Virus record (IMG/VR): IMGVR_UViG_3300031087_000234 | Span: 1 to 64,000 of that record | Length of the DNA stretch: 64,000 bases | Source of the DNA: an uncultured virus (IMG/VR IMGVR_UViG_3300031087_000234) | Lineage: Duplodnaviria; Heunggongvirae; Uroviricota; Caudoviricetes | Strand: one strand, 5' to 3' | Shown: positions 1 to 64,000 of the stretch, in pieces | Position numbering within the stretch: position 1 is the first letter of the stretch | How the letters are laid out: each line of letters starts with the position of its first letter | Made by a program: the position numbers and the translations under genes | The notes under the pieces: model-generated | Databases searched by the model: none | Told to the model about the DNA's origin: nothing | What the model saw: the letters and a program-made list of their open reading frames with translations, nothing else

Positions 1-65
1 CTAACAGAGAGTCAAGAAGAAGTGTATAAATATTTACAGAGTGCAGAAGCGGAGGAACTAATTTA

Positions 66-1160
66 ATGGCAGCAATCAACCTTAAAAACGACAGCTACAA
101 GAGCGGCATCTATCCAGTATTCCTGGGGCAACAGTTAGGCATCTACGACAGTATCAACAAAGCCTACCCAGAGATGTTTGACCTGTACAAGAAACAGAAA
201 GCACAGGATTGGGCAGAAGATGAAGTTGACTTGGATCAGTCGCGTAAAGACTTTGCTACCTGTTCTCAGAATAACTTTGATGTTATGATCAAGACGCTCA
301 GCTTCCAGTGGGAAAACGACTCTCTGGCTAAGTCAATCATCACTCTGTTCGCTCCATTCCTGACAAATAACGAAGCCAGCGCTATGATGCTGAAACAGTC
401 TGAGGTAGAGTTGCTCCACGCCCTTACCTATTCAGAGATTGTTCGTCAGTGTGTTAAAGATCCAAACAAAGTGATTGACGAGATTGTTAAAAATGATAGT
501 ATCTTCAATCGTATGGGTATCGTCGAAGAGGTAATGTCGGAACTGGAAACAGCAGGACATAAATACGCCTTAGGTATGCTGACCGTAGAAGATGATGGTG
601 ACTACATCCGACAGCTACTGCTGGAAGGTATGGTTGCTCTGATCGCACTTGAAGGTATCCAGTTTATGTCGTCATTCTCAGCTACGTTTGCACTTGCCGA
701 GCAAGGCTTGTTCATTGGTGCTGCGAAACTCGTACAGAAAATTATGTTAGACGAGATGTTGCACGTCCGTATGGATTATGCTATTATCGATGCGTTGCTG
801 AAAGATGCAGTTTGGGCTGATGCTTATGAAAAAGCTAAACCGAGACTGAAACTTATCTTGGACACGGTTGTTGACCAAGAAAGACAGTGGGCTAAATATC
901 TGTTTAGCGAAGGTCGAGTTGTTGTTGGCTTGAATGAAGTGTTGATGATGGAATGGGTATACTACAACTGTGCTCCTATCTATCGTCGCCTGAAACTCAA
1001 GGCAGATTTCAAATCACCTAAGCAGAACCCGACTCCTTGGATGGACTTCTGGACAAACCCAGATAAAACCCAGGCTGCGGCACAAGAGATTCAGCTTACT
1101 AACTACAAACTCAATTCGATGAAGCAAGACTTCGGAGAAGATGAGGAATTTGATTTCTAA
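66..1160 (+). CDS. nrdB: Ribonucleotide reductase class Ia beta subunit
   Basis: Di-iron/tyrosyl motifs ELLHALTY, LEGIQF, DEMLH; acidic C-terminal tail; GGAGG RBS. Confidence 0.95.
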   Translation: MAAINLKNDSYKSGIYPVFLGQQLGIYDSINKAYPEMFDLYKKQKAQDWAEDEVDLDQSRKDFATCSQNNFDVMIKTLSFQWENDSLAKSIITLFAPFLTNNEASAMMLKQSEVELLHALTYSEIVRQCVKDPNKVIDEIVKNDSIFNRMGIVEEVMSELETAGHKYALGMLTVEDDGDYIRQLLLEGMVALIALEGIQFMSSFSATFALAEQGLFIGAAKLVQKIMLDEMLHVRMDYAIIDALLKDAVWADAYEKAKPRLKLILDTVVDQERQWAKYLFSEGRVVVGLNEVLMMEWVYYNCAPIYRRLKLKADFKSPKQNPTPWMDFWTNPDKTQAAAQEIQLTNYKLNSMKQDFGEDEEFDF

Positions 1161-1169
1161 GGAGTAGTA

Positions 1170-1430
1170 ATGGCAGCAGTTTATCAGAAACCTGTATACA
1201 ATGTTGTCGTAGGAGATGAGATCCTATATACCGAAGATGAGTCTGGTGAAAACCAAGTATTCAAAAAGGTTGTAGGAGAGCCGTTCACGGTTTACTCTCC
1301 AATCGATACAAAGAAGTATGGGACTCTTTGGTATGACGGAGATCTAATCTTCGAGTTGGAAGATGGAACTTATACAGGTGGAGACAGATCCACCATCATC
1401 ACAGTAAAAGACCAGACGGTTGAGGAATAA
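1170..1430 (+). CDS. Hypothetical protein
   Basis: AAGGAG RBS, operon packing. Confidence 0.75.
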   Translation: MAAVYQKPVYNVVVGDEILYTEDESGENQVFKKVVGEPFTVYSPIDTKKYGTLWYDGDLIFELEDGTYTGGDRSTIITVKDQTVEE

Positions 1431-1433
1431 TAT

Positions 1434-1652
1434 ATGCCGAACAGTATCGTAAAGTTGTCTGACATTAAGAAAGGCGATTATCTGGAAGTCCAAGAGGACT
1501 TCTTTATGACAGCCATTCAGGACGCAGAACTCTTGAGTGAAGACTTGGAGTTTCCACTTCATATTGATGCAGGGAACTATCTGGTGGTGACAGATACGCA
1601 AGCCTTCATTTACGGGCCTGCCGACTTAGAGTTTACGTTAGTAACCTCGTGA
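1434..1652 (+). CDS. Hypothetical acidic protein
   Basis: GAGG RBS, operon packing. Confidence 0.7.
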   Translation: MPNSIVKLSDIKKGDYLEVQEDFFMTAIQDAELLSEDLEFPLHIDAGNYLVVTDTQAFIYGPADLEFTLVTS

Positions 1653-1658
1653 TGCAAT

Positions 1659-1677
1659 GGGGCTTCGGCCCCTTTTT
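1659..1677 (+). terminator. Intrinsic terminator
   Basis: GGGGC-TTCG-GCCCC-TTTTT. Confidence 0.85.
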
Positions 1678-1693
1678 AGATTAAGGAGCAGGT

Positions 1694-2686
1694 ATGAGAA
1701 TTTTAATCACAGGCGGCACTGGTTTTATTGGTAGTGCTGTTGTACGACAACTATTAGAAACAACAGATCACGAGTTGGCAGTAGTAGACAAAATGAGCTA
1801 CGCTTCTGATCTAAATAACGCCCCCATCTTAGATAACCCTCGGGTGGTTTTCTATGAGTTCGATTTGGCTTCATCTTTCCGAGTTAATTCGATGATTGAA
1901 GACTTCGATCCCCACATCATTATGCATCTCGCAGCAGAGAGCCACGTTGACAACTCTATCGAAGATCCAGCACCTTTTATTTACTCTAATATCGTAGGCA
2001 CATTTAACCTACTGGAAGCAGTACGAAACCGTTCTAACTCTTTATTAAAGTTTCACCATATTTCCACTGACGAAGTATACGGTGACTTAGCTGACAGGGA
2101 AGAATGGAGTGACGGATTTAAAGAGAGCGATCCTTATTCTCCTAGCAGCCCGTATTCAGCAAGTAAGGCGTCCAGTGATCATTTAGTCCGTGCTTGGGGT
2201 CGCACCTATAAGATCCCCGTAGTAATCACAAACTGTTCCAATAACTATGGCCCGTATCAGTACCCAGAGAAACTAATCCCGAGGGTCATCACTAACGCCT
2301 TAGCCGGTAAGACTATTCCAGTATACGGAGATGGTAAGCAGATCCGTGATTGGCTATACGTGGAAGACCACGCAAAGGCTCTTATTAAAGTTGTAATGGA
2401 AGGTAAAGAAGGCGAGACATATAATATCGGTGGACTAAGCGAGAAGACCAACGTAGAAGTCCTGAGAGCCATTCTAAGCCGACTTAGTGAAAGGACAGGC
2501 AAAGACCTTAGCAACCTGATTAGACACGTTCCTGACCGTAAGGGACACGATAAACGCTATGCTATCAACTGCAACAAGATTCAGACTGAACTTGGCTGGA
2601 AACCTGAGCAATCTTTTGAAGAGGGTATCAGGAAAACAGTTGATTGGTATCTTGATAATGGGGAATGGTTGGAGGACAAACTATGA
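1694..2686 (+). CDS. rmlB: dTDP-glucose 4,6-dehydratase
   Basis: [33 protein letters not shown] motifs. Confidence 0.97.
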
Positions 2687-3564
2687 AAGGAATTGTTCTG
2701 GCAGGCGGGAGTGGAACCCGCCTCCATCCTGTCACGAAGGGAGTGAGTAAACAGCTTCTTCCTGTGTACGACAAACCAATGATCTACTATCCATTATCAG
2801 TCTTGATGCTGGCAGGTATTCGTGAAGTCTTAGTTATCACCACACCTAAGGATCAATCTGCATTCGAGGATGTTCTGGGAGACGGTAGCGATTGGGGATT
2901 AAGTATCTCCTATGCAATTCAAAGTGAACCTAATGGGCTTGCAGAGGCTTTCATTATTGGGGAAGAATTCATTGATGGAGATGATGTTGCTCTTGTTTTA
3001 GGTGATAATCTTTTCTTCGGTGAAGGCTTTAGCGGAAAGTTAAGGAAAGCAAGGGAACAAGTAGAACATAAAGGTGGTGCGGTAATATTCGGTTACGAAG
3101 TTAAAGATCCTCAGCGTTTCGGTGTCGTAGGCTTCAACAGAAACAAAGTAACTAGTATTGAAGAAAAACCAGACGAACCTAAGTCCAACTGTGCAGTCAC
3201 AGGATTATACTTCTACGATTATACGGTAGTTGATCGTGCAAAGGAAGTTCGACCTTCTGACCGAGGAGAATTGGAAATCACTGATATTAATAACTCATAT
3301 CTTCAAGATGAAGTATTAGATGTGGAGATTTTAGGACGTGGGTTTGCTTGGTTAGATACAGGAACTCACGAGAGTTTACTTGAAGCCGCAGGGTATGTTA
3401 GAACTCTACAACGACAGCAAGGGACTTATATCGCTTGTCTGGAAGAAATTGCATATAAAAACGGATGGATTAGTCGTGACCAACTATTAGCTAAAGGGCA
3501 GCAAATGGCTAAGGTTGAATACGGAACTTACATTCTTAAACTTTTTGGGGAGACATTGAGATGA
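2683..3564 (+). CDS. rmlA: Glucose-1-phosphate thymidylyltransferase
   Basis: [36 protein letters not shown] 2683 overlaps the rmlB stop (ATGA) with GGAGG RBS. Confidence 0.97.
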
Positions 3565-4112
3565 AAGTAAAGAGTTTTGATATCGAGGGATTGAAACTTT
3601 TCCGTCCTAAAATCTTTGGAGATGAGCGTGGATACTTCTACGAATCATTTAATCAAGCCGAGTATGATGAACATATCGGGTATGAGGTGTTCGTACAGGA
3701 CAACGTATCTAAATCGAAAAAAGGTGTACTGCGGGGTATGCATTTTCAGAACATCAATCCTCAGGGTAAACTTGTTCGTGTTATGTCAGGTAGTGTATAT
3801 GATGTAGCTGTGGATGTGCGGAAAGGATCGCCCACGTTTGGGCAATGGGAAGGTGTTTTCCTTAGCGATCTGAATAAAGATATCTTCTGGATTCCACCTG
3901 GCTTTGCTCACGGCTTCGTTGTTATGAGTGAAGAGGCAATCTTTGAATATAAATGCACACAGTTCTATCATCCAGCATCAGAAGTAAGTTTAGCGTGGGA
4001 TGATCCTGATGTTAATATTGATTGGGGCTTTGACCTTATGGGCAAGAATTTTAAAGTCACTCTTTCCGAAAAAGACAGTAACGCTAAATCACTCAAGGAG
4101 ATCTTTGGATGA
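3561..4112 (+). CDS. rmlC: dTDP-4-dehydrorhamnose 3,5-epimerase
   Basis: [21 protein letters not shown] cupin motifs. Confidence 0.97.
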
Positions 4113-4933
4113 AGTATTTAGTCTTCGGTGGATATGGGCAGCTAGGTTCTGCCCTAGCTTATTACAAACCCTCTGATGTTCAGGTTATCCAGTTGGATAG
4201 CGGAGTAGATATTACCGACTACTTCAAGGTGAAGGATATTATCGATGAAGTACTGCCGGACGTTGTTATTAACTGCGCAGCATACACCAATGTTAATGGA
4301 GCAGAAGAAAACCAAGATAAAGCATTTGCTATTAACGCGCTTGGCCCTTCGATCCTAACTAAACTGTGTTCTGATAGATGTATTCGCTTTATTCATATTT
4401 CATCTGACTATGTTTTCGATGGAAAGAAGAATGCACCATACAATTCTTGGGATGATACTAACCCTCTCAATGTATACGGTGTAACCAAGGAAGCAGGTGA
4501 GATCTTTGCCTCAGGTCATAAGTGGTATAGTCCTCTCGTGATCCGCACCTCTTGGGTGTATAGTGAGTTCGGGAATAACTTCGCTAAAACAATCCTGAAC
4601 AGGGTTGCTTCGGGAGTCACCGAGTTTAATGTAGTGGACGACCAGTTGGGAACACCTACGTATGCGGGTCATATTGCAGAAGCTATCTTTAAGTACTACG
4701 CAACTGGTGATCTTTCCCTGGAGACAGGTATTATTCACTTCTCAGGCGATAAAGTTTTAAGTTGGTATGACTTCACAAAGTTATTGACAGAAGGCTATGA
4801 TTCTGTTATAGTCTCTCCAACGAAAACAGTCTCAGACGTAGTGAGGCCAGCATATTCTGCACTGGCTTCATCCTTCGGTATTTCCAGTAACACGGAAGAA
4901 GGTATTCTGAGAACTAAGGAAAAGGTTTTATAG
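4109..4933 (+). CDS. rmlD: dTDP-4-dehydrorhamnose reductase
   Basis: GxxGQLG, NCAAYTNV, SSDYVFDG, YGVTK, DDQLGTPT. Confidence 0.95.
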   Translation: MKYLVFGGYGQLGSALAYYKPSDVQVIQLDSGVDITDYFKVKDIIDEVLPDVVINCAAYTNVNGAEENQDKAFAINALGPSILTKLCSDRCIRFIHISSDYVFDGKKNAPYNSWDDTNPLNVYGVTKEAGEIFASGHKWYSPLVIRTSWVYSEFGNNFAKTILNRVASGVTEFNVVDDQLGTPTYAGHIAEAIFKYYATGDLSLETGIIHFSGDKVLSWYDFTKLLTEGYDSVIVSPTKTVSDVVRPAYSALASSFGISSNTEEGILRTKEKVL

Positions 4934-4941
4934 GAGAAAAG

Positions 4942-5196
4942 ATGGTATTCACTATTTATGGCAAACCAAATTGCCCATATTGCACTCGTGCAAAAGACAC
5001 ACTGATTTCCAAGGGTATTCACTTCGTATACCTGACTTTGGATGAAGATTTCACAGTGCCAGAACTTATCGAACTGGTTATTGAGAAAACGGGAGTCCGT
5101 CCCTCTACATTCCCTCAGATTTTCGTAAGAGATGAAGAGGAAACGGATACAATGCACGTAGGAGGTTTTACTGAACTGGTAAACTTCCTTAAATAA
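4942..5196 (+). CDS. Glutaredoxin
   Basis: CPYC active site, TFPQIF, VGGF. Confidence 0.93.
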   Translation: MVFTIYGKPNCPYCTRAKDTLISKGIHFVYLTLDEDFTVPELIELVIEKTGVRPSTFPQIFVRDEEETDTMHVGGFTELVNFLK

Positions 5197-5207
5197 AAGG
5201 AAAATGA

Positions 5208-5708
5208 ATGTCTAACGTATCAGACGTTTTCGGTATGCTTAAGCTGGACGAAGGTTTGAAGCTGAAAGTATATAAAGACACTGAGGGCTACTGGACTGTG
5301 GGGATTGGTCATCTTTTAACTAAGAAGCCTTCTCTTGATGTAGCAATCAGTGTTCTGGATTCTCAAGTAGGTAGAAAAACCCAAGGGTCTATCACCGAAG
5401 ATGAAGCCCGAAAAGTGTTTCAGTCCGATGTTAGCGCTGCTATCAAAGCTATTCAGGCTGACGCTACACTAAACCCAATCTATAAGAAATACGATGGAGT
5501 AAGGCAACAAGCTCTGATCAATATGGTATTTCAGATGGGTGCAGCAGGTACTGCTTCTTTCCATAACAGTTTAAATCTGGTTGCTAATAAAAATTATGCA
5601 CTGGCTGGAACTAATATGCGACAAAGTAAGTGGTATCGTCAGACGCCTAATAGAGCAGAACGTGTTATTAAGGTGTTAACAACAGGCACATTTGATGCCT
5701 ACAACTAA
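5208..5708 (+). CDS. T4-type lysozyme/endolysin (GH24)
   Basis: E-x8-D-x5-T triad (DEGLKLKVYKDTEGYWT), ALINMVFQMG, SKWYRQTPNRA as in T4 lysozyme. Confidence 0.93.
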   Translation: MSNVSDVFGMLKLDEGLKLKVYKDTEGYWTVGIGHLLTKKPSLDVAISVLDSQVGRKTQGSITEDEARKVFQSDVSAAIKAIQADATLNPIYKKYDGVRQQALINMVFQMGAAGTASFHNSLNLVANKNYALAGTNMRQSKWYRQTPNRAERVIKVLTTGTFDAYN

Positions 5709-5711
5709 TTA

Positions 5712-5729
5712 AGGGGCTAGCGCCCCTTT
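5712..5729 (+). terminator. Probable terminator hairpin
   Basis: AGGGGC-TAGC-GCCCCT followed by a short T run. Confidence 0.55.
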
Positions 5730-5740
5730 CAGGAGCAGTA

Positions 5741-6475
5741 ATGGGAAAGAGTAGCCGTAAGTCTAGTAAATCTTTTGATACCTCCGCACCTCGCAGTAAA
5801 TATCAAGAGAAGAATCCAGAAGCCACGACAGATTATAAGCTGGGGAACTTTGTTCCTACAGAAAAGCAGAATCAGATTGTTCAAAGTATGCAGTGGAACG
5901 ATTTAACTGTTGTAAACGGTAAAGCTGGAACAGGCAAGACCTCTACCGCACTATGGGCAGCAATCAATAAACTAAAGCAAGGCGACACACGGAGAATTAT
6001 CTTCCTGAAAAACCCTGCCGAAGTTGGTGACGACCAGATTGGATTCCTTTCGGGAGACAAGAAGGATAAACTTGCAGCCCACTATGCTTCAACAAAAAGA
6101 ATCTTCCACAGCTTTATGTCTCCAGGTAAACTGGAAACAGATATTGCTAACGGTAAGATTGAACTGGAAGTTCCAAACTATGCGCTGGGCGCAACTTGGG
6201 ATCACTCCATTGTAATTATTGACGAGAGCCAGCTTATGTCTCCACAAACCATTAAACTCCTGCTGGAGCGTACTGGAGAGGATACGAAGGTGGTGCTGAT
6301 TGGTGATGTTAGTCAAACCTACGCAGTCAAGAACCGTAAAAATGGTCTGGCTGATTTTGTAAGTAGAGTAACCGAAGATGGAGTTCCAAAGGAAGACTTT
6401 ATCGGGTATATTACCCTGGACTCTGAGGACAACCAGCGTTCACGTCTATCTCAGTACGTCACAGAACTTTATTAA
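5741..6475 (+). CDS. phoH: PhoH-family ATPase
   Basis: GKAGTGKT, IGFLSGD, IIDESQ, IGDVSQ. Confidence 0.9.
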   Translation: MGKSSRKSSKSFDTSAPRSKYQEKNPEATTDYKLGNFVPTEKQNQIVQSMQWNDLTVVNGKAGTGKTSTALWAAINKLKQGDTRRIIFLKNPAEVGDDQIGFLSGDKKDKLAAHYASTKRIFHSFMSPGKLETDIANGKIELEVPNYALGATWDHSIVIIDESQLMSPQTIKLLLERTGEDTKVVLIGDVSQTYAVKNRKNGLADFVSRVTEDGVPKEDFIGYITLDSEDNQRSRLSQYVTELY

Positions 6476-6514
6476 TACTTATGGGCAGGGATGCCCTATC
6501 TAAAAGGAGAGCAT

Positions 6515-6991
6515 ATGCAGTTAGTTGAGATTGATCGTAGTGGTATTGAGGCTTGCTATCAGGCTGGTATGGTGAAGCCTAATGAATTTAGACAAATCTT
6601 TATGGATTTGCTTGCAAAAGAGGTACAACTTAGGTTAGAATGTGTTTCTCCATTTCAAGTCGTATCTGCGCTGTTTACCAACGAATATTTTGAGGGTGTT
6701 TATCAGAAGCTATCAGGGACAAAGGGTGACTTGATTCAATGTGTCATTGATATTGCTACATCTGAGCCTGAACTACTCTTAATCAGTGCAGAAGAAGCTA
6801 AGCGTCTCTTCCTGAGTTACGTTTTCTATCGTAAAGCAGTAATCGTGCGTGATTGTAGTGATATGTTCAAGCATCAGTTGGTGCAGTCAACTACCTTGAT
6901 GGTAGACAAAGAGACGTTGAGAGCTATAGAGTATCTTTCCGTGCATTCCTCCGGTGGAAGGGACTTGATTAAAACCTATTACGAAAACTAA
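6515..6991 (+). CDS. Hypothetical protein
   Basis: AAGGAG RBS before ATG 6515. Confidence 0.7.
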   Translation: MQLVEIDRSGIEACYQAGMVKPNEFRQIFMDLLAKEVQLRLECVSPFQVVSALFTNEYFEGVYQKLSGTKGDLIQCVIDIATSEPELLLISAEEAKRLFLSYVFYRKAVIVRDCSDMFKHQLVQSTTLMVDKETLRAIEYLSVHSSGGRDLIKTYYEN

Positions 6992-7000
6992 GGAGGAATA

Positions 7001-7645
7001 ATGACTACAATTATTGCAACCAGAGATGCAATTTATAGTGATGGAATGGTGACTGTCGATAGTCGTGTGGACAGCATCAACTTCAAGAAAGTAAGAAAGA
7101 TTGAAGGCTACCTTGTCGGTGGTGCAGGTCGTCTTTCTTCTATCCTAACATTCTTCGATTGGATGGAGCAGAAGATTAAGGCAGAAAGACTGCAAGATGA
7201 ACTTCCTTCCTTGGTTATGGAAACTGACCCAGAGAAAGAAGATGAAGAGTTTGTTGCTCTTGTTGTTCATCCTGACGGTGAGATATATCTTCACGAGGGT
7301 AATGATCCTTCCCGAGCATATCCTATTGATACGGATTATTATTCAGTGGGTAGTGGTAGTGACTATGCCTTGGCAGCACTAGATGCTGGAGCAACCCCAG
7401 AACGAGCTATGGATGTAGCTAAGTTTAGAGACGCATACTCCGGTGGAGCAACATTCTTCGAAGTAATACTTCCAGAAGACAAGAAAGTAGAACTTACGGA
7501 TGAAGTTATGCAATCAATGAGCAAGGAAGACTTAATGAACCTAATCAAAACAGGAGTCCCACTTGGAACACCAGAAAACATCTTTGTACCCGCAAGCACA
7601 ACAGATCCTGAACCTTCCACAGGAAGCCAAGAGCCTGTTGGCTGA
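7001..7645 (+). CDS. HslV/proteasome-like Ntn-hydrolase peptidase
   Basis: N-terminal MTTIIA (catalytic Thr), SDG, GGAG, SVGSGS, RDAYSGG. Confidence 0.8.
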   Translation: MTTIIATRDAIYSDGMVTVDSRVDSINFKKVRKIEGYLVGGAGRLSSILTFFDWMEQKIKAERLQDELPSLVMETDPEKEDEEFVALVVHPDGEIYLHEGNDPSRAYPIDTDYYSVGSGSDYALAALDAGATPERAMDVAKFRDAYSGGATFFEVILPEDKKVELTDEVMQSMSKEDLMNLIKTGVPLGTPENIFVPASTTDPEPSTGSQEPVG

Positions 7646-7739
7646 ACTTATGGCAGACATTGAGAAAGAGGCGTACAAGAAAGGATTCAGTGAGGGCTAT
7701 AACTTAGGCTTCGCTGAGCACAAATACCTACCATTCTAA
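7563..7739 (+). CDS. Small hypothetical protein (58 aa, TTG start; not in ORF track)
   Basis: AGGAG RBS, fills the gap before the next gene, overlaps the peptidase 3' end. Confidence 0.55.
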   Translation: MEHQKTSLYPQAQQILNLPQEAKSLLAELMADIEKEAYKKGFSEGYNLGFAEHKYLPF

Positions 7740-7747
7740 GGAGTGCT

Positions 7748-8173
7748 ATGTTAATCACAAAAACTGAGGTGGAGGAGAAGTTATTCTCCTTCGAACAGAC
7801 GGTTAAGCTAAGCCGCAATCTTAAGCAGGCTATGGCAAGTAAAATGTATTGGGTGCCTGGCAAAGGTATTTTCGGAGGCTTCTACGACAACTATACAAAC
7901 GTTTTCGGTGAGGCTTTATTGAATAATCCTAAAAAGACAGAGATCCTAGATACTCTTCTTGCAATGGAGAAGATTTCCGTGGTAAACTATAATTTGATGG
8001 ACTTCCACGATCAAACGATGCAAGGTAAGGATATGTTCGAAGCTCTACTGGCTAAGTTTGGTGACAAGGAATCCATTGACATTGATGAAAGATGTGTTAC
8101 TCTCATTAGATTCCTCGGTGACTTCAATGAAGAAACCTATGAAGGTAAGGGTGTAGAATGCCCGCAGCTTTAA
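7748..8173 (+). CDS. Hypothetical protein
   Basis: AGGAG RBS, operon packing. Confidence 0.75.
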   Translation: MLITKTEVEEKLFSFEQTVKLSRNLKQAMASKMYWVPGKGIFGGFYDNYTNVFGEALLNNPKKTEILDTLLAMEKISVVNYNLMDFHDQTMQGKDMFEALLAKFGDKESIDIDERCVTLIRFLGDFNEETYEGKGVECPQL

Positions 8174-8679
8174 AGAAGAAATCCGAAAGGAATGTTAATG
8201 ATTATTATCCCACTCCTGAATCGGCTATTCAGCCGCTCTTAGAAGTTATTGGATATAAGGATATTGTAACGGATTGGAGATTTGCAGAACCGTGTCGTGG
8301 AGAAGCAAAGGCAATCTACAGGTACTTACCCTTCGGGAGTGAGTATTGTGAGCTATCGGAAGGAAAAGATTATCTACTGTCGCAATGGAATGAAAGACCA
8401 GACTGTATAATCACTAACCCTCCATTTTCAATAGCTATGGAATTCTTGGAGAAGAGTATTGGAGAGGCAGATGTTTGCATTTATCTCCTGAGACTCGGCT
8501 TCTTAGAATCTGTGAGACGTAAAGAGTTCCATCAGAAATATCCGGTGGATCATTTGATCGTCCTCAGCAAACGTCCATCCTTCTCAGGAGACGGAAAAAC
8601 AGATGGCACAGCTTACGCTTGGTTTGTCTACGATCCGAAGAAAAGATTAGGATTGGAAAAATCGATATATGTCGTATAA
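8158..8679 (+). CDS. DNA amino-methyltransferase (probably N6-adenine)
   Basis: DYYPTP, EPCRGE (motif I-like), ITNPPF (motif IV). Confidence 0.85.
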   Translation: MPAALKKKSERNVNDYYPTPESAIQPLLEVIGYKDIVTDWRFAEPCRGEAKAIYRYLPFGSEYCELSEGKDYLLSQWNERPDCIITNPPFSIAMEFLEKSIGEADVCIYLLRLGFLESVRRKEFHQKYPVDHLIVLSKRPSFSGDGKTDGTAYAWFVYDPKKRLGLEKSIYVV

Positions 8680-8692
8680 TTAAGGAAATACA

Positions 8693-8884
8693 ATGGCTTC
8701 ATATCAGAACTACCTAGTAGGTTACAGCGCTACACAAAAGAGCACTATCGGTGCAGGTATTGTGAGCACAACAGAAGCAGATGCAAAAGTTCAAGGCAGC
8801 AAAGTACTAGCTTCCGCGTTCGGTGTACCTGTTTCTCAGGATAAAGTATTCGTCTCCCTGATGGATACTCCTGTAACAACCTAA
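8693..8884 (+). CDS. Hypothetical protein
   Basis: AAGGA RBS, followed by a terminator. Confidence 0.65.
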   Translation: MASYQNYLVGYSATQKSTIGAGIVSTTEADAKVQGSKVLASAFGVPVSQDKVFVSLMDTPVTT

Positions 8885-8893
8885 GTGATATTT

Positions 8894-8916
8894 GCCCTCT
8901 CTCGGGAGGGCTTTTT
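8894..8916 (+). terminator. Intrinsic terminator
   Basis: GCCCTCT...GGAGGGC-TTTTT. Confidence 0.7.
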
Positions 8917-8927
8917 AGGAGGGAATA

Positions 8928-9125
8928 ATGCAGCAACAACTAGAAATAGTTCAAACTTTCACATCCAAAGCAAAAGCCTTAGCGTTTATGCAGTTCTTGG
9001 ACGTGGATCGTATCTTACTCGATAGTACAGGCTCTGAATACAAGGTTGTATATGCCGCACTACGCTCCACAGTGGACGGTGAAGTTGTACCCAAAGAAGA
9101 AGAGACCAGTGTTATCACCTCATAA
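8928..9125 (+). CDS. Hypothetical protein
   Basis: GGAGG RBS. Confidence 0.65.
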   Translation: MQQQLEIVQTFTSKAKALAFMQFLDVDRILLDSTGSEYKVVYAALRSTVDGEVVPKEEETSVITS

Positions 9126-9135
9126 GGGGTAATAA

Positions 9136-9723
9136 ATGCTCTTAAGTGCAAGTGGTTATGTCAGTTCCGAAATACTGACAAAAGCTATCGTACAGGCTTC
9201 AAAGAATCGTAGTCCAATTACATTGCCAATGTGTGTAGATTTTGATAGTGTATATCAGAAGCACATATCGCACCTGTATGTACGCAGGAACAATGTGGAC
9301 AACGTAACAGAGAATACATTCTATGTAACTACCCATAAGCAGGCACTGATCAATCAGTCCAAAATGAATCGTCTGCCGAAGACAGGAAGCTATTTTAGCA
9401 TTTTACCTGGTAGAAACCTAGACGTAGAAGGAATGACGTGCTACTCTACAGAGGTTAGTGTAGAACTTATTGATATAGGGCATAATACACTGCCTCAGAT
9501 CGTAAGCGAAGTTAAGGCTTTTATCCTATCCCTCGGTGTTGCTAGTAAACACCTCGACTTCGTTATCTCGGAGAAAGAAGGGGAAGGCGTTGAAGTGTGG
9601 GTAAACCTTATTAAGGTTGGAAATGTAATTTGCTTTGATACTCCTAATGGATGCACCATTACGGTAGGAACCCTTGCAAGAGAGCCTCTATTGTCTTATG
9701 CTGTAGAGGTGGCAACTAGTTAA
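9136..9723 (+). CDS. Hypothetical protein
   Basis: 195 aa ORF in operon. Confidence 0.7.
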   Translation: MLLSASGYVSSEILTKAIVQASKNRSPITLPMCVDFDSVYQKHISHLYVRRNNVDNVTENTFYVTTHKQALINQSKMNRLPKTGSYFSILPGRNLDVEGMTCYSTEVSVELIDIGHNTLPQIVSEVKAFILSLGVASKHLDFVISEKEGEGVEVWVNLIKVGNVICFDTPNGCTITVGTLAREPLLSYAVEVATS

Positions 9724-9736
9724 ACGGAGGTAGGAA

Positions 9737-10495
9737 ATGTTTCAACTCAATGTACAAGCTGGCGAAGATAAACGTGTTCTGGTTTTTGGAGATGTACACG
9801 GTGCCTGGCATTTGGTGCAAAAAGCAATTCACGATTTAGGAATCAATGACGAAGATATTAAAGTGTTTGTCGGAGACCTTACAGATCGTGGTACGCAGAA
9901 CTTTAAGTGCGTTGAATACGCCGCAAACACCAAAAACTCTTTCGTCGTTCGTGGAAACCACGATGATATGATGATCAAAGGTTTGCTGGAAGGCGATCAG
10001 AGAAATTATCTTGGGTGGTTACAGAATGGTGGAAAAACTGTTCTGGAAGAAGTGGGAGAGGAAGGAAGCACTTGTCTGGCAGTTATGCTAGAAGATAAGT
10101 CTTACTACCTAATTAATATGCAGGTGAATGGCAGAATGTATGCCTTTACACACGCGGAGTACCCACTGGAGTTGGAATCTGTCCCGCCACTGGCATTGGA
10201 ACAAGTACTAAAGGACAACTACCCTGATCAGTTTGAGCAGGCTAAGGCAGAGATTGGTGAAATGCTCTGTTGGAACCGCACCATTATTGGTGGAATTGAG
10301 AAAGGGTATGTTCTTCCTGATGTTCTGGGAGTAGAGATGATCTTCCACGGACATACAGGTGTGAAAGATCCTGTGATTCACGGTAATCGGGCATATATTG
10401 ATACAGGGGGTATCTTCACTGGAAAACTAACCGTAGCGGTTATCGAACCGGACGGAGAGATCTGGTATTATGATACTAAGATGGAGAACCTATGA
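9737..10495 (+). CDS. Calcineurin-like metallophosphoesterase (NinI-like Ser/Thr phosphatase)
   Basis: GDVHG, GDLTDRG, RGNHD, FHGHT, IDTG. Confidence 0.9.
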   Translation: MFQLNVQAGEDKRVLVFGDVHGAWHLVQKAIHDLGINDEDIKVFVGDLTDRGTQNFKCVEYAANTKNSFVVRGNHDDMMIKGLLEGDQRNYLGWLQNGGKTVLEEVGEEGSTCLAVMLEDKSYYLINMQVNGRMYAFTHAEYPLELESVPPLALEQVLKDNYPDQFEQAKAEIGEMLCWNRTIIGGIEKGYVLPDVLGVEMIFHGHTGVKDPVIHGNRAYIDTGGIFTGKLTVAVIEPDGEIWYYDTKMENL

Positions 10496-10683
10496 ATATA
10501 GGCGCTAATATTCTAGAAGAGGATAAGTACTGTCAAAAATGCGGAGGCTTGGTTGACTTCAAGCAATGCTTGGCTAAGCTAAGTGCTCCTCCGAGCTATG
10601 AATATCATTGTAGCTCGTGCTATTCTCACGTATTAACGGTAGAAGGAGATAAATACAGAAATGTTCAAACTAAAAGTAATTAA
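10492..10683 (+). CDS. Small zinc-ribbon protein
   Basis: CxxC...CxxC, ATGA coupling. Confidence 0.65.
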   Translation: MNIGANILEEDKYCQKCGGLVDFKQCLAKLSAPPSYEYHCSSCYSHVLTVEGDKYRNVQTKSN

Positions 10684-10882
10684 GAAAGTAGGTGAAGTTC
10701 AGACTACCGTCGAAGTAGAAACAGACAGTAAAGATATGGTACTGGCTATTCTGCGTCATAACGATGTTATTTCGGTGGATAGTGATGTTCCTAACCGTAA
10801 TGTTGATCCAGATTGGTTGCAGATGGTTCGTTTAGCAGAGGAGTACAAACTGCCTACTGCACCATTCACTGTTACCTGCTAA
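10661..10882 (+). CDS. Hypothetical protein
   Basis: AGGAG RBS. Confidence 0.65.
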   Translation: MFKLKVIKKVGEVQTTVEVETDSKDMVLAILRHNDVISVDSDVPNRNVDPDWLQMVRLAEEYKLPTAPFTVTC

Positions 10883-10892
10883 GGAGGGATTT

Positions 10893-11612
10893 GTGTTAGT
10901 TGGTGAACTACCAGAAGAAATCAGAGAACTCTACCACTTACTCTACAAATATGCTGAGAATAATAGCTTGTCTTTCGATGAAGCTGTTTCTGAGGTTGTC
11001 CGTTTAAGTCGGGAGTTTAACGACTCCCAAGAAAAGCAGTCCAAAGAAGGCCCAAGTAATCTACTAGCCTATACTGGCGTTGGTAGTCGGGATGTAAGTG
11101 ATGAAGAATTCGACTTGATGGAAGCCGTTGCAAAATGGTTAGCAGGTCAAGGATATGTTCTTCGTAGCGGTAAAGCTCTTGGAAGTGATAGCGCATTTGA
11201 GAGTGGAGTAAACTTGGCAGGGGATCTTTCTATGAAAGAGATCTACACTCCGTGGGAGAAGTTCAACGGTAATGAGTTGGAAGGAGAAACAATCCCTCTT
11301 GGAAAACCTTCGACAGTAGATTTCGGCATCTCTCTAAAGTTGGTCAGAGAAATCCATCCAGCCGCAGATAGACTTTCTCCAGGGGGTTTAAAGCTCCATC
11401 AAAGAAACTGTCACCAAGTGTTAGGCAGGAGCCTAGAGAATCCAGTTCCATCTCGTTTTCTTTTAGCTTGCAGTAAGGAAGATAAAGATGGTAATGTACA
11501 AGGTGGAACACGAACAGCTTGGATGCTAGCTAAGAAATATGGCGTACCGTGCTTGAATATTCGTGGTAAAACTAAGAAAGAGATTTTTGCTTTCCTTAAA
11601 TCTGTTATGTAA
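10893..11612 (+). CDS. SLOG/DprA-like Rossmann-fold protein
   Basis: TGVGSR, LRSGKALGSDSAFE, GGTRTA motifs. Confidence 0.75.
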   Translation: MLVGELPEEIRELYHLLYKYAENNSLSFDEAVSEVVRLSREFNDSQEKQSKEGPSNLLAYTGVGSRDVSDEEFDLMEAVAKWLAGQGYVLRSGKALGSDSAFESGVNLAGDLSMKEIYTPWEKFNGNELEGETIPLGKPSTVDFGISLKLVREIHPAADRLSPGGLKLHQRNCHQVLGRSLENPVPSRFLLACSKEDKDGNVQGGTRTAWMLAKKYGVPCLNIRGKTKKEIFAFLKSVM

Positions 11613-11615
11613 CCA

Positions 11616-11631
11616 GCCCTTCGGGGCTTTT
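11616..11631 (+). terminator. Intrinsic terminator
   Basis: AGCCC-TTCG-GGGCT-TTT. Confidence 0.75.
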
Positions 11632-11647
11632 AAGAGGAGAATAAATA

Positions 11648-11929
11648 ATGTCAGAACATAAAATTGCAGAAGATGGTATTGAAGCTAGTTTCGTAGAATC
11701 TTGGGAAGGTTGGGATGAAATGGATACAAGCGATCTGTACTTCTACGATGTTAAACTTAAGCCAGGTATCTTCCCACAGGAATTGTATCAAAAAGAGGCA
11801 GAAGTAAAAGCCGCAGGCGGTCAGATTGATCTGGGTATTTGGGGTCAGACAAGTGTTATGGAACTTTACGATGGTAGTGAAGAACCCATTTTCAAAAGTC
11901 TGTTTAAACTTACTTTAGTGGAGGAGTAA
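11648..11929 (+). CDS. Hypothetical acidic protein
   Basis: GAGGAG RBS. Confidence 0.7.
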   Translation: MSEHKIAEDGIEASFVESWEGWDEMDTSDLYFYDVKLKPGIFPQELYQKEAEVKAAGGQIDLGIWGQTSVMELYDGSEEPIFKSLFKLTLVEE

Positions 11930-11930
11930 A

Positions 11931-12359
11931 ATGTCTAAGTTAGGTGAAGTATTTATTGACCGTTGGGGTGATGAGGCTTTTATCTGTGTCTACGACTCTG
12001 TTACTAAGACGCGCCTTGATGAAAATGACCCGAGTAGCATTCTGCGTAATTGGCGGTTAGACCCAGAGGCAATCTTAGAGCATATTGAACAATACCCAGA
12101 AGAGAGCGCATACCTTAGTGAGTATGGCGATATTGAAGATTATGATTCAATGATGGATGATCGTGTTTTGCGTAGCGAGTCGGCTATCAAAGAAGGAGAA
12201 GACCTTCACAAACGCATTAAAAAAGCTCTGAAAGGTATTGAAGGCTTGGATCTAAACAACCTGATTCTGTCTAACGGGGTAGTGTATAACGGCAATGACG
12301 CTTGTTGCGATTATATCCAAGGGACTTACGCTTGGTGTTCAAGCTCTATGGAGTGCTAA
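11931..12359 (+). CDS. Hypothetical protein ending WCSSSMEC
   Basis: GGAGGAG RBS. Confidence 0.75.
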   Translation: MSKLGEVFIDRWGDEAFICVYDSVTKTRLDENDPSSILRNWRLDPEAILEHIEQYPEESAYLSEYGDIEDYDSMMDDRVLRSESAIKEGEDLHKRIKKALKGIEGLDLNNLILSNGVVYNGNDACCDYIQGTYAWCSSSMEC

Positions 12360-12360
12360 T

Positions 12361-12825
12361 ATGATTAGTTACAAAGAGCGAACTAAAAGATTCAACATTG
12401 ACCGTTTGCAGTTTTCTGATTATGGTTCAGCGTTGAGCAAACTATTGTATGATCGACTTCCTCATTTCCTGCCGATTGAGTTCTCATCTACGAGTAGTGT
12501 TCCTGTTCTGGGCAAAGAACCAGTACAGCTAACTCAGTACACGTTTGATGCAGAGTTAGATAAGCAGGATATTCGAGACCTTGGATTTATTGCTCAGGGG
12601 CTTATGCCCCAAGAATACACGTTGTTCGATAGAGCCTTAACTCTGATTTACAATCAAATACACAGTGAAGTTAAATATCTTCACGAGAGTGGTACTCCTA
12701 AGGATATGCAAAAGATCATCTTCTGGGCTGTGCCAGGCGGGTATCCGATTGTTGCAGCAGTAAGAGATAATAACATTAGTATTACGGTTACATTTAAGGT
12801 GGTGCCAAATGACGAAGCAAACTAA
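12361..12825 (+). CDS. Hypothetical protein
   Basis: GGAG RBS before ATG 12361. Confidence 0.7.
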   Translation: MISYKERTKRFNIDRLQFSDYGSALSKLLYDRLPHFLPIEFSSTSSVPVLGKEPVQLTQYTFDAELDKQDIRDLGFIAQGLMPQEYTLFDRALTLIYNQIHSEVKYLHESGTPKDMQKIIFWAVPGGYPIVAAVRDNNISITVTFKVVPNDEAN

Positions 12826-13351
12826 AGTAATATCTCTTGTAGCAGGCCCAGGTGCTGGTAAGTCAACAACAGCCGCTGGTATCTTCCATCATATGAAGTT
12901 GGATCAGACCTACAAGGTGGAGTTGGTAACAGAGGTTATTAAAGATGCCGTATACGATGAGAACAAAGGTATGTTACAAGATCAGTTGCTTCTCACCGCA
13001 ACTCAAAATCACGCCCTACATCGTCTTATCGGTAAAGTTGATTTCGTTATCAGTGATGCTTGTCTTCTTAATGGTATCGTGTACAATCGTTTCTACAATA
13101 CACCGAGTGTGTTGGATAATCTGATTCTCCAACTTTTCAGGGAGTATGATAACACAGTTATTATGTTACCGCGTAAAGCAAAGTATGAGGGTTACGGTAG
13201 AAGTCAAACCGAAGAAGAAGCTAAGCAATTAGATAAAATTTTCATTGACGTTCTTGAAGAACTTGGTGTACCATATCACAACTTAACCCACTCTGGTTTA
13301 TCCACAAAGGAGCTACCAGAACATATTATCAATATTATTGGAGGTAATTAA
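12809..13351 (+). CDS. P-loop kinase/ATPase (NadR-like)
   Basis: AGPGAGKST Walker A, ISD, GRSQT. Confidence 0.75.
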   Translation: MTKQTKVISLVAGPGAGKSTTAAGIFHHMKLDQTYKVELVTEVIKDAVYDENKGMLQDQLLLTATQNHALHRLIGKVDFVISDACLLNGIVYNRFYNTPSVLDNLILQLFREYDNTVIMLPRKAKYEGYGRSQTEEEAKQLDKIFIDVLEELGVPYHNLTHSGLSTKELPEHIINIIGGN

Positions 13352-13548
13352 TGTCTACTAGTAAAAACCGCAAGATTGTCCAGGATGCTATCAACTCAAT
13401 CACTCCTGACCTGACAGAAGGACGAAATACTTTTGTCTTGGAAGGTGGTGTTGAAGTTGTCGTAAACGTTCCTCGTCCTGCTGTGGAAGAAGACCCCGAA
13501 GATTGGTGGGAGTCCTCAGAAGAGTATTGGGAAGATAGTGGTTGCTAA
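13351..13548 (+). CDS. Hypothetical protein ending WESS...WEDSGC
   Basis: GGAGG RBS, TAATG coupling. Confidence 0.7.
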   Translation: MSTSKNRKIVQDAINSITPDLTEGRNTFVLEGGVEVVVNVPRPAVEEDPEDWWESSEEYWEDSGC

Positions 13549-13566
13549 TTAGCAAAATATTTGATA

Positions 13567-13588
13567 GCCTACTTCGGTAGGCTTTTTT
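13567..13588 (+). terminator. Intrinsic terminator
   Basis: AGCCTAC-TTCG-GTAGGCT-TTTT. Confidence 0.85.
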
Positions 13589-13603
13589 ACATTAGGAGGA
13601 AAT

Positions 13604-13864
13604 ATGAGAGCAGTTAGTGGTGATTGTGTGTTTGGTGGTTGTGTTGCAATTGTGTTTGGGCTAGATGCTGAGTACCCAATGGGAGCTACAGTTCACGTCC
13701 AGCACCGCATCGATGAAAACCCTGTATGGTTTTGCATCTACGATTGCCCTGTTGATGGTTACAAAGAAGTATACCTGCACGAAGAAAACCTGAGTCGAGT
13801 TACACCAGAAGATGAGGATACGATTGAGCGTTATTGGGGATCTAATGGAGGTGTGTATGCGTGA
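13604..13864 (+). CDS. Hypothetical protein
   Basis: AGGAGG RBS. Confidence 0.65.
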   Translation: MRAVSGDCVFGGCVAIVFGLDAEYPMGATVHVQHRIDENPVWFCIYDCPVDGYKEVYLHEENLSRVTPEDEDTIERYWGSNGGVYA

Positions 13865-14051
13865 TATAGTTTTTATGGTGATTGATGAGCACGGTATTCC
13901 TACTTGGTTCCCGACAAGTACCCTTGCTTCTCATTTTATTCAAACGAGTGGGCTTGAGGGTTACACAGAGATTCATAGAATAGATATCCCTAAGATTCAG
14001 GATGAACTGTTGAACTCTAAAGAAGAGATTGAAGAACTGTTTAAATTTTAG
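13857..14051 (+). CDS. Hypothetical protein
   Basis: GGAGG RBS before ATG 13857. Confidence 0.6.
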   Translation: MRDIVFMVIDEHGIPTWFPTSTLASHFIQTSGLEGYTEIHRIDIPKIQDELLNSKEEIEELFKF

Positions 14052-14060
14052 GAGGTAGGT

Positions 14061-14147
14061 ATGTCGTTTCATTTGTTCGGTGTAGGAAATGTTCTAATCT
14101 TTATCATTATCATCATTTGTTTGTGGGAATGGTGGAAAAGGACTTAA
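14061..14147 (+). CDS. 28 aa single-TM peptide (MSFHLFGVGNVLIFIIIIICLWEWWKRT)
   Basis: AGGAGG RBS, hydrophobic stretch, ends just before a terminator. Confidence 0.55.
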   Translation: MSFHLFGVGNVLIFIIIIICLWEWWKRT

Positions 14148-14151
14148 CAAC

Positions 14152-14177
14152 AGGGAGCCGAAAGGCTCCTTTCCTTT
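14152..14177 (+). terminator. Terminator of the rightward arm
   Basis: GGAGCC-GAAA-GGCTCC followed by T-rich tract. Confidence 0.8.
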
Positions 14178-14276
14178 ATGTAAGCCATTCTAAGAGCCTA
14201 TAAACCCTTCCCAATACATTTCCTCGCCTTACCCCTATAAATCCTCTTAGAATAGCTCCTGTGAATCGTAGGCAAT

Positions 14277-14300
14277 AAAAAAGGAGCCTTTCGGCTCCCT
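14277..14300 (-). terminator. Terminator of the leftward arm
   Basis: Same GGAGCC-GAAA-GGCTCC hairpin plus T6 on the minus strand. Confidence 0.85.
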
Positions 14301-14304
14301 TGTA

Positions 14305-15060
14305 TTATCCTTCTAAGTGTTTCTCTACCTGCCGGATGAAATGGGGATTACCAAACGTCTCCACAGCACCTGCAATCCACAGGGTTATCTTACCTTCATC
14401 TGCATACTTAACTTCAAGAGCATTGGGCTTAGGATTGACAACCCAAGTCTTGTAGCCGCCATATTTCTCCCAATGAACAAGCTCATCAACAAAATCGATA
14501 ACAACACCAGAACAACCAACAACAATGACCAGATCCTGAGTAGTGAGGCTGCTCATAATTGTATTCTGCTCAATGTATGCCGGAGCATACTCACCAAAGA
14601 AGATAACGTTAGGTTTTGCCCAATGATATTCATCTGGGTCGATAGCTGAGTACCCTACATCCTTGACTATCTTATTATCACCCTCTTCTTGTTGCACAAT
14701 AACTTCTGGAAGATATCCGTGGAGGTGCAAAACATCTTTATGAGGGATTCCAGCACGTTCTAGCAAGTCATCTACGTTAGTTGTCACATTCACAACCTGA
14801 CCAGGATAGCGTTGATACCATTCAGCAACGCGCAGATGCGCTAGGTTTGGTTCGACTGTTTCCAGTTCTTGTCTACGCTTATTGTAGAAATCGTGTGTCT
14901 TACCATAGAAGCCCAAGTTAAAGGCTTGAATGTTGCATACTTGGTCAACAGAGTATTCGTCCCACATAGCAACTCCGCTTTCCGAATCTGTACGGAAGGC
15001 ACGTACACCGCTTTCAACACTAATACCCGCTCCTGAAATAACAATAATACGTCTAGGCAT
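14305..15060 (-). CDS. Sir2/CobB-family NAD-dependent deacylase
   Basis: SGAGISVESG, PNLAH, TTNVDDLLERAG, HLHG, PNVIFFGE, VVNP. Confidence 0.92.
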   Translation of the reverse strand: MPRRIIVISGAGISVESGVRAFRTDSESGVAMWDEYSVDQVCNIQAFNLGFYGKTHDFYNKRRQELETVEPNLAHLRVAEWYQRYPGQVVNVTTNVDDLLERAGIPHKDVLHLHGYLPEVIVQQEEGDNKIVKDVGYSAIDPDEYHWAKPNVIFFGEYAPAYIEQNTIMSSLTTQDLVIVVGCSGVVIDFVDELVHWEKYGGYKTWVVNPKPNALEVKYADEGKITLWIAGAVETFGNPHFIRQVEKHLEG

Positions 15061-15331
15061 CTTTCTTTTCCTCCAAATTAATAGTTTCTTTTTTCACAAC
15101 ACGACCGCTAAATTCTTGACGGTAAGTGTAGTATTTCATTGCAATGATACGTCTTGCTTCGGTTTCAGTGCAAACTTCAACAACATCCACCCATACAGTG
15201 AAGTATGTGATGATATCTGCAAGAGCACTTAGCCCAAACCTACGCTTCTGCACCATATAGGTTGCAGGGCCAGAATCGTGATGCAGTTTTTGTAACCGAA
15301 ACATCTCAGATTTTGTTTTCATTTCAGACAT
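15053..15331 (-). CDS. Hypothetical protein
   Basis: Overlapping operon packing. Confidence 0.6.
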   Translation of the reverse strand: MSEMKTKSEMFRLQKLHHDSGPATYMVQKRRFGLSALADIITYFTVWVDVVEVCTETEARRIIAMKYYTYRQEFSGRVVKKETINLEEKKDA

Positions 15332-15993
15332 TCACTCCTCCATTTGTCATACGCTTCTTGATCGCCGTAGGCAACATAAACCTCAACTTCTTCAATAGGG
15401 TTATCGTGATCTGACCAACGAATAGTGCCACCAAACTTACTTCCAGGGAAGATAAACTCAGCAGTCTTCGTGATCATCGGATAGTCAATGTTCCACTTGA
15501 GGATATGGTAGTCAGGGAAGTTATCGATCACGTACTGCTTAAACTTAGCCCCAGCTTGACGGAATCCTTCGAGATAATATGCTTCTTCCTCCACTTCTCT
15601 CATATTGAAGTAGATGTGCCTTCTGTTAGGACTCTCAACCAGATCTTCTGGCACATAGAGTCCATCCATATAGCCAGCGTGATCCTCTTCAATCTCTTCA
15701 TATTGCTCTCGGGTTACAGGTTCGTTTAAGCGGTATTGCCAAAACTCACTATAGATATACCAGCCCTCGTTGATAAATTCCTTCTCTGGAACAAAACCTA
15801 ACTCTGCCCATTTGTCAAACTTAGGCTCACGCTTTGCGTAGTATTGCGTTTCATCATAGTAAAAACCCATTTTAGATGCGCCCAGGCGACGAGCCTGTAA
15901 ACCGTGAGTAGCAAACACAACAACTGCACCTTCTTCATAATCGGGAGCAGTAACAACAAAAGCTCTTGAAATCTTATCCATACTTACCTCCAT
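15319..15993 (-). CDS. Hypothetical protein
   Basis: 224 aa ORF; start may be a few codons downstream. Confidence 0.7.
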   Translation of the reverse strand: MEVSMDKISRAFVVTAPDYEEGAVVVFATHGLQARRLGASKMGFYYDETQYYAKREPKFDKWAELGFVPEKEFINEGWYIYSEFWQYRLNEPVTREQYEEIEEDHAGYMDGLYVPEDLVESPNRRHIYFNMREVEEEAYYLEGFRQAGAKFKQYVIDNFPDYHILKWNIDYPMITKTAEFIFPGSKFGGTIRWSDHDNPIEEVEVYVAYGDQEAYDKWRSECLK

Positions 15994-16642
15994 AAACGAG
16001 AAAAGGAGAAGGTATCAAACCCTCTCCTTAAAGTCAAGCATTAAGACCAATGAATATGTAAGATCATTTCATAGATCAGCCAAACAGTACCAATGATACT
16101 GGCGATAGCACCAAGTCCAGCGAAAATGAACATTACCATAAAAAATCCTTCCCAGCCCTTACCGAACATCTTCTTTCTCCTCTAGTAATTTACGTAGACG
16201 TAGTACTTCGAAAGCTAGTACACGTTCCATACCATTATGACTATCGTCACGAAGATACTCAAGCAACTCTTCTGTTAATTCTAATTGTTTCATTATGCTT
16301 TAGTCCACCTTATCTGAATAACATCATAATTATATATATCTTGAACTTGCGGCCCTATCTCATTGAGGAGGCAAGACCAAGCCTCAGCCTTAGAAGTGAA
16401 AATCAAAAATTGAGTGCTGTCGTTACGCCAAGCCAGCCCATCCTGCTCTTTATGATAAATAGCCCACATATCTCACCTCCAGTGTAAGTAAAGCAGGAAA
16501 CCACCGCCTGCAAGGATCATTAGTACGAGAATTGCAAAGATCCACTTAAAGACCTTTCTTTCCAGTAAGTTTGGGCACTCTATCACAAGCTCAAAGATGA
16601 AAGCAAGCAGTTGCCCAATAAGTTCAAAGATTTCACCTTCCA

Positions 16643-17308
16643 CTAGCTGTTCTCCAAAAACACAGCCCGAGCAAAGCCACGAGGAGTAAGAGATCTTAGC
16701 TGTTTAGTACGAGCAGACTTACCTCCCAAGTACTTCCATCCCCAGAAGAATCCGCAGTGGTCTACAGGCTTTTTAGCAGGCATCTTGAAGCCATTGCCAG
16801 CCCAGATACACGTTTTCTTGGTGTATCCATCACATACAGGCATCTTAGGATGAAAACTACCTTCTTCTGGACTCAGATAGCCACCATACTCATAAGGATG
16901 GAAGTAGTAGTCAGGTTTACGCCATTCTGTTGATAATTTCCCAACAGGATTCTCCAGATACCAAGGACAATCGTATAGATCGCCCAAATAAGGAATCAAA
17001 TCTACGTTACTTCTCGCCAACTGCATCTCTTGCTCTGTCCTGACGTGCTGATCTCCAGATTGAGCAAAGAAAGTACAATCAGGATATGCAAACATAATAT
17101 CTGGTACAGGTAAACCCATTTCCACACGTTTTTCATCGAAAGATTTGTCAATCCAGAGATTAACGTAGTGAAGGTTAGGGTGCTGCATCTTAACGAAGTA
17201 TTCTCCGTGGTTCCCCTCGTCTGCATTGAAGCAATAGACAGTGTGACCTGCCTTTGCATAATCATACCCTGCAATTCCACTACCATCGAACAGGGAGAAT
17301 ACAATCAT
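16643..17308 (-). CDS. Short phage-type DNA cytosine-C5 methyltransferase
   Basis: SLFDGSG (motif I), PDC catalytic Cys, LENP, RSLTPRGF. Confidence 0.8.
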   Translation of the reverse strand: MIVFSLFDGSGIAGYDYAKAGHTVYCFNADEGNHGEYFVKMQHPNLHYVNLWIDKSFDEKRVEMGLPVPDIMFAYPDCTFFAQSGDQHVRTEQEMQLARSNVDLIPYLGDLYDCPWYLENPVGKLSTEWRKPDYYFHPYEYGGYLSPEEGSFHPKMPVCDGYTKKTCIWAGNGFKMPAKKPVDHCGFFWGWKYLGGKSARTKQLRSLTPRGFARAVFLENS

Positions 17309-17496
17309 TCAGCAGTCTCCCACAAACCAAAGGCAATACCATCCTCAACACTAACTTCGCCTATGGCTTGGCAGTTATTGCATACGAGGAAATCTCCATC
17401 GTAAAACCAATCCTTTTTGACAGAAGAAGTGGTGATAGTTGTATCCGCAGCAGCACAGATATCACAATGAATCCAGTTACATTTTACTTTTTGCAT
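17305..17496 (-). CDS. Small zinc-ribbon protein
   Basis: CDIC...CNNC. Confidence 0.6.
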   Translation of the reverse strand: MQKVKCNWIHCDICAAADTTITTSSVKKDWFYDGDFLVCNNCQAIGEVSVEDGIAFGLWETAE

Positions 17497-17666
17497 TTAA
17501 TCTCCTCAAGAAATCCCCAGCCCACAAACTTCTCCAGGCTTTTCTTTGTATGGTGAGACTTATACCAACCACCTGATTGATCCTCTGCCTCAACTCCAGT
17601 TGTTTTGTTCAAGCGATACTTGCGACCAGCCGCACCAATCTTACCAGTAGAAACGAAGTATTTCAC
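17484..17666 (-). CDS. Hypothetical protein
   Basis: GGAG RBS, GTG start. Confidence 0.55.
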   Translation of the reverse strand: MKYFVSTGKIGAAGRKYRLNKTTGVEAEDQSGGWYKSHHTKKSLEKFVGWGFLEEIKCKK

Positions 17667-17667
17667 A

Positions 17668-18594
17668 TTACTCTCCTTTGTATGGTCTGCAATTATGCTG
17701 ATTCTTTTTGAATCGCTCTATGTAATCTGTTTTTCCCAAAGAATGATACAGGTTGACTACTTTGAAGTAATTCTCCCAGGCATATTCTCTAAAACGTCCC
17801 GATGTGATCGAGGTACAGATTTTCATTAATGCTATCATAAAACTCTTCTCGGGGTCAATCTCAAAATCATTAGGAATCTGAGAACGTTCTAAAGCCAGCA
17901 CACAAGCCTCTTCGTAAACACCCAATAGACGATATTCTTCTTCAACCTCAAAGAATTTATCCATAGAGGTCATCACCTCAGCACCTTCCACCATATAGTA
18001 CCGGAATGCGGGTTTGTCGTAAAGAGCAATTGCATCGTGGATATCATCGTGCTCGTAGATGTAGTTTATACCATCACCTGAGAAAAACTCTCCGCTGGAT
18101 ACATTCAACTTAGGGTGAGAGTAGTTGTAGGTTTCTTTCATACGCTTCTGGTAGATATCTTGGAGATCCTCTGGAATCTCAGCACCTAAGCTACGCATAA
18201 AGAGAATATCTTTCATTGTTTTCACAAAGTGAACAGAATTTTTCTTATAACGATGAGACATTTTAAGGAGGTAGAGGATGTTCAGAGGAACACACATACC
18301 TAAACCATCTGTCTGAATCTTTAGCTCACTATGGTTTGCATAACTCCAAACAAGAATATCGTGACCACTACTGCCTTCCTGAGCAATTTCATATTCTTCG
18401 ATCAACTGACCATCCTTTCGGATTAGCCCCTTGTTTCCCGAGCGAGTCACATTATATCCAGCACACTCTGATCGATAAGATACGTTGGCCCATTCACGTT
18501 CTGAGCAGATATAGTCGATATCTAGCATAGTTTTACGGAGTTTGATGCCCTCTGGAACGTATTCTAGTAGTGCCTGACTGCCAATGATAACCAT
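17668..18594 (-). CDS. Conserved phage protein with N-terminal nucleotidyltransferase-like motif
   Basis: IIGS...DID (hGS-DxD), HDDIH; GGAGG RBS. Confidence 0.6.
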   Translation of the reverse strand: MVIIGSQALLEYVPEGIKLRKTMLDIDYICSEREWANVSYRSECAGYNVTRSGNKGLIRKDGQLIEEYEIAQEGSSGHDILVWSYANHSELKIQTDGLGMCVPLNILYLLKMSHRYKKNSVHFVKTMKDILFMRSLGAEIPEDLQDIYQKRMKETYNYSHPKLNVSSGEFFSGDGINYIYEHDDIHDAIALYDKPAFRYYMVEGAEVMTSMDKFFEVEEEYRLLGVYEEACVLALERSQIPNDFEIDPEKSFMIALMKICTSITSGRFREYAWENYFKVVNLYHSLGKTDYIERFKKNQHNCRPYKGE

Positions 18595-18609
18595 ATTGTC
18601 CTCCTGTAG

Positions 18610-18637
18610 AAATGAGAAATCCCGCCGAAGCGGGATT
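18610..18637 (-). terminator. Intrinsic terminator
   Basis: AATCCCGC-TTCG-GCGGGATT on the minus strand. Confidence 0.7.
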
Positions 18638-18640
18638 ATA

Positions 18641-19174
18641 TTAATGCTGCTGTACGGAGAGAATCTCTCCTTTAGCGAACGATTCCTGCTTAGAAACTAC
18701 TTTACCATCTTTGAAGAAATAAGCAAAGCGTTTTTCAGTTGCCAGATCTTCGTAAAGGACTGCATCCAGGTATGAGAAAGGGATGATAGTATTGTTGTTG
18801 ATAGTGATTAGATCGATAGTCTTAGTGTTATCAATCTTAACTTCATCACTACGAGTATCAATAATCAAACCTTTTACTCGTGTGAAGTGATAAGTCTTAC
18901 CATCGTTATAGATCAGAGTAATCTTACGATTTGAGTTTTCATTTACTTTTTCCACTTTAACCTCCTCAACAATTCCTACCCGAGACAGATCATCTTCTCT
19001 GTATGCGTTATATTCGCCATTATCCCAATCTACCTTTATCGGATGAGTTTGATAATGACTCTCAAATACCTCCCTGATTGTGCCTTGGCACATTGGGTTG
19101 TTAGAGTCAGTATTTTTATTCCCGTGATACTGCGAACCTACTGCAATCACTACACGATCACCTTTCTTAAACAT
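18641..19174 (-). CDS. Hypothetical protein with SH3-like N-terminal domain
   Basis: FKKGDRV...VDWDNG pattern. Confidence 0.7.
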   Translation of the reverse strand: MFKKGDRVVIAVGSQYHGNKNTDSNNPMCQGTIREVFESHYQTHPIKVDWDNGEYNAYREDDLSRVGIVEEVKVEKVNENSNRKITLIYNDGKTYHFTRVKGLIIDTRSDEVKIDNTKTIDLITINNNTIIPFSYLDAVLYEDLATEKRFAYFFKDGKVVSKQESFAKGEILSVQQH

Positions 19175-19180
19175 ATTACC

Positions 19181-20946
19181 TCACTTACTTAGTTGATAAA
19201 AGTTTTCAAACTGATCCCGAGTTACAATCTCAGGAGCACCAATAGTACCTGCCAGGAACGGAGGTTCCGGCATCATACGGTTGTTGATGAGACAATCTTC
19301 GCCTCGCATATAGATGCCAGTTGGAGTTTTGACAATAGTACCCTTGGTTTTAGTGGAGAACTTAATCTCTCCATCACGATCCCGCATTGCACACAATGCA
19401 CCCTCAGGCCAATCAAAACCAGCATTCATAATCTCTTGTACTAATTCCATTATTTCCTCCGTGCTAAATAGATAGTTAATCGGGTTAGAGGTCTAAAGAC
19501 AATGTAGATCAGCAAGAGAATAATCACCATCGGCAACCAAAATACAGCAGGCCAGAAGTTATTACTTGCTAAATCAACACACTTATCAGTATCCACATCA
19601 TTATCTGAGTTCTTCTGCTCATCATACAGATCCATCATATAAAATACAATCATAAAAAATGGAATCAGAATGACGTAGGTGAAGAAGGGGTGGAAAACCA
19701 CCCAATCAAAAATAATCATCGTACTACCAGTGGAGCGTGATCATCCTTAGGACGAGAGGCTAGGTATTCGTTGTACTTCTTGATACTCTCCAGGGCTGCT
19801 TCGCGGTAGGTGTTTGCTGTCTCTAATCTCCAACTAGGATCAGCTTCTACTTTGACAAGCTCCTGATAAAGGTTTTCATAATAAACATACATCACATCCC
19901 CATTGGACATATGATCGCCATTTGTTGCTACGATACGGAAAGAAGGGCAATCGCTATTATCGTCATCTTCAAGTTTAACAATATCCCCTCGAATCAGGCC
20001 ATCTTCCTGATCTCGAAGAATGAAGTTTCCATTTGGATCGAAACCATTATCTTTGCAGTAATCTTTAAACTGAGTCATATGTTCTCCTTAAATTTTGAGT
20101 TTAGAAGCCAGAGGCTTATCGTAGTTTGGGCTAAAGGTGTGTAGCTTGTCATAAGCATTAAACGCTGTACGCGATGCCTTAGGGCAGTGAAATACCTTGG
20201 CTTGATGCTCACCGTGCTCTTTTCCGCAGTGCAGGCACAGGTACTGAGTCTTATCGTTCATCTTTATTCTCCGATTCTACAACAGCCGCACGAACAGTAC
20301 GCACAACATCGCTGGTAATAGCACCACAAAAGAAAATCCAGATAAACGTAGAGTTTTCTACATTAGGGAAGAAAAGATACTGAGCAAGCAGCGCCATTGC
20401 TACCCATACTGCCATTCCCCACAGAAAGCCTTTAGTTTCTTTTTTCATTTGCTACTCCTTAGTTATTAGTGAAAGTTCCAAGAGTGTAAGGTGTTGCTCT
20501 TACTTTTCCAATGATGCCACATTCTGCATCCAAGAACAAGTACTTAATGTCAAAATAAATCTTATCCGTCATATCCTGCACGAATCGAGATCGAATCACT
20601 TTAAAATGATTACCTTTTTCCACGAAAGCCAGCTCTGAGTGTTTCATAGCTTCCATAAATGATTGATGGTTATCTTCGAAGTTACCGGACTCAGATTCAA
20701 GGTAACACAGTTGACCGTCTCTTGCAAAATAAATAATCATCGAATTGTCTCCGCAATACAAGCAAACGAAATAAGAGAACCCAAAAGAAACCAGATAGCC
20801 ACTAGGATTCTACATCCATCTTCCCACTGGAAGAGACTTAATGATAGCCACTCTCCCTGGATAATACAACCCATAAACCAAAGAAAGTAAGGAGGAACCA
20901 GTACAATCAAGGCCCAAATAAGGATGCAACCAAAGAATTCTTCCAT
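19181..20946 (-). other. Array of small hypothetical genes (19181-19450, 19450-19719, 19716-20078, 20251-20448, 20459-20740, 20737-20946), several membrane proteins
   Basis: Translational coupling, RBSs, hydrophobic segments. Confidence 0.7.
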
Positions 20947-21203
20947 TATTTTCCTCCTGTTTTATACTCGTCAAAGCATCCAAGCAACGTCATACCGCCT
21001 TGGCTGGTAATTAGGGCATACTGGCAACCTGTCTTGTGATCGGTAATAACGTAGTCCACCCAACCAGACACCCGCTGCTGTTCCATACGTCCTGCTTGGA
21101 AACTACCGTTCTGTAGTGGATCAATTGATGTTGCTCCACCGCTATCTGCATCAGAACAAGCAGTGATACACAGTAAAGCAATACCCATAATAATCTTTTT
21201 CAT
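20946..21203 (-). CDS. Putative lipoprotein
   Basis: MKK-hydrophobic-ITA/C lipobox. Confidence 0.6.
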   Translation of the reverse strand: MKKIIMGIALLCITACSDADSGGATSIDPLQNGSFQAGRMEQQRVSGWVDYVITDHKTGCQYALITSQGGMTLLGCFDEYKTGGK

Positions 21204-21842
21204 TTGAAACCCTCCCCTCGTAAGAAATCTTTTACTTTTTCAATACAGTTAAAAGTTTTGACTGTAAAGTAGTCCCAATGCCTGCCGTATGAACGAGGGT
21301 TATCCCCTTCCATCCATTTCTTCACGTAGAAATATTGCAAGCGTTCGTGTTGAATAACCTGATATCCATCCTTCTGCCAAAGAATCATTCTACCTCCCCA
21401 ATACTTTCTGCACTTCCATCCCAAGCGCCTATAACATCTTTCAGAACTGATCTTCTCTCACCGAAGTATTCAACCATTTCATCCAGAATATCATCTGTGC
21501 TGACAGAGTATCCAATAGTGTTTGCATCAGCACGGTTACAATAGATGCTCAGCCACTTGTGATATGTCATCCAGCGACCAACCATTATCGACGGAACCCG
21601 CGCTTACGCTCTGCAAGATTACGAGAGTAATTGCTACCATAATCCTTTCCACTATCCTTGTAGTAGAGTCCACGATCATCATCCTTAGATGAACGTTTCC
21701 CCATAGGGATCTCAACCACATATAACCGATTACCGAGTCCAGATGCATCTGTTGTTGTAATCTGCTTTAAGCTACTCATAATCACCTCTCTTGTTTAGAC
21801 AAAAGCATCTTACCTAACCGAGAGATGAGATGCAAGCATTAT

Positions 21843-22424
21843 TTATAAACTTAATGAGAAATCTTCGGACAAGTCATCACTCATTTCCTGAGTAAAGCCG
21901 ATATAGTAGAGCGTTGCAGCCGGAGAAGTCTGACCTAATAGTTTAGTGATCCTTTCGATAGGTACACCGTTCTCAAACAGAATTCTTCCTTTGCTCTTGC
22001 GTGGAGTATGAGTTCCCACTTCTAGTAAACCGCTTCTACGTCCTGCTTTGCCATAAGCTTCCAGTACTGGATTATGACTAATAGGAGCGCCCTTGGATCT
22101 CTTATCGGATAATGAGAATACATATTCTCCGAACATCTCTCGTCCAGAAGCCTCTTCAAGACGCTCTGAAACAATCTGACGCATCGTGTCTGTAATCAAC
22201 ACCTTCAAGTTCTTGCCTGTCTTTTGTTGCTTAAGGTGGACGTGTGTTGCTGATAAGGAAAAGTCACTCCACTTCAAAGACACAGCATCGGAGAATCGCA
22301 AGGCTGTTTCGTACTGCATAACCCACAAACCGTAGAACAGATTGGTTGCACGATTATCCTTGAGGATCTTCGCTACCTTCTTAACATCTGTTATAGATTT
22401 GAGTGACGCTACAGCTTTACCCAT
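21843..22424 (-). CDS. Tyrosine recombinase/integrase (catalytic domain only)
   Basis: ALRFSD, KTGK, HTPRK, LLGQ, YYI. Confidence 0.85.
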   Translation of the reverse strand: MGKAVASLKSITDVKKVAKILKDNRATNLFYGLWVMQYETALRFSDAVSLKWSDFSLSATHVHLKQQKTGKNLKVLITDTMRQIVSERLEEASGREMFGEYVFSLSDKRSKGAPISHNPVLEAYGKAGRRSGLLEVGTHTPRKSKGRILFENGVPIERITKLLGQTSPAATLYYIGFTQEMSDDLSEDFSLSL

Positions 22425-22460
22425 TTTGATTCTCCTTTCAAGTTGATGTAAGTAATATAC

Positions 22461-22715
22461 TTACTCTTGAACCTCATAGCAAGAGAAATTATAAATATTC
22501 CTCACCCGATTTGTATCTGCATCCAGGAAAGTAGCCCTGCCATTGTCCCAAGAAATCTCTCCCTTGTAGTGGAAACTATAAACGTAGTTGGTGTCAGTAC
22601 AAGCTAGCGTTTTGCTTCCGGCTGGGCCTTGAGTTGGGTTAGGCCCACATCCTGACAGAATAACTGCCAGTAAAGCAGCACCAATAATTTTAGTCATCTT
22701 CGGAACAGATTTCAT
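22461..22715 (-). CDS. Putative lipoprotein
   Basis: LLAVILSG/C lipobox; GAGGAGG RBS before 22715. Confidence 0.6.
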   Translation of the reverse strand: MKSVPKMTKIIGAALLAVILSGCGPNPTQGPAGSKTLACTDTNYVYSFHYKGEISWDNGRATFLDADTNRVRNIYNFSCYEVQE

Positions 22716-24340
22716 CAATACCATCCTCCTCTTCCTCGTAAGTTTTATCCACAGACTCAAAGGAGTGCAGAACATTATCAAAGTACCCGCCTGATTTCTC
22801 ATTTAAGGTGGCACAAGTTACACGGCTACCGGAATAAGAATCATTTTGAGACTCAGCATAGGCTTTAGCTACAGCAACCGCTGCATCCTCTTTATCATAC
22901 ATACCGAGAACACCTTCACTATGTTCCCAACCATCGCTCCAATCCCACCAAGCAATATAAATTTCCATAATAGGTTTCTCCTATCAGTTAATGTGTTTTT
23001 GAACGTAAGCTTTTATCAATTGCTCAAGCTCTGCGTTTGTGAATAGTGGAGGACTCTCTTGCATCAGCACTTCTTCCAAAGTCTTTCATCAATATACCCC
23101 TGCTCCACGATTTCCATTGTAGAAGTGGTTATCTGATAAATATCATTGGTGAGATGGTTAATAGCAAAGCTGACAGCCTCTTCCACTGAGTCAAAAGATT
23201 CCACGTAGTCCTTAGCACCGCCGCTAGGATAATAATTGTCAAAGGCAAACAGATGATATTTTTCCATTAGTCTACTCGCTCCACGATAGGAAGTAAATTA
23301 TTACCCAATGCACCAGCAACCCACAACCGGAAAAGATTGTGCTCTTTTCGTAACTCTTTGTCAACGCCTTTCATACCGTTGTGAATGTACACGGGTAATC
23401 CCATTTCGTTGATGATAAAGATAACGTAACCTTCCTCCCAAGCTTTGTTCAGAAAGCACATCTGAGAAGTGTGTACGTGATCACCATCTTTTGCTGCATC
23501 AAAAGCAAACTCGGTTTCACCGTAGCCTGTTAACAACTGTCCGTCCTTATAATCAGAGAACGGATAGAACATTGCCATTTTCATAACACCTCCTACCACT
23601 TAACAATAACATTTTCGATAACATCCGACTCGCTACGAGAGTACAGATACACAACTTCAAAACCAGCTACCTCCAGCATACGTTTATACGGCTCTAACTC
23701 TGATTTCTGGCGGTATCTAGCGTAATAAGGAGGATCAACTTGAAAGTGATCTTCTGGAGACAGGTAGACTTCGAATCGTCCACAGCCAGCCGCTGACTCT
23801 ATAGCACCAATAATATCAGCATTGATTTTATCTTTGTTAGCCTGGACAGACCGCTGACGTACTTCTTCTGCATTTACCAAAATTCCATCCCCCATTTATC
23901 CGTTACTTCAACACCCATTGCCACCTCGAAGGCCATACTGTACTGCCCTTTATTAAAGAACAGTTCAAACCTGTAGAAATGGTCGGGACACCTTTCTGAT
24001 GTAAACTCTGTCGTCACTCCTGTATTAGGATTGAAGATCTTAGCGACACCATTAATCAGGGAAACATCTTCCTCTCGGAAGATCTCCCCTCTTTGTAGTA
24101 GTTTGTATCGTAGCATAGTTATTCGAAAATCCAAACAAGAACACCAACAAAACACCCAAGAATGAAAGCAAACCTGACATTTTTCCAGTCAATGTTAAAG
24201 AAACCTTGGATAAACATATTCCAATCCCAATTAACAAAGCTGATACCAAAGAGAACAACAAAGGCTAGTGCAAGCAGCCCAATAACAAACGCCAAACCAA
24301 AAGCCACCACTACACTGATGTTATGTATCAGTCTAATCAT
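22690..24340 (-). other. Array of small hypothetical genes (22690-22968, 23064-23267, 23267-23584, 23593-23895, 23874-24116, 24119-24340)
   Basis: Tight packing and RBSs. Confidence 0.65.
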
Positions 24341-24349
24341 AAATCCTCC

Positions 24350-24811
24350 TTAGTAGAGTTCTGCCACTTCGTCAGAGAATCCGTAGTCATACAGCATAAT
24401 GGTTCCACGCGAGTTCACGCCGCAGTTTGTTGGGTAGTCGTGCATACCGATATCAGATGCATTCAGATATCCATACTTGTCATCCACAACTTCGATACGC
24501 CCTTCAAACTTATGGAAGGCAGCAGCTTGAAAACTACTCACCTTCTCCAGCTTTTCCATTTCAACCCAGAGGAAATCAGGGTGATGGTTAATGATCTTAG
24601 CATAACGCAGACGTTCACGCTTGTTCATCTTTTCATATAAGACAACTTCTGCTTCATTCTGCGCTACACCGCGCCAATCCTTAGCAAACTTAACGCAGGT
24701 GAAACCTGAAAGACTATCGTAAGCAACACGGCTGCTGCCCTCACCAATCTCTTCTCCGCGAGAAACCTGCATCATAACTTCTGAAATACGATCACGTAAA
24801 CGTTTAGCCAT
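24350..24811 (-). CDS. Minimal protein-kinase-fold protein
   Basis: IGEGSSRVAY Gly loop, VKFA Lys, NEAE, D-x-x-x-N (HDYPTN), LYDYG. Confidence 0.65.
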   Translation of the reverse strand: MAKRLRDRISEVMMQVSRGEEIGEGSSRVAYDSLSGFTCVKFAKDWRGVAQNEAEVVLYEKMNKRERLRYAKIINHHPDFLWVEMEKLEKVSSFQAAAFHKFEGRIEVVDDKYGYLNASDIGMHDYPTNCGVNSRGTIMLYDYGFSDEVAELY

Positions 24812-24849
24812 TCTTTCCTCCGTTCTACTCTAAAAAGGAGTGACCCACA

Positions 24850-27787
24850 TCACTCCACCTCTTGTTCGAATACTACTCTAACATTCTTCAATGTACCTGA
24901 CAAGTCCCGACCTTGTTTTTCTTTCAGTGCTTTCATTGCATCATCGAAAGTATCAAACGTTCGGTCGTAAGAATCACTGTAGCAGTGCTCTTGCAGCGTA
25001 TGCCAAAAGAAGAATCGCTTGTATTTTACCTGAAACGTCTGACGTTCATCGCCCCAAGTGAAGCAAACGATTTGATATTTCATTACTCCTCCTTCCCGTC
25101 GATGTTACCCAGGTAGATCATATTACCTGCATTCATTTCTTCATTCAGGTGCCGGAGGCTTGTAAAGTTAGATTGGCTACCGTTCTTACTCAGGCAAGCC
25201 AAGAAAGTTGCCTCTACATCTGAGCTACCTTCCTGTAAAACCAACATCTCTCCAGGGATACGGCAACCACTCTGCTTGGTGAATTGGAACACATCTCCGA
25301 AACGTACTTCGGTAATATGAACAGTAGTAGTGGTAACAACAGTCTCAGTCTTCTTCATTTATTTCTCCTTAGAAGTGGATTTCAAGTTTGTTTGTGCCAA
25401 CAGGTACTGCACGAGCACAACGCAGGGATTCAAAGTATCCGATGTAGCACAGATGGATCTGAGTTCGTTCACCTTCGGACGTTTCCAGCTTAATAGAAAA
25501 CTGCCAGTAATCCTTATCAGACAGCCAAGGCTTATCTACAATATCCTTCATAACCTCAGATTTAAAGCGGCGTCCTGTAGTGACAGTAGGATGAATACGA
25601 TCATTCCAAGCTCGATCATATTCCTCCGCGTAGCGGTAGTGCTCTTCGATTTCTACCAAAGCTTTTTCTACCAAATCAATGCTATCAAAGACCAAACCTA
25701 AGTCTTCGTTGTCACGATCTTCGTTACCAAAGGAATCACCAGTGGTGTAATCAATACGGATCTCATACTTCATCTTCTTCTCCTTTTACCGGATCGCCAT
25801 CCAGACTTCCAATATAGAGTAAGTTACCATCTTCGAGATTGGATTTCAAGAAAGAAAGTGTAACCACAGAGTCAATACCGTTAGACTGAGGGATTAGGTT
25901 GTATCGAGTAGAGCAAACACCGTAATTGTCAGGTACACTCTCTCCAATAACCAGAAGAGTGTTCTCGGTGTAGCAGCCAATGGGATTAACCACTTTGAAC
26001 ACATCCCCATACTCCGCAGCCACCATAACAGCTTTAGTTTTCATCTCAATCCTCCTCTTTAATGTTTAGCATCTCTAACACCCACTGGAGGGTATTACAT
26101 TGTGTCTGTAGTTGTAACCTAGCCTCTGATCCAAGTAGAGGGAAGGATGCTTGAGATAAGTCATCGTTTTTAACAGCATCAACCAATACAGAAAACCGCT
26201 TTTTAAATATCTCTGCTGCTTCTGGAGTACACTCTACACCAGTTGATCGACAAGGTAAAGCATAAACCTGAGAAATCAGCCTATCTCTGTCACGTTGATA
26301 GGCAGACTCTGAGGCTGCTTTGGCAATAATTAACTCTCGCTCTCGTTTTTGTTCTTCCACTTTAAAGATGAAAGAGAAGAGATTAGCACACTCTGTGGCA
26401 GTAAGAGAGGATGGAGAACTAGAATAACGAGCGTCACTCTCCCGATCATAGATCGAATACTGAGTACGAACTATTTCTAGCTTAACATCACCAATAATCA
26501 GACCATAACAAATTCTTCGGCTGTCCAATACAGAGTCCGTGCGTACTCTTGCTACCTCTACCGAACCATTCACAATACCTTCCTTGATCCTGGACAACAT
26601 CTCAGAGTCAAACTGAGATTTATCCTCGGCAGGGATAGGCTTAGTGGTACTATCGTTCAACCCTTTTAAGAAATTAATCACATATCCTCCTAAAACTCTT
26701 TATTGTCAACGTAGTATTGAATGGCCTCAGCTAATCCCATACCACCCAAACTCCAGCCGTTAATGCAAACATACGTATCAACGATGAATCTGTCAATGAT
26801 ATTACCATCATCATCGTGCTTTGTCCAAGCCATTTTCTCACGAGAAATGCTCACCTGGTTGTTGACGATGAAATCAAACATCTCCTCTTTTGTCAACATT
26901 TGCAAATCCTCCGTCCTACGCAAGGGACGTAGTGTGACGGCTTCTCTTCGACAAACTCCGCTCCGTCTTTGGTAATAGGTAGTACGATCAATTTTCCCGT
27001 CTGGAATTTATACTGCGCTTTCATCCTGGATTCCATACAAACCAGTGCCTCAACAGGACTCTGGTCATTATCTAGGATTTCCACCCAACGAGATTCAGTA
27101 CCGCTCTGCCATTCAATAACACACAGAAAATAATGTTTCATTTCTTTCTCCAAACAAAATCAGTACAGTAAGGATACACCAAGTAGACAGCATCGCCCTC
27201 ATCATCTTTGACAATAAATCCATCTGAATACACTTCACCTCCGCAGACGAAATCCTGATCACCGCCTCCGGCTAGAACTGTATACTCCTTACCTTCGGTG
27301 AAGCCAAAGAACACTGCTCCATCGCAGATCAACACCTCACCTTTCTTTACCAAATTGTTATCACTTGTTACTGTGTTAGTCATCGTTCCTCCTCAAGGCT
27401 TCGCCTTAGTAACGCTTTGCGGGAGGCTTTGCCTCTTCCCGCTACGCTTGTTGCATCCGTTTAATACTACCTTCACTCTTTTTCCCGAAAGTTTATCAGA
27501 ATGAGGTTGTAAGCGTCTTGCTCTGAAATGTTCCATTCCAAAGCTTTCTCTACCACCCAGATATCGTGGTCATAAGCTGTCACCTCTGCTTCCCAACACC
27601 AACAAGGATCTGGATGTTTATCTAGGTTGTTACAGTGGTTGATTGCTACTTGGCGTCTCTCCACCATATCAGACTTCTCTTTCTCCAGTGCTTCTCTTTC
27701 TGCTGGAAGTAATTTTCGAATGTGTTCATATCCTACCATCGCTTCGCTCCTCTTAACGTTCGGCACTTTGTGCCTCTCTTGTTGCAT
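24850..27787 (-). other. Array of hypothetical genes (24850-25083, 25083-25358, 25369-25773, 25763-26044, 26046-26681, 26690-26899, 26893-27141, 27138-27383, 27473-27787)
   Basis: Tight packing and GGAG RBSs. Confidence 0.7.
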
Positions 27788-27799
27788 CCGTTAGATCTG

Positions 27800-29250
27800 T
27801 ATGTGTACAATTTTCCGTACAGTCCCGAATATTTTGACGTGGCCCCTATGGTATACTTCCCGAAGAAAATATCAAGGGGTATTTCAATAGATTTTCCCTA
27901 TTAATAAACCAGTATTTAGCCATAATATTTCCCGCCCCTACCCCGAAAATTTTGACGCCCTCATTGCCTATAAATTGCCCCGAAAAGTATCGAGAAAACA
28001 GACAGACTGCCTAACGCGGAATTTTGCCCCCGCCTCATTTTCAGATTTCAAGCCGTTCAAATATCACAATAGATTCAATAGCTTAGAAATTATATCACAA
28101 TATCAGGAAGAAGTATATGATCATTTTGTGCTATCGTCCCATCTTCCCGAAAATACTATCATTTCTTTATTAATCAATAACTTAGAGAGTGGAGAATACC
28201 ATATACCACTTTCAAGCTCGAATCGTTCACTAATCAACCAGTATTCACCTGACAACAGCGCAGCGTTCACTACCACAAACCGCTGAAAAGTGCAATTTAT
28301 TCGGGATCTCAAAAAACGCACACTTTTACAGATAGACGCTCAGCATTTACCCCTAATCGGGGTATGCTTCTCGCCGCAAGATCATTCTACAAGTCTCTTG
28401 TAGACGCTCAACAACTAACGTTGTTTTCGTCCGCAAAAGTAACTGTGTTGATTATTAAATAAACAATAATAACGTTGTGTTATTGTCTCTTTGAGTGATG
28501 ATTGATGTTATGATGATTGTCAATGAGGCTGTGTAAACACAACAATATAATAACGGAAAGAAACGATAACGTTTCGGTAGGAACGTTTTCCGGTTCCCAC
28601 GAAGACACCGAAGAAAGCGAGAGCTTTTTGAGAGTGGTTTAGTTCCGTTATTATATTGTGCGTAAGGTGGAAGCCTCACGCCCAATAATGACACTGTGAA
28701 ATTATCTTTCCCGAAAATGATAACGCTTCGCAATGATTCTTCCCGAAATGATTTCGTTATGAAACATTAACGACATAACACATTTTCTAGTGTGTTTAGG
28801 TTGTTGATTGATTGTAAACTAGTGTAATCATTCCCGAAAGTTATTATCTCACTTTGAATAGTGTCAATGCACATAGTAACGTGTAGTTATTATTACTTAG
28901 TTATCAATAAGATAGATTATCATTATGTTGGTTATTGTTGTATTGTGTTACTATCTCACATTGTGATTATCCTTCTGTTAGTGTTGTTAGTTGATAGTTA
29001 TTATCACTTATTCACTATTATGCATAATTAGTCGTTAAGATGCATTAATGTTTGTTATCTCGTTGGATATGTGGGAAATGATAGATCATTGCACCTGCTA
29101 GGCTTCTTGTAACGCATTCTAAGAGGCTTTTACTGTTAGCTGTGTGTTGATATGGATTGAGAGAGATTCACCGTTTAAGCAGTTTTTGCATAAATACACT
29201 ATGACGGTTATTGATAGGTAAAATCTATTGGAAACTCGCAGACAAAATAA
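27800..29250. repeat. Non-coding block with 8 same-strand CCCGAA copies and a TTG/TTAT-rich low-complexity tract
   Basis: CCCGAA at 27824, 27859, 27942, 27979, 28146, 28710, 28742, 28833; no credible ORF. Confidence 0.7.
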
Positions 29251-29270
29251 AAGGGCTTTTCAGCCCCTTT
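29247..29270 (-). terminator. Terminator closing the early island
   Basis: GGGCT-GAAA-AGCCC-TTTT on the minus strand. Confidence 0.7.
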
Positions 29271-29738
29271 GTGTTTTTTGGTTTGCTTACATAAAGCCAA
29301 ACGCTTTACAAGCCTTATTTCTGCGTTCAATCACTTTTAGGATTGCTTCTAAATTCTGCTTTGTGATGTAGTTGCGATCCATTGCTTCCCGAACATTGAC
29401 GCGATAAGCGCCGAACCCTTCACGAATAATTAGGATGTTATCCAGTGGGGTGATCATTACTCCTGCAACGTTCTCAGACAAGAAAAGCGCGTTTACTTCA
29501 TACTCTATGTTTCCATCATTCACACTTTCGATCATAATGTCAGTGCGAACAGCCCAGGCGTAACAATCGTGAATCAGGGTTGTTTGATCTTGGGTTAATG
29601 TTCTGTTGCTGATTGCGTGAGTCAGAGCAGCCGCACCAAAAGTTTCCGCGATAGTGATAACATCGTTAAAGGTGGTGATAGCGAACATAATAAAACCCTT
29701 TTTGTTTGTGGGTTGCTGTATTGCTTCCCGATGAAAAG

Positions 29739-29768
29739 ATTATACGACAAAAGCCCCTTTCGGGGCAA
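29739..29768 (-). promoter_or_regulatory. sigma70 promoter with embedded hairpin
   Basis: TTGCCC-18-TATAAT overlapping GCCCC-GAAA-GGGGC. Confidence 0.7.
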
Positions 29769-30921
29769 GTGTTTTGATCATTTGTTTGTTATTCTTTTTC
29801 CAGCGGTTCAGCCTCATAACCTAGCGTTCTTATGTCAAACAATGCTTGATCAATCTCGTTGATCTTCTTCTGAAAGAATTCCCGCCGTGCTTGTAGCTTA
29901 TCATCTAGCTGTGATAGGGCTTGCGCTACTGTCTCGCCTTGTGCGTATACAGTGCCATTGTCACGCCCTGGCATATTGCCTGCTGATGCACTTGCAGACC
30001 AATAACCGCGCTTAGAGAAAAACACCTGAAAAGTGCTAACCTGGAAAACTTTTGTTTTTAATACGTGACAAAAACGGATCATTTTCTTTCGCCTTCTATT
30101 GCATCAATAAACGCGCTAACATCCATCGTAAAACCTAAAGCGCCAGCCCGCTTGCAAGGGAGATCGCGCAAATACTCTATATTGCCTTCCATTGCTATAG
30201 CTGTTTCAAGGTCTCTTAATGCTTTGTGCAAGATATGTGAATTCGGGTAGTCTCCTTGTTTCATTCTATCACCTCATAGCCAATTGTTTCACACCAGGAA
30301 AGCGCCTGATCTTTTGTCTGGAATCTTGCACCCTCTACCGCTTGATTTTCCCGATAGCCTGACATTATTTTCAGAGTATAATCAACCTTATTACGATAAC
30401 GATTAGTGATTATTTTTACTCTCATTATTTCCACGCTTTAATTGATCTTTCTAGCTTAGGAATGCTAACCTTTAAGGCTAACATTAAGTTAACTTGCTTA
30501 GGTGTCCAGGTATCTTGATCCTGCAATTCTTGATAACGCTTCTTATCATATGCTAATTGCTCTTTTTTCCTTTTCAGGGTTAATCTACCGTGCCAGGTAA
30601 AGCCGCTAATAGTGTTATTCATTTTATCACCTATGAAAGAAGAGCAAAAGAACCGCCAATGATGAAAGGAAGATCATAGCGGGTGAAACGCTTGTACCGC
30701 ATCCACTGAATGATCACAAAGGAAAGCAACTGTAAAGCGTCGATCACGTTGTTTGTGATGTTCACGCTTTCACTATTAAACATCATTTCGCCTGTTACGT
30801 TGAATGCAACGTTTGACACGTAAGCACAAACTACAGAGAACAAACAAGCCTTGATAAGGCTAGTCTTTGATAATGTCTTAATAATTGCTTTCATTTGTTA
30901 CACCATTTGAGCCAAAAACCT

Positions 30922-30950
30922 ATTATGCACTATTGCCCCTTTCGGGGCAA
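30922..30950 (-). promoter_or_regulatory. sigma70 promoter with embedded hairpin
   Basis: TTGCCC-17-CATAAT overlapping TTGCCCC-GAAA-GGGGCAA. Confidence 0.7.
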
Positions 30951-31181
30951 GCATTATCAATAAATGATTTTCTCGCAGGTCATAGCGTTATGATCTTTCA
31001 TTGACATAGTGATCGAACCTGTGCGGAGATCCCAATCAAGATTCAGCTTTTGTGCGTGAGTTATTTCGAATTGTCCGAGATTATGATAGGCGTAATACTT
31101 ACCTGATACGATTTCTAAGCCAGTGTGAGAGATTGAGATAGATTCTTGCATTTTGTTTTACTCTTTGATGGGTGAAATAAG

Positions 31182-31210
31182 ATAGTAACATTGCCCCCTT
31201 TCGAGGGCAA
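31182..31210 (-). promoter_or_regulatory. sigma70 promoter with embedded hairpin
   Basis: TTGCCC-17-TACTAT with TG extension; hairpin TTGCCCTC-GAAA-GGGGGCAA. Confidence 0.7.
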
Positions 31211-34200
31211 GCATTATTTAATCTTTCTTTGCTTCTTTCCAGTGAGTCAGATTAATAACGCCTTTTGCTTTCATCTTCTCGATCAAGTCGCTTGCAGTGT
31301 TGAAAGAATTTTTATAATAAGTCACTGTGTCGCAATAGCCTGTAGCTTTATCCTCAAAATCTTCACAATGAATCTTTCCGATGATAAGAGAGTTTAAAAC
31401 GTAATGTTCGCCGGTGTACCAGTTATGCAAGTGAATCGAACAAGAAAAATCATCGCTCGGGCCTTCTGGCGTCATACACGCGATCAAATCCTCGCGCTCA
31501 ACAACTAAACCCCAAACGTGATCTACATCACCGGGAGTTTTTACAGTAGCGTTTACGTTGATAGTTTTCATTGTCGATTGCCTTAATCTTGTGAGGGCTG
31601 GCACCATTGCCGCCCAACACAGATATAATAACATAACGAGGATTAAAGGCAACACTTTGATCAAGAATGTTTGAAATTCTTTTGAGCTACATCTAAATGA
31701 TCTTTTATTGCTTTGAGGCTTGACATATGCGCCAAATGCTCTACCTTTCCTTTCTGGCAATGCTTCTTAGTTAGATGATATCGAGCCAGTAGACAAAGAT
31801 AATCGAAATCGTTATCATTTACCAGTTTATTGCAAATACCGAAACGGCGGGATATTGGATAGCCTTTAAGAGGGTTAAACGCATTGTGACGATTAGCGCC
31901 CATTAACGATCATCTTCAATCAAAATTATTTCATCGCTGAAATGATGCGTTACCATCTCACAACCTTCATCAGTAATGTAATGAATTGACATATAATCGC
32001 CGTGATCAACTTCTGTGATCAGCAATGAATATTGCTCACCGAAACAGTTTTCACGCGCCAGGCGATCACCCGCTTGGATACATTCAGCCTTAATCATACG
32101 TGCTTTCATTTTGTTTTCCTTAGTGGTAGAAAGATAACAGCTTATCATTACCGCCTAGCGATTGCAAGCGGTAACACTAAACATTATCAATAACGGCTAT
32201 AGATACCGATTGGATCAGTAGGGAAGTACTCGCCACCCGTAAACATTTCTGTTTCAAGCCAGATGTAACCACAAGGAAGGGTTTTAGCCTCTTTAACTAC
32301 AGTGCAATAGCCGTGAATCTTGATTAAGTCGCCAGCTTTAATAGACATTGCGCGGAGGATTCCTAGTTTACGCATTTTGCTTTTTCCTTAGTGGTTAGCA
32401 GTATTGCCGCCCTTCTGATAAACATCATATCATAGTGAGCGACACGATCAACACTTATTTAAATCTATTTGCTCTTTCTTTTGCTATTTCTTTTTTGAAC
32501 TGCTTAACATACACTTTATTAAAGTTTTGCAACTGAGTGAAAGCGATGTTATATAGCTTTTTCTCTGTCTGATATTCTGGCGTTACTTTGATGTGATCCG
32601 GCGTCAATCCCATTGCACTGCGTGGATATTTATCAAAGGCAGATCCTAGCAGCTTGCAATTTTCTTCTAACTGCGCTTTAACTTTCTTTGCTTCTTCAAA
32701 GGTATAAGCTAACATTAATCACACTCCGCACACGAATTAATCAGACCAATAAAACCAGAAAGCAACGATACCATAAACAGCACTAAACTACCAGCGTTTT
32801 CGGTCAAAGGATCTTTAAAAATCATTGAGCAGATGAAAGCAATAATAGCGATGATGAATGAAAAGCGCATTTTCTGATTCCTGTCTTTGTTTAGGCTCTA
32901 TTGCCTCAGTCCGTATATAATAGCATAACCAGTTTTAAGATCCACTATTGTTTTGTAAAGATTGTGGAACTATTCTCATTACCAGAATAACAGGTATCTC
33001 CAGTGTGTTTCCTCCGGTGTCCATCGTTGCCGCTGTAAGTAAGATAACAAAAAAGGCCAGCGATTGCCAGCCCTTTCTACTATTATTCGTAATCCTTGTA
33101 AATCTCTGTAATAACTTCCCAAACATCTGCCTTTGTATGACAGATTCTATACTCTTCAGAGGCGACTACATCCCCCATCTGTGATCCCTCGTCAGTCTCA
33201 GGGTCTACACCTTCGGGAAAGTGAACCAGCGTTAAATCTTCAACACGATAAGCACTCTTGCCGCTTCGCAGATTCATCGGGCCTGGTGCAATAGTGTAGC
33301 ACAACTCATAACGTTTACAAACAGACAACACAGAATTAAAATGAGAGTAAGACGGATGACCATAGTCACGGATATTTGCCATATCTTCACGGGCTTTATC
33401 TTTTGCATCTTTCAGTTTAAAACGAATCATTTTATTTATCCTTAAGCAACGATTGCAGCGATTGAAAACATAAATCCGATAATACCTAAAATCATAACGC
33501 CGTGTAAGTTGTTCATTTTGTTTCTTTCCGTTGTCTGTTTCAGTAAGGCTATTATGCCCCACTTTCGCAGGGCTGTTTTATCAATTTGTGCTATTTAATA
33601 TAGTCTTTGCAATCTTCTGGGTTTAAGAATGGCATATGTTGAGCCATAACTTTACCGTATCTGCCGATTCCCCACTGATTAAGGTTATATTCTGCCGTTC
33701 GCTGAATCACTAAACCGCACTGGATCTTGTCTGCTGCTTCTTTTTCTCTGTTGTTCAAAAAGTCGTGAAATCTCGGTAATGACTTATTGTTTTCTTTTTC
33801 AAATTCTGCTAGCGCGTCTCTTTCTTCTAGGACGAACATCAAATCACGAAAACCATTATTTGCCATTTCTTGACCAGTAGCAAAACGGGAATGATGATAA
33901 AAATAGTTGGTTGGATCTTGATACTCTTCCAGCGGCTGCACTTCGTCTAAGAAAAATAGTTGACCGTTATCAAGCCCTAACCCATTTTCAGAGAGAGTTT
34001 CAACAGTTGCAATTTTGCGAGTTTCCAGAACAATGACTTTTTGGCCCACACAGAAGAAGTTTTTCATTTTGTTTGTCTCAGTTAGCGCCGCACCATTGCC
34101 GCGCCTTCTGTGATACATAATAGCAAACTGAGTTATTTTGTTTTATCTTTTTGTGCTATTGCATTTCAGCGTGAATAATGGCGCATTCAATCCCCGCCAG

Positions 34201-36585
34201 GATGTTACGACGATCTTTTAGTAGTTCGTCAAGTGTGGGAGACGGTGATAATAAATGCTCTGTTTCGGTTATCTCGCGCTGAACGATTTCCGACAGTGTG
34301 CGCATTTTTTCAATAGTCAAGTTTAAAGTAACAACTTTGCTCATAAAATCCTCTATTCAGTGATTATGCATAAATAACGCTGTTTATGCAGATAGTAACA
34401 GATGACAACTAAATTTAAGCCATTCTCAGGAGTTCATAACAAATAACCCCATCTTAAAACCTCCTGTAACGCTCTCTAAGCGTCGATCTCCGAAAGTGCT
34501 ATCATCGTATTGCCTCGCGGAGATCTCTTTAAATTCACTTTTTTGCATATCGCAAAAATGAAATAAAGTTGTATTGGCTATTGCTTTTAATCGTTAAGTA
34601 AGATCACTATTAACGCGGCAACTAAAGCAGTTGTCCAGCCAAATAAATTAACAATAAGAGCGAAAAGTAGTAGATCAATGATAAAGTCACGCATAGTAAT
34701 TACCCTTTGTTATTAACGATCATAAAATGTTTGATGCGGTGCCAGGTGCGGTAAAGGTTGTTATGATAGTTAGGGCCGCGATCATTAACATCACAATATG
34801 CTTCGATAGCTAACTGTTTCACTTCGTCACTATTCAGCTTTAAACGTTTACCGTGCGTTACTACTTCTACGCATTCTTTTATGTAGTAGACATAATCGCC
34901 ATTGTCAGTAAAGATCGTCCGGTTGTCTCGAATATAGCGGATCAGATAATCATTCCCAAACTGCTTTACTTTTCTTAGTGCTTCACTACCGTTAAACAAC
35001 TTGCGGATATGGTAAGGATCATTGATTGCTTTGTTTGAATCTTCACACCAGACTGAAAGAGCCTTTTTAATGTCGCGGCTTCTTGCCTCATACTCTGGCA
35101 CTAATACATTGATCCGCGCTTGGGCTTTTGCTTCTTCGCTCAATTCGTCATAATAGAAAAACTTTGTAATGTTCATTGGTTAAGCCCTTTTCATAAAATC
35201 AACAGCGCTAGTGAGGGATCGAGTTCTGCTTTCAATAGCTAACGAAATGCTATTGTAGGTTTTAACGCGCATAGGTGCAAGGGAAATCTTTCTAATTTCA
35301 GCAAAATATTTTGCCTTTACTTTCTTATTACATCCTGAGTCATTTGCAACAGTATTCATAATCGCTTGCACTTTCTGATTATGAATGCGATAGATTGCCT
35401 CCGGCGTGTACTCCTGGCGCTTTGTAGCGATCAGGGTATCATTGGAAATTGAACGTAATAGGGTTAGAAGTTGTAAAGGTTGCATTATGTTTGCCTTAGT
35501 TGCTTAACCGATGAAAACCATTATACACTAACAGAGGCGGGAGTAAATCCCCCGCGCAATGTTTATTATTGGAAACACAAGACTAAAAAGACGATAGCCC
35601 ACAAACCGCCGCTGATTAACAGCTTTGTTTTGTTTTCTGCTAAAAATGATTCTTCTTTATAGTCTATACTGTCGCTTTCCATATGGGTTTAGTTTACCTC
35701 TAAGTCTGATTTATTAAATTGGAATTTGATTTCAGGATGTAACATATTTTCTAAAATCACTTTCCCGCTGTTATCATCTTGCGAGTCTGAAACAATGTAA
35801 CATCCCCGCGTAATGATGTGATCTGCGTCTACCGTTTCAACGTCCGGCATAAAGTCCAGAATGTCAAAACAATTATTCGCATCTTTCTTTAACTCGGTAA
35901 CAGAGTTGCTTACCCAGGTTTTTTCAAAGTCTGCGCCGCACTTGTCGTTAGTCTGAGTTGATACGTTACACAGTGAAGCGATGAGAACGATAGAAGCAAA
36001 CATTTTTAGATCCTTAAGCTGTCATATAATCATTAACGATAGCAACGATAGTTGCTGGAATGTCTTGGGTGGCTAGCTCTGCGCTATCGCTCACCTGACG
36101 AAAACCATTATCGCACACATACGTTAAAACACAATAGTTATTTTCAACAGATACCGCGATTGCTACTTTTCTGTTGTGGAAAGAGAATTTAAAAGTCTTC
36201 TCTGTCGCATAGATCTCTTTATGTTCCAGGATCACGCCTGGCACGATATCAGAGAAAAAAGCTAGGGAGTTTGCAGCAATCATTTTTAAATCCTATACCT
36301 GTTTTGTCTCAATCAATGCAGACATACTAACACAGTTAGACCTATGATCAATAGTTATTTGTGATTCTTTTTCGTTAATGTCCAGGACAATGCCCCACAC
36401 AGGGAAGCCGTGTTGATCATAGTAACGTGCTATCATCCTGTTAGATTGATTCCATTGTTTGATAAGGGCGGGGAGGTTGTTAGCTGGTGTATCGTGTCTC
36501 ATTGTTTCTGTAATCCATTGTAAGAGGTTTTATTGCTTGGTTAGTGTGATTCTATGGCTTATGTTTGCAGTCTCTTAAACGTCGA

Positions 36586-36610
36586 AAGGGGCGCTATTTG
36601 CGCCCCCTCT
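36586..36610 (-). terminator. Intrinsic terminator
   Basis: GGGGGCGC-AAATA-GCGCCCC-TTT on the minus strand. Confidence 0.7.
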
Positions 36611-36612
36611 TG

Positions 36613-36747
36613 TTACTCTTGCCAGTTGCGTTTATTGCTGACTCCTCGCGTTGTCTTATTCAGCTTTGCGCCCTTCTTGATCACAACTTCACCGAATGCC
36701 GCACGTTTGCCCGACTTCATTTTTTCAGCTTTGTTTGTGTATTGCAT
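36613..36747 (-). CDS. 44 aa basic protein similar to T7 gp1.1 (not in ORF track)
   Basis: MQYTNKAEKMKSGKRAAFGEVVIKKGAKLNKTTRGVSNKRNWQE; KGxKLNKTxR...KRxW matches T7 gp1.1 as recalled; GAGG RBS. Confidence 0.7.
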   Translation of the reverse strand: MQYTNKAEKMKSGKRAAFGEVVIKKGAKLNKTTRGVSNKRNWQE

Positions 36748-36775
36748 CTTTATACCCTCTTTAAGTTTAGTTAGA

Positions 36776-37342
36776 TTATTTGTTACGCATTTCGTTTGCT
36801 TTACTGCGCATAAAGAAGCAGTCTAGCAGAATCAGCTTGCCGTTGTCTACTGCAACATTTCGCGGTGAAATCTCAAACATTACATCAGATCCGTAATTCG
36901 CTACATCATCCAGCGCTTCAATCATTGTCGTGCGTAACTCGTCATTTTCAATCGTTGAAAATGCATCGTGTACCGCGTTGTAACTGTCATAAAGGTTGCT
37001 AGGACACTTTAACACATCCTGAGCCTTTCGCAAAGTTTTATAAATTTCGTATTGATCTGCTTCTAAACTATTTTTCAGGCTTGAAACTTTTGTATACTGT
37101 TTCATTTTGAAAATATTCTCGCCGCTTGCTAAGCAATCTATTCTCTCAGTTACTGGAAACAGTGTATCACACAGCCAGCCCATTGAGTAGACTTCTTTCA
37201 ACGGATCTTCACTTACTAACAGTACTTCACTATCACTCAATTCGAAACACTCAGTGAACAATCCTTTACCCAACTTTTTCAAGCCCTTCACTAACTGGCG
37301 TTTAGTTGTGTTGTCTGTGATTTCGATGATAGTCATTTTCAT
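36776..37342 (-). CDS. Divergent protein-kinase-like protein
   Basis: LGKGLF Gly loop, FEISPRNV catalytic-loop-like, LLDCF. Confidence 0.55.
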   Translation of the reverse strand: MKMTIIEITDNTTKRQLVKGLKKLGKGLFTECFELSDSEVLLVSEDPLKEVYSMGWLCDTLFPVTERIDCLASGENIFKMKQYTKVSSLKNSLEADQYEIYKTLRKAQDVLKCPSNLYDSYNAVHDAFSTIENDELRTTMIEALDDVANYGSDVMFEISPRNVAVDNGKLILLDCFFMRSKANEMRNK

Positions 37343-37659
37343 TTTCCTAGTTAGTGGTGGTTGTTTCTCTAAATCAGAGACACTATATTATAATGTCTCT
37401 TGTTTACAGTCAACAATTATTTACTTATTTTTATAACTTTCCAACTCTTGCATAAAGTAAACACTTCTTTATACTGCTGTTTCATCTCTTGCGCGTCCTG
37501 GAAAGATAAACGCCAGTCAGGACTCCAGATTGTGCCGTCTGCCTGTTCACATTGGATTGTATACTTTTGCATTTTATTCTCGCTTATGGCGAGAGACTTT
37601 CCCGCCGTCTGATAAGTATTATCTGTTATTCTGAATTAAAGGTCAACAACTATTTTAGA

Positions 37660-38010
37660 TTATTCTTCGTTTTCTTCTGCCTCTTCTAACTCACTTTCGA
37701 GATCTTCTAGTTCAGATTCTAATGTCTCCAGATCTTCCATTAGCTCTTTGTAATCTTCGTTTTCTTCCTTCTCTTGTGATCCTTCGTAGTCACTCTTTCC
37801 CGTATTGTAAGATATTTCATCAACCATCTTAAGAGCATAAGCTGGCGCATAAGTTTGACCACAAATTTCTACTTCTTCGTAACAATCATTCAGAAAATCA
37901 TCATATTCTCTTTCGCTAACGGTGATTTCAAAATTATCCATTTCAGCTTGCTTTTCTTTGATTTCTAATTTTTTAGCTTCGATGTTTGCTTTGATGGTTG
38001 CGATAGTCAT
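37660..38010 (-). CDS. Highly acidic protein (candidate DNA mimic)
   Basis: Very D/E-rich with coiled-coil termini; adjacent to ocr. Confidence 0.7.
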   Translation of the reverse strand: MTIATIKANIEAKKLEIKEKQAEMDNFEITVSEREYDDFLNDCYEEVEICGQTYAPAYALKMVDEISYNTGKSDYEGSQEKEENEDYKELMEDLETLESELEDLESELEEAEENEE

Positions 38011-38159
38011 AATATTTTCTCTTCTCTGTTAGGGACAACCCTTTGTTGTCCTGATATGAAACATTCTACGCTTTTTTGATTCAGAGTCAACAACTGTTTT
38101 CTAAATCTTTTAACTTTCTTTCTCATTGCCCCCTAACCAGGAGGCAACACGAAAAATCG

Positions 38160-38492
38160 TTATTCTGTTTCTTCTTCTCCGAAATCTGATTCACACCATA
38201 CTAAATCATTTGAGTTCTGAATGTCAATGTAAAGTTGTTCGTAGATGCGAGCCTGCAAAATCCGCGTAACATCTTTTGTCTCAGGAATCAATCCGCTGTC
38301 TTCGAATTCGTGATCAATACCTTCTGACGCCATTACCTCAAAAATTTCTTTGTAGTAATGGGGAACATAATGATCCGCCACTTCGTGCAATGCATCGCTT
38401 GAATCGCTTACAATCGTTAAGTTATCGCACTGGATACGCTCGTTAAAAGCGACGATTGCATTTGCCAGGATTTCAGTGTAAGTGGTAGTCAT
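38160..38492 (-). CDS. ocr: Ocr (T7 gp0.3-like) DNA-mimic anti-restriction protein
   Basis: VPHYYKEIFEVMASEGIDHEFEDSGLIPETKDVTRILQARIYEQL, near-identical to the T7 Ocr core as recalled; AAGGA RBS before ATG 38492. Confidence 0.92.
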   Translation of the reverse strand: MTTTYTEILANAIVAFNERIQCDNLTIVSDSSDALHEVADHYVPHYYKEIFEVMASEGIDHEFEDSGLIPETKDVTRILQARIYEQLYIDIQNSNDLVWCESDFGEEETE

Positions 38493-38576
38493 TTTCTTGT
38501 CCTTGGTTGCTTTGTTAGTGTGAGAGTATTCTATCAAGGGCTATTATTATTTGCAAAAGCCCTTTGTAAAATAATC

Positions 38577-38747
38577 TTACTTTTTCAGAGTTAGTTTCTT
38601 ACCGTGTGAGATACCAGGGAATGACCAGCGCCCATCATCGTTTTTCACAGGGTCGCGCAAGGTTGCTTTGCTACCAGACGCTTTTACTTTCTCGTTTACT
38701 GCTTTACGGATTGCGCGGGCTTCGTTGCGAGTGGTGAAAGTTTTCAT
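38577..38747 (-). CDS. 56 aa basic protein (not in ORF track)
   Basis: MKTFTTRNEARAIRK...; upstream TTGACA...ATAAT-type promoter. Confidence 0.6.
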   Translation of the reverse strand: MKTFTTRNEARAIRKAVNEKVKASGSKATLRDPVKNDDGRWSFPGISHGKKLTLKK

Positions 38748-38847
38748 AGTTTTCTCTTCTCTTTTGTTAGGCGGGAAACCATTTCCCCGCTTGATGTAAG
38801 TATTATCGTTTATTGCTTTGCTTCTGTCAAACTTATTTTTGAATCTT

Positions 38848-39114
38848 TTACAGTAAAAACATCACTTCTTTTGCTTTTAACTGTGAATCAACAATCACAG
38901 GGTTTTTATAGTCAACAAATCGGGATGTTTTTTCGATTGCAAATCCGATATACGCCGCGCCTGCTTCTTTCTTTAAGTTTTCCCGCGCCACTTCGATAGC
39001 CGCCGCCAGGCTTAAACGCCCATCAATAGAAATATTCGCAAAGCTACCAGATCCGGCGATCACTTTGTCACCCATAGCTGAAAGTTTAAACATTGTTGCG
39101 CTGAAAGAAGCCAT
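38848..39114 (-). CDS. Hypothetical protein
   Basis: AAGGA RBS. Confidence 0.7.
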   Translation of the reverse strand: MASFSATMFKLSAMGDKVIAGSGSFANISIDGRLSLAAAIEVARENLKKEAGAAYIGFAIEKTSRFVDYKNPVIVDSQLKAKEVMFLL

Positions 39115-39761
39115 TTTATTTTCCTTGGTTGATTGTTTTCTCTTACCTAGTGAGGCTATCTTAAAGCCCCACTAAATCAAAGTCAAACGATTTATAAACC
39201 CCAGCGACGAAAACCACAATCTTTATTTTTATTCAACTCCGATTTAAGACGCTTACAACGTTGACGAATCGCATATAGATCCGGTGTGCATACCGTTGCG
39301 CCTGATTTAAAGTGAATAGCCATTACATATTGTTTCATTGCTTTGTTTCCGTTTTCGTCTCAGTGATAAGAATACTACAGATTTTTGTTTTCTAGGTCAA
39401 CACTATTTTAGAAAAAGATTTTAGATAGTACTGGAATCCAGACAAGCAAGGAAAACAAACCAGCGATGATCCAGCCTTCTTTACGAACTCCACGATTTGC
39501 GCGGTCTTCGTTATCGTTTTGCATAGTGATGAAATCGGCTTGCTTGAAGTTAGTTGGCTTGTTCATAATTCGTTTTCCTTGGTTGTTTGTTTAAGTTGTC
39601 TTGTTACTGTGAAGCTAGTGTATCATACTGATTCTTTATTTCAACTACTATTTCGTTTCTTTTTCAACTTATCCAGACTTCGTATGCTCTGGCGCTACTG
39701 CCCTTGCGGGTGGCTCCCTGCCTCGTTGATGTGGTAATACTAAGGGATCTCGTTTTGTCTG

Positions 39762-40295
39762 TCAATCAAAGAATCGTTTATTTAATGCTTTTTTCAATTC
39801 TTCTTCTGTAAAGCCTTCGCTGTCTGCTACTTCTGCGAATAATACCGGTTCGCTATCTTCTTCCTGCTCTTCTTCGTCGTCTGGCTCTGCTAACTTGTGG
39901 ATCTTCGCTTCTGCCTTCTTAAGTTTGTTATCTAACACCCTCATAGCTAGATCAAAAGTCCCTTGTGTAATTCTCCTGGCTTCTAGGTCTGCCGTTAGTG
40001 CTGCTGCTTTCGGCTCGTACTCTTCCAGAATCTTAAACGCTGGATCTACAGCATACAAAGGATTAACGCGCCGCGCCGCTCTTTCTGGTTCTGCTGCTCC
40101 GGCAATGTCTGCCGTGCCGTCAGGATTCCAGCCTGGGATCGTTCGAGTCCTTACGTTACCGTTAGACCGTGCCAGACGGTTGCCTACTTGCTCCCCGCTA
40201 TACCCTACAGAATGATCTAGAAGCTCGTCAGGAATAACCCGCCAATCATCAGGATCGTGCTTTACCCAGGATTGGATCACATACTCACGCCCCAT
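39762..40295 (-). CDS. Hypothetical protein with acidic C-terminus
   Basis: GGAGG RBS, TAATG coupling. Confidence 0.7.
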   Translation of the reverse strand: MGREYVIQSWVKHDPDDWRVIPDELLDHSVGYSGEQVGNRLARSNGNVRTRTIPGWNPDGTADIAGAAEPERAARRVNPLYAVDPAFKILEEYEPKAAALTADLEARRITQGTFDLAMRVLDNKLKKAEAKIHKLAEPDDEEEQEEDSEPVLFAEVADSEGFTEEELKKALNKRFFD

Positions 40296-40555
40296 TAAAA
40301 GATCCTCCGCTGCTGTTTAACTTTGATGATTGCATTATATAAGATCTCCGCGTCTTTTGAATAGTAACCGTCTAACGTTACGCCGTTAGCGTATTTGTGA
40401 ATCAACACCTGTGCAAAGGTTAACACACAATTCACCATAATAAAGCCAGGTGCAACCGTTGCGCTATGTGGATTCTTCACAACACTAGCTAACAGTCTTT
40501 GCGGTTTCTCTGAGTTGAAAACGTAAAGTTCACCGCCTGTCTTGAATGGAAACAT
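40295..40555 (-). CDS. Hypothetical protein
   Basis: First gene after the divergent promoter region. Confidence 0.65.
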   Translation of the reverse strand: MFPFKTGGELYVFNSEKPQRLLASVVKNPHSATVAPGFIMVNCVLTFAQVLIHKYANGVTLDGYYSKDAEILYNAIIKVKQQRRIF

Positions 40556-40689
40556 TTTTGCCCTCTCTGTTGATTAGGCTTCGTATTCTACAGATAAATG
40601 ATTTTAAATCAAGTATTGTTTTTACTTTTGTTTAGTGTATTATAGCCACACTAAACACGGGAAGCCGTGATATATAAAGGAAAACAGAG

Positions 40690-40917
40690 ATGAAACAGTT
40701 TACTATGGTATCAGCAAAAAGCCCTTTCCAGATTAAGTCCCTGAATGGGCGGGGCCGTCCTGTTAATGTAAAGCCAGGCGATCTGTTCCTTGTTACCTCT
40801 CCGGCACATACAAACGCTAGTCAGGTTATGATCGACCGTAAAACAAAAGCGATGATCAATTCAGGCTATTGTCTGAGCCGCGCAGACCTAGCGACTTTCT
40901 TTGATATTGTCGAATAA
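40690..40917 (+). CDS. Hypothetical protein
   Basis: AAGGA RBS, divergent promoter. Confidence 0.7.
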   Translation: MKQFTMVSAKSPFQIKSLNGRGRPVNVKPGDLFLVTSPAHTNASQVMIDRKTKAMINSGYCLSRADLATFFDIVE

Positions 40918-40922
40918 AACTA

Positions 40923-40951
40923 TTGATTGCCCGATTCATTTCGGGCATAAT
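40923..40951 (+). promoter_or_regulatory. sigma70 promoter with spacer hairpin
   Basis: TTGATT-17-CATAAT; GCCCGA...TCGGGC. Confidence 0.7.
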
Positions 40952-40980
40952 GTTCTGACTCCAACAAATAGGACAAGAAA

Positions 40981-41157
40981 ATGATTACTTCCTCAGATAC
41001 AATGGTTACTCTCTTTACCTGGGAAACAAGTGCGCTGCACTGCGGATCTCGCCGGGTTCCATTGCCTCACGCTATGAGGATGTTAGACGCGGGTTTTTAT
41101 CGTGTGAAGGTAGTAGCGGAGAACGGGGAAATAATTGCGGATTCACTGGAATATTAA
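40981..41157 (+). CDS. 58 aa hypothetical protein (not in ORF track)
   Basis: AGGA RBS, own promoter. Confidence 0.55.
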   Translation: MITSSDTMVTLFTWETSALHCGSRRVPLPHAMRMLDAGFYRVKVVAENGEIIADSLEY

Positions 41158-41186
41158 TTGACTACCTGGCCCCGCCAGGCTATGCT
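41158..41186 (+). promoter_or_regulatory. sigma70 promoter with spacer hairpin
   Basis: TTGACT-17-TATGCT; CCTGGC-CCC-GCCAGG. Confidence 0.7.
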
Positions 41187-41216
41187 AATCGAACTGAAAC
41201 AAACAAGGGTTACGCT

Positions 41217-41375
41217 ATGATCGATCAATACTACCTGGTAAAAGTTTTCGATGCGGATTCTAATTCTACAACAACTTTAAGCCGTTGCGGTACGGTAGAG
41301 GAAATAAAGGAAAGCGTAGAGGATGACGGCTGGACTTTTGTTTGTATTATTGGACGTGACAAAAATTATGATTAA
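41217..41375 (+). CDS. 52 aa hypothetical protein (not in ORF track)
   Basis: AAGGG RBS, own promoter. Confidence 0.55.
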   Translation: MIDQYYLVKVFDADSNSTTTLSRCGTVEEIKESVEDDGWTFVCIIGRDKNYD

Positions 41376-41378
41376 GTA

Positions 41379-41407
41379 TTGACGCCAGGCGCAAGCCTGG
41401 TTATACT
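41379..41407 (+). promoter_or_regulatory. Strong sigma70 promoter with spacer hairpin
   Basis: TTGACG-17-TATACT; CCAGGC-GCAA-GCCTGG. Confidence 0.8.
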
Positions 41408-41413
41408 GTTTTC

Positions 41414-41495
41414 ACAGTAAGGCAACGCCTACCAACGGCGCTAAACTTGGCTAGCAGGCCCGAAGGGGCTGCAAGGTGAATCGCCGGTAAGCTGT
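41414..41495 (+). ncRNA. Candidate structured small RNA (~82 nt)
   Basis: Starts at the predicted +1, no ORF, nested stems with paired 5'/3' ends. Confidence 0.5.
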
Positions 41496-41639
41496 CTAAA
41501 ATAAGTTTTGTAAAGATTGAAATAATCGTTGATCTATTCAGTCAGTATGATATTATATTCCCAGAGTAAGACGCTGCTTAAGTGAAGAGAGAACCGCCCC
41601 TGCCCGTCATTCAGATAGTAACGTCCGGTGATTAATAGT

Positions 41640-41965
41640 TTCCTAACGAAATAGTCACGTCTGAAACTATCACGCCCGAAACCATTAGCCTGCAAACTAT
41701 CACCCCCGAAACTATGATCAGGCGCATAATACCTGCCGAAAATGCGATTTTTTAATATAATTCTGGAAAATGAAATTCTGTTTTTCAAAAAGTCAAAAAA
41801 ATCCTACGACCCTGGCCCGATTTTTTAAAAATAATTTTGTCAAGGTTTTTCTGATTTTTTCTGATACAGGTGAGATTTGTTCGGGATCGATTCTTAATAT
41901 AATTTCGGGATTTCTAAATCTGGTTTCTGAAAACTCGAAAAAATCCTACGACCTTTTGCCGATTT
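41640..41965. repeat. Non-coding direct-repeat block
   Basis: AAACTATCACnCCCGAAAC x2 (41664, 41694); AAAAAATCCTACGACC x2 (41796, 41938); A/T tracts. Confidence 0.75.
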
Positions 41966-42174
41966 CTTGGATTAAGTTTTATAGGTATCTTTAAGAACTA
42001 CTGAGAACAATCCTGAGAGGTTTTTAAACTTATCTAGGTGAGTTTATGGGTTAGGTGAGAGAGTTTGCCACAACGCTGTACAGGAAGCAGGAGAGGGATT
42101 AGTTCTCCCATTTCCAGGGATCGGCACGTCACTTCAAATCCCTTTTCCGTTTCAAATATCACAGCAAATATCAA

Positions 42175-42796
42175 TCACTCAATAGAGAAAATTACTGAAC
42201 AATCGTCTGATTCTTCCAAGCTGAAAGAGTGCAGCTTGAGAACTCCCTCTGGCTTTGCCACGGTAAGGGCCGAGAAAAGAACCTTAAGAGCATCACAGTT
42301 GTTTTCTGCATATTGCAGAGTGAATGGTACTGTAGTTCCTAAGTGTTGCACAAGCATAGCTGTACTGTTCTCTGATATGTCAGCAACAAAACTAACCACA
42401 CCTGCCTCATACTCAATCTTACTTGCCGGAATGGGAATACCTGCAATGTTCAACAGGGTTCGCATATGGTTGTAATATCTACTCATAATCACATACCTCC
42501 TCATAAGGAATAATTCTATCTACATTCTCTAGGATGTACTTTAACACAATATCCTTGTTGTTACCTGCGGAAACGTCTGAACACTCTAAATAGAATAGTG
42601 TGTGATTGTGCAGACTACCATCTGAGCAGAGGATTTCTTGAGACACTTCCAAGAAAACATCATCACGTTCAGCTAAATAGTATCTCTCTGCCCAAATACC
42701 GCTCACTACATTATAATCCCAACGAATCCTACCACGTTCCAGTGCTTCCAGAACGGATACTTTAATGTAATGTGTTACTGCAATCTCTACTTCCAT
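42175..42796 (-). other. Two hypothetical genes (42175-42486, 42479-42796)
   Basis: GAGG RBSs, overlapping. Confidence 0.6.
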
Positions 42797-42810
42797 ACAC
42801 CCTCCATAAG

Positions 42811-42831
42811 AAAAAGGGGCCGAAGCCCCTT
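42811..42831 (-). terminator. Intrinsic terminator
   Basis: AGGGGC-TTCG-GCCCCT-TTTT on the minus strand. Confidence 0.85.
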
Positions 42832-42834
42832 ATT

Positions 42835-43965
42835 TTAGAAAATCCGACTGAATCCACCTGTAGCAGTGATTGGCTGCTCAAGTACGAGTCGCAGTGCTGA
42901 CCCTGTATTGTCCTCGAACACCAGCTTACCGCCGTCTGTGATAGCCATAGCCATTGTGTTAGCGCTAAAGGTGAGTTCTGATGTATCATCGTCATCTTCA
43001 CCTACTTTAATCAGGGGTACACTTTTCAGTAATGCCTTCTGAGTGGCTTTCTCTTTCAGGTAAACGGTCAACTGAATGTTGTTGTCCAGGAACTTAATCA
43101 GATCGAATCCGTAGATACCTGATACGTGACCTGTCTGAATCACTTCACCGTTGATTGTCATCTCTGACAGCTTCCACTCACCCTTGCCAGCGCCGAACGT
43201 GATACCCATCATATCCAGAGCATCCTTAAAATGCATCTCGGGATAGGCGTTTAGCTCCTCAACTAACCCTTGGATAACATCGAAGGACAGTTCAAAGCTC
43301 ACTTCGTGCAAACGATTGAAGCCTGCAATGTGTTGTTTGTTATCCAGTTGATGTTCTAAGTAGTCAGTCATTGTTGCATCGCTGATCTTATCATAATCAA
43401 AGCTGTAGAAAATACGGCTAGGGCGGTTTTTAAAGAACTCAGACAAGAAGCCATTGTTCTTTGTCAGCATAAACATTTTATTACCTGTACCTGTGCCGTC
43501 TAAGACAGTCAGAAGAGATTCCTGTTTCTTCTTTTCATCGTAGAGTTTATCAAACTCATCGATCATCACCATAGCTTTCTCTTGAATCTTGGACATAAAC
43601 TCAATAAAGCCTGCGTCTGTGTACGGCTCGGAGATCAGAATGGTACTGATGCCTAGTGTTGCCAGTTTCTTAGCAACCACTTTTGCCAGCATTGTTTTAC
43701 CACTACCTTTTGTACCAGAAAGGAGTACGCCAGTGTTATCACCTTTTTCCGCACGGCGCAGATAGGTTTTGATTACGTGGTTTGCTCGACTGTCTGTTTC
43801 ACCGTAGAGTTTTGACGGGATGTCCATATCTGGAACCAGAGCCAGATGATAACCAATGTTATCATTATAGGACAGTGCATACGTCCCTACAGGCAGGCTA
43901 TCCATTGGGATGCCCATACGCTTGTTAATTGTAATCAGTTCACCGTAACGGGTATAAGTAGACAT
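42835..43965 (-). CDS. AAA+ ATPase
   Basis: GTKGSGKT Walker A, MIDEFDK Walker B, NRPSR Arg finger. Confidence 0.88.
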   Translation of the reverse strand: MSTYTRYGELITINKRMGIPMDSLPVGTYALSYNDNIGYHLALVPDMDIPSKLYGETDSRANHVIKTYLRRAEKGDNTGVLLSGTKGSGKTMLAKVVAKKLATLGISTILISEPYTDAGFIEFMSKIQEKAMVMIDEFDKLYDEKKKQESLLTVLDGTGTGNKMFMLTKNNGFLSEFFKNRPSRIFYSFDYDKISDATMTDYLEHQLDNKQHIAGFNRLHEVSFELSFDVIQGLVEELNAYPEMHFKDALDMMGITFGAGKGEWKLSEMTINGEVIQTGHVSGIYGFDLIKFLDNNIQLTVYLKEKATQKALLKSVPLIKVGEDDDDTSELTFSANTMAMAITDGGKLVFEDNTGSALRLVLEQPITATGGFSRIF

Positions 43966-44101
43966 TATTCATTCTCCTCTTTTGGGGCAACTAAGCCGTA
44001 TTCTTCCAATGAAGCCAAGAGTTCTTCCCTTGGCATAGTATCGATCTTGTGTAGCGCTTGTTCTAGCCACCGATCAATCATTTCTTTCGATTCTTTGTCT
44101 C

Positions 44102-46417
44102 TCATCGTCTTATTAAACGCTCTACCTCTTCTAGCACTTTACGCTGTCTGGCATAGAGATCAGAGGCGACAGTAGTGGCGTGTGGCCCGTAGGTTGCTCG
44201 TTCAACATAAGGACGACTACCAAGAATAACATCTCGAATCTCTTCGAAAAGGTTAATCATCTTCTGCTCAGCAGGATTGATACGTTCTTTTTTGTAGTTG
44301 GCCTTAAAATCTGCAATGATTTTATCATCCTCTGCAATAGCTGCTTTGATCCCACTGACAGCCTTAGAGAATACAGAAGGAGGCATACTCCGCGTTAATC
44401 CTCTGTTACCTTTCAATGAATGAAGAGAGTCAATTTTTGTTTGACGGATCTTGTTCATTGCTTTTAGTGCGGTAACATACGATGTTTTTCTAATTGTTGT
44501 ACTCATTCTCCCTCCTTGTTTGCTAAATATGCTTCAAAAGCATCTATAAACGTTCGTTTATGCCCCTCGCCATTATAACGAGTACCTTTCTCTAAGATAT
44601 GCTTGACGGTTTCTACATTTGTCTCTGTAGGGTTCCACTGACCTTCCAAGCCGTAGCAAGAGCAATGGTAGCCTTCCACTTCATAGAGAACGCCATCCAA
44701 TTCGTACAAAACATAAGCTTCGCCCTCGTAACATTCGTAAGTATACCAGGCAATAATGATCTTTGCTCGATAAAGATCTGATAGCTCCTGATCTGACAGT
44801 TCAAACTCACGACCAACATCTGCCACACAATTAAAATCATCTAAAAACATTAGTTACCTCCACGAGCTAAGCTGGCTGCATATTGAATAAGATAAACCTT
44901 AGGCGCAACCCAAATCTGGAGAGCATCTAAGCTGTTGGCTATGATGATCCAAGCACTAATTGCAAACAACAATACGGTTCCAATATGTGCAGGAATATTC
45001 TCAGCATCCTTTTTCACCCATTTATTAACGAGGCGACACCACCAAATACCCAGGATAGCCAGTACAACACCCACAACAATCCAGAGAACAGAAGATGTAA
45101 GTTGCCATAAAAGTAGCTGATGAATGACCTCTGGGATTTGCTGCTTACCAAATTCAATAACATCACTCATACTTTTAACTGTAACGTCAATCATACTGAG
45201 CAGTACGTCAGATGCCTTGTCTTTCAGTTGTTCTGTAGTTGCCATTGTTCCTCCTTAGAAAGATTTGAGTATGATTCTTTTTCTACACACAGGGCAATCA
45301 ATATAGTGGTCTGTTCCGGTACACTGACTGATATCTTTGTATGTAACAGTCTGAATATCGGTGAAAACGTATGCTAATACGCTACCGCACTGTCTGCAAG
45401 TACATTGCATTTCTTTTTGTTGTTCTACTACTTTGATAGTCATTAGATCACATCTCCTTTTTCTTTGCGATATTTATAAAGGCTGATTGTACCTAAGATT
45501 GCCGGAATATACAAGACGGGCCAGAGAATCGTGCTTGGAATAATCATCCAAGGACTATTCACATAACTTGCCCCCAGACAATCTACATAGTATATCATTG
45601 TTGCTGCAACGAAACCAACGCTAAGCCACCAAAGAAGAAAGAGCATCATACGAAACCACCGTACAATGTAGCAAATCGTGCTGGATGGTTTTTAGGGAGT
45701 TTCAAGGCTTCCTGAACTTCTGGTTTGTCCATAAACAGTGATGCTCGTTTTTCCAACTCAGAGAAATCTTGAACGTGGAACACCTCCACTTGACGCATTG
45801 TAGTTTCCATAGGGACGTTCTGCAACTCTGGACGACCTTTTAGACGCATTGTGCGACTCTTGCCTGTCAGAGAGTTATGCAGAGTGATCTCTTCTGGGAA
45901 ATCTTCCGGCTTCGCCTTTTCAATACCGATAACTCGATCAGCACTACGGTATAACTCACCTGGAGTAAGACGTGACTTACCTTCTGGCGTAGAGGCAGTC
46001 AGGACAACTAAGGTATCTTTTTTGTGACCATTCATTATTGAGTCTCCATTAATCTGAGTTAAAAGGGTATTTATTACTTGCTTAGGGAAGATTCTAACCT
46101 CAGCCGGAGCAGAGGTCAACATAATTTCTTCCTGTTTCCAGTTAAAACTCGACGAAACCTTTTTCATCTGCCATATCCTCTAAAGTCACTTCATCCAATG
46201 TTTTAAGAATGACAAGGCCACGCTTAATGCCTGGAACAATCTTATCAAAATATTCCTGAAACAAATCCTCTGCTGCGATCTTATGATCAGTGATTACAAC
46301 AATACGCTTCTCTGCAACGTAAGATTTCCAAACCTTGCCACACTTCCAGATGAAGTCTGCACGATCTGCACTCACCATACCCTTCTTACGTTGACGCTTT
46401 GTGATTGGTTCCAACAT
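44102..46417 (-). other. Array of hypothetical genes (44102-44506, 44503-44850, 44850-45245 membrane, 45255-45443 Zn ribbon, 45443-45649 membrane, 45646-46167, 46142-46417)
   Basis: Translational coupling, RBSs. Confidence 0.7.
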
Positions 46418-46452
46418 TTTTGATAACTCCGTTCTCTGCTTCGATAGGACAC

Positions 46453-46481
46453 ATACTACAAGACAGCCCGTAGGCTGTCAA
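46453..46481 (-). promoter_or_regulatory. sigma70 promoter with embedded hairpin
   Basis: TTGACA-17-TAGTAT; GACAGCC-TACG-GGCTGTC. Confidence 0.75.
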
Positions 46482-46656
46482 TCAATAATTTTGGCAAAAT
46501 GATAATTTAATACTTTGTCTTTATTGGAGGCAATCCACTTTAAACCGTGATCTATATCTGTGAAGCATAATACCTCACTTTCTGTACGGAGTTTAGGTGT
46601 GATAGCAGTAACCCGACTAGTACTAACAATCAATGCTTTCTTCATAGGAGTTCTCC

Positions 46657-46890
46657 TTAGCCTTTAGCCACCATCTGACGTGTATACTTGCCTTCCTTCC
46701 ACTCTGTAGCAGTTGTAGCGTTAGGGCAGATAAGAGCCTTTAACACGCCACCGTTGGTATCGTGAAGTGCATACACTTTACAGTTTGAGATATCACTCGG
46801 CAGTACAAAGTCTGCTGAGATATCGTTAGTTTCTGCCTTACACCCAACTAAAGCAAAAGCAATCATCAATACAGCAAAAATCTTTTTCAT
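46657..46890 (-). CDS. Putative lipoprotein
   Basis: MKK-hydrophobic-LVG/C lipobox, AGGAG RBS. Confidence 0.7.
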   Translation of the reverse strand: MKKIFAVLMIAFALVGCKAETNDISADFVLPSDISNCKVYALHDTNGGVLKALICPNATTATEWKEGKYTRQMVAKG

Positions 46891-46899
46891 ATATTCTCC

Positions 46900-49744
46900 T
46901 TATTTATTCTGAATCCTGTTTACGAGCATTTCTGCAAACTTACGACTGAGATCTTTAATCAAATATTCACGAGGGAAGTGATCCCACACGCGCGTAGTCA
47001 TATTAAGCGCCATACCTGCTTCGCCGCCAATGTAAACTCTTACACACATTGCCTCCCGCAGTGCGTCTAGCTCAACACTAGTCTCCATCACCTGTAAGCT
47101 ATGAAGTTTGTAGGCTATCTCTCGTGCATCTGTAACCTTACCATAAGGATAACCGAAGTTAGGAACCTCTGGCACACGGATAAAATCTTGCCCTGGCTCT
47201 ACGTGATAACTATTTTCGTTACCAATGAAGTTTTTACCCAGCACCTCATCCATAACATCAGCCATCTCCAGAAGATTTCTCATTCTGTTCTGTAGATCTT
47301 CATTATGCAACTCAGATTGAGTGTGTCTACGAGACAGATCTGCAATTTGCTCCCTTGCCTTTCTCCTTTGGTTACGACCATAGCGCTTGGACATTATACC
47401 TCCACCACTGGCAACCACATCTCAAATCCCTCGACATATACCTTACCCTCAGGGCTAATAGAATCTTTATCCACCTGGAAGGTTTCGTGACCATAGGCAA
47501 TCAAAGCTTTTAGAGACCGGATATCGTAGATAGCCTCCATAGCTGACATTTCAGACAGATCTTCTTCGCTGTTCAGACCTTCCAGAATTGCAATCTTATT
47601 CAGTTTTACGTTTACCATCTTTGGTTCTCCTATGAAAGTTTTTCTTACAGATTGTTTGTGATGAACAACAGCCCAAGCGATAGCGTCTGCAAGTGAAGCG
47701 GTGGTGTACATCCGTTCAGAAGGATCTTTGTTTTCGTAATTGACATACCAGATACCTTCTTGCTCAAAAATGACTATCTCAACCCAAGTACCAATAACAG
47801 AACAATAGATCAGTCCGTGATACTCGTCTCGGATCTTATCAAAGGTTGGTGTTTTAGTTTTCTGCGACATTATCTTACATTAATCCCGAGCCTGTCCAGC
47901 TCTGTAAAGTTACCTGACTCTATTTCTTCGGTCAAGGTTTTAATACGATTAGCCATAACTTTTGCGAGTACCTCAGAGGCAGGCTTAGGGAGAGTGCTTT
48001 CTAGCTCCTTCATATCGTTTGCCTGTTTAGCTCGTAACTGCCGGATAGACTCTTCAATCTCCAACTGATCCATAGCATCTTTACAGACACACATATAGCC
48101 CGTTACAGTGGTATCTGAGTCTTGGTTAAAGCTACCCTTGAAAAATGGCTGTAATGGCAATCCAACTTCACCACAGTATGCACAAACGCAGCGATAACGT
48201 GACAGGTGAATCATTTTAGTCGCCTTACCACCCGAAGCGCTATCGTAACGATACCCATACATACTTCCATTATCACCGTGGTCACTACCTACAAAATAGT
48301 TTTTATAGTGCTTCTTAGCGCGGTCATCACAGTAATCAGGAATAGCCATTGTGTTTCTCCTATGAGTAATAAACTTTACAGTTGCAGTTCGGACACTTCG
48401 GTTCTTTTACATCCAGCTTTTCTGGAGCAGACCTTGGTGCCGTGGCTAGATTGTAACAGCGAAGACAGCGAACACACAAGACATTTTTATCCGGCACAGT
48501 CATTTCTGCTATTGGACGTCCTAAGTAATCCGTCCTCATCCTCAACCCCACAAGTAGCAGCAAAGTATGACGGAGGGGATTAACAGCATAATAGACATAG
48601 CCGTGATTATGGCTTGTGCATTATCATAGTTCTCCTCTTCTGCTTCTTGTTTAGTTAGAGCCTGGAAAGCTACCCGTGCTTTCTCTGGGCAAAAAGTCAT
48701 CAACTCTTCTTTGGTCATAACTACCTCAGAAGCCATAGGATGAGTTGATTCGCACTCCTGATACAATCCAGACCGATCCCCTTCCCAATGATAAGTACTG
48801 TATCCATATGTGCTGGTTACTTTGACTCTTTCTTTAACTAAGTTGGGTTTGTGCTTATAGAAATGGATGTTAGCACCCGTCATAGCCACGTAAGGATAAC
48901 CATCAGGCCAATTATCCAGATCAACCGCTGCACGTAAAAACAAACCATAGTTCATCTTAGTCCTCCCACACATCTTTGCAAGTACCAATGCTACCATTAC
49001 CATTCTTTTCGCAGGTAATGTATCGCTTGTTCAGGTAGTCCGAGGATAAATCGATACGAAGCAAGTAAGCGCCACAATCCAAAATAGCTTTCTCTTGATC
49101 ACGACTACGGAACAACTCCAGACACTGAGGGATATTACCCTTAACTTCGGTCACAGTAGGGGCATTACCAGCGTGGGCTGCGCCCATAGATAACATCAGT
49201 GCTACGCCAAAACTCAGTACAGTCTTTTTCATTTTTTAGTTCCTTATCGTAAGATTTTAAGTGCTTCTGGACAGTGAGAGGAGTATAGCATCTTCTGAAG
49301 ATTACTTACAAGCCTCATTTTTCTCTTTGGTGCGAAGAGAAGGTTATCTCTTTGTCGAACATATGTCAAGCTGGCTGCTGGCATAAATGTTCTTACAATC
49401 ACCTGGAAAACACCATTGTCTACCATCTTACACTCAATTGCAAGTGCAAAACACTCTACTAGGTTTCCACGGTACAGGCGATAGAGGATCAATCCACCAT
49501 CATCAGCGAAGAATGCTTTATGCATTAGTCTGCCAAGGTGAAAATCCACCATCTCCTGCAACATCACCATTATCTTATCAATATCCACATCTACGCGCAA
49601 GGATCTGTCAAAGATACGATCCGCAACGTGGTTCGTAATAACAAGATCCATCATCAACCCAAACTGGTGTAGATGTTCATTTGCTTTCTTTGCGATATCG
49701 GATTTCCGATCACGGATAATCCTTCTTGCCTCGTAGAGTTTCAT
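46900..49744 (-). other. Array of hypothetical genes (46900-47394, 47394-47870, 47870-48349, 48360-48539, 48542-48955, 48957-49232 signal peptide, 49244-49744)
   Basis: Tight packing, RBSs. Confidence 0.7.
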
Positions 49745-49754
49745 TGCTAATCTC

Positions 49755-50402
49755 CTAGCTAACGTGAATTTTTAGTGCTTTCTCTAGCTCCAGATACATT
49801 CCGTGGTACTTGCGCATACGCAGAAGGTCTTTATCTGTCATCCCCTTAAGGCGACGAACATCAGAGTTATGGCGTAAGTCTGCCAGTTTAACGCGAGTAG
49901 CGTCCACATTCATCTTGATTGCTGAAATATACTGGTCATCAGAGATTCCTGATACTTTTGTGAGCAGTCGAACACCTTCAACTACACGGTCAGAGAAGCC
50001 CATATCACGCAGATCAGTTAGACTTAGTGGCGTATCTTCAACCACATCGTGTAGCACACCAATAGACATAAGCTCCATATCGTCTGTTTTCAGGTAATGC
50101 ATAACCTTAATAGGGTGCAGGATGTATGGCTTGCCTCCTTTATCTACTTGATCGATATGACCTTCTGCTGCCAGTTTGATCGCTAATGCTAATTGTTGGT
50201 TTGGTGTTAGTTTCATTTGTTCTTTCTCCTGATCATAGTATTCGGCTTCTTCAATGTACACAGTGTAATCTCTTTCGCCGTGTATTACAACCCAAAATCC
50301 ATCTTCTTCATAGTCAGCAAGAATCTTGACGATATCACCCTTCCTTGGGCCTGGAGTACCACTACACCAATCAACCTTCATTTTTAAGTGAGTGTATACC
50401 AT
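49755..50402 (-). CDS. HD-domain (p)ppGpp-hydrolase-like (SpoT/Mesh1 family) protein; internal start likely at 50216
   Basis: H-x-x-Q-x-DKGGKPYILHP, LHDVVEDT, VKLADLRHN. Confidence 0.85.
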   Translation of the reverse strand: MVYTHLKMKVDWCSGTPGPRKGDIVKILADYEEDGFWVVIHGERDYTVYIEEAEYYDQEKEQMKLTPNQQLALAIKLAAEGHIDQVDKGGKPYILHPIKVMHYLKTDDMELMSIGVLHDVVEDTPLSLTDLRDMGFSDRVVEGVRLLTKVSGISDDQYISAIKMNVDATRVKLADLRHNSDVRRLKGMTDKDLLRMRKYHGMYLELEKALKIHVS

Positions 50403-53268
50403 TAACACTCCTTATTCATATGTAAGCCAATACGCATTAAATGAGAAGCCAAATCCAACACAGCGTTACGATCAGTAAACTCCAAAATAGCTTCTCCGTG
50501 CTTATCTTTTGCTGTAAGCCACAGCAGGTCTTCCCCGCTCTCATTAGACCTTTCAACAAGAATAGTATCCCCATACTTATCAGTATACAACTCTTCGTTC
50601 GGCACCTCTGGCAGAGCATCTTCCTCAGGAGTGCTGATCACCTTAATGTTGCGAGGCATCACACCTACTTCACCATTACCAAATGTAACTTTTATAGTGA
50701 TATCCTCCTTACCTGAATGGTCTTCGAGCACTGTCGCCAGCCTCCCGATCATATCTTCATTCTGATATCTTCCCAAAGTATTGCCAACATACTCAATAAC
50801 AGAACCTTGAGGGATAGTCTGGATAGTCATATATTCTCCTTACTTAACGAGTAGAGCCTTTGGCCCTGTTTTACGTGCGCCGATCTTATCGACAAAGATA
50901 TTAAACACTGCTTCCGAAGGTGCAGAGAGCATATAATACTGGATACTTCCAGGATATGCCATCTTGTTCTTAATGCGAATGTCTAAATGTTTAAGTTCTG
51001 TTTCTCCTCTTACGGCTGCGGCCTTAGTAGAGAAGGAGACAGAGAAATCAAAACTCATTTAGTCCTCCTTATTCAAAATTACTGTAGTACTCTTTGATAA
51101 CATCTTCCAAAGTATGGTTTTGGTCAACTTCTAACCAGACACCATTAAAATCGAAAAGGATCTTATCTGCTTTTGTGGTATAAAGCAATGACTTTGCTCC
51201 CTTAACGGCAGTAAGTAGATCTACACCTTTATCTACTTCCACCTGGATTGTTCCTGTGAATATTCCTTTCATAGAGATACCTCCGAGAGTTTAAGAATCT
51301 CCAGCACCTTAGTACTACATTCAGTAATGTTATCTGTTTCAACGTTACCTGTGAGATCCATCAGTAGAGAGTCACAGTAAGAGGCATACCCTTGTGCCTC
51401 GCCAATGGCTAAATCACGTTGTTTCAGCAATACCTGGCCTTTCTTCACCTCAGCATTATATGCCACTGTCATCTGGTTTAGTTGCTCTAAGTATGTGGTA
51501 TCAGTCATAGTGCCTCCAAAGCGCCCCTATAGGAGCACTTTCTTAGTTTCATCAGGTGCGTCAGTAAATAACTGAATCACTTTGTCAAGCATTCTTACGA
51601 TCTCGTCAGTAAGGTTGAACTCTTTATACGACTTCCACGTTTGCTTCTGATCCCCGAAGATCCGCAACACCTTAATAGGATTGTCCAGAAGAATGTTACC
51701 TTCGTCAGTCTCCTCATAAGACGCCAGCCAAGACTCATCCTCACCGTTTACACGGATAATGACACCATTACCGTACTGCGTCTGTGTGATGTTCTTTGTG
51801 GAAGTCAGTACTTTCATTCTTAATCCTTAAATTCGATAATCGGGCAGACTTTCTGCTTCTTTGCTTTAACGTAAGATACCAGCAAACCCTTCTCACTGTC
51901 AACAGAGAAGTTAGATAGTTTACTACCTACATAACTCCAGATGGAGACAATAAACCATACCACTGCCGCCAATGCTACAATAAAGCCCAAGCCAATGCTC
52001 CAACACTTCACGACGACAATCCAGTTATGTAACTCTGCATCAGCAGTGCTTGTCATAATGGCTCCGATAAGCATAGGAATAGCCCCAGCAACTGCAATAC
52101 CCATTAGCAGAAAGATAATAGGGGTGAAAATATATAGGAAGAAGGTACACATCACCACTTGCCAGAAGTATACGCATAGGCTTTTAGATGGGGTACGATT
52201 CATATTGCGGATAGTACGATAATGCCAAGAATTTTTAGAGATATTCATTTTCCCTCCTCAGGATTAAAATTAAGAAATAGTTCGCTTATTGGGATTGTCC
52301 ATTCTACTCCAGACGGATAACTACCGCGACAGATTTTCAACTTACCCTTCTCATCACTATGGAAGTTGATGCTATCAGGGAAAGAATGGTTTGGAACTTT
52401 TGTCCAAGGCGTCCACTGTGTAGGCTTCTCGCCTCCATTGATCCAAGTGAAACCTTCATCTTCCAGTAATTCCAACGCAAAAATCATATCTTCTTTTGTT
52501 GGACAAGTTACCTTCATTCCTACTTTTAAGTCTAACATTATTCCTCCACGCAATCTGTAAACTTGAAGAACACACCTCGGTTTTGGTCTTCAATATAGTA
52601 GCGCATATCGTACAGAGGGCGCATTTTCATTACAACACCATTTTGACTAACCGAGAAAACGTTTGTCGTTTGATCCCAACGATTCATTGAGGGCGTCTGT
52701 AGCTCCTTCCCGTCAACGTTCACCTTAAAGGAGTTACCGTAGTCCGTAATTTCTGAACCCTTCTCAGAGAAGGTTTTAGGCGTGTTTCCTGAGACAGTAA
52801 CATCGCACACCCAATGTGTTGTACCTGCAACTGCCTGACCCGCTAACAACATCATTGCCGATAACACCACACCTTTAATCATCTTCATTGTTTGTTCTCC
52901 TCTTTGTGTAATTTATTAGCTCGTTTCAGAGCACTCTTAACTGTTGAAAAGGATATCTTACGTGGTTGATTATTGTCAAGAAGAATCAGACCATCCTTTT
53001 TACAAATGATTTTGTAGAGAGCATCGAAAGGCAAGCCAATAACATCTCCGGCAGTGTCTGTGTAATGTTTGATGCTTCGTTGATCAAAGTAGTCACGACA
53101 ATCCTGGTGGAAGCTGGAAGTGATGCGTATGTTTGTCGTTGTACGGTAGTAGTATGGTGTCCAATCAACGAAAGATCCACACGAACATCCAGCTACTGTA
53201 TTGGATTGCTTCTTGAATGACTCTGTAGTTCCGCAGCAAAGAAACTCGACAGTGATAATTGGTTGCAT
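50402..53268 (-). other. Array of hypothetical genes (50402-50830, 50840-51058, 51069-51272, 51269-51508, 51527-51817, 51820-52248 membrane, 52245-52538, 52538-52888 signal peptide, 52885-53268)
   Basis: Tight packing, GGAG RBSs. Confidence 0.7.
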
Positions 53269-53374
53269 TATACGTCCTCCTCATTAAGTGAACCTGCATA
53301 CTAGCAGTAATAGAGGTTGACTGCAAGAGGTGATTTAGTGTAGAATGATACTTCAATCAATAAGGAGATACACA

Positions 53375-53614
53375 ATGAAACTGACTTGCACCAAAGTAGT
53401 AAACGTACCGTTCACCGAAGGCCAGAAGTATGAGGCTAAAGTAGAAGGTAAAGAAGTAACCGTGGTTGGAGACGATGGTTATGAATGGCTAGTTGAACCT
53501 TACCTTAATGGTTACGCGATCCTGGTAGGCGGTATGAACTTCCAAAACATCCGTGTTGTAGCCAAGTTCCAAGAAGAAGTTAGTCCAAGAAAACACCTCA
53601 CAATTAAATCTTAG
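53375..53614 (+). CDS. Hypothetical protein
   Basis: AAGGAG RBS before ATG 53375; upstream TTGACT...TAGAAT promoter. Confidence 0.7.
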   Translation: MKLTCTKVVNVPFTEGQKYEAKVEGKEVTVVGDDGYEWLVEPYLNGYAILVGGMNFQNIRVVAKFQEEVSPRKHLTIKS

Positions 53615-53621
53615 AATATCA

Positions 53622-53650
53622 TTGACAGATTGAAAAATATATGCTAAGCT
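53622..53650 (+). promoter_or_regulatory. sigma70 promoter with no adjacent ORF
   Basis: TTGACA-17-TAAGCT with TG extension. Confidence 0.7.
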
Positions 53651-53660
53651 AAACACTAAG

Positions 53661-53850
53661 TTGCGAGCGATAGCGAGTAGGGATTACCTCTATTCGTTAT
53701 CCTTATTCCATATGTTACATAAGGAGTAGATCCCGAAGGGAGATACGACGATATGTAACATCTCTTCTATACTCCTCTCTATTACATATCTCTTCTATTA
53801 TTCTTACATACCTCTATTGACACTCTGATCTTATTGATATACTCTCTAAT
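53661..53850 (+). other. Structured non-coding element (G-A hairpins plus CTCT(T)CTAT repeats); candidate origin or ncRNA
   Basis: Hairpins at 53661-53680 and 53712-53761; pyrimidine-rich repeats at 53762-53850. Confidence 0.55.
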
Positions 53851-53879
53851 CATACTTAAACAACCACTAAGGAGTAATA

Positions 53880-56800
53880 ATGTTCTTTGAATTTATGCAG
53901 TATGCGTTTGTATGGCACTCTTCACAGTTCTACGCTATGTTAGCTGTAGGTGTGATCTCTGGTCTAATCTTCTCTCGTAAACGTAAGAAGAAGTCTGGTA
54001 TGATCTTGCTAAACATTATCATCTGGGTTATGATTATCTACCCTCTAATGTGCAGCACCAACTATATGCGTTACCACGCTGGAGTTCAGGCTTGTAACAC
54101 TCACCAAGAGTATGTTATGATCCGTGGTATCTGCTACGCACCAACAGATGGATACGTACCGTACTATACCCAGCAAATCAACAAAGAAGTTGGCGATGCT
54201 GTTAAAGATACCTCTAAAAAGTAAGGAGAAAATATGCAAGCTACTGTGATTCTGGATCGTATGAACTTAGGTAATGAAGGTAAGGTGGTTGAGGTTGTTG
54301 CCGAAGTGCCTGCTCTCGCTACTATCTACTTCTTGGAGCCAGGCGGTCTGGTCAAGCAAACACGTACAATGCGACCAGTGTACTTGGTTAAAGGCGTTGA
54401 TCGTATGCAGAGAACCAACAAAGAAGGTACATTCACAGTACCTGTTACTTTCCGATACGAAGATCATTTTGGTAGTGATCTTATGTCTGCTGATGAAATC
54501 GAAATTAAGGAGTAATAAAATGGTAGAACTTCCAGAAGTAGGGTCTGTTTGGGAATCCAACACAGGAGAGGATAGCGTTACAGTCATCAAGATAGGCTTT
54601 GGTGGTGTAACTTATCGCTGGAATGGCGAAGATGGTGACGAACAGTTTGAAACCCGAGTAACATATGAGATGTTCCGGGATCGATTTACCCTTCGTGTGG
54701 CTGAGCCAGCGTTACCTGAGATCAACGAGGTTATGTATCGGGATCAACGCTCCCTTAACACCGAGGTTCGTCTATTTGCTATGGACTCTAAAGAATATGA
54801 CCAAGTACTACTGATCACAGAGAATATTGATTCTGGTAAGTCTACTAGTGCTCATCTTCTTAAGCTGGATGTGGACGATGCTTTAGACTTGGCCTCAGAC
54901 TTAACCCGTATGGCCCTGCAACTAAAACGTCGATTAAACTGATTGACACGGCACAAGGATGTGCTAAGATATGTGTACTGAAAACGAGGAGAGATATATG
55001 TTAGATTCAAGCGAACGCCGTAAGTATGTACCTGTGACAACTCCACGCTATACCGATGAACAGATTGGTATGTACAAGATCTATGAGATTGTGTTGTGCA
55101 GGGGCATCCAGGCAACGATCCGTGACATTTATGTGCGTATCTTTCGTTATATTGATGACGAAGGTGAGGAGCAGTTTGGCAAGTATCTCTCTTTTCGTAT
55201 GCACGAGAAAGAGTGGCAAGCCGTTGACGTAACTTTCGAGGAGATCGAAAAGCTGAACGGTGAGATCAACTTTGAATATGGAGGCAAGTATGCCAAACCA
55301 AAAGTTTAAAATTGGAGATTGGGTGATGGACACGTACTCAGGTAAATCTGGGCGTGTAACTGCGGTCAATCTATCTGAAACAGACGTTGATAATGAGCCT
55401 AACCCTACGTGGTATTACAGTGTAGATAAGTTTGGTTGGCTATTTGTTCCTGAAACCGATTTGGAGGCACTATGATTAAAGTAACAGAAGTAACTCACAA
55501 AGATATTGGTCGTGTAATCCGTATTATGAACCCCAGAGAGGGTGCTGATTCTATCCCAGGTACTGAGGACTTATTCCTTGTTGTGGGCGTAGATGACCTG
55601 GGACGCTTGCGGTTCAAGCACATCGAAGGCACATACCGTGGATGCGAAATAGAGTTTTTGGCTATCGATGAAGACTCTCATCATATTGTCTGGGAAGGTA
55701 GCCTGCTAAGCTACGCAGCAATCCTGCAACAACGCTTTGCAGATGCTTGCGCCTTTGCTCAAGTAGAGGATAGTATGGAGTTTGTTGATAAAACAGACGC
55801 TGACTGGTGTTTGCAAGGTAACGTTGACCTATTCTACATTGAAGATGGTGAGATTTACTCTTATGATCGTGCAAGTCTTGTAGATTCTGATGAAAATTAC
55901 CACAAATACTATGTTGACAATGGTTGTGGTGACGAATATTATGTTCTCTTCTCTGTGAAGAACAGAAAGGATACATTGGATGACGATTATTAAACCTGTA
56001 TCCTGCCGCCAGGCAGGATTTGATCTGAATCACAAGCCACTATGGATCGTACTGTTGGAAGATGGAACAGATCTTTCTTGGGTGGAGGGTGATAATTTCG
56101 TGATGCAAGCTAAAACTGAAACTGTCTTTGGAAGAAAAAGACACTTTCGTGAAAAAACCTCTTGCTCTAAGTACCTTACTCTCGTAAAGTATGCAGTAAG
56201 AAAACACAATCAACCTAAATGTTAAGGAGATTATTATGAATATCGAACTGTCTGCACTCTTGGCTACTACTCTTAGTACCACACTTATTCGTTTCACTGA
56301 CACAGGCAGTAAGCCTAGTCTTCGTAACGTCACTGTACACAGTGAATATAAGGTGGAACGCTTCCTTGTACCAGGTATGAATACCTCTATCACTGGAGTA
56401 ATAGTAGATTCCTATGGCGTAGAATTCTACAATGACAAACAGGAAATTGTTTGTATCGATCTCACTGATGGCAAATCTACTTGGATTATGCGTAATGTTG
56501 ATACTGGTGAGATTATTACCTCAGAAGACGGTAAGGCCCAAGTCGAAAGTGAAGATGCTGTCTCAGCTATGATGAAAGTCGTAGGTGAGATTGTGGCTGC
56601 ATCCGGTGACGTTGAGATCCAACAACTTCACGATGAAACTGTTCTTGCCGTAAAAGGTATGACAATGGCTCAGGCTCAGGCACATTTTGCAAGTAAACTG
56701 CTGGAGATTCTCTTGAGCGCGGATTCGGATGAGATCAAACCAGGCGATACCGTGAAATGTGTTCGTTCTGAGCATTTGGGTGATCTTTTCTACGAAGTAG

Positions 56801-56925
56801 GTAGCGTTTATACCGTAGCCCGTGTTGACGTTGAGGGTAACTTTACCTTAGAAGGAACTATTACCGAAGAGCAAAACCGCTTCATTCCTTTAGAGGGCAA
56901 TGTTTGGGCTTTTGAGAAGGTATAA
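53880..56925 (+). other. Array of hypothetical genes (53880-54224 membrane, 54234-54515, 54520-54942, 54998-55309, 55290-55475, 55472-55993, 55980-56225, 56236-56925)
   Basis: AAGGAG RBSs, tight packing. Confidence 0.7.
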
Positions 56926-56927
56926 CT

Positions 56928-57269
56928 GTGCAAGTATTGAATTACTACAAGTGTGGTAAGGCGATACCAGAAAATGCGGTATATATCGCAAGAGGACAGC
57001 CCCACTTGGGGCTTCCTCACTCCAAGTTTGCAAATCCCTTTAAGATCACAGATACTGATACAAGAGAGATTGTTGTTGAGAAGTATAAAAAGTGGTTGTG
57101 GGAACAGATAAGGTCTGGTAAGATTACCTTAGAAGACTTACTTGAGTTGGAAAATAAAGACGTTGTTTGCTTTTGTGCTCCCGCCCCTTGTCACGGAGAC
57201 GTTGTTGTGGCAGCGGTTAAATGGGCAAGACAGAAGTATGATAGCATTCACGGTCATTGGGATTGGTAA
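56928..57269 (+). CDS. DUF4326-like protein
   Basis: VYIxR, SKFANPF, CFCAPAPCHGDV. Confidence 0.75.
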   Translation: MQVLNYYKCGKAIPENAVYIARGQPHLGLPHSKFANPFKITDTDTREIVVEKYKKWLWEQIRSGKITLEDLLELENKDVVCFCAPAPCHGDVVVAAVKWARQKYDSIHGHWDW

Positions 57270-57278
57270 GGAGAAAAT

Positions 57279-57638
57279 ATGAGTGAAGTAACGATTTTTG
57301 ATAGCCTGATTGGTACAGTTTTAACCAAGGCTTATGTTTCAGATACAGATGAAAATGAAGCCCTCCTATTAGAGCGCGAGATCGGCGGTACAGTTCGTTT
57401 TATGCACCATCAGTCTTGTTGCGAAAGTGTGTATATTGAGGATATTGAAGGAGATCTTGAAGATCTGGTTGGCTCTCCTATCCTTCAAGCTGAGGAAGTT
57501 ACCGAGGACAATGAAGAAGCTGAATGCGGTATGTGGACTTTCTACAAGTTTGCAACTGCTAAAGGTCGTGTGACTATTCGTTTCTACGGCTCCAGTAATG
57601 GATACTACTCAGTCGGTGTATCGGTAGGTATCATCTGA
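57279..57638 (+). CDS. Conserved hypothetical phage protein
   Basis: HxQSCCESV, WTFYK, SNGYYS; AAGGAG RBS. Confidence 0.75.
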   Translation: MSEVTIFDSLIGTVLTKAYVSDTDENEALLLEREIGGTVRFMHHQSCCESVYIEDIEGDLEDLVGSPILQAEEVTEDNEEAECGMWTFYKFATAKGRVTIRFYGSSNGYYSVGVSVGII

Positions 57639-57776
57639 TGACTAAACAAGAATTGGTATTAGCTAAGGCTTATATTAAGATTCTGAACAAGTCTAAGGCC
57701 GCAAATGACAACGAGGGTGGCGATTATCAACGCGCCGCTACTCGTCGCTGGTGTTAATTTAGAGTAAGGGGAAAGT

Positions 57777-58103
57777 ATGAAATATTTATCTGAATCAGTT
57801 TTATCTAAAATGGATGTTAAACGCCTTGGCGCATTACGTCGATCTGTTCTTGCACATATTAACCGTTGCGAGAAAGATGGTGTGTGGTGTTGTGAGAACA
57901 AGTGCCAGTGGGTAGAGGATAAATACCATACTTATCCCAACAAGAACGCTGATTATGCGTATCGGGATCTGGTCAACAAGTATTATGATGCTCAAGTTGA
58001 TTCTCTGGTTGCTCTTGTAGAACTGTCTAAGGAAGATATCCGGCAAGGTCGTAGTATGCCTGCCTCTGAAGCCTTAGCACGTATGAGGGCTAGACGAGGC
58101 TAA
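57777..58103 (+). CDS. Hypothetical protein
   Basis: 108 aa ORF with RBS. Confidence 0.65.
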   Translation: MKYLSESVLSKMDVKRLGALRRSVLAHINRCEKDGVWCCENKCQWVEDKYHTYPNKNADYAYRDLVNKYYDAQVDSLVALVELSKEDIRQGRSMPASEALARMRARRG

Positions 58104-58130
58104 GCATTTTCTTAATACGATAATCAGCCA

Positions 58131-58159
58131 TTGACTAAATCCTATGATTGGGGTATAAT
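58131..58159 (+). promoter_or_regulatory. Near-consensus sigma70 promoter
   Basis: TTGACT-17-TATAAT. Confidence 0.8.
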
Positions 58160-58208
58160 GAAGGAATACCCCTTTAATGGGATCTTACCTTATATAAGGA
58201 ATATCTTA

Positions 58209-60023
58209 ATGGTAATTTTCGGACAACCCTATGGTAGTGGTGGAGGCGGCACTGTAACCCCGCCAGACGTTAGCGATCAAATTGCTGCGTACATTGCTGC
58301 ACATCCTTTTTATCGTACATTCAAGTCTTGGGCAGAACTTAAAGCTGCTAAACCAACGGCTACGGGTGAACGAGTCTTTCTTTCTTCTTATAATGCAGTA
58401 TCTGACGGTAGTTTCCACGGTAGCGGTTGGTTTACTGGTAACTTAGCTGGTAAGATTGCAGATGATGGTGGTGTTCACGCTGCCGATAGCGGTAAAACTT
58501 ATTTCTGGCTACGTGAGAAAGAATATGACAAATTAGACGTTACCGACTTCGGTGCTATGCCGGGTGGAACTGTTGATGCTCAACCTGCTATCCAGCGAAT
58601 GAATACCTTTGCAAATACATACCTGTCTACCCTCGGAATCCGTTTCCCTGCTGGTAGCTTCCTTGTATCTGGATGGGATTACTCTGCGACATATGTATCT
58701 AAGTTCAAAATGGCTGGCCCAGATGTAGAACTAGGTTATATGGCACTAACAACTCTGATCCTTGATGGTAGCGCAGACTACGCATTTAAAGTTCAGGCTC
58801 GTTACACAGAGATTACTGGTATCTTGGTATATGGACAGTACGATAAGAAAGTCAACACAATGGGCTTCTTCCGTAACATCTGTTCTGCTGGTCAGTACGC
58901 TCGTATCAAGTGTGTTCGCTTCTCCTATATGGGTGGTAAGAGCCTTAGCTTGATCGATACACTAGACACGAAGATTGATCAGTTCTACAGTAGCAATACG
59001 TATGATAGCGTCCTGGACGTGACTTACGACAATGCCACAGTAGGAAGCTGGGATCACTCGACGGCACTAGAACTGAGCAACTTCAACCTGCAACACGGTT
59101 TTGGTACAAACGCTTCGATCTATGCGCCTCGTGCTACTCAGTGTTTCATCTACAACGGATGGATCGAGCACACCGAACACGCCGGAGACCTTTCTAACGG
59201 ACAGTGGTTGATTGACGGACTCGACCTTGAGAACATTGATACTCCATTTGACCTGACTTACTGCCGTGCATCAATGCGTGGTATCAACCTAATCAACGCC
59301 AGTTTCAACAGAACTAACACAACTGTTAGTCAGTGGGCTTCTGGATATGACCAAGGAAACCGTCAGGACGAGGCTTTTGGTAGCGTTATCAACGGTACAA
59401 TGAAAGCTAAATGGTATACTGGTGCTCTACGTGGAACTAACAATGCCAATGCAAACATTTGGTTGAACCTTGGTAGCTTCTATACACCGAACAACGGTGG
59501 TATCTGGGAGATTGAAATCATCTCTCGTCTGAGCTACAACTCAGTAGGTAGCGCAAACTATCCAGTACAATCAGACAGATCTCCTGGTAAGACTATTATC
59601 AACATCCAACGTGGTGCGGGTAACATTCCTATCGTGACTATGTATCACTTCGGTGCTACAGGTGTTACTGCGGCTCAATACGCAAACCAGCAGTATAACG
59701 AAACACTACCTGCTCTCTGGGTACAGTTTGGGCCTTATACTGGTGAATACGTCATTAACGTTAAGAGCACGTCTCCTACACGTTTTGATCAAGGTCAGTG
59801 TGCGCTGTTCACTGTAAGTGGTGCTACACAGTCTGCTTCTCCTGGTTTAAACGCTGTCGTTCCGCGTATGTCTTTACATAACGGTAGCGCTGGTGTAGGT
59901 GCTCAGGGCAACTTACTGGCGGTTAGTACTGCAACAGGTACACCAACAACCCCAGGCACAGCTTCAACACATATGCAGGTAGTTGTGAACGGTACTCCGT
60001 ACTTTGTTCCTCTGTTCCTGTAA
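58209..60023 (+). CDS. AmsF/WceF-like tailspike-fold exopolysaccharide-modifying enzyme/depolymerase
   Basis: DFGA...DAQPAIQ...FPAG beta-helix start; LSLIDTLDTKIDQ, WDHSTALELSNFN, NGWIEH, GDLSNGQW, SLHNGxAGVGA match Erwinia AmsF/Pantoea WceF as recalled; TAAGGA RBS before ATG 58209. Confidence 0.8.
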   Translation: MVIFGQPYGSGGGGTVTPPDVSDQIAAYIAAHPFYRTFKSWAELKAAKPTATGERVFLSSYNAVSDGSFHGSGWFTGNLAGKIADDGGVHAADSGKTYFWLREKEYDKLDVTDFGAMPGGTVDAQPAIQRMNTFANTYLSTLGIRFPAGSFLVSGWDYSATYVSKFKMAGPDVELGYMALTTLILDGSADYAFKVQARYTEITGILVYGQYDKKVNTMGFFRNICSAGQYARIKCVRFSYMGGKSLSLIDTLDTKIDQFYSSNTYDSVLDVTYDNATVGSWDHSTALELSNFNLQHGFGTNASIYAPRATQCFIYNGWIEHTEHAGDLSNGQWLIDGLDLENIDTPFDLTYCRASMRGINLINASFNRTNTTVSQWASGYDQGNRQDEAFGSVINGTMKAKWYTGALRGTNNANANIWLNLGSFYTPNNGGIWEIEIISRLSYNSVGSANYPVQSDRSPGKTIINIQRGAGNIPIVTMYHFGATGVTAAQYANQQYNETLPALWVQFGPYTGEYVINVKSTSPTRFDQGQCALFTVSGATQSASPGLNAVVPRMSLHNGSAGVGAQGNLLAVSTATGTPTTPGTASTHMQVVVNGTPYFVPLFL

Positions 60024-60030
60024 TTGATAT

Positions 60031-60062
60031 AATCCCCTTCTCTTCGGAGTTGGGGATTTTTT
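60031..60062 (+). terminator. Intrinsic terminator
   Basis: AATCCCC...GGGGATT-TTTT. Confidence 0.8.
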
Positions 60063-60118
60063 ATTGACACAGCTTCCAAGCTAGTATAGTATGACCACAA
60101 ATATTGACAGGAGGAAAA

Positions 60119-61132
60119 ATGAAAACAATCGCTAAGGTTTTATTCGGAAGTAAACTTTATGGCACAGATACACCAGAATCAGATACGGATTATAAAGAGA
60201 TCTTTGTTCCAGACGCAGAGAGCATCCTGCTAGGAACAGTAAAGAATCATATGAGTTACAACACAAGTAGCGACGATGTGAAAAATACGGCTGAGGACGT
60301 GGATTACGAAAGTTTCAGTCTGCGTTACTTCATTAACTTAGGCATCGAAGGCGAAACCTTAGCTCTTGATATGATCCACGCACCAGCTAACCGAGTGGTA
60401 CACTCAGATCTTCCGGCAGTATGGGCAGAACTCCAAGCTAACCGTTCGCACTTCTATTCTACGGATATGAAATCCTACCTAGGTTATGTGCGTAAGCAAG
60501 CTGGTAAGTATGGCGTTAAAGGTAGTCGTATGGCTTGTCTTCGTCAGGTTATGGAGGCATTAGCAGCAGCGCCTTCTCATTCACCAGACCCTAAACACGA
60601 GGGTAAGCGCCTGCGTAAAACCCGTGTTGGTGATATTGCACATACACTACCTCTGAACGAATTCTGTGAGTGGACTGTTGATGAAAACCAACGTTCAGGC
60701 TTCCAGGATTTCTATGTTGTCTTGGCACGTAAGTTCCAGACCAGTGTATCTGTGGAAGAAATGCAGAACTCTTTACAGAAGACGTGGGACGACTACGGAC
60801 ACAGGGCGCGTCAGGCAGAACTGAATGAAGGTATCGACTTCAAAGCACTCAGTCACGCTCTGCGCGGTGGTTTGCAGTTGAAAGAGATTTACTCGACGGG
60901 TGATCTGGTGTATCCTCTTAAGGATCGAGAGTACCTGATCAAAGTTAAAGCCGGAGAGATCCCCTTCAAAGAGATTCAGGTTGCTCTTGAGGATATTGTT
61001 AGTGAAGTAGAAAAGCTATCAGTGCAAGCCAAAAAGAATGGTATGCAGGAAAAGGCTGATCCTACTTTCTGGGACAAGTTCATCCGTGAAGTGTATTTGG
61101 ACGAGATTCTCAGTGTGTACGGCCCAAAATAA
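60119..61132 (+). CDS. Nucleotidyltransferase (T4 NrdC.11/RlaP-like)
   Basis: FGSKLYGTDTPESDTDY, KALSHALR; promoter TTGACA-17-TAGTAT at 60064-60092. Confidence 0.8.
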   Translation: MKTIAKVLFGSKLYGTDTPESDTDYKEIFVPDAESILLGTVKNHMSYNTSSDDVKNTAEDVDYESFSLRYFINLGIEGETLALDMIHAPANRVVHSDLPAVWAELQANRSHFYSTDMKSYLGYVRKQAGKYGVKGSRMACLRQVMEALAAAPSHSPDPKHEGKRLRKTRVGDIAHTLPLNEFCEWTVDENQRSGFQDFYVVLARKFQTSVSVEEMQNSLQKTWDDYGHRARQAELNEGIDFKALSHALRGGLQLKEIYSTGDLVYPLKDREYLIKVKAGEIPFKEIQVALEDIVSEVEKLSVQAKKNGMQEKADPTFWDKFIREVYLDEILSVYGPK

Positions 61133-61205
61133 AGGTTGCATCTGGTAATCATACTATGATAACATCAGCTTTCTGGTGTTATCTTTTTAGAGTAATGGAG
61201 GAACA

Positions 61206-62783
61206 ATGGAATTTACACCTACGGCACAACAAGTAGCTTGCTTGGAGTCCTTTAAGTTAAACCGATTCACAACAATTCAAGCCCGCGCCGGTACAGGTAA
61301 GACTTCTACGCTTAAACTGCTGGCTAGTACTACTTCGGATAGCATTCTGTATTTGGCTTTTAATAAAACAATGGCAGAAGAAGCTAAGAAGAAAATGCCG
61401 TATAACGTCCAGTGTCGTACACTCCACTCTGTGTGCTACCAAGAACTTCCAGCGTCTATGCGTCATAAACTTACTCGTCCAGAGGGCAAGTATGTTAACG
61501 TTGCAGGTACAGGCAGCGAGATTGCTAAGTACTTCAAGATCAAACCTTGGGCTGATAAACGTGGCAAAGTATTAATCACAGAAGCTATGCTTGGACTGCT
61601 GGTAAAACAGACCCTGGCTAAGTATGAGTTCTCTGATGCAGAACATATCACCCGAGATCATTTCCCTGGCACATTAGTTGAAGATTTTAAGAAGAAGGGT
61701 GTAAACATCCCTCAACTGGTCACAGACACAATCCGTTATGCTAAACAGCTATGGCGTGAGCGTACTGATACTAAGTCTCCGGTTATGATGACTCACGATA
61801 CATACGTGAAACTCTATCAGCTTTCTGGTAAAGACCTGGGTTACGACATTATCTTTGGTGATGAGTTCCAGGATGTTAACTCAGCCTTCTTGTCCATTCT
61901 GAAAAATGCCGTAAGTGCTAAACGTATCGTGGTAGTTGGTGACGAATACCAGAGTATCTATCAGTTCCGAGGAAGCGTGAATATGATGACGGAGACTGCT
62001 ACAATGGGCGCTGAGCTTCACTTATCTGCCTCCTTCCGCTTCGGGCCTAAGGTAGGTAAACTAGCAGAGGACGTATTAAAAGTTACTGCACAGGGTGACG
62101 TAGAAGTCGAAGGTCGTGGTTTTGATACCGAAGTAGGTAGTGGACATAGCTCTTTTGTGGATACAAATAAGCCATACACTATTATCTTCCGCAAGAATAT
62201 GACAATGCTCTTAGCAGCGATGGATTTGATTGCAGATGGTATTGAAATTAATATGCACGTTGATACCCGAGACTTTGTTTCTATGGTAGATAGTGTAAAT
62301 GCCCTTCGCCGTGGTGAAACAAACAAGGTTAAGCACGAAAGCATCCTACCATATGCAAGCTGGGAAGAATTTGTTGAGGGTGCAGAGTCAGACCCTGACG
62401 CTAAGCGGCTGCTAAACATCATCGTTTCCGGTAAAGCAGGTATGATTGCACAGACTTTGCGTAACTATCGTCCGTCCAAGAATGCTAAAGTGACCCTGGT
62501 AACAGGTCATAAGTGCAAAGGACTGGAGTTTGACCAAGTTATTCTCGGCGCAGACTTCCCTTCTAACTACAACAAAGAAGGTCAGTGGGTAGGTTTAGAA
62601 GACGCAGAGCGTAATTTACTGTATGTAGCTGTTACTCGTGCCATTAAAGTGCTACAGTGGAACGAAACAGTCCAAGAAATCCTCGATATGCAACGCGAAG
62701 TGATGCGTGAGGATACAAACGCAGAGTTTAACCACTTGATCAAGAATCAAGTTAACTCATTAATGAATGATGTGGAGGTATAA
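61206..62783 (+). CDS. UvrD/Rep-like superfamily 1 helicase
   Basis: ARAGTGKT, DEFQD, GDEYQSIYQFRG, SFRFG, HKCKGLEFD, LYVAVTRA. Confidence 0.92.
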   Translation: MEFTPTAQQVACLESFKLNRFTTIQARAGTGKTSTLKLLASTTSDSILYLAFNKTMAEEAKKKMPYNVQCRTLHSVCYQELPASMRHKLTRPEGKYVNVAGTGSEIAKYFKIKPWADKRGKVLITEAMLGLLVKQTLAKYEFSDAEHITRDHFPGTLVEDFKKKGVNIPQLVTDTIRYAKQLWRERTDTKSPVMMTHDTYVKLYQLSGKDLGYDIIFGDEFQDVNSAFLSILKNAVSAKRIVVVGDEYQSIYQFRGSVNMMTETATMGAELHLSASFRFGPKVGKLAEDVLKVTAQGDVEVEGRGFDTEVGSGHSSFVDTNKPYTIIFRKNMTMLLAAMDLIADGIEINMHVDTRDFVSMVDSVNALRRGETNKVKHESILPYASWEEFVEGAESDPDAKRLLNIIVSGKAGMIAQTLRNYRPSKNAKVTLVTGHKCKGLEFDQVILGADFPSNYNKEGQWVGLEDAERNLLYVAVTRAIKVLQWNETVQEILDMQREVMREDTNAEFNHLIKNQVNSLMNDVEV

Positions 62784-63041
62784 TTGTACATTTCAACAGG
62801 TAAATATGAAGTCCGAGAGATTTATCTTCCTGCTGTAGCCTTTCAATTGCTTGTAAAGGCAGCAAGTGAGAACATTCAATGGACTGCATCACAGACGCAG
62901 GAACCTGAACCCGAACATTTGAAGGGTAAACGCACCCTTACCCTGTATGGTGTAAGGTATATTGAGGAGGTGGTGGCACCTTCTATGTTCGATAAATATA
63001 CTGGCAGACCTAATATGGTTTATCCAGTAGGAGCACGATAA
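62784..63041 (+). CDS. Hypothetical protein
   Basis: GGAGG RBS, TTG start. Confidence 0.6.
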   Translation: MYISTGKYEVREIYLPAVAFQLLVKAASENIQWTASQTQEPEPEHLKGKRTLTLYGVRYIEEVVAPSMFDKYTGRPNMVYPVGAR

Positions 63042-63252
63042 TGGATAAGAGCGCACTTATTGCTTGGGCAGAGAAAGAACTTCACGATCCCCACACCCAA
63101 GAAGCTATTCAGAAAGCTGTTAACTGGTTATCTGAGAAAGGCTTCACTTGGGCAGAACACGAGGTTGAAAAGATCCTCGCTTCATTGAAAAAGAAAGATT
63201 GACGTTATCTAAGGAGTGTCGTAAGATGCTCCTAACTTAACGAGGAGGGACT

Positions 63253-63705
63253 ATGAGCTATATTGGAAAATGCTATACGGTTTTAAACGACGATGAAGAA
63301 ACTATTGCACAATGGCCTGAGATTAAGACAGGCTTTGCGTTTCAGATCCTAAAGGTAGAAAATCGTGATGGCCTATATCCAGGCGTGACTCGCCTCCGCT
63401 GCCTGTCAACGGATAAGATTTTTGACGTTGAATATCCTCTTCACGATGGCGGCGAATCTTGGTTCTGGTGTCTCGTTGCATTAGATGAAGCAGGAGAACT
63501 ATCGCTTAAGCCCCTGAAAGAGCGACCATTAAAAGAGGAACCTCTGGGGAAAGTCCATATGGGACACTTCCAAGGGCGGGAAGTAGATATTGCTTATGCA
63601 TTGTCTGCATTAGCCGCTCAGGAAGGCTGTGACGGGGAAGAATATGACCTGATGGAAAAAGCATCCCGCTATATTCGTTATCTGGAAACACAAATTAACG
63701 CTTGA
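63253..63705 (+). CDS. Hypothetical protein
   Basis: GAGGAGG RBS; promoter TTGACG-17-TAAGAT at 63199-63227. Confidence 0.75.
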   Translation: MSYIGKCYTVLNDDEETIAQWPEIKTGFAFQILKVENRDGLYPGVTRLRCLSTDKIFDVEYPLHDGGESWFWCLVALDEAGELSLKPLKERPLKEEPLGKVHMGHFQGREVDIAYALSALAAQEGCDGEEYDLMEKASRYIRYLETQINA

Positions 63706-63754
63706 CTTGTTAAACCATAACAGGCAAGATTAACAAAAATAAAGAGGAGATCAT

Positions 63755-64000
63755 ATGAAAGACACAGTAAGCATTATCAAAGCAGATCGTATTTGTGCGC
63801 GTTTTGACAAAGACCACGCACGTTTCGCAACACTGACAAACCTGTTAGGTGCATTTGACCTGGCTAAGTCCAATAAAGCAAACCTGGCTAAGACGGATAA
63901 CGATATTCTTCTGCCCGTCCTCAAGGCTGCTCTAAGCGATGCTAAGGGTGCAGCAGAAACCTACCGTAAACTTGATGACGCTAAGCGCCGAGAGGCATCA
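63755..64000 (+). CDS. Partial CDS running off the window, possibly YqeY-like
   Basis: GAGGAG RBS; IKAD...AR..KD....L..LLG helical pattern. Confidence 0.5.
   Translation, partial: MKDTVSIIKADRICARFDKDHARFATLTNLLGAFDLAKSNKANLAKTDNDILLPVLKAALSDAKGAAETYRKLDDAKRREAS

Follow-up and report, generated by a model that had tools for sequence, protein, structure and literature searches.

The window analysed here is a 64,000-nt stretch of a viral contig of 76,973 bp (G000). The ribonucleotide reductase small subunit is encoded at 66..1157 (plus strand, Pfam PF00268) and a UvrD-type helicase at 61206..62780 (plus strand, Pfam UvrD-helicase). The helicase served as the marker gene for finding relatives, and the reductase as a second marker covering both relatives and the sister lineage. 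An EPS-depolymerase-type tailspike is encoded at 58131..60020 on the plus strand (PHROG 4250, EPS depolymerase, E 2e-154), and an integrase-family ORF of 192 aa lies at 21843-22421. A tRNA scan of the 64-kb window returned none. Contig breaks occur at 60031-60065, where the sequence itself is an ordinary hairpin terminator and an inverted-repeat search was empty at the chosen seed.

An Ocr-like DNA-mimic anti-restriction gene is located at 38160..38534 on the minus strand and matches both Pfam PF08684 (ocr, E 9.8e-32) and PHROG 2568 ("ocr-like anti-restriction", E 1.4e-42), which confirms the Ocr named in the initial annotation. Ocr acts on Type I/BREX-type systems and is not known to give protection from Type II enzymes. 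The same annotation counted two methyltransferases, and these are plausible but weakly supported, on the basis of their PHROG labels, look-alikes and motifs, with nothing above threshold for either in Pfam or NCBIfam. The first (P0001, 173 aa; 8158..8676, plus strand) is a putative N6-adenine-type DNA methyltransferase assigned to PHROG 799 ("DNA methyltransferase", E 5e-57). It matches PADLOC MTase_II at E 0.005 and, below the cut-off, Pfam Dam and EcoRI_methylase at E 0.1-0.15; its feature-based Atlas look-alikes are named SAM-dependent methyltransferase, and an NPPF motif is visible in its translation. The second (P0002, 220 aa; 16643..17305, minus strand), a putative C5-cytosine-type enzyme, is assigned to PHROG 757 ("DNA methyltransferase", E 3e-76). 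It gave no sequence match in Pfam, NCBIfam, PADLOC or PDB; its Atlas look-alikes bear the name DNA cytosine methyltransferase, with PF00145 present on 21% of the members of one cluster, and its translation contains FxGxG-, PDC- and ENP-like motifs. We take NPPF in the former and these three in the latter to be methyltransferase motifs.

The whole window (1..64000), coding and non-coding DNA alike, is devoid of the word CATG, which is self-reverse-complementary, so that the absence covers both strands. The exact count of 0 contrasts with 196 to 251 copies expected across three null models: a mean of 251 (sd 15.7, largest 297) in 100 dinucleotide-preserving shuffles, 196 with a Markov model of second order and 237 when base composition alone is considered. 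The remainder of the contig is CATG-free as well (G000: 0 vs 240.4 expected, z = -19.4), and in a ranking of all 4-mers against expectation CATG is by far the most depleted. The complete avoidance proposed in the initial annotation, with more than 200 copies expected by chance, is therefore borne out, and in a stronger form than claimed. GATC, CCWGG, GGCC and GAATTC do occur, as had been stated, with 380 (448 expected), 116 (129), 61 (124) and 15 (11.6) copies in G000, respectively.

The way in which CATG is avoided can be read from codon contexts, which were tallied over 157 ORF-called genes. Histidine ahead of a G-starting codon is written CAC in all 116 cases and never CAT, whereas in other contexts CAT (201) is more frequent than CAC (126). 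Ahead of a TGN codon, NCA is used in 0 of 106 cases, no C-ending codon precedes any of the 552 internal methionines, and none of the 126 ATG starts directly follows a C; the earlier readings that His before G is always CAC-G and that ATG never follows C both hold in these counts. CATG is also missing from the non-coding DNA, which amounts to about 11.5 kb by the same ORF call. The loss of CATG proceeds entirely through synonymous codon choice.

Two explanations of a quite different nature have to be weighed against these counts. An artefact of sequencing, assembly or data handling that deletes or miscalls CATG is barely conceivable: no point in its support was found, the reading frames are intact and the replacements synonymous, the trait is present in 13 distinct, independently retrieved viral contigs whose names carry 7 different data-set numbers, four additional public runs yield contigs across the region that show 0-74 differences in each piece, and relatives from the same collection show normal CATG. 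A cause outside defence, such as mutational bias, a codon or dinucleotide preference, or the reservation of CATG as a phage signal, is very improbable. Nothing specific speaks for it apart from a general and moderate depletion of palindromes in G000 (observed/expected 0.58 for AATT, 0.62 for TATA and 0.49 for GGCC), and composition is already accounted for in the Markov and dinucleotide-shuffle expectations. Moreover, CAT, ATG and every overlapping trimer are common, CATT, AATG and TATG are even enriched 1.3-1.4 fold, and a reserved signal would keep some copies where 0 remain. The near-normal CATG content of a sister lineage brings this explanation close to refutation.

The window is best explained as about half of a ~147-kb, probably virulent myovirus of the phAPEC8 group, the other half of which is found on a second contig (G002); this contig overlaps G000 at either end, with identities of 100% and 99.98%, and has 0 CATG for 243 expected. 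A relative of 141,261 bp (G001; completeness 96% according to CheckV), with 81% nucleotide identity, likewise has 0 for 409 expected. By contrast, a contig of the sister lineage (G003) keeps 158 for 207 expected, although its gene set and gene order are the same in the compared regions. The helicase is 100, 100, 90 and 90% identical to its counterparts in viral contigs L002 to L005 and 69% identical to those of phAPEC8-group phages; the reductase small subunit retrieved 20 related loci at 43-100% identity. Across 39 viral-contig loci, all 17 with a marker identity of at least 85% have 0 or 1 CATG, while all 22 at 84% or less have a CATG observed/expected ratio of 0.55-1.06. The purge is thus confined to a single phAPEC8-like myovirus lineage. 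Where the sister lineage has an alignable CATG (56 sites), the purged clade has CACG in 18, TATG in 8, CTTG in 6, CCTG in 2 and another or gapped sequence in 22, and GC content rises on the purge branch from 39% to 43%.

The closest named relative is phAPEC8 itself (Phapecoctavirus, Stephanstirmvirinae), with amino acid identities of 66-69% for the helicase and 73% for the ribonucleotide reductase large subunit. Synteny in the compared regions extends over the RNR, rml-like, lysozyme, PhoH, HslV-like and Sir2 genes, so that the window qualifies as phAPEC8-like by shared core genes and synteny, an assignment drawn from gene identity and order rather than from formal subfamily criteria. Both phages lack CTGCAG, TCCGGA and GGATCC. 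However, phAPEC8, whose host is E. coli, has a normal content of CTGAAG and of CATG (175/204 in 50 kb; 279 in 83 kb). The relatives are virulent-type myoviruses, and a search of 185,579 species genomes revealed no prophage copy, but the window does carry the 192-aa integrase-family ORF at 21843-22421; a near-identity DNA search of the phage collection gave no match.

CATG is kept out by continuing purifying selection and not by one past event. The window differs from L004 and L005 at ~3,800 positions in ~19,700 aligned bases, and neutral simulations of these comparisons (n=500) produced 46 +/- 6.5 new CATG with a minimum of 27-29, against 0 and 1 observed; the single copy belongs to L005, a natural variant. 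Of the natural variants in four runs, none of the 40 listed creates a CATG, with 440 more lying beyond the listing, a count without power since only ~0.7 would be expected by chance. Avoidance thus shows in a word below its composition-corrected expectation, in silent changes together with absence from non-coding DNA, and in purifying selection.

CATG is not the only word concerned. From normal levels (observed/expected, in G003), CTGAAG (26/28 and 23/24), which we presume to be a Type IIG site, as well as GACATC (13/13 and 12/12.5) and CACGTG (8/8.3), fall to 0-3 copies on the branch on which CATG was purged. Avoidance of GACATC is shared by the clade with phAPEC8 and with several Pantoea/Erwinia phages. 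The seven most depleted 4-mers of G000 are all palindromes, and 31 of the Type II sites tested have zero copies, including GGWCC (0/36), GRGCYC (0/19) and CTGCAG (0/19); CAGCTG is also missing (0 vs 12.7 expected). Another large phage (L041), recovered from one of the same data sets, avoids GGWCC and CTGAAG but keeps CATG (62/73).

We propose, with a probability of about three in four, that the avoidance of CATG represents escape from a CATG-cutting orthodox Type II host enzyme, an agent that we infer. CATG is a 4-bp palindrome, as is typical of orthodox Type II targets, and this explanation is the best supported because that property is combined with silent removal, purifying selection, the loss of ~30 other Type II sites and published precedents. 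The lineage has removed every CATG silently, turning CAT into CAC ahead of G, NNC into NNT ahead of ATG, and NCA into a different NCN ahead of TG, and selection goes on clearing newly arising copies. The selecting agent would be a CATG-specific enzyme of NlaIII/FatI/CviAII-like specificity common among the hosts of the phage; incoming unmethylated DNA that is site-free would be uncuttable, whatever its methylation state. The loss of CATG would then be one layer of a wider anti-restriction strategy, alongside the ~30 other Type II sites eliminated, in which Ocr would complement site avoidance by covering Type I-like systems and the two small putative methyltransferases may cover some of the remaining sites. 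The long-term selection by a host defence of the NlaIII type advanced in the initial annotation is partly supported: its core is the best-backed explanation, while neither host nor host enzyme was found.

The enzyme could instead belong to the phage, or to a partner element, which would direct a CATG nuclease from an as yet unrecognised family at the DNA of the host or of rivals, the phage being protected by the absence of the site from its own genome. We consider this case of restriction without modification in a large enterobacterial-type phage improbable. An absolute zero in ~147 kb and 141 kb fits a lethal self-cut, most early genes of the lineage are without known function, and 76 of the 157 ORFs of G000 have a homolog solely in G001 among the sequences compared, the sister genome being incomplete. 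However, PF05315 (ICEA/NlaIII) was found in none of the four records G000 to G003 at E <= 1; the NlaIII, IceA1-HpyI and CviAII restriction-modification systems share the CATG specificity presumed for the selecting enzyme. PF09225 (PvuII) was likewise absent from all four at E <= 1, a weak result as this profile matched no control genome, and the PADLOC restriction-enzyme models (48 proteins) gave just one weak AAA-type match. In addition, one nuclease would not explain the purge of three other unrelated words on the same branch, and the natural variant L005 carries a CATG. Two candidates within the phages were rejected. The sole HNH gene is also present in the CATG-bearing sister lineage and in phAPEC8, and a cassette of a D12-methylase with ORFs of 337 aa and 186 aa does not track the trait, being missing from the sub-lineage of the window and present in the CATG-normal relatives L037 and L043.

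A host-side reader of CATG other than a classical restriction enzyme (the Dpd 7-deazaguanine system, a base-excision restriction enzyme, or a nuclease of a prophage, plasmid or satellite) also appears unlikely, even though any CATG-reading nuclease fits the sequence data. The Dpd system had been put forward in the initial annotation as an alternative agent; this has no support, since CATG occurs 0 times in the main text of the Dpd paper, which ties the modification to nothing but a sequence context inside CAGCTG, the PvuII site (PMC10164549). CAGCTG is itself among the words missing here (0/12.7), which could be counted in favour of Dpd. In a survey of viral genomes, strong avoidance goes with orthodox Type II systems rather than with those of Type I, IIG or III (Rusinov et al. 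2018, PMC6286503), and a 4-bp palindrome again has the form of an orthodox Type II site.

Precedents for escape from an orthodox Type II enzyme come from the same survey. Avoidance there is directed mainly at orthodox Type II sites and is found in dsDNA phages that are non-temperate; elimination is complete or nearly so in roughly a tenth of the viral genomes (PMC6286503). The present case resembles these in the disappearance of a short palindromic word from a probably virulent dsDNA phage and in the joint loss of many Type II sites. It differs in that the purge includes the non-palindromic CTGAAG and GACATC on both strands, whereas no avoidance of Type IIG sites was seen in that survey, and in that here we infer both host and cognate enzyme. 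Among the 42 phage-CATG pairs of its supplement tables 4 and 5, 4 have an observed/expected ratio <0.1: the Campylobacter phages CP21 (6/235), CP220 (14/207) and CPt10 (21/213), which are Firehammervirus, and the Riemerella phage RAP44 (7/80). Their hosts are listed there with CATG systems and their CATG is near-totally lost, but they keep 6-21 copies where the present lineage, which falls in an enterobacterial phage group, has 0 of ~440 and 0 of 409. HF1-group haloviruses wholly lack GATC and CTAG as well as many 6-bp palindromes, whereas their CATG is described as merely reduced, to 0.24-0.44 (PMC7230728). Pantoea phage LIMElight and Erwinia phage Zoomie also lack one 4-mer (GATC, 0/110 and 0/111 in 27-kb stretches), with near-normal CATG in the same stretches (111/131 and 110/136), unlike our phage. 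Our own literature searches on CATG avoidance in phages were empty or irrelevant, and wider print is possible. The phenomenon is already known in kind and is extreme here; it introduces no new principle.

Several observations point to the host. A tblastn search with the tailspike at 58131..60020 retrieved 122 phage records (102 Erwinia, 16 Pantoea, 3 Xanthomonas and 1 Salmonella) at 30-37% identity; both tailspikes of the phage are of EPS-depolymerase types with Erwinia/Pantoea phages as nearest relatives, and many missing 5-6-mers are common to the phage and Erwinia/Pantoea phages. Runs from the phyllosphere and from silage contain DNA of the phage (20 rows in 15 studies, with 2 possible sources), which is best explained by a phage inhabiting leaf-surface and silage communities, and the host is probably an Erwinia/Pantoea-like leaf epiphyte. 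A host search in the 185,579 species genomes retrieved no close copy; its sole match was to a helicase in an unrelated MAG (30% identity). None of the Erwinia/Pantoea phages sampled (n=12) avoids CATG (observed/expected 0.72-1.0). No report of CATG methylation in Pantoea, Erwinia or Enterobacteriaceae was found in the literature searched, beyond which print is possible, and no Enterobacterales member is among the 25 species to which the supplement of the survey assigns CATG Type II systems (PMC6286503).

This lineage ranks among the cleanest cases in nature of a restriction site being eliminated completely, concerning a word expected more than 400 times: the absence spans two genomes at 81% identity, and the sister lineage that keeps CATG provides a built-in control. 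The list of missing words reads as a record of the restriction enzymes used by the hosts. It leads to the prediction that Erwinia/Pantoea-like bacteria of leaf surfaces possess a CATG-specific enzyme not yet catalogued, together with activities against CTGAAG, GACATC and CACGTG, and it bears on the selection or engineering of phages for the biocontrol of plant-associated bacteria.

CATG does not occur on either strand of the 64,000-base window, where 251 copies (sd 15.7) were expected from dinucleotide-preserving shuffles, 196 from a second-order Markov model and 237 from base composition. The complete avoidance noticed in the initial annotation is thus borne out by exact counting (0 for 196-251), and the words that it listed as present do occur, with whole-contig counts of 380 observed/448 expected for GATC, 116/129 for CCWGG, 61/124 for GGCC and 15/11.6 for GAATTC. 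The proposed count of 4-mers against expectation was run on the whole viral contig (G000, 76,973 bp), whose first 64 kb are the window: CATG (0/240.4, z = -19.4) is by a wide margin the most depleted, and those ranking second to seventh in depletion are also all palindromes. The word is likewise absent from G002 (83,492 bp, 242.8 expected), the contig carrying the other half of the same phage, and from the whole 141,261-bp contig of a relative, G001 (409.3 expected).

The way in which CATG is kept out of genes was analysed by codon context in 157 ORF-called genes (66 kb). As initially described, histidine before a G-starting codon is always written CAC (116 CAC, 0 CAT), whereas CAT prevails in other contexts (201 against 126 CAC), and ATG never follows C, either at internal methionines (0/552 C-ending codons, 4,323/21,377 elsewhere) or at start codons (0/126). 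Similarly, among four-fold NCN codons, NCA is never used before TGN (0/106) and is common in other contexts (1,434/4,050). A control of 50 kb of Escherichia phage phAPEC8 was ordinary in these respects (CAT 76 and CAC 34 before G, 20 NCA before TGN, 54 NNC before Met). Synonymous changes suffice to avoid every CATG, and this is the route that was taken; the proteins are untouched and selection acts on the DNA. Since the avoidance is synonymous and the approximately 11.5 kb left as non-coding by the ORF call are also devoid of CATG, a sequencing or assembly artefact was ruled out. At 56 alignable CATG sites of sister contigs, the clade carries CACG (18), TATG (8), CTTG (6), CCTG (2) or other or gapped words (22), the four named replacements being the expected single-base silent escapes from CATG.

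This selection is continuing. The window and two related loci, L004 and L005, are about 81% identical, with some 3,800 differences in some 19,700 aligned bases, and when substitutions matching these in number and kind were placed randomly 500 times in a neutral simulation, 46 +/- 6.5 new CATG arose (minimum 27-29), against 0 and 1 in the real sequences. The sole CATG seen in the clade (L005:2603) is a non-synonymous difference, GAG-CAT-GGT (His) for GAG-CCT-GGT (Pro) in L004, and may reflect either an error of sequencing or natural variation that is tolerated.

Among 39 viral-contig loci collected by protein-guided searches, all 17 with marker protein identity of at least 85% have no CATG, except L005 with its single copy (22-57 expected per locus); these correspond to 13 distinct contigs whose names bear seven different data-set numbers. 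The 22 loci with marker identity of 84% or less all have observed/expected ratios (O/E) of 0.55-1.06. The CATG-free clade comprises two sub-lineages, that of the window and that of G001 (96% complete according to CheckV), and its nearest outgroup is the sister contig G003 (58,036 bp, ribonucleotide reductase small subunit 84% identical), with 158 CATG for 206.7 expected; over the first 50 kb of phAPEC8 the figures are 175/204.

The gene content (ribonucleotide reductase, four dTDP-sugar (rml-like) genes, lysozyme, PhoH, HslV-like peptidase, Sir2, T4 gp30.8-like protein, PinA, UvrD-type helicase and many small early ORFs) points to a large virulent-type myovirus. Its closest named phages are those of the phAPEC8 group, which infect E. 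coli (helicase identity 66-69%, shared gene order in the compared regions). Because G002, which contains the structural and replication half, overlaps both ends of G000 (7,640 bp at 100% and 5,353 bp at 99.98%), the phage would measure about 147.5 kb, assembled as two complementary contigs. Two short integrase-family ORFs, of 192 aa (21843-22421, minus strand; PF00589, E 3e-20) and 114 aa (44503-44847, minus strand; PHROG 21421), lie in the window although the group is regarded as virulent, and a homologous region of phAPEC8 is annotated as a putative site-specific recombinase. A hairpin terminator (AATCCCC...GGGGATT, then a T-run) lies at 60031-60065, just 3' of the tailspike gene; contigs from all four compared runs break or diverge there, which suggests a module boundary.

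Site avoidance, and even CATG as the avoided word, are already known. According to Rusinov et al. (2018, PMC6286503), it is essentially only in DNA phages that are non-temperate, and only against the sites of orthodox Type II systems, that strong avoidance occurs, and elimination is complete or almost complete in about a tenth of genomes. The supplementary tables of that study give a CATG O/E below 0.1 in 4 of 42 phage-CATG pairs, which are, with names resolved from taxids, the Campylobacter phages CP21 (6/235), CP220 (14/207) and CPt10 (21/213) and the Riemerella phage RAP44 (7/80); none of the 25 species that they list as having a CATG Type II system belongs to the Enterobacterales. The HF1-group haloviruses (PMC7230728) have wholly lost GATC and CTAG, with CATG merely reduced; they share with the clade the complete loss of 4-mers but differ in the words lost. 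The present case is new in being complete (two genomes with 0 copies where more than 400 are expected, against 6-21 copies left in the Campylobacter and Riemerella phages), in the phage group concerned, and in that no such enzyme is catalogued for the likely host group.

The genome is generally poor in restriction sites, and not free of CATG alone. Thirty-one of the tested Type II recognition words have zero copies in G000, including GGWCC (0/36.5), GRGCYC (0/18.9), CTGCAG (0/18.9), GGATCC (0/13.4), CCAN6TGG (0/13.0), CAGCTG (0/12.7), TCCGGA (0/12.0), GGTNACC (0/11.6), CACGTG (0/10.7) and GTGCAC (0/9.8), and GACATC (1/26), CTGAAG (3/50) and GACN5GTC (1/13) are nearly absent. The sister G003 already lacks GGWCC, CTGCAG, CAGCTG and GTGCAC. 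Because it keeps CATG, CTGAAG (26/28, 23/24), GACATC (13/13, 12/12.5) and CACGTG (8/8.3) at normal levels, at least these four unrelated words were purged on the branch to the CATG-free clade, on which GC content also increased, from 39% to 43%. The ancestor of the clade may have moved to hosts whose restriction repertoire differed, and such a change, rather than one new phage gene, would be expected to produce a joint purge.

The non-palindromic GACATC/GATGTC, also nearly absent from G001 (1/56), is missing from phAPEC8-like contigs and several Pantoea and Erwinia phages as well, and CTGAAG is avoided similarly; we know of no enzyme with the site GACATC. A different large phage, L041 (146,850-bp contig, ribonucleotide reductase 52% identical), has the same data-set number as the loci L003, L028 and L030 and, like the clade, lacks GGWCC, CTGAAG, CTGCAG, TCCGGA and CAGCTG. 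Because it keeps CATG (62/73) and GACATC, co-occurring phages differ in the words purged.

The host is likely an Erwinia- or Pantoea-like epiphyte, on three grounds. The tailspikes, of EPS-depolymerase types (630 aa in the window, a second of 856 aa in G001), find their best matches among phages of Erwinia and Pantoea, with identities of up to 37% for the first and 47% for the second. Runs listed as containing DNA of this phage number 20, spread over 15 studies, and are mostly labelled phyllosphere or silage metagenome (2 of the 20 being possible sources of this DNA). Finally, the list of missing words is largely common to Erwinia and Pantoea phages, phiEaP8 and pEp_SNUABM_01 lacking GGWCC, CTGCAG, TCCGGA, CAGCTG, CACGTG, GTGCAC and CTGAAG, and LIMElight lacking CTGAAG and GACATC. 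However, none of the 12 Erwinia/Pantoea phages sampled avoids CATG (O/E 0.72-1.0), which counts against a simple host story. GATC is absent from the 27-kb stretches analysed of Pantoea phage LIMElight (0/110) and Erwinia phage Zoomie (0/111), so that phages of the likely host group offer a further case of total 4-mer loss. Within the CATG-free clade, the tailspikes of the two sub-lineages share 93.7% identity, although the aligned DNA is about 81% identical overall.

A CATG-cutting nuclease encoded by the phage itself received no positive support and seems unlikely. Profile searches of G000, G001, G002 and G003 matched neither PF05315 (ICEA/NlaIII) nor PF09225 (PvuII), the latter a weak result as this model matched no control genome either, and scans with Pfam, NCBIfam and PADLOC revealed no nuclease among the larger unknown proteins. 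The lone HNH gene is common to the CATG-bearing sister and phAPEC8, and the 76 genes limited to the clade in our comparison, a number inflated by the incomplete sister genome, are uninformative for a candidate. A three-gene cassette inserted between the genes for HNH and thymidine kinase (L027:1631-4115) encodes a D12-class N6-adenine DNA methyltransferase (PF02086, E 1e-17) together with two ORFs, of 186 aa and, with no known family, 337 aa. It could represent a mobile unit, either restriction-modification-like or built on an orphan methylase; it is confined to the G001 sub-lineage within the clade, yet present at 40-64% identity in L037 and L043, distant relatives normal for CATG. Nor would one new phage gene account for the joint purge.

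Of the counter-defences invoked in the initial annotation, Ocr is present (PF08684, E 1e-31); the two putative methyltransferases are backed by PHROG labels, feature-based look-alikes, one weak PADLOC match and methyltransferase-like motifs, but were not confirmed by Pfam, NCBIfam and PDB sequence searches. The Dpd system, suggested there as a possible agent, finds no support, as the consulted sections of the Dpd paper never mention CATG and tie the modification only to a context within CAGCTG. We consider this an extreme, lineage-specific case of restriction-site avoidance, in which the selection most likely comes from a Type II enzyme that is specific for CATG, not yet catalogued, and carried by a plant-epiphyte host, and the existence of such an enzyme in plant epiphytes is a directly testable prediction.

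What the first reader, a model, noticed from the sequence alone, without database searches (positions are those of the whole stretch)
41379..41500. Promoter-driven ~82 nt structured RNA at the edge of the early island
Seen: a near-consensus promoter (TTGACG-17-TATACT) is followed by no ORF. From the predicted +1 (41414) a GC-rich sequence folds as nested stems: ACAGU/GCUGU closing the two ends, AGGC-AAC-GCCU, CGGCG/CGCCG, CUUG/CAAG and apical GCCC-GAAG-GGGC. It matches no tRNA or ribozyme that I recognise. Inference: an early phage sRNA, possibly an RNA decoy or antitoxin mimic, or a packaging-related RNA given its position near a probable terminus.
Basis: partly seen in the sequence, partly recalled or inferred. 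Interest (0 to 1): 0.8.

Follow-up and report, generated by a model that had tools for sequence, protein, structure and literature searches.

The report
Conserved pseudoknotted small RNA of phages
A strong promoter in this phage drives a roughly 90-base non-coding RNA whose folded shape is kept in hundreds of related phages, so it looks like a real RNA gene that I could not find described, and its job is still unknown.

Summary
The promoter (41379-41407) and the absence of any ORF, tRNA or Rfam match are confirmed. The window's sequence alone does not fold better than shuffles (z -0.98).

Comparison nevertheless shows a real RNA gene. The stretch 41409-41520 is the only nucleotide-conserved piece in 2 kb. 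A relative of it matches 248 phage records (rV5-like, phi92-like, Aeromonas Plateaulakevirus). A sigma-70-type promoter sits at a fixed distance in 36 of 36 distinct upstream regions.

The conserved fold has three parts:
- a small H-type pseudoknot (CGCC/GGCG interleaved with CCAA/UUGG);
- a long hairpin with a bulged A, in which every pair covaries;
- an invariant junction, AAGGU-NN-AUCGCCGG-UAG.

In Aeromonas phages it is a stand-alone gene with promoter and terminator. In two phages an HNH endonuclease cassette has split the gene and carries a replacement 5' part.

It is not pseudo-ToxI, a tRNA or a repeat. Its function is unknown. My best reading is a trans-acting folded RNA that shows its invariant junction to a conserved partner. 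It is a new family as far as Rfam 15 and my literature searches show.

The parts
41379..41407 (+). Promoter P1: -35 TTGACG (41379-41384), 17-nt spacer, -10 TATACT (41402-41407)
   Evidence: 10 of 12. An equivalent promoter with 9 or more of 12 matches and 17-18 nt spacing is found in 36 of 36 distinct upstream regions of homologues. Only 5.9% of 2000 random 72-nt windows reach that score.
41385..41400 (+). Hairpin CCAGGC-GCAA-GCCTGG inside the promoter spacer, followed by a T-rich run. Probably the intrinsic terminator of the upstream unit, nested in P1.
   Evidence: Called terminator-like (41384-41401). The stem changes in a compensated way in relatives; spacer sequences are. That it acts as a terminator is inferred.
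41414..41500 (+). Conserved core of the small RNA, from the predicted +1 to the end of family-wide conservation. The 3' end is not defined.
   Evidence: Covariance-model hit 41409-41520, 100.1 bits, E 2.3e-22, the only hit in the window (next best 14.8 bits). It is the only megablast-conserved piece of 40600-42600. The +1 is inferred from the distance to the -10 box.
41426..41440 (+). Pseudoknot stem S1: CGCC (41426-41429) pairs with GGCG (41437-41440)
   Evidence: Of 33 distinct variants, 23 are CGCC/GGCG, 1 is GGAC/GUCU, 1 is AGAC/GUCU and 8 have 3 bp. The compensated forms occur only in the Aeromonas-phage-like lineage.
41432..41450 (+). Pseudoknot stem S2: CCAA (41432-41435) pairs with TTGG (41447-41450). 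Loops are L1 TA, L2 C and L3 CTAAAC (41441-41446).
   Evidence: Full 4-bp forms are CCCC/GGGG, CUCC/GGGG, CCAA/UUGG, CCAU/AUGG and CCAG/CUGG, in 27 of 33 variants. Five variants have 3 bp and one has 2 bp (3 variants that the script mis-anchored were read by eye). L3 tolerates a 46-nt insertion in some Aeromonas phages.
41454..41472 (+). Hairpin P3: GCA(G)GCCC-GAAG-GGGCTGC, 7 bp with one bulged purine
   Evidence: All 7 pairs show changes on both sides. The same result holds on the MAFFT-only alignment, 6 of 6 pairs. RNAalifold finds it too.
41473..41493 (+). Invariant junction AAGGT-GA-ATCGCCGG, then TA(A)GCT, which can pair with GGCTA (41449-41453) as helix c
   Evidence: Invariant columns. 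Helix c is paired in 91.6% of cells but only with G-C to G-U changes. In the type-2 copies of phages cardinal and P7_Pc the 5' strand of helix c lies on the other side of P3, and AAUCGCCGG stays enclosed by it.
41529..41612 (+). Second promoter-like site P2 (TTGATC-16-TATTAT, 41529-41556) and a second conserved block (about 41560-41612). A neighbour, not shown to belong to the RNA.
   Evidence: No consensus fold was found. It is absent from the Aeromonas loci.

Best explanation
Positions 41379 to about 41500 hold an independent gene for a structured non-coding RNA of about 90 nt, of a family that I did not find described. Host RNA polymerase starts at a near-consensus sigma-70 promoter. The promoter's spacer also holds what is probably the terminator hairpin of the upstream unit.

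The transcript folds into three parts. The first is a compact H-type pseudoknot: S1 CGCC/GGCG is interleaved with S2 CCAA/UUGG, and loop 3 is A-rich. The second is a 7-bp hairpin with a bulged purine. The third is an invariant, mostly unpaired junction (AAGGU-NN-AUCGCCGG), closed by a short helix (GGCUA/UAGCU).

My proposal is that it acts in trans as a folded RNA. The pseudoknot and hairpin would serve as a scaffold, and the invariant junction would be the working surface that binds a conserved partner early in infection. The partner could be a host component or a core phage protein or RNA. I lean slightly to a protein partner.

Shown here: the promoter, its conservation, the fold, the stand-alone gene form, the single copy, and the restriction to phages. 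Inferred: that it is transcribed, where its 3' end lies, that it acts in trans, and what it binds.
For: 1. Conservation. In a 2-kb query only 41414-41532 matches other phages (85-86%, Erwinia phages). A more sensitive search finds 76 records. The E. coli-phage version finds 248 records, with Escherichia 121, Klebsiella 40, Salmonella 15, Cronobacter 15 and Aeromonas 10.

2. Promoter. 36 of 36 distinct upstream regions carry a promoter with 9 or more of 12 matches that ends within -2 to +5 nt of the model start. The control is 5.9% of random windows.

3. Fold. On the MAFFT alignment of 30 sequences the covariation score is 0.310 against 0.096 +/- 0.014 in shuffles (0 of 500 reach it) and at most 0.086 when partners are slid; 9 pairs change on both sides, against 5.6 +/- 1.1. 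On 43 distinct sequences aligned to the model the score is 0.266 against 0.090 (0 of 500) and at most 0.056 when slid. Both pseudoknot stems have compensated variants. G-U pairs occur, so the fold belongs to the + strand sense.

4. Not coding. No ORF of 20 aa or more is present, and the hairpin loop length varies by numbers that are not multiples of three.

5. Stand-alone gene. In Aeromonas phage 2L372D the RNA lies alone in a 310-bp gap, antiparallel to both neighbouring genes, with its own TTGCTT-17-TATAAT promoter and a hairpin-plus-T terminator.

6. Kept when disrupted. In phages cardinal and Ro1 an HNH endonuclease gene (phrog_953, E 2.3e-81) is inserted after GATCGC. It is followed by a new promoter and a diverged 5' part that rejoins the resident 3' part into a complete copy. 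P7_Pc keeps both copies with only a remnant of the endonuclease gene.

7. Restricted to phages. Among 185,579 species genomes the pattern hit 5 places, and the model confirmed only one, on a 4-kb MAG contig.
Against: - No transcript has been seen. The only true RNA-seq run that shares words with this region covers 41641-41900, not the RNA, and all four runs that I laid are contigs.
- In the window and other rV5-like phages no terminator follows the RNA on the + strand. The 3' end is therefore unknown, and read-through into the downstream non-coding region is possible.
- The window's sequence alone does not fold better than shuffles.
- S1 covaries in one lineage only. One variant (L141) keeps only 2 of 4 S2 pairs and five keep 3.
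- Helix c and the alternative CGGCG/CGCCG pairing carry no informative covariation.
- No partner is identified. Complementarity to E. coli rRNA and the operon's tRNAs is no better than for shuffled queries (105 of 200 shuffles as good). Sites complementary to the invariant element are not clearly enriched in the window (12 against 7.3 +/- 2.5; 3 of 100 shuffles reach 12).
- Related sequences share ancestry, so shuffle controls overstate significance. The slid-partner controls are the fairer test.
Confidence: 0.6

Rival explanations
1. Origin-linked transcript. P1 and its RNA serve in cis to activate or prime a replication origin in the adjacent non-coding repeat region, as promoters do at the T7 primary origin, T4 oriF/oriG or ColE1 RNA II (recalled).
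For: In the window and in rV5- and phi92-like relatives the RNA opens a gene-free stretch of about 800 bp. That stretch holds further rightward promoter-like sites and repeats (a 15-bp unit in 4.1 copies at 41655-41715, and 78-nt direct repeats). It is followed by an AAA+ ATPase gene with weak likeness to helicase and clamp loaders (42835-43965, phrog_2376, E 2.7e-95). No terminator follows the RNA, and AT-rich DNA does.
Against: In Aeromonas Plateaulakevirus phages the same RNA is a closed gene (promoter to terminator) between small genes, with no repeat region beside it. A primer or an activating transcript does not need a covarying pseudoknot with an invariant junction. That the repeat region is an origin is itself unproven.
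Confidence: 0.12
2. A cis-acting RNA element on its own transcript. It could be a put-like modifier of RNA polymerase that suppresses termination downstream (HK022 put, recalled), or a 5' stabiliser or leader.
For: It lies directly behind a strong early promoter, and no terminator follows it in the rV5-like phages. In phage cardinal the truncated copy 1 (pseudoknot plus hairpin) is the 5' leader of the endonuclease gene.
Against: In most genomes no gene follows on the same strand. In Aeromonas phages a terminator follows within about 45 nt. The endonuclease cassette restores a complete copy, invariant junction included, although copy 1 already supplies a leader.
Confidence: 0.08
3. A catalytic or ligand-binding RNA (a small self-cleaving ribozyme or an orphan aptamer). 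The invariant junction beside covarying stems would be the active core.
For: The pattern of covarying helices around strictly invariant unpaired nucleotides, with a pseudoknot, is typical of ribozymes and riboswitch aptamers (general knowledge). The sequence identity of the core across distant phage groups is unusually high.
Against: No Rfam ribozyme or riboswitch family matches, even at E up to 10. There is no downstream gene to regulate. Nothing here tests cleavage or binding.
Confidence: 0.1
4. A base-pairing regulatory sRNA that uses the exposed AUCGCCGG element as a seed against a host or phage mRNA.
For: There is an invariant, probably single-stranded 8-11-nt element. The Aeromonas version ends in an AU-rich stretch plus a terminator, like Hfq-dependent sRNAs.
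Against: No such terminator exists in the window's lineage. No target site with at most 1 mismatch occurs in the 64-kb window other than the gene's own opposite strand. Elaborate pseudoknots are unusual for such sRNAs. Host genomes were not scanned.
Confidence: 0.15
5. A DNA-level element (a protein-binding site, or single-strand hairpins at an origin or packaging site) rather than an RNA.
For: The invariant GATCGCCGGTAG could be a protein site. An endonuclease cassette has inserted within it.
Against: A promoter is kept at a fixed distance in 36 of 36 regions. Compensated changes include G-U pairs that would be A-C on the other strand. A terminator closes the gene in Aeromonas phages.
Confidence: 0.04
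6. One reading: an antitoxin mimic of the ToxI type, or a packaging RNA.
For: Relative phiTE does use an RNA mimic of ToxI (PMC3475682, abstract and passages). The RNA contains a pseudoknot.
Against: It is a different locus in phiTE (39,685-39,805 against 106,714-106,772). There are no tandem repeats. No Rfam match was found. It lies at no conserved position near a genome end: the position in the record varies widely, and these genomes are circularly permuted in phiTE.
Confidence: 0.03

Closest known systems
Candidate structured RNAs catalogued from IMG/VR (Fremin, Bhatt, Kyrpides 2023, PMC10690425; outline, passages and part of the supplements seen)
   Same: The catalogue was built from the same kind of data (conserved, covarying intergenic stretches of phage contigs). 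It lists 8,495 unnamed candidates of 29-151 nt.
   Different: I could not establish whether this RNA is among them. Six contig numbers gave no hit in the readable tables, but the alignment archives and one table could not be read. The paper's text does not describe such an RNA.
Pseudo-ToxI of Pectobacterium phage phiTE (PMC3475682)
   Same: A non-coding RNA of an rV5-like phage that forms a pseudoknot and acts in trans on a host protein.
   Different: Pseudo-ToxI is a 36-nt tandem repeat at 106,714-106,772. The RNA studied here is single, unrepeated, about 90 nt long, and lies at 39,685-39,805 in the same phage.
Phage T4 stable RNAs C and D (species 1 and 2; recalled, no call)
   Same: Small, stable, phage-encoded RNAs made by host polymerase, long known and still without a function.
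   Different: The T4 RNAs lie in the tRNA cluster and are processed with the tRNAs. Here no tRNA is nearby. No T4-like phage appears in the organism tallies or in the rows shown (60 of 76 and 40 of 248 records shown).
HK022 put RNA and other promoter-proximal RNA elements (recalled)
   Same: A structured RNA directly behind an early promoter, with function residing in the fold.
   Different: put acts in cis on genes downstream. Here nothing coding follows, and the Aeromonas version is terminated at once.
Transcription-activated or RNA-primed origins (T7 primary origin, T4 oriF/oriG, ColE1 RNA II; recalled)
   Same: A promoter-driven non-coding transcript next to AT-rich DNA and repeats.
   Different: The RNA occurs without such a region in Aeromonas phages. 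Those primers are not known for a conserved pseudoknot core.
Free-standing homing endonucleases in conserved phage genes, such as SegB in the T4 tRNA cluster (recalled)
   Same: An HNH endonuclease gene sits in or next to a highly conserved RNA gene. Filled and empty sites are 99% identical in their flanks.
   Different: Here the cassette brings its own promoter and a diverged replacement 5' part of the RNA, so a complete gene is restored.

Membership tests
Any Rfam 15 family | Covariance-model score at or above the gathering threshold | tested here: not met
   There were 0 matches in the whole window. At E up to 10 in 41000-42000 there were 3 weak matches, none overlapping 41379-41520.
tRNA / tmRNA | Cloverleaf or tmRNA detected by ARAGORN | tested here: not met
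   0 genes in 64 kb.
H-type RNA pseudoknot (structural class) | Two helices with interleaved strands (S1 5', S2 5', S1 3', S2 3'), both supported by compensatory change | tested here: met
   S1 occurs as CGCC/GGCG, GGAC/GUCU and AGAC/GUCU. S2 occurs as CCCC/GGGG, CCAA/UUGG, CCAU/AUGG, CCAG/CUGG and CUCC/GGGG (columns). Support for S1 comes from one lineage only. Six of 33 variants have a weakened S2.
Type III antitoxin RNA (ToxI / pseudo-ToxI) | Tandem direct repeats of about 36 nt | tested here: not met
   Tandem Repeats Finder finds no array in 41379-41520.
Type III antitoxin RNA (ToxI / pseudo-ToxI) | Same locus as the phiTE escape locus | tested here: not met
   The homologue lies at phiTE 39,685-39,805. 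The escape locus is at 106,714-106,772 (PMC3475682).
Type III antitoxin RNA (ToxI / pseudo-ToxI) | Neutralises a ToxN-type endoribonuclease | not testable with these tools
   Needs a protection assay.
Hfq-type base-pairing sRNA | Rho-independent terminator with a U tail at the 3' end | tested here: inconclusive
   None follows on the + strand in the window. One is present in the Aeromonas phage version.
Hfq-type base-pairing sRNA | Conserved seed with complementary target sites | tested here: inconclusive
   An invariant exposed element exists. No convincing target was found in the window or in the E. coli rRNA operon. Host genomes were not scanned.
Phage packaging RNA (phi29 pRNA type) | Match to the curated pRNA model; phi29-like host phage | tested here: not met
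   No Rfam match (that Rfam holds a pRNA family is recalled). The carriers are 115-155-kb phages.
Origin primer or activator transcript | Constant adjacency to the replication origin | tested here: inconclusive
   It is adjacent to a repeat-rich non-coding region in rV5- and phi92-like phages but not in Plateaulakevirus. No origin has been mapped.
Independent sigma-70-transcribed gene | Promoter conserved in position and quality across homologues | tested here: met
   36 of 36 distinct upstream regions have 9 or more of 12 matches, against 5.9% of random windows.

The most novel reading that the evidence does not exclude
This is the first member of a new class of functional phage RNA: a pseudoknotted RNA transcribed by host polymerase and needed by the phage. 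Its invariant junction would be a catalytic, ligand-binding or polymerase- or ribosome-binding core. More than 200 lytic phages of three groups keep it, and its sequence is constrained tightly enough for a homing endonuclease to use it as a target while carrying a spare copy.
Probability: 0.2. Interest if true: 0.85.

Novelty: new variant of a known kind. Interest (0 to 1): 0.7.

Why it matters
Phage-encoded small RNAs with a defined fold are few, and most large lytic phages are annotated as protein genes only. This RNA is present in at least 248 sequenced phages, including members of the BASEL collection that grow on E. coli K-12. In every row I saw it is either unannotated or mis-annotated as a 'hypothetical protein' (60 of 76 rows; 40 of 248).

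Three observations point to a function that depends on the fold and matters to the phage:
- the core is almost identical between groups whose flanking DNA no longer aligns;
- the fold is kept by compensatory change;
- a mobile endonuclease cassette that splits the gene also restores it.

Because the carriers are easy laboratory phages, the question can be tested directly. A covariance model would also correct the annotation of hundreds of genomes.

Tried and rejected
- Single-sequence folding is not better than shuffles.
- Rfam and ARAGORN find nothing.
- The pseudo-ToxI idea is rejected on location and on the lack of repeats.
- Expression. Seventeen runs share words with 41200-41900. I laid four of them, and all are contigs. 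The one certain RNA-seq run covers only 41641-41900. Two runs cover the RNA but are probably DNA or of unknown kind. This gives no verdict on transcription.
- Complementarity of the junction to the E. coli 16S, 23S and 5S rRNAs and three tRNAs of the operon. A 9-nt exact complement exists in 23S, but the best duplex energy equals the shuffled mean (105 of 200 as good).
- Complementary sites in the window are not convincing.
- A mutual-information scan for further pairs found only the known helices and phylogenetic signal.
- A terminal closing helix: no register is conserved.
- A CsrA-type GGA sponge, an SRP-like loop, a T-loop and anti-Shine-Dalgarno pairing were considered by eye and dropped. 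The motifs are not conserved across the alignment.
- Block 2 gave no RNAalifold consensus.
- The recalled Fur-box consensus has no match with up to 3 mismatches in the window, although relatives carry Fur-box-like palindromes here.
- Literature. Searches found no description of this RNA. The supplements of PMC10690425 that hold the alignments could not be read. One preprint I checked concerns a T5-like phage and is not relevant.
- Earlier scan notes by place and by sequence returned nothing.

Full report
**What is at the coordinates**

The sequence reads TTGACG (41379-41384), a 17-nt spacer, then TATACT (41402-41407). It is the best promoter-like site in 39500-43500 (10 of 12). The spacer is itself a hairpin, CCAGGC-GCAA-GCCTGG, followed by T-rich sequence, and the same scan calls it terminator-like. 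No ORF of 20 aa or more overlaps 41400-41530 in any frame. ARAGORN finds no tRNA or tmRNA in the window. Rfam 15 gives no match at gathering score, and none over the element at E up to 10.

The fold it drew does not hold. The 87 nt fold at -29.8 kcal/mol, against -26.99 +/- 2.88 for shuffles (z -0.98).

**Conservation**

A megablast of 40600-42600 against 50,697 phage records matched four Erwinia phage records. The match covered only query 815-933, which is window 41414-41532, at 85-86%. That is exactly the predicted transcript.

A more sensitive search with 41350-41560 found 76 records. The E. coli-phage version of the element found 248. These belong to Vequintavirinae (rV5-like), Stephanstirmvirinae (phi92-like) and the Aeromonas genus Plateaulakevirus. 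In all rows shown, the feature under the match is 'none', a 'hypothetical protein', 'unknown function', or the record has no annotation. None is an RNA feature.

Pattern scans gave these results:
- IMG/VR returned 93 stretches. Thirty-six sequences, counting the window and six phage-record loci already fetched, passed a second-motif filter, and two of them (L016, L083) were false.
- Metagenomes returned 27 stretches, of which the model confirmed 22.
- Genomes of 185,579 species returned 5 stretches. Only one is real, on a 4-kb MAG contig.

The element is therefore a phage element. It is single-copy in the window and in its 77-kb record.

**Promoter**

For every distinct upstream region of the model hits I searched for the best -35/-10 pair. 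All 36 have at least 9 of 12 matches with 17-18 nt spacing, and the pair ends within -2 to +5 nt of the model start. In 2000 random 72-nt windows of this window, 5.9% reach 9 of 12 and 0.75% reach 10 of 12. The promoter moves with the RNA even where the upstream gene differs, so this is a dedicated transcription unit.

**Fold**

Alignment of 30 homologues (A2) and a model-based alignment of 44 matches, 43 of them distinct (A3), show three features.

Examples are C-G/G-C 35/8, A-U/G-C 29/14 and C-G/U-A 38/5.

2. *Pseudoknot.* Two 4-bp helices are interleaved as an H-type pseudoknot.
   - S1 is CGCC/GGCG (41426-41429 with 41437-41440).
   - S2 is CCAA/UUGG (41432-41435 with 41447-41450).
   - Among 33 distinct variants S2 appears as CCCC/GGGG, CUCC/GGGG, CCAA/UUGG, CCAU/AUGG and CCAG/CUGG. 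Five variants keep 3 pairs and one (L141) only 2.
   - S1 is CGCC/GGCG in 23 variants, GGAC/GUCU or AGAC/GUCU in the two Aeromonas-like variants, and 3 bp in 8. The script mis-anchored three variants, and I read those by eye.
   - Loop 3 is A-rich and carries a 46-nt structured insertion in some Aeromonas phages.

3. *Invariant junction.* AAGGU-NN-AUCGCCGG, followed by (U/G)AG, is invariant. It is flanked by GGCUA ... UAGCU, which can pair (91.6% of cells) but varies only between G-C and G-U.

For the whole structure:

| Alignment | Covariation score | Shuffles | Slid partners |
|---|---|---|---|
| A2 (MAFFT only, not fitted to any structure) | 0.310 | 0.096 +/- 0.014; 0 of 500 reach it | at most 0.086 |
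| A3 (aligned to the model) | 0.266 | 0.090 +/- 0.009; 0 of 500 reach it | at most 0.056 |

They are paired in 46.0%, 43.0% and 41.9% of cells. Its CGGCG/CGCCG pairing is possible in 97.2% of cells but never tested by variation, and in the Aeromonas phage 2L372D version it loses two of five pairs while S1 is compensated. It may still be an alternative conformation.

**Two natural experiments**

First, in Aeromonas phage 2L372D the RNA lies alone in a 310-bp gap between two genes of the opposite strand. It has its own TTGCTT-17-TATAAT promoter and a GC hairpin followed by T's about 45 nt after the core. This is the anatomy of a stand-alone RNA gene, and there is no repeat region beside it.

Second, in phage cardinal the model finds two copies.
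- Copy 1 is canonical up to GATCGC and then runs into a ribosome-binding site and an ORF of the HNH endonuclease family (phrog_953, E 2.3e-81; no Pfam hit).
- After that ORF comes a new promoter (TTGACA-17-CATAAT, again with a hairpin in its spacer) and a diverged 5' part: pseudoknot of the CCAA/UUGG type, P3, and a changed junction.
- That 5' part rejoins the resident sequence at CGGTAGCTCGTC, giving a complete 'type 2' copy.
- The whole cassette occurs in cardinal and in Raoultella phage Ro1, where RefSeq names the gene HNH endonuclease. P7_Pc has both RNA copies but only the tail of the endonuclease gene. phi92 and many others are empty sites with 99% identical flanks.

I infer that the invariant junction is a homing site and that the cassette compensates for the gene it splits. 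That fits an RNA the phage needs, but it is not proof.

In type 2 the strand GCUA lies 3' of P3 rather than 5' of it, and AAUCGCCGG is still enclosed by the GCUA/UAGC helix. This is the best argument that this helix is real and that AUCGCCGG is displayed unpaired.

**Surroundings**

Upstream lie three short + strand ORFs. One is DUF7170 (40981-41157). Compared with a near-identical relative (L097), the window has an extra promoter plus a 52-aa ORF (41158-41375) between that gene and the RNA. Run contigs and L097 switch sequence at 41422.

Downstream lie:
- a second promoter-like site (41529-41556) and a second conserved block (to about 41612), for which I found no consensus fold;
- a 15-bp unit in 4.1 copies (41655-41715) and 78-nt direct repeats;
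- from 42174 leftward-reading genes, including an AAA+ ATPase (42835-43965).

In relatives the repeat position holds three to six palindromes that look like Fur boxes. The window has none within three mismatches of the recalled consensus. This region may be an origin or a control region. The RNA's link to it is positional only and is absent in Aeromonas phages.

**How it most likely works**

Shown: a dedicated conserved promoter, a fold maintained by selection on the + strand sense, a stand-alone gene form, restriction to phages, and retention after disruption.

Inferred: early transcription by host polymerase; an RNA of about 90 nt in the window, with its 3' end made by processing or by unmapped termination; action in trans.

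The mix of covarying scaffold helices and strictly invariant unpaired nucleotides, nearly identical between phage groups whose flanks no longer align, argues that the fold presents the junction to a slowly evolving partner. I give about 0.6 to 'trans-acting folded RNA that works through the junction'. Within that I lean slightly to a protein partner over an RNA target.

Rivals:

| Rival | Odds |
|---|---|
| Seed-pairing sRNA | 0.15 |
| Origin-linked transcript | 0.12 |
| Ribozyme or aptamer | 0.10 |
| Cis antiterminator or leader | 0.08 |
| DNA-level site | 0.04 |
| ToxI-type mimic or packaging RNA | 0.03 |

These figures overlap in part. The seed-pairing sRNA is one form of the trans-acting reading, so they do not sum to 1.

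I found no partner. rRNA complementarity is at chance level, and the window holds no convincing target.

**Comparison with what is known, and novelty**

It matches no Rfam family. It is not the phiTE pseudo-ToxI. It resembles in kind the T4 stable RNAs of unknown function (recalled).

Five literature searches found no description of it. A 2023 catalogue of about 8,500 unnamed candidate structured RNAs from IMG/VR may include it, but I could not read the files that would tell.

I reached the same reading from my own calls, and the two are not independent proof.

I rate it a new family within the known kind 'phage-encoded structured small RNA', with interest 0.7.

Noticed in passing
Locus L122 (Escherichia phage cardinal, PQ567651.1 89413-90387); also Raoultella phage Ro1 and Pectobacterium phage P7_Pc (L113/L123): An HNH endonuclease cassette is inserted inside the RNA gene after GATCGC. 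It carries its own promoter and a diverged replacement 5' part of the RNA, so a complete second copy results. P7_Pc keeps only a remnant of the endonuclease gene. phi92 and many others are empty sites with 99% identical flanks.
   Followed up: partly
window 41529-41612: A second promoter-like site (TTGATC-16-TATTAT) is followed by a second block conserved across rV5- and phi92-like phages (...ACCGCCCCTGCCCGTCATTC). No consensus fold was found.
   Followed up: partly
window 41649-41723 and 41749-41968: Iteron-like repeats: a 15-bp unit TCACGCCCGAAACTA in 4.1 copies, and two 78-nt direct repeats 142 nt apart (74% alike), in an 800-bp gene-free stretch next to an AAA+ ATPase gene (42835-43965, minus strand). 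Possibly an origin or a control region.
   Followed up: partly
Relatives' loci L002, L003, L021, L031, L057 and others, 60-200 nt downstream of the RNA: Three to six palindromes of the type AATGAGAATGATTCTCATT or GATAATGATTATCATT, which look like Fur boxes, sit where the window has its own different repeats. The window has no match to the recalled Fur consensus within 3 mismatches.
   Followed up: partly
window 41158-41375: Relative to the near-identical relative L097, the window has an inserted module between the DUF7170 gene and the RNA: a promoter with a hairpin in its spacer (TTGACT-17-TATGCT, 41158-41186) plus a 52-aa ORF (41217-41375). Contigs of two runs and L097 switch sequence at 41422.
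   Followed up: partly
window 41158-41186 and 41379-41407; type-2 promoter in L114 and L113: A recurrent design in which a GC hairpin with a GNRA-like loop fills the spacer between the -35 and -10 boxes. It looks like a terminator for the upstream unit nested in the next promoter. The stems change in a compensated way between phages.
   Followed up: partly
Locus L106 (JAEZZU010000352.1, 4,025-bp contig of a 'Proteobacteria bacterium' MAG): It carries a full-scoring copy of the phage RNA (111 bits). The contig is probably phage DNA binned into a bacterial MAG.
   Followed up: no
Phage records MG065639, MG065645, MG065656, MG065689 ('Campylobacter phage' A150, A145, C3, A110a) and MH533020, OP562383 ('Acinetobacter phage'): In this region these records are 99% identical to phi92-like E. 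coli phages, or close to Serratia phages. The host labels look doubtful.
   Followed up: no

Follow-up and report, generated by a model that had tools for sequence, protein, structure and literature searches.

Stem-loops at the 5' terminus stabilize bacterial and phage mRNAs, the ompA and T7 gene 10 leaders among them. Phage HK022 has put RNAs, described as about 70 nt long with two stem-loops and with putL just downstream of PL, which suppress intrinsic and Rho-dependent termination without protein factors (PMC9378689). The hairpin sequence is GCGGTAGC at the Escherichia coli ops site and YGCGNAGCR at Bacteroides opsX sites; ops and opsX are reported to sit in operon leaders on the non-template strand, with their hairpins recruiting the NusG paralogues RfaH and UpxY (PMC11685472). 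Among the ops substitutions reported, G5A prevents RfaH recruitment altogether in vitro and ranks with those of strongest defect in vivo, and T11G strongly affects stimulation by RfaH (PMC5995543). Extraordinarily stable mini-hairpins with the DNA consensus GCGNNAGC or GCGNAGC are described at the primase sites of the G4 and St-1/alpha3 origins and at RSF1010 ssiA, with poor SSB binding, as well as at promoters of the N4 virion RNA polymerase, and RNA versions are reported to be much less stable (PMC13037366).

The locus described here lies in a 64,000-nt window of an uncultured virus (IMG/VR record IMGVR_UViG_3300031087_000234) and contains a promoter (P1), two hairpins with tandem G·A pairs, and a G-poor spacer. 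The reading that we favor, though we hold it somewhat short of probable, is that these 230 bp form a structured leader acting in cis, one that would shield the P1 transcript, or the complex elongating it, while an untranslated and Rho-prone stretch is crossed.

Promoter P1 and its hairpins

P1 (53622 to 53650, plus strand) is a sigma-70-type promoter with TTGACA at 53622-53627, a 17-nt spacer, TG at 53642-43, and TAAGCT at 53645-53650, the -10 region being of the extended type (TGcTAAGCT). Transcription is predicted from these elements to start near 53657-58, and we infer that P1 fires there and that RNA, not a displaced DNA strand, is the active form. P1 is absent from the output of a consensus promoter scan because its -10 hexamer matches at only three of six positions, and it is accepted as real because it is conserved across cassettes, here meaning this promoter type followed by the hairpin 1 core; in 14 aligned cassettes TT.AC of the -35, ATG.TA...T, and the hairpin core are invariant and the promoter spacer is variable. 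The initial annotation had P1 firing into 230 bp without an ORF, and indeed there is no plus-strand ORF of at least 30 aa between 53614 and 53880.

Hairpin 1 (53661 to 53680, plus strand) is a tandem-G·A mini-hairpin built as originally described, with TTGC (53661-64), GA, GC, GATA, GC, GA, and GTAG (53677-80); its core is CGAGC-GATA-GCGAG (53664-53677) and its inner tip is GCGATAGC (53667-53674). It is the minimum-energy RNA fold of 53658-53686 (-5.2 kcal/mol), but its stability is ordinary (z -1.5, with 21 of 200 shuffles folding equally well), which, for hairpin 1 taken by itself, counts against the leader reading. Its significance comes from conservation, the thermodynamics alone being unremarkable: the core is invariant in 14/14 cassettes, with the loops GATA, GAA, GCA, GGGA, GAAT, GAAC, and GCCA. 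As DNA it scores -0.8 kcal/mol with nearest-neighbor parameters that omit sheared G·A pairs, so this value is uninformative either way. Competing with hairpin 1 is an alternative 14-bp RNA helix (53669 to 53701, plus strand; 53669-82 paired with 53688-701) with three G-U pairs, which folds at -20.7 kcal/mol (z -5.0, equalled by 0 of 200 shuffles) but reaches a z of only -2.0 under DNA parameters; the phAPEC8 fold shows similar pairing. The G-U pairs and the better RNA score are of the type expected for a transcribed leader. Other promoters of this phage have ordinary GC-rich hairpins at the equivalent place (for example at 37646, 38090, and 38830, minus strand), a further point in favor of a leader; a 5'-proximal hairpin is thus a local rule, of which the P1 hairpin is a sequence-invariant special case.

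Hairpin 2 (53712 to 53761, plus strand) has a perfect 10-bp stem, two tandem G·A internal loops, and a CCC-GAA-GGG tip. Its arms (53712-21 and 53752-61, 10 nt each) are 100% complementary, and the interior, G-GA-GTA-GA-TCCC-GAA-GGGA-GA-TAC-GA-C, is as first drawn. The RNA fold is strong (-20.9 kcal/mol, z -4.66, with 0 of 200 shuffles as good) and better on the plus strand (z -4.7) than on the minus strand (z -3.1), as expected of a leader RNA. Across four lineages hairpin 2 varies only at 53736, where the loop GAA becomes GTA and thus remains G-N-A. Leader comparison shows that the hairpin 2 sequence is not conserved across genera, a point against the leader, and that G·A tandems are also present in the second hairpin of the Citrobacter phage Tr1 and Klebsiella phage leaders.

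P1 and the hairpins share 97.9% identity over 120 columns in four lineages, compared with 72.9% for the spacer and its CT tract and 108/125 (86%) for the next gene, and in the nearest relative identity at 53660-53779 (95 to 97%) is the peak of the 4.2 kb compared. This constraint, with the 14-cassette alignment, supports the view that the hairpins are real, strand-specific, promoter-tied, and strongly constrained, and it favors a leader. Covariation, which had been proposed as a check in relatives, does not appear within this lineage, where the stems are simply invariant; this weighs against a leader, and conservation of a 115-nt core without compensatory change is also what a stand-alone RNA contacted throughout its length would show. 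A minus-strand ORF of 23 codons (53761-53690) was rejected as the cause of the conservation: a stop shortens it to 17 codons in 5/6 sequences, and it has no synonymous-type variation in the six.

No second cassette was found in this lineage, the other TGCTAAGCT and near-core matches in two of its genomes (G000 and G001) all being within coding sequence. Searches of phage records with 53300-54300 (blastn) and with the 114-aa protein encoded downstream (tblastn) gave no match, and a helicase search in IMG/VR returned close relatives only. Rfam 15 covariance models applied to 52500-54500 gave only two sub-threshold matches to snoRNA models (E values of 0.86 and 1.1), and on 18 phage loci carrying the hairpin tip gave nothing relevant.

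The tip also raises an ops-like explanation, to which we give little credence, whereby a GCG-NN-AGC hairpin in exposed non-template DNA recruits an elongation factor to RNA polymerase at about +20, which would render the elongation complex processive. Its appeal is that ops and opsX tips are described in leaders on the non-template strand (PMC11685472), that GCGATAGC is one position away from GCGGTAGC, and that every cassette has its hairpin on the non-template strand, a short distance after a promoter. Against it, the differing base falls where it matters: at the RfaH loop bases G5/T6 of GGCGGTAGnnTG the window keeps T6 but has A at position 5, which matches the G5A change reported to abolish recruitment (PMC5995543). 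The equivalent of ops T11 at pause position -1, a pyrimidine in the ops pause consensus, is A in 14/14 cassettes, the G at +1 being kept. The NusG-type NGN domain (PF02357) was found in 0/5 phage genomes searched, with the control matching 10/14 reference genomes, a result that leaves room for a host-encoded NusG-like factor. An RfaH ops site proper was rejected. Exact GCGGTAGC occurs zero to three times per genome, no clear excess over the reversed-pattern control (zero to one time).

The G-poor spacer, promoter P2, and the strand switch

Downstream of the hairpins is a G-starved, pyrimidine-rich spacer (53756 to 53871, plus strand; T47 A34 C31 G4) that is the G-poorest 116-nt window of the 77-kb contig and contains a G-free run of 63 nt (chance expectation, 0.006). 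The initial annotation counted about five CTCT(T)CTAT repeats here; CTCT.?CTAT occurs three times in 53756-53830 against the 0.03 that composition predicts, and looser CTCTAT and CCTCTAT copies bring the count to about five. The label "iteron-like" does not hold, since no other part is less conserved than the repeats (indels and 73% identity) and only the scarcity of G is preserved: the spacer sequence turns over among the four lineages, yet three G residues are kept in 6/6 sequences, a retention in keeping with a leader. With 116 nt of untranslated, C-containing (C31), G-poor RNA and hardly any predicted pairing, the spacer has the features of a rut site (at least ~80 nt untranslated, C-rich, G-poor, and unstructured), and its composition is like that of a Rho loading site, at which Rho-dependent termination is putative.

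A second promoter, P2 (53817 to 53843, plus strand), has TTGACA at 53817-22, a 15-nt spacer, and TGaTATACT, and is kept in 6/6 sequences of the lineage; P2-like second promoters lie behind one cassette (copy C) of phAPEC8 and phi92 and also in the 37-kb phage G007. It is followed by a ribosome-binding site (TAAGGAGTA, from 53868) and a plus-strand gene (53880-54224) for a 114-aa predicted membrane protein that matches phrog_7941, a family of unassigned function. P2, the alternative helix, and the extreme G poverty are features missing from the initial annotation. Four RNA-labelled runs were compared with 52900-54700, and their contigs cover 53537-53568 and 53846-54330 only, run X16 contributing none; the P1 leader is thus not covered, which is a point against it, although missing contig cover does not show absence of a P1 transcript. 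One RNA-library contig begins at 53846, 3 nt past the P2 -10 hexamer, although contigs cannot reveal RNA starts.

In the leader that we propose, the 230 bp would be the structured untranslated region of an early promoter, P1. Hairpin 1 would fold immediately on transcription, as it is located at about +7 to +20 relative to the predicted start, and hairpins 1 and 2 together would form a roughly 100-nt two-stem-loop element at the extreme 5' end of the transcript. This element would work in cis on its own transcription unit, shielding the 5' end and/or keeping the elongation complex termination-resistant, so that P1 transcripts could traverse the 116-nt spacer into the rightward operon; P2 would supply a second start with a short leader lacking the hairpins. 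A difficulty is that the scan found no intrinsic terminator to override beyond a weak candidate at 54425-54443.

The main idea of the initial annotation was a transcription-activated origin or a primosome or primase site, which we consider unlikely. P1 transcription would open the DNA, the displaced plus strand would fold into nuclease- and SSB-resistant mini-hairpins marking a priming site, and the AT-rich, G-poor tract would unwind. The tips do obey the rules described for stable DNA mini-hairpins, as had been suspected: GCGATAGC follows GCG-N(N)-AGC (one or two loop bases and a sheared G·A pair, closed by C-G) and fits the consensus GCGNNAGC/GCGNAGC known from phage origins (PMC13037366). 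In a loop census, GNA triloops, a kind favored in DNA, predominate (28/74), which counts against an RNA leader; that loops across relatives remain within GNA/GNNA supports an origin. The cassette is also 330 bp from a minus-to-plus strand switch. The nearby switch first reported is genuine: minus genes end at 53268 and plus genes begin at 53375, with the first rightward promoter (53317 to 53346, plus strand; TTGACT-18-TAGAAT, 10/12 consensus matches in the scan) preceding a 79-aa gene (53375-53614, plus strand) that matches phrog_3249. GC skew, proposed as a check, has a minimum at 52-54 kb that merely tracks the change of coding strand and, being confounded by gene orientation, is no use as a test. 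Beside the promoter there are neither conserved iterons nor a conserved AT-rich unwinding element, the repeats being conserved in neither sequence nor number, and no initiator gene was identified beside the element. RNA over the tract would be pyrimidine-rich, and pyrimidine-rich RNA forms weak RNA-DNA hybrids. Of the two functions first offered for the locus, iteron-based support for an origin fails and the novel ncRNA or leader fits best.

The ncRNA could also act in trans, as a stand-alone molecule of two hairpins and a CU-rich tail that Rho would terminate within the G-poor tract, with targets such as purine-rich ribosome-binding sites or a host protein; this seems quite improbable. UCUCUUCU occurs twice and could base-pair with AGAGAAGAGAAAA in the leaders of the phage genes at 38025 and 38760, but this 8-nt complementarity is limited to those two genes and involves low-complexity sequence. 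An antisense-target role was dropped, with only two ribosome-binding sites showing such complementarity. Further points against a stand-alone RNA are that the scan found no terminator, that no RNA contig lies over the region, and that the CU-rich tail is not conserved in sequence.

Recurrence in related phages and spread of the tip

Each of the genomes of phAPEC8, phi92, and Klebsiella phage phi1_175008, the last with copies B and C known by coordinates alone, has three strict cassettes (TTGAC-17-TGnTAnnnT, 5 to 16 nt, and CGAGC-loop-GCGAG), whereas a reversed-pattern control occurs zero times. In all 14 cassettes the core is on the sense strand behind the promoter, with a gap of 5 to 16 nt from the -10. 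The invariance, the sense-strand orientation, and the three copies per genome in relatives all support a leader. Two of the three cassettes per genome in relatives are at or near divergent strand switches, which bears on an origin or primosome role.

The copies differ in what follows them. Copy A is the ortholog of the P1 cassette in phAPEC8, phi92, Klebsiella phi1_175008, Citrobacter Tr1, and phiWec188, and its 94- to 167-nt leaders run directly into a ribosome-binding site and small gene, as a cis-acting leader should; this continuity with a translated gene weighs against a stand-alone RNA, and the absence of any AT-rich or G-poor tract from these short leaders in all five relatives weighs against an origin. 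In phAPEC8 and phi92, copy B is an orphan: it runs antisense to its neighbors and no ORF lies downstream, so that it has no gene to serve, which is a better fit to a stand-alone RNA or an origin than to a leader. Copy C lies in an intergenic region between divergent genes, and the DNA after it is palindromic and very AT-rich, which would also suit an origin. In phage G007 the leaders carry AATACC/GGTATT repeats, again in favor of an origin, but its cassettes precede terminase and lysis genes, which is not.

Relatives have the tips GCGAAGC, GCGCAGC, and GCGGGAGC, and elsewhere the tip sits atop covarying stems of up to nine further pairs, which are too long for a 10- to 11-nt transcription bubble and so argue against an ops-like signal. 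The 17-mer tip is present in at least 121 bacterial and archaeal loci and in unrelated phage contigs; among the 80 loci listed, at least 11 hold two or three copies, some as arrays with constant linkers. Among the bacterial loci scanned, the tip adjoins tRNA genes in 6/20 and is on the tRNA strand in 6/6, so it is co-transcribed with them, in agreement with a role in RNA. Such a broad bacterial and archaeal distribution, with the tip often located after tRNA genes, points to an uncatalogued structural signal of a general kind. The spread and the multiple copies would also fit a generic hyperstable hairpin cap, possibly mobile or convergent, with no phage-specific role beyond stability, but we regard this as very unlikely, as it leaves unexplained the invariant tie to one promoter type, the three conserved positions per genome, and the 98% conservation of the surrounding 100 nt. 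Broad viral sets show no excess of a TAnnnT hexamer located 5 to 16 nt before the tip (17/118 versus 20 in the control, and 18/109 versus 20), and enrichment is confined to the GATA set (9/29 versus 2). Promoter coupling is therefore claimed for the 14 cassettes only, and the broader idea of a promoter-proximal tip in every phage family was dropped.

Comparison with described hairpin elements

Because it recurs behind the same promoter type and its tip is widespread, we see hairpin 1 as a probable uncatalogued control signal located where a transcription unit begins, its use as a replication origin being conjectural. A bolder and rather doubtful extension is that a tandem-G·A mini-hairpin behind a dedicated promoter represents a new, widespread class of start-of-operon signal that licenses selected transcription complexes, either as a put-like RNA or as ops-like DNA. 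If so, it would be used by lytic coliphages of the phAPEC8/phi92 type, three times per genome, and perhaps by many phages and bacteria, working as a factor-free RNA or through recognition of the non-template DNA hairpin by a novel factor, and it may double as a replication entry point at divergent operon heads. Phage therapy work makes use of large lytic coliphages of the phAPEC8/phi92/rV5 type, whose transcription program is almost unmapped; here one easily recognized, nearly letter-perfect cassette marks three transcription units per genome. The choice between RNA and DNA, and among stability, antitermination, and origin functions, is directly testable because relatives grown on E. coli K-12 carry the cassette. 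A literature search found no published paper containing the hairpin core sequence, nothing relevant on tandem GA hairpins with bacteriophage promoters, and, as judged from the records listed, no transcriptome study of Stephanstirmvirinae.

The tip joins three unlinked literatures, those on DNA mini-hairpins at origins and promoters, on ops-type hairpins, and on put-type antiterminator RNAs; put-like or ops-like working is a likeness in action, and membership in either class is putative. mRNA-stabilizing stem-loops have in common with hairpin 1 a position a few nucleotides from the (here predicted) 5' end, but they need no fixed sequence, whereas the hairpin 1 core is invariant in 14/14 cassettes. 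HK022 put is the precedent for a leader, and as described it resembles the P1 element in having two stem-loops that include non-canonical pairs and immediately follow an early promoter, few copies per genome heading early units, and high conservation (PMC9378689). The P1 element differs in its length of about 100 nt (53661-53761) and in that only hairpin 1 is common to different genera; no pause element resembling a -10 was found in the P1 element, and as the two are likened by description, antitermination by the P1 element is putative. With ops and opsX, as described, hairpin 1 shares GCG-N(N)-AGC in a leader on the non-template strand, GCGATAGC corresponding to GCGGTAGC (PMC11685472), but it differs in the A at position 5, in its pause base, in having no phage NusG-like gene, and in being set within tandem G·A pairs and longer stems. 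With the DNA mini-hairpins it shares the tip sequence rule, the GNA/GNNA loops, and a phage context, and these are described as acting in single-stranded DNA at origins or on the template strand upstream of a start (PMC13037366). Hairpin 1, unlike them, has a fixed sense-strand position shortly after a sigma-70-type promoter, and its counterparts in relatives belong to an mRNA leader.

Genomic setting and features of the putative leader

The window covers 64 kb from the start of one viral contig of 76,973 bp (estimated completeness, ∼50%), whose UvrD-type helicase shares 69% identity with its counterpart in phAPEC8-type coliphages (Stephanstirmvirinae). phAPEC8 is organized identically: a minus-strand block adjoins a block of small genes on the plus strand, and the helicase lies beyond. 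By the ORF calls, the last minus-strand genes in the window end at 53268, and the plus-strand block opens with a 79-aa gene (53375 to 53614) preceded by a plus-strand promoter found by consensus scan (TTGACT-18-TAGAAT). Elsewhere, the block from 28000 to 40000 has a G+C content of 0.39 versus 0.42 to 0.43, a strongly negative AT skew at 36 to 40 kb, and many very small minus-strand genes, together with most of the window's promoter-hairpin cassettes. Repeated early-gene cassettes at 37646, 38090, and 38830 (minus strand) have a sigma-70-type promoter and a 7- to 8-bp GC-rich hairpin ∼10 nt past the −10 hexamer, then a leader rich in purines (AGAGAAGAGAAAA in two cases) and an ATG.

All of the features described in the initial annotation are present. 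The promoter P1 is read as TTGACA (53622 to 53627), a 17-nt spacer, and TGcTAAGCT with the −10 hexamer at 53645 to 53650; because this hexamer matches at only 3 of 6 positions, P1 is absent from the output of a simple consensus scan. Between 53614 and 53880 there are no plus-strand ORFs of ≥30 aa. Hairpin 1 (TTGC-GA-GC-GATA-GC-GA-GTAG, 53661 to 53680) is the minimum-energy RNA fold of its 29 nt, with an unexceptional energy (−5.2 kcal/mol, z −1.5), and it competes with a rival 14-bp RNA helix (53669 to 53682 with 53688 to 53701; three G-U pairs, z −5.0). Hairpin 2 (53712 to 53761) has perfectly complementary 10-nt arms enclosing two G·A tandems and a CCC-GAA-GGG tip, and its RNA fold (z −4.66) was equaled in 0 of 200 shuffles. 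A novel noncoding RNA had been proposed as one explanation; that the element is a stand-alone RNA acting in trans seems quite improbable. Rfam 15 gave no relevant match for the window region or for other loci bearing the hairpin 1 core. A minus-strand ORF of 23 codons (53761 to 53690), preceded at 10 nt by a GAGGAG site, crosses hairpin 2; in the other five of six sequences of the lineage, an earlier stop leaves it only 17 codons long (alignment and direct reading).

The segment from 53756 to 53871 is the most G-poor 116-nt window of the contig (4 G), and contains a G-free run of 63 nt (chance expectation, 0.006). The CT-rich repeats noted there exceed what composition predicts, with CTCT.?CTAT occurring three times against 0.03 expected. 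This tract also contains a second plus-strand promoter, P2 (TTGACA with TGaTATACT; −35 at 53817 to 53822). A 258-nt metatranscriptome contig, preceded by adapter-like letters, starts at 53846, 3 nt past the P2 −10 hexamer, which is compatible with, but not proof of, a P2 transcription start.

Conservation and related cassettes

Identity to the nearest relative (an IMG/VR contig) is 0.95 to 0.97 over 53660 to 53779, the peak of the 4.2 kb compared, in which most 60-nt windows have 0.5 to 0.9 identity. With two further lineages taken from metagenomes, mean pairwise identity among four lineages is 92.5% for P1 (−35 to −10), 97.9% for the hairpins (53651 to 53770), and 72.9% for the G-poor tract with indels included; the start of the next gene scores 108/125. 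The P1 spacer varies, and its −35 and −10 are unchanged. Among six aligned sequences, the only changed positions in 53651 to 53761 are 53687, 53704, 53709, and 53736, the last converting the hairpin 2 loop from GAA to GTA with G-N-A retained. The covariation suggested as a check is therefore absent from this lineage, since no stem position changes. The G-poor tract contains exactly 3 G in all six sequences despite sequence turnover.

The hairpin 1 15-mer is present exactly in phAPEC8 at the homologous position, behind the promoter TTGACT-17-TGcTACCCT, and that genome has it at another site as well. Each of phAPEC8, phi92, and Klebsiella phage phi1_175008 has three matches to the strict pattern CGAGC-N3/4-GCGAG, whereas this contig and its 96%-complete relative have one each; the reversed pattern, used as a control, has no matches in these five genomes. 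We aligned 14 cassettes of promoter plus hairpin, from this lineage (two), phAPEC8 and phi92 (copies A, B, and C of each), the Klebsiella phage (A), Citrobacter phage Tr1 (A), phiWec188 (A), an IMG/VR sequence (one copy B), and the complete 37-kb phage G007 (two). The −35 TT.AC, ATG.TA...T, and CGAGCG...GCGAG are invariant, whereas the loop differs (GATA, GAA, GCA, GGGA, GAAT, GAAC, GCCA) and the gap from −10 to core is 5 to 16 nt (12 to 16 in Stephanstirmvirinae, 5 in both G007 cassettes).

Copy A, the orthologue of the window element, forms a 94- to 167-nt leader in five relatives and ends at a ribosome-binding site and small gene. Copy B is oriented against the neighboring genes and has no ORF; the 39-aa "hypothetical protein" gp264 of phAPEC8 (NC_020079.1, 20383 to 20502), annotated on the opposite strand and overlapping cassette B, is probably not a gene. 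Copy C lies in a second divergent intergenic region, with AT-rich DNA and a second promoter downstream. Downstream of the hairpin, G-poor tracts (≤1 G in 60 nt) are present in the window and its relative as well as in phAPEC8 C and in copies B and C of phi92, but not in the short A leaders. More small hairpins, with loops of the G-N-N-A or GAA kind (ATC-GTTA-GAT, GTTC-GAA-GAAC, and GATC-GTAA-GATC), occur in the phAPEC8, phiWec188, and Klebsiella phage leaders (loci L001, 10660 to 10760, L076, and L075), and these leaders have in common a CTAT(T)CGTT block also present at 53690 to 53698. The G007 cassettes (G007:C1:18500-27500, locus L449), near 2300 (minus) and 6470 (plus), precede the terminase large subunit gene and a small ORF plus endolysin, respectively; the cassette therefore heads operons of different kinds. 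Their leaders are 190 to 400 nt and AT-rich with many AATACC/GGTATT repeats, and the plus-strand one has a second promoter-like site ahead of the gene. The window element belongs to a conserved type of promoter-plus-mini-hairpin cassette that has so far gone uncatalogued.

Distribution of the hairpin tip

The 15-mer occurs exactly at 57 IMG/VR loci, with AC directly 5′ in 20 of 49 distinct contexts (∼3 expected). In several unrelated phage families this tip, the tandem-G·A core of hairpin 1 (53664 to 53677), is placed on stems of 4 to 9 additional pairs, and variants replace the inner GC/GC pairs with AC/GT and retain the G·A tandem. In an unbiased census with TAC-GAGC-N3/4-GCGAG-TA, triloops were GNA in 28 of 74 (∼5 expected) and tetraloops GNNA in 9 of 30 (∼2 expected) among the matches listed, in which flank complementarity was 4.0/8 in the GNA/GNNA group and 3.1/8 otherwise (Mann-Whitney, p 0.006).

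A 17-mer form is present at at least 121 loci in bacterial and archaeal genomes, a count that is itself near chance (estimate, ∼70). At least 11 of the 80 loci listed have two or three copies, some as arrays with constant linkers. The pair directly flanking the 17-mer is noncomplementary in 92 of 123 instances among the matches listed, and by eye pairing restarts beyond one mismatch in many. The tip is beside tRNA genes in 6 of 20 bacterial and archaeal loci scanned, always on the same strand; at L162, L118, L104, L163, L090, and L113 it lies shortly downstream, and in Flavobacteriales it belongs to a conserved multihairpin trailer behind tRNA genes. In Bacteroidota and other genomes (L096, L105, L123, L117, and L150) it forms tandem arrays, with a constant 6- to 10-nt linker alternating with varied small hairpins of the GNA or G·A type and some units recurring every 34 to 35 nt. 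As a structural module the tip is widespread; that the element is simply a generic or mobile hairpin cap is highly improbable.

Candidate functions and known systems

We tentatively favor, at somewhat less than even likelihood, a cis-acting structured leader that would shield the P1 transcript and/or hold its elongation complex termination-resistant through the spacer, with P2 serving as a second start without protection. This reading is favored because five relatives have the orthologous cassette as an mRNA leader; because hairpin 1 occupies the site of the ordinary GC-rich 5′ hairpins at this phage's other promoters and alone is sequence-invariant; because the ∼115-nt element shows conservation but no compensatory changes, the pattern expected of a molecule contacted across its entire surface; and because an untranslated spacer follows, selected only for absence of G and matching a Rho loading region in composition. 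Against it, the loop rules are of the DNA type, copy B is orphan and antisense in relatives, and contigs of RNA-labeled runs map only to 53846 to 54330 and 53537 to 53568, with none over the P1 leader.

GCGATAGC, the inner part of the hairpin 1 core, conforms to the consensus for mini-hairpin DNA, GCGNNAGC/GCGNAGC. Such hairpins are described at primase sites of phages G4 and St-1/alpha3, at RSF1010 ssiA, and at N4 virion-polymerase promoters, and their RNA counterparts as much less stable (PMC13037366). This precedent, the AT-rich DNA at copy C, and the placement where coding strand switches support the transcription-activated origin or primosome site first proposed, but the repeats lack conservation and no unwinding tract is present in the A leaders of relatives; overall this interpretation has only partial support and is rather unlikely. 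GCGATAGC is also one base away from the Escherichia coli ops hairpin GCGGTAGC and similar to Bacteroides opsX hairpins (YGCGNAGCR), both of which are reported to form on the non-template strand of operon leaders and to recruit NusG paralogues (PMC11685472). We reject the tip as an ops site for several reasons: the base that differs is ops G5, and G5A reportedly abolishes RfaH recruitment (PMC5995543); the pause-position base is A in 14 of 14 cassettes; an NGN domain is encoded in none of the five phage genomes searched; and covarying stems on the tip elsewhere exceed the 10- to 11-nt transcription bubble. An ops-like non-template DNA signal read by an unknown factor is distinctly unlikely.

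For the cis-acting leader, HK022 put would be the nearest functional analogue as judged by layout. The put RNAs, ∼70 nt long, are described as forming two stem-loops and as countering intrinsic and Rho-dependent termination without protein factors, and putL as following the early promoter PL directly (PMC9378689). Leader signals and mini-hairpins are already known kinds, and the cassette, which can be tested in culturable relatives, is a variant of these with a candidate function.
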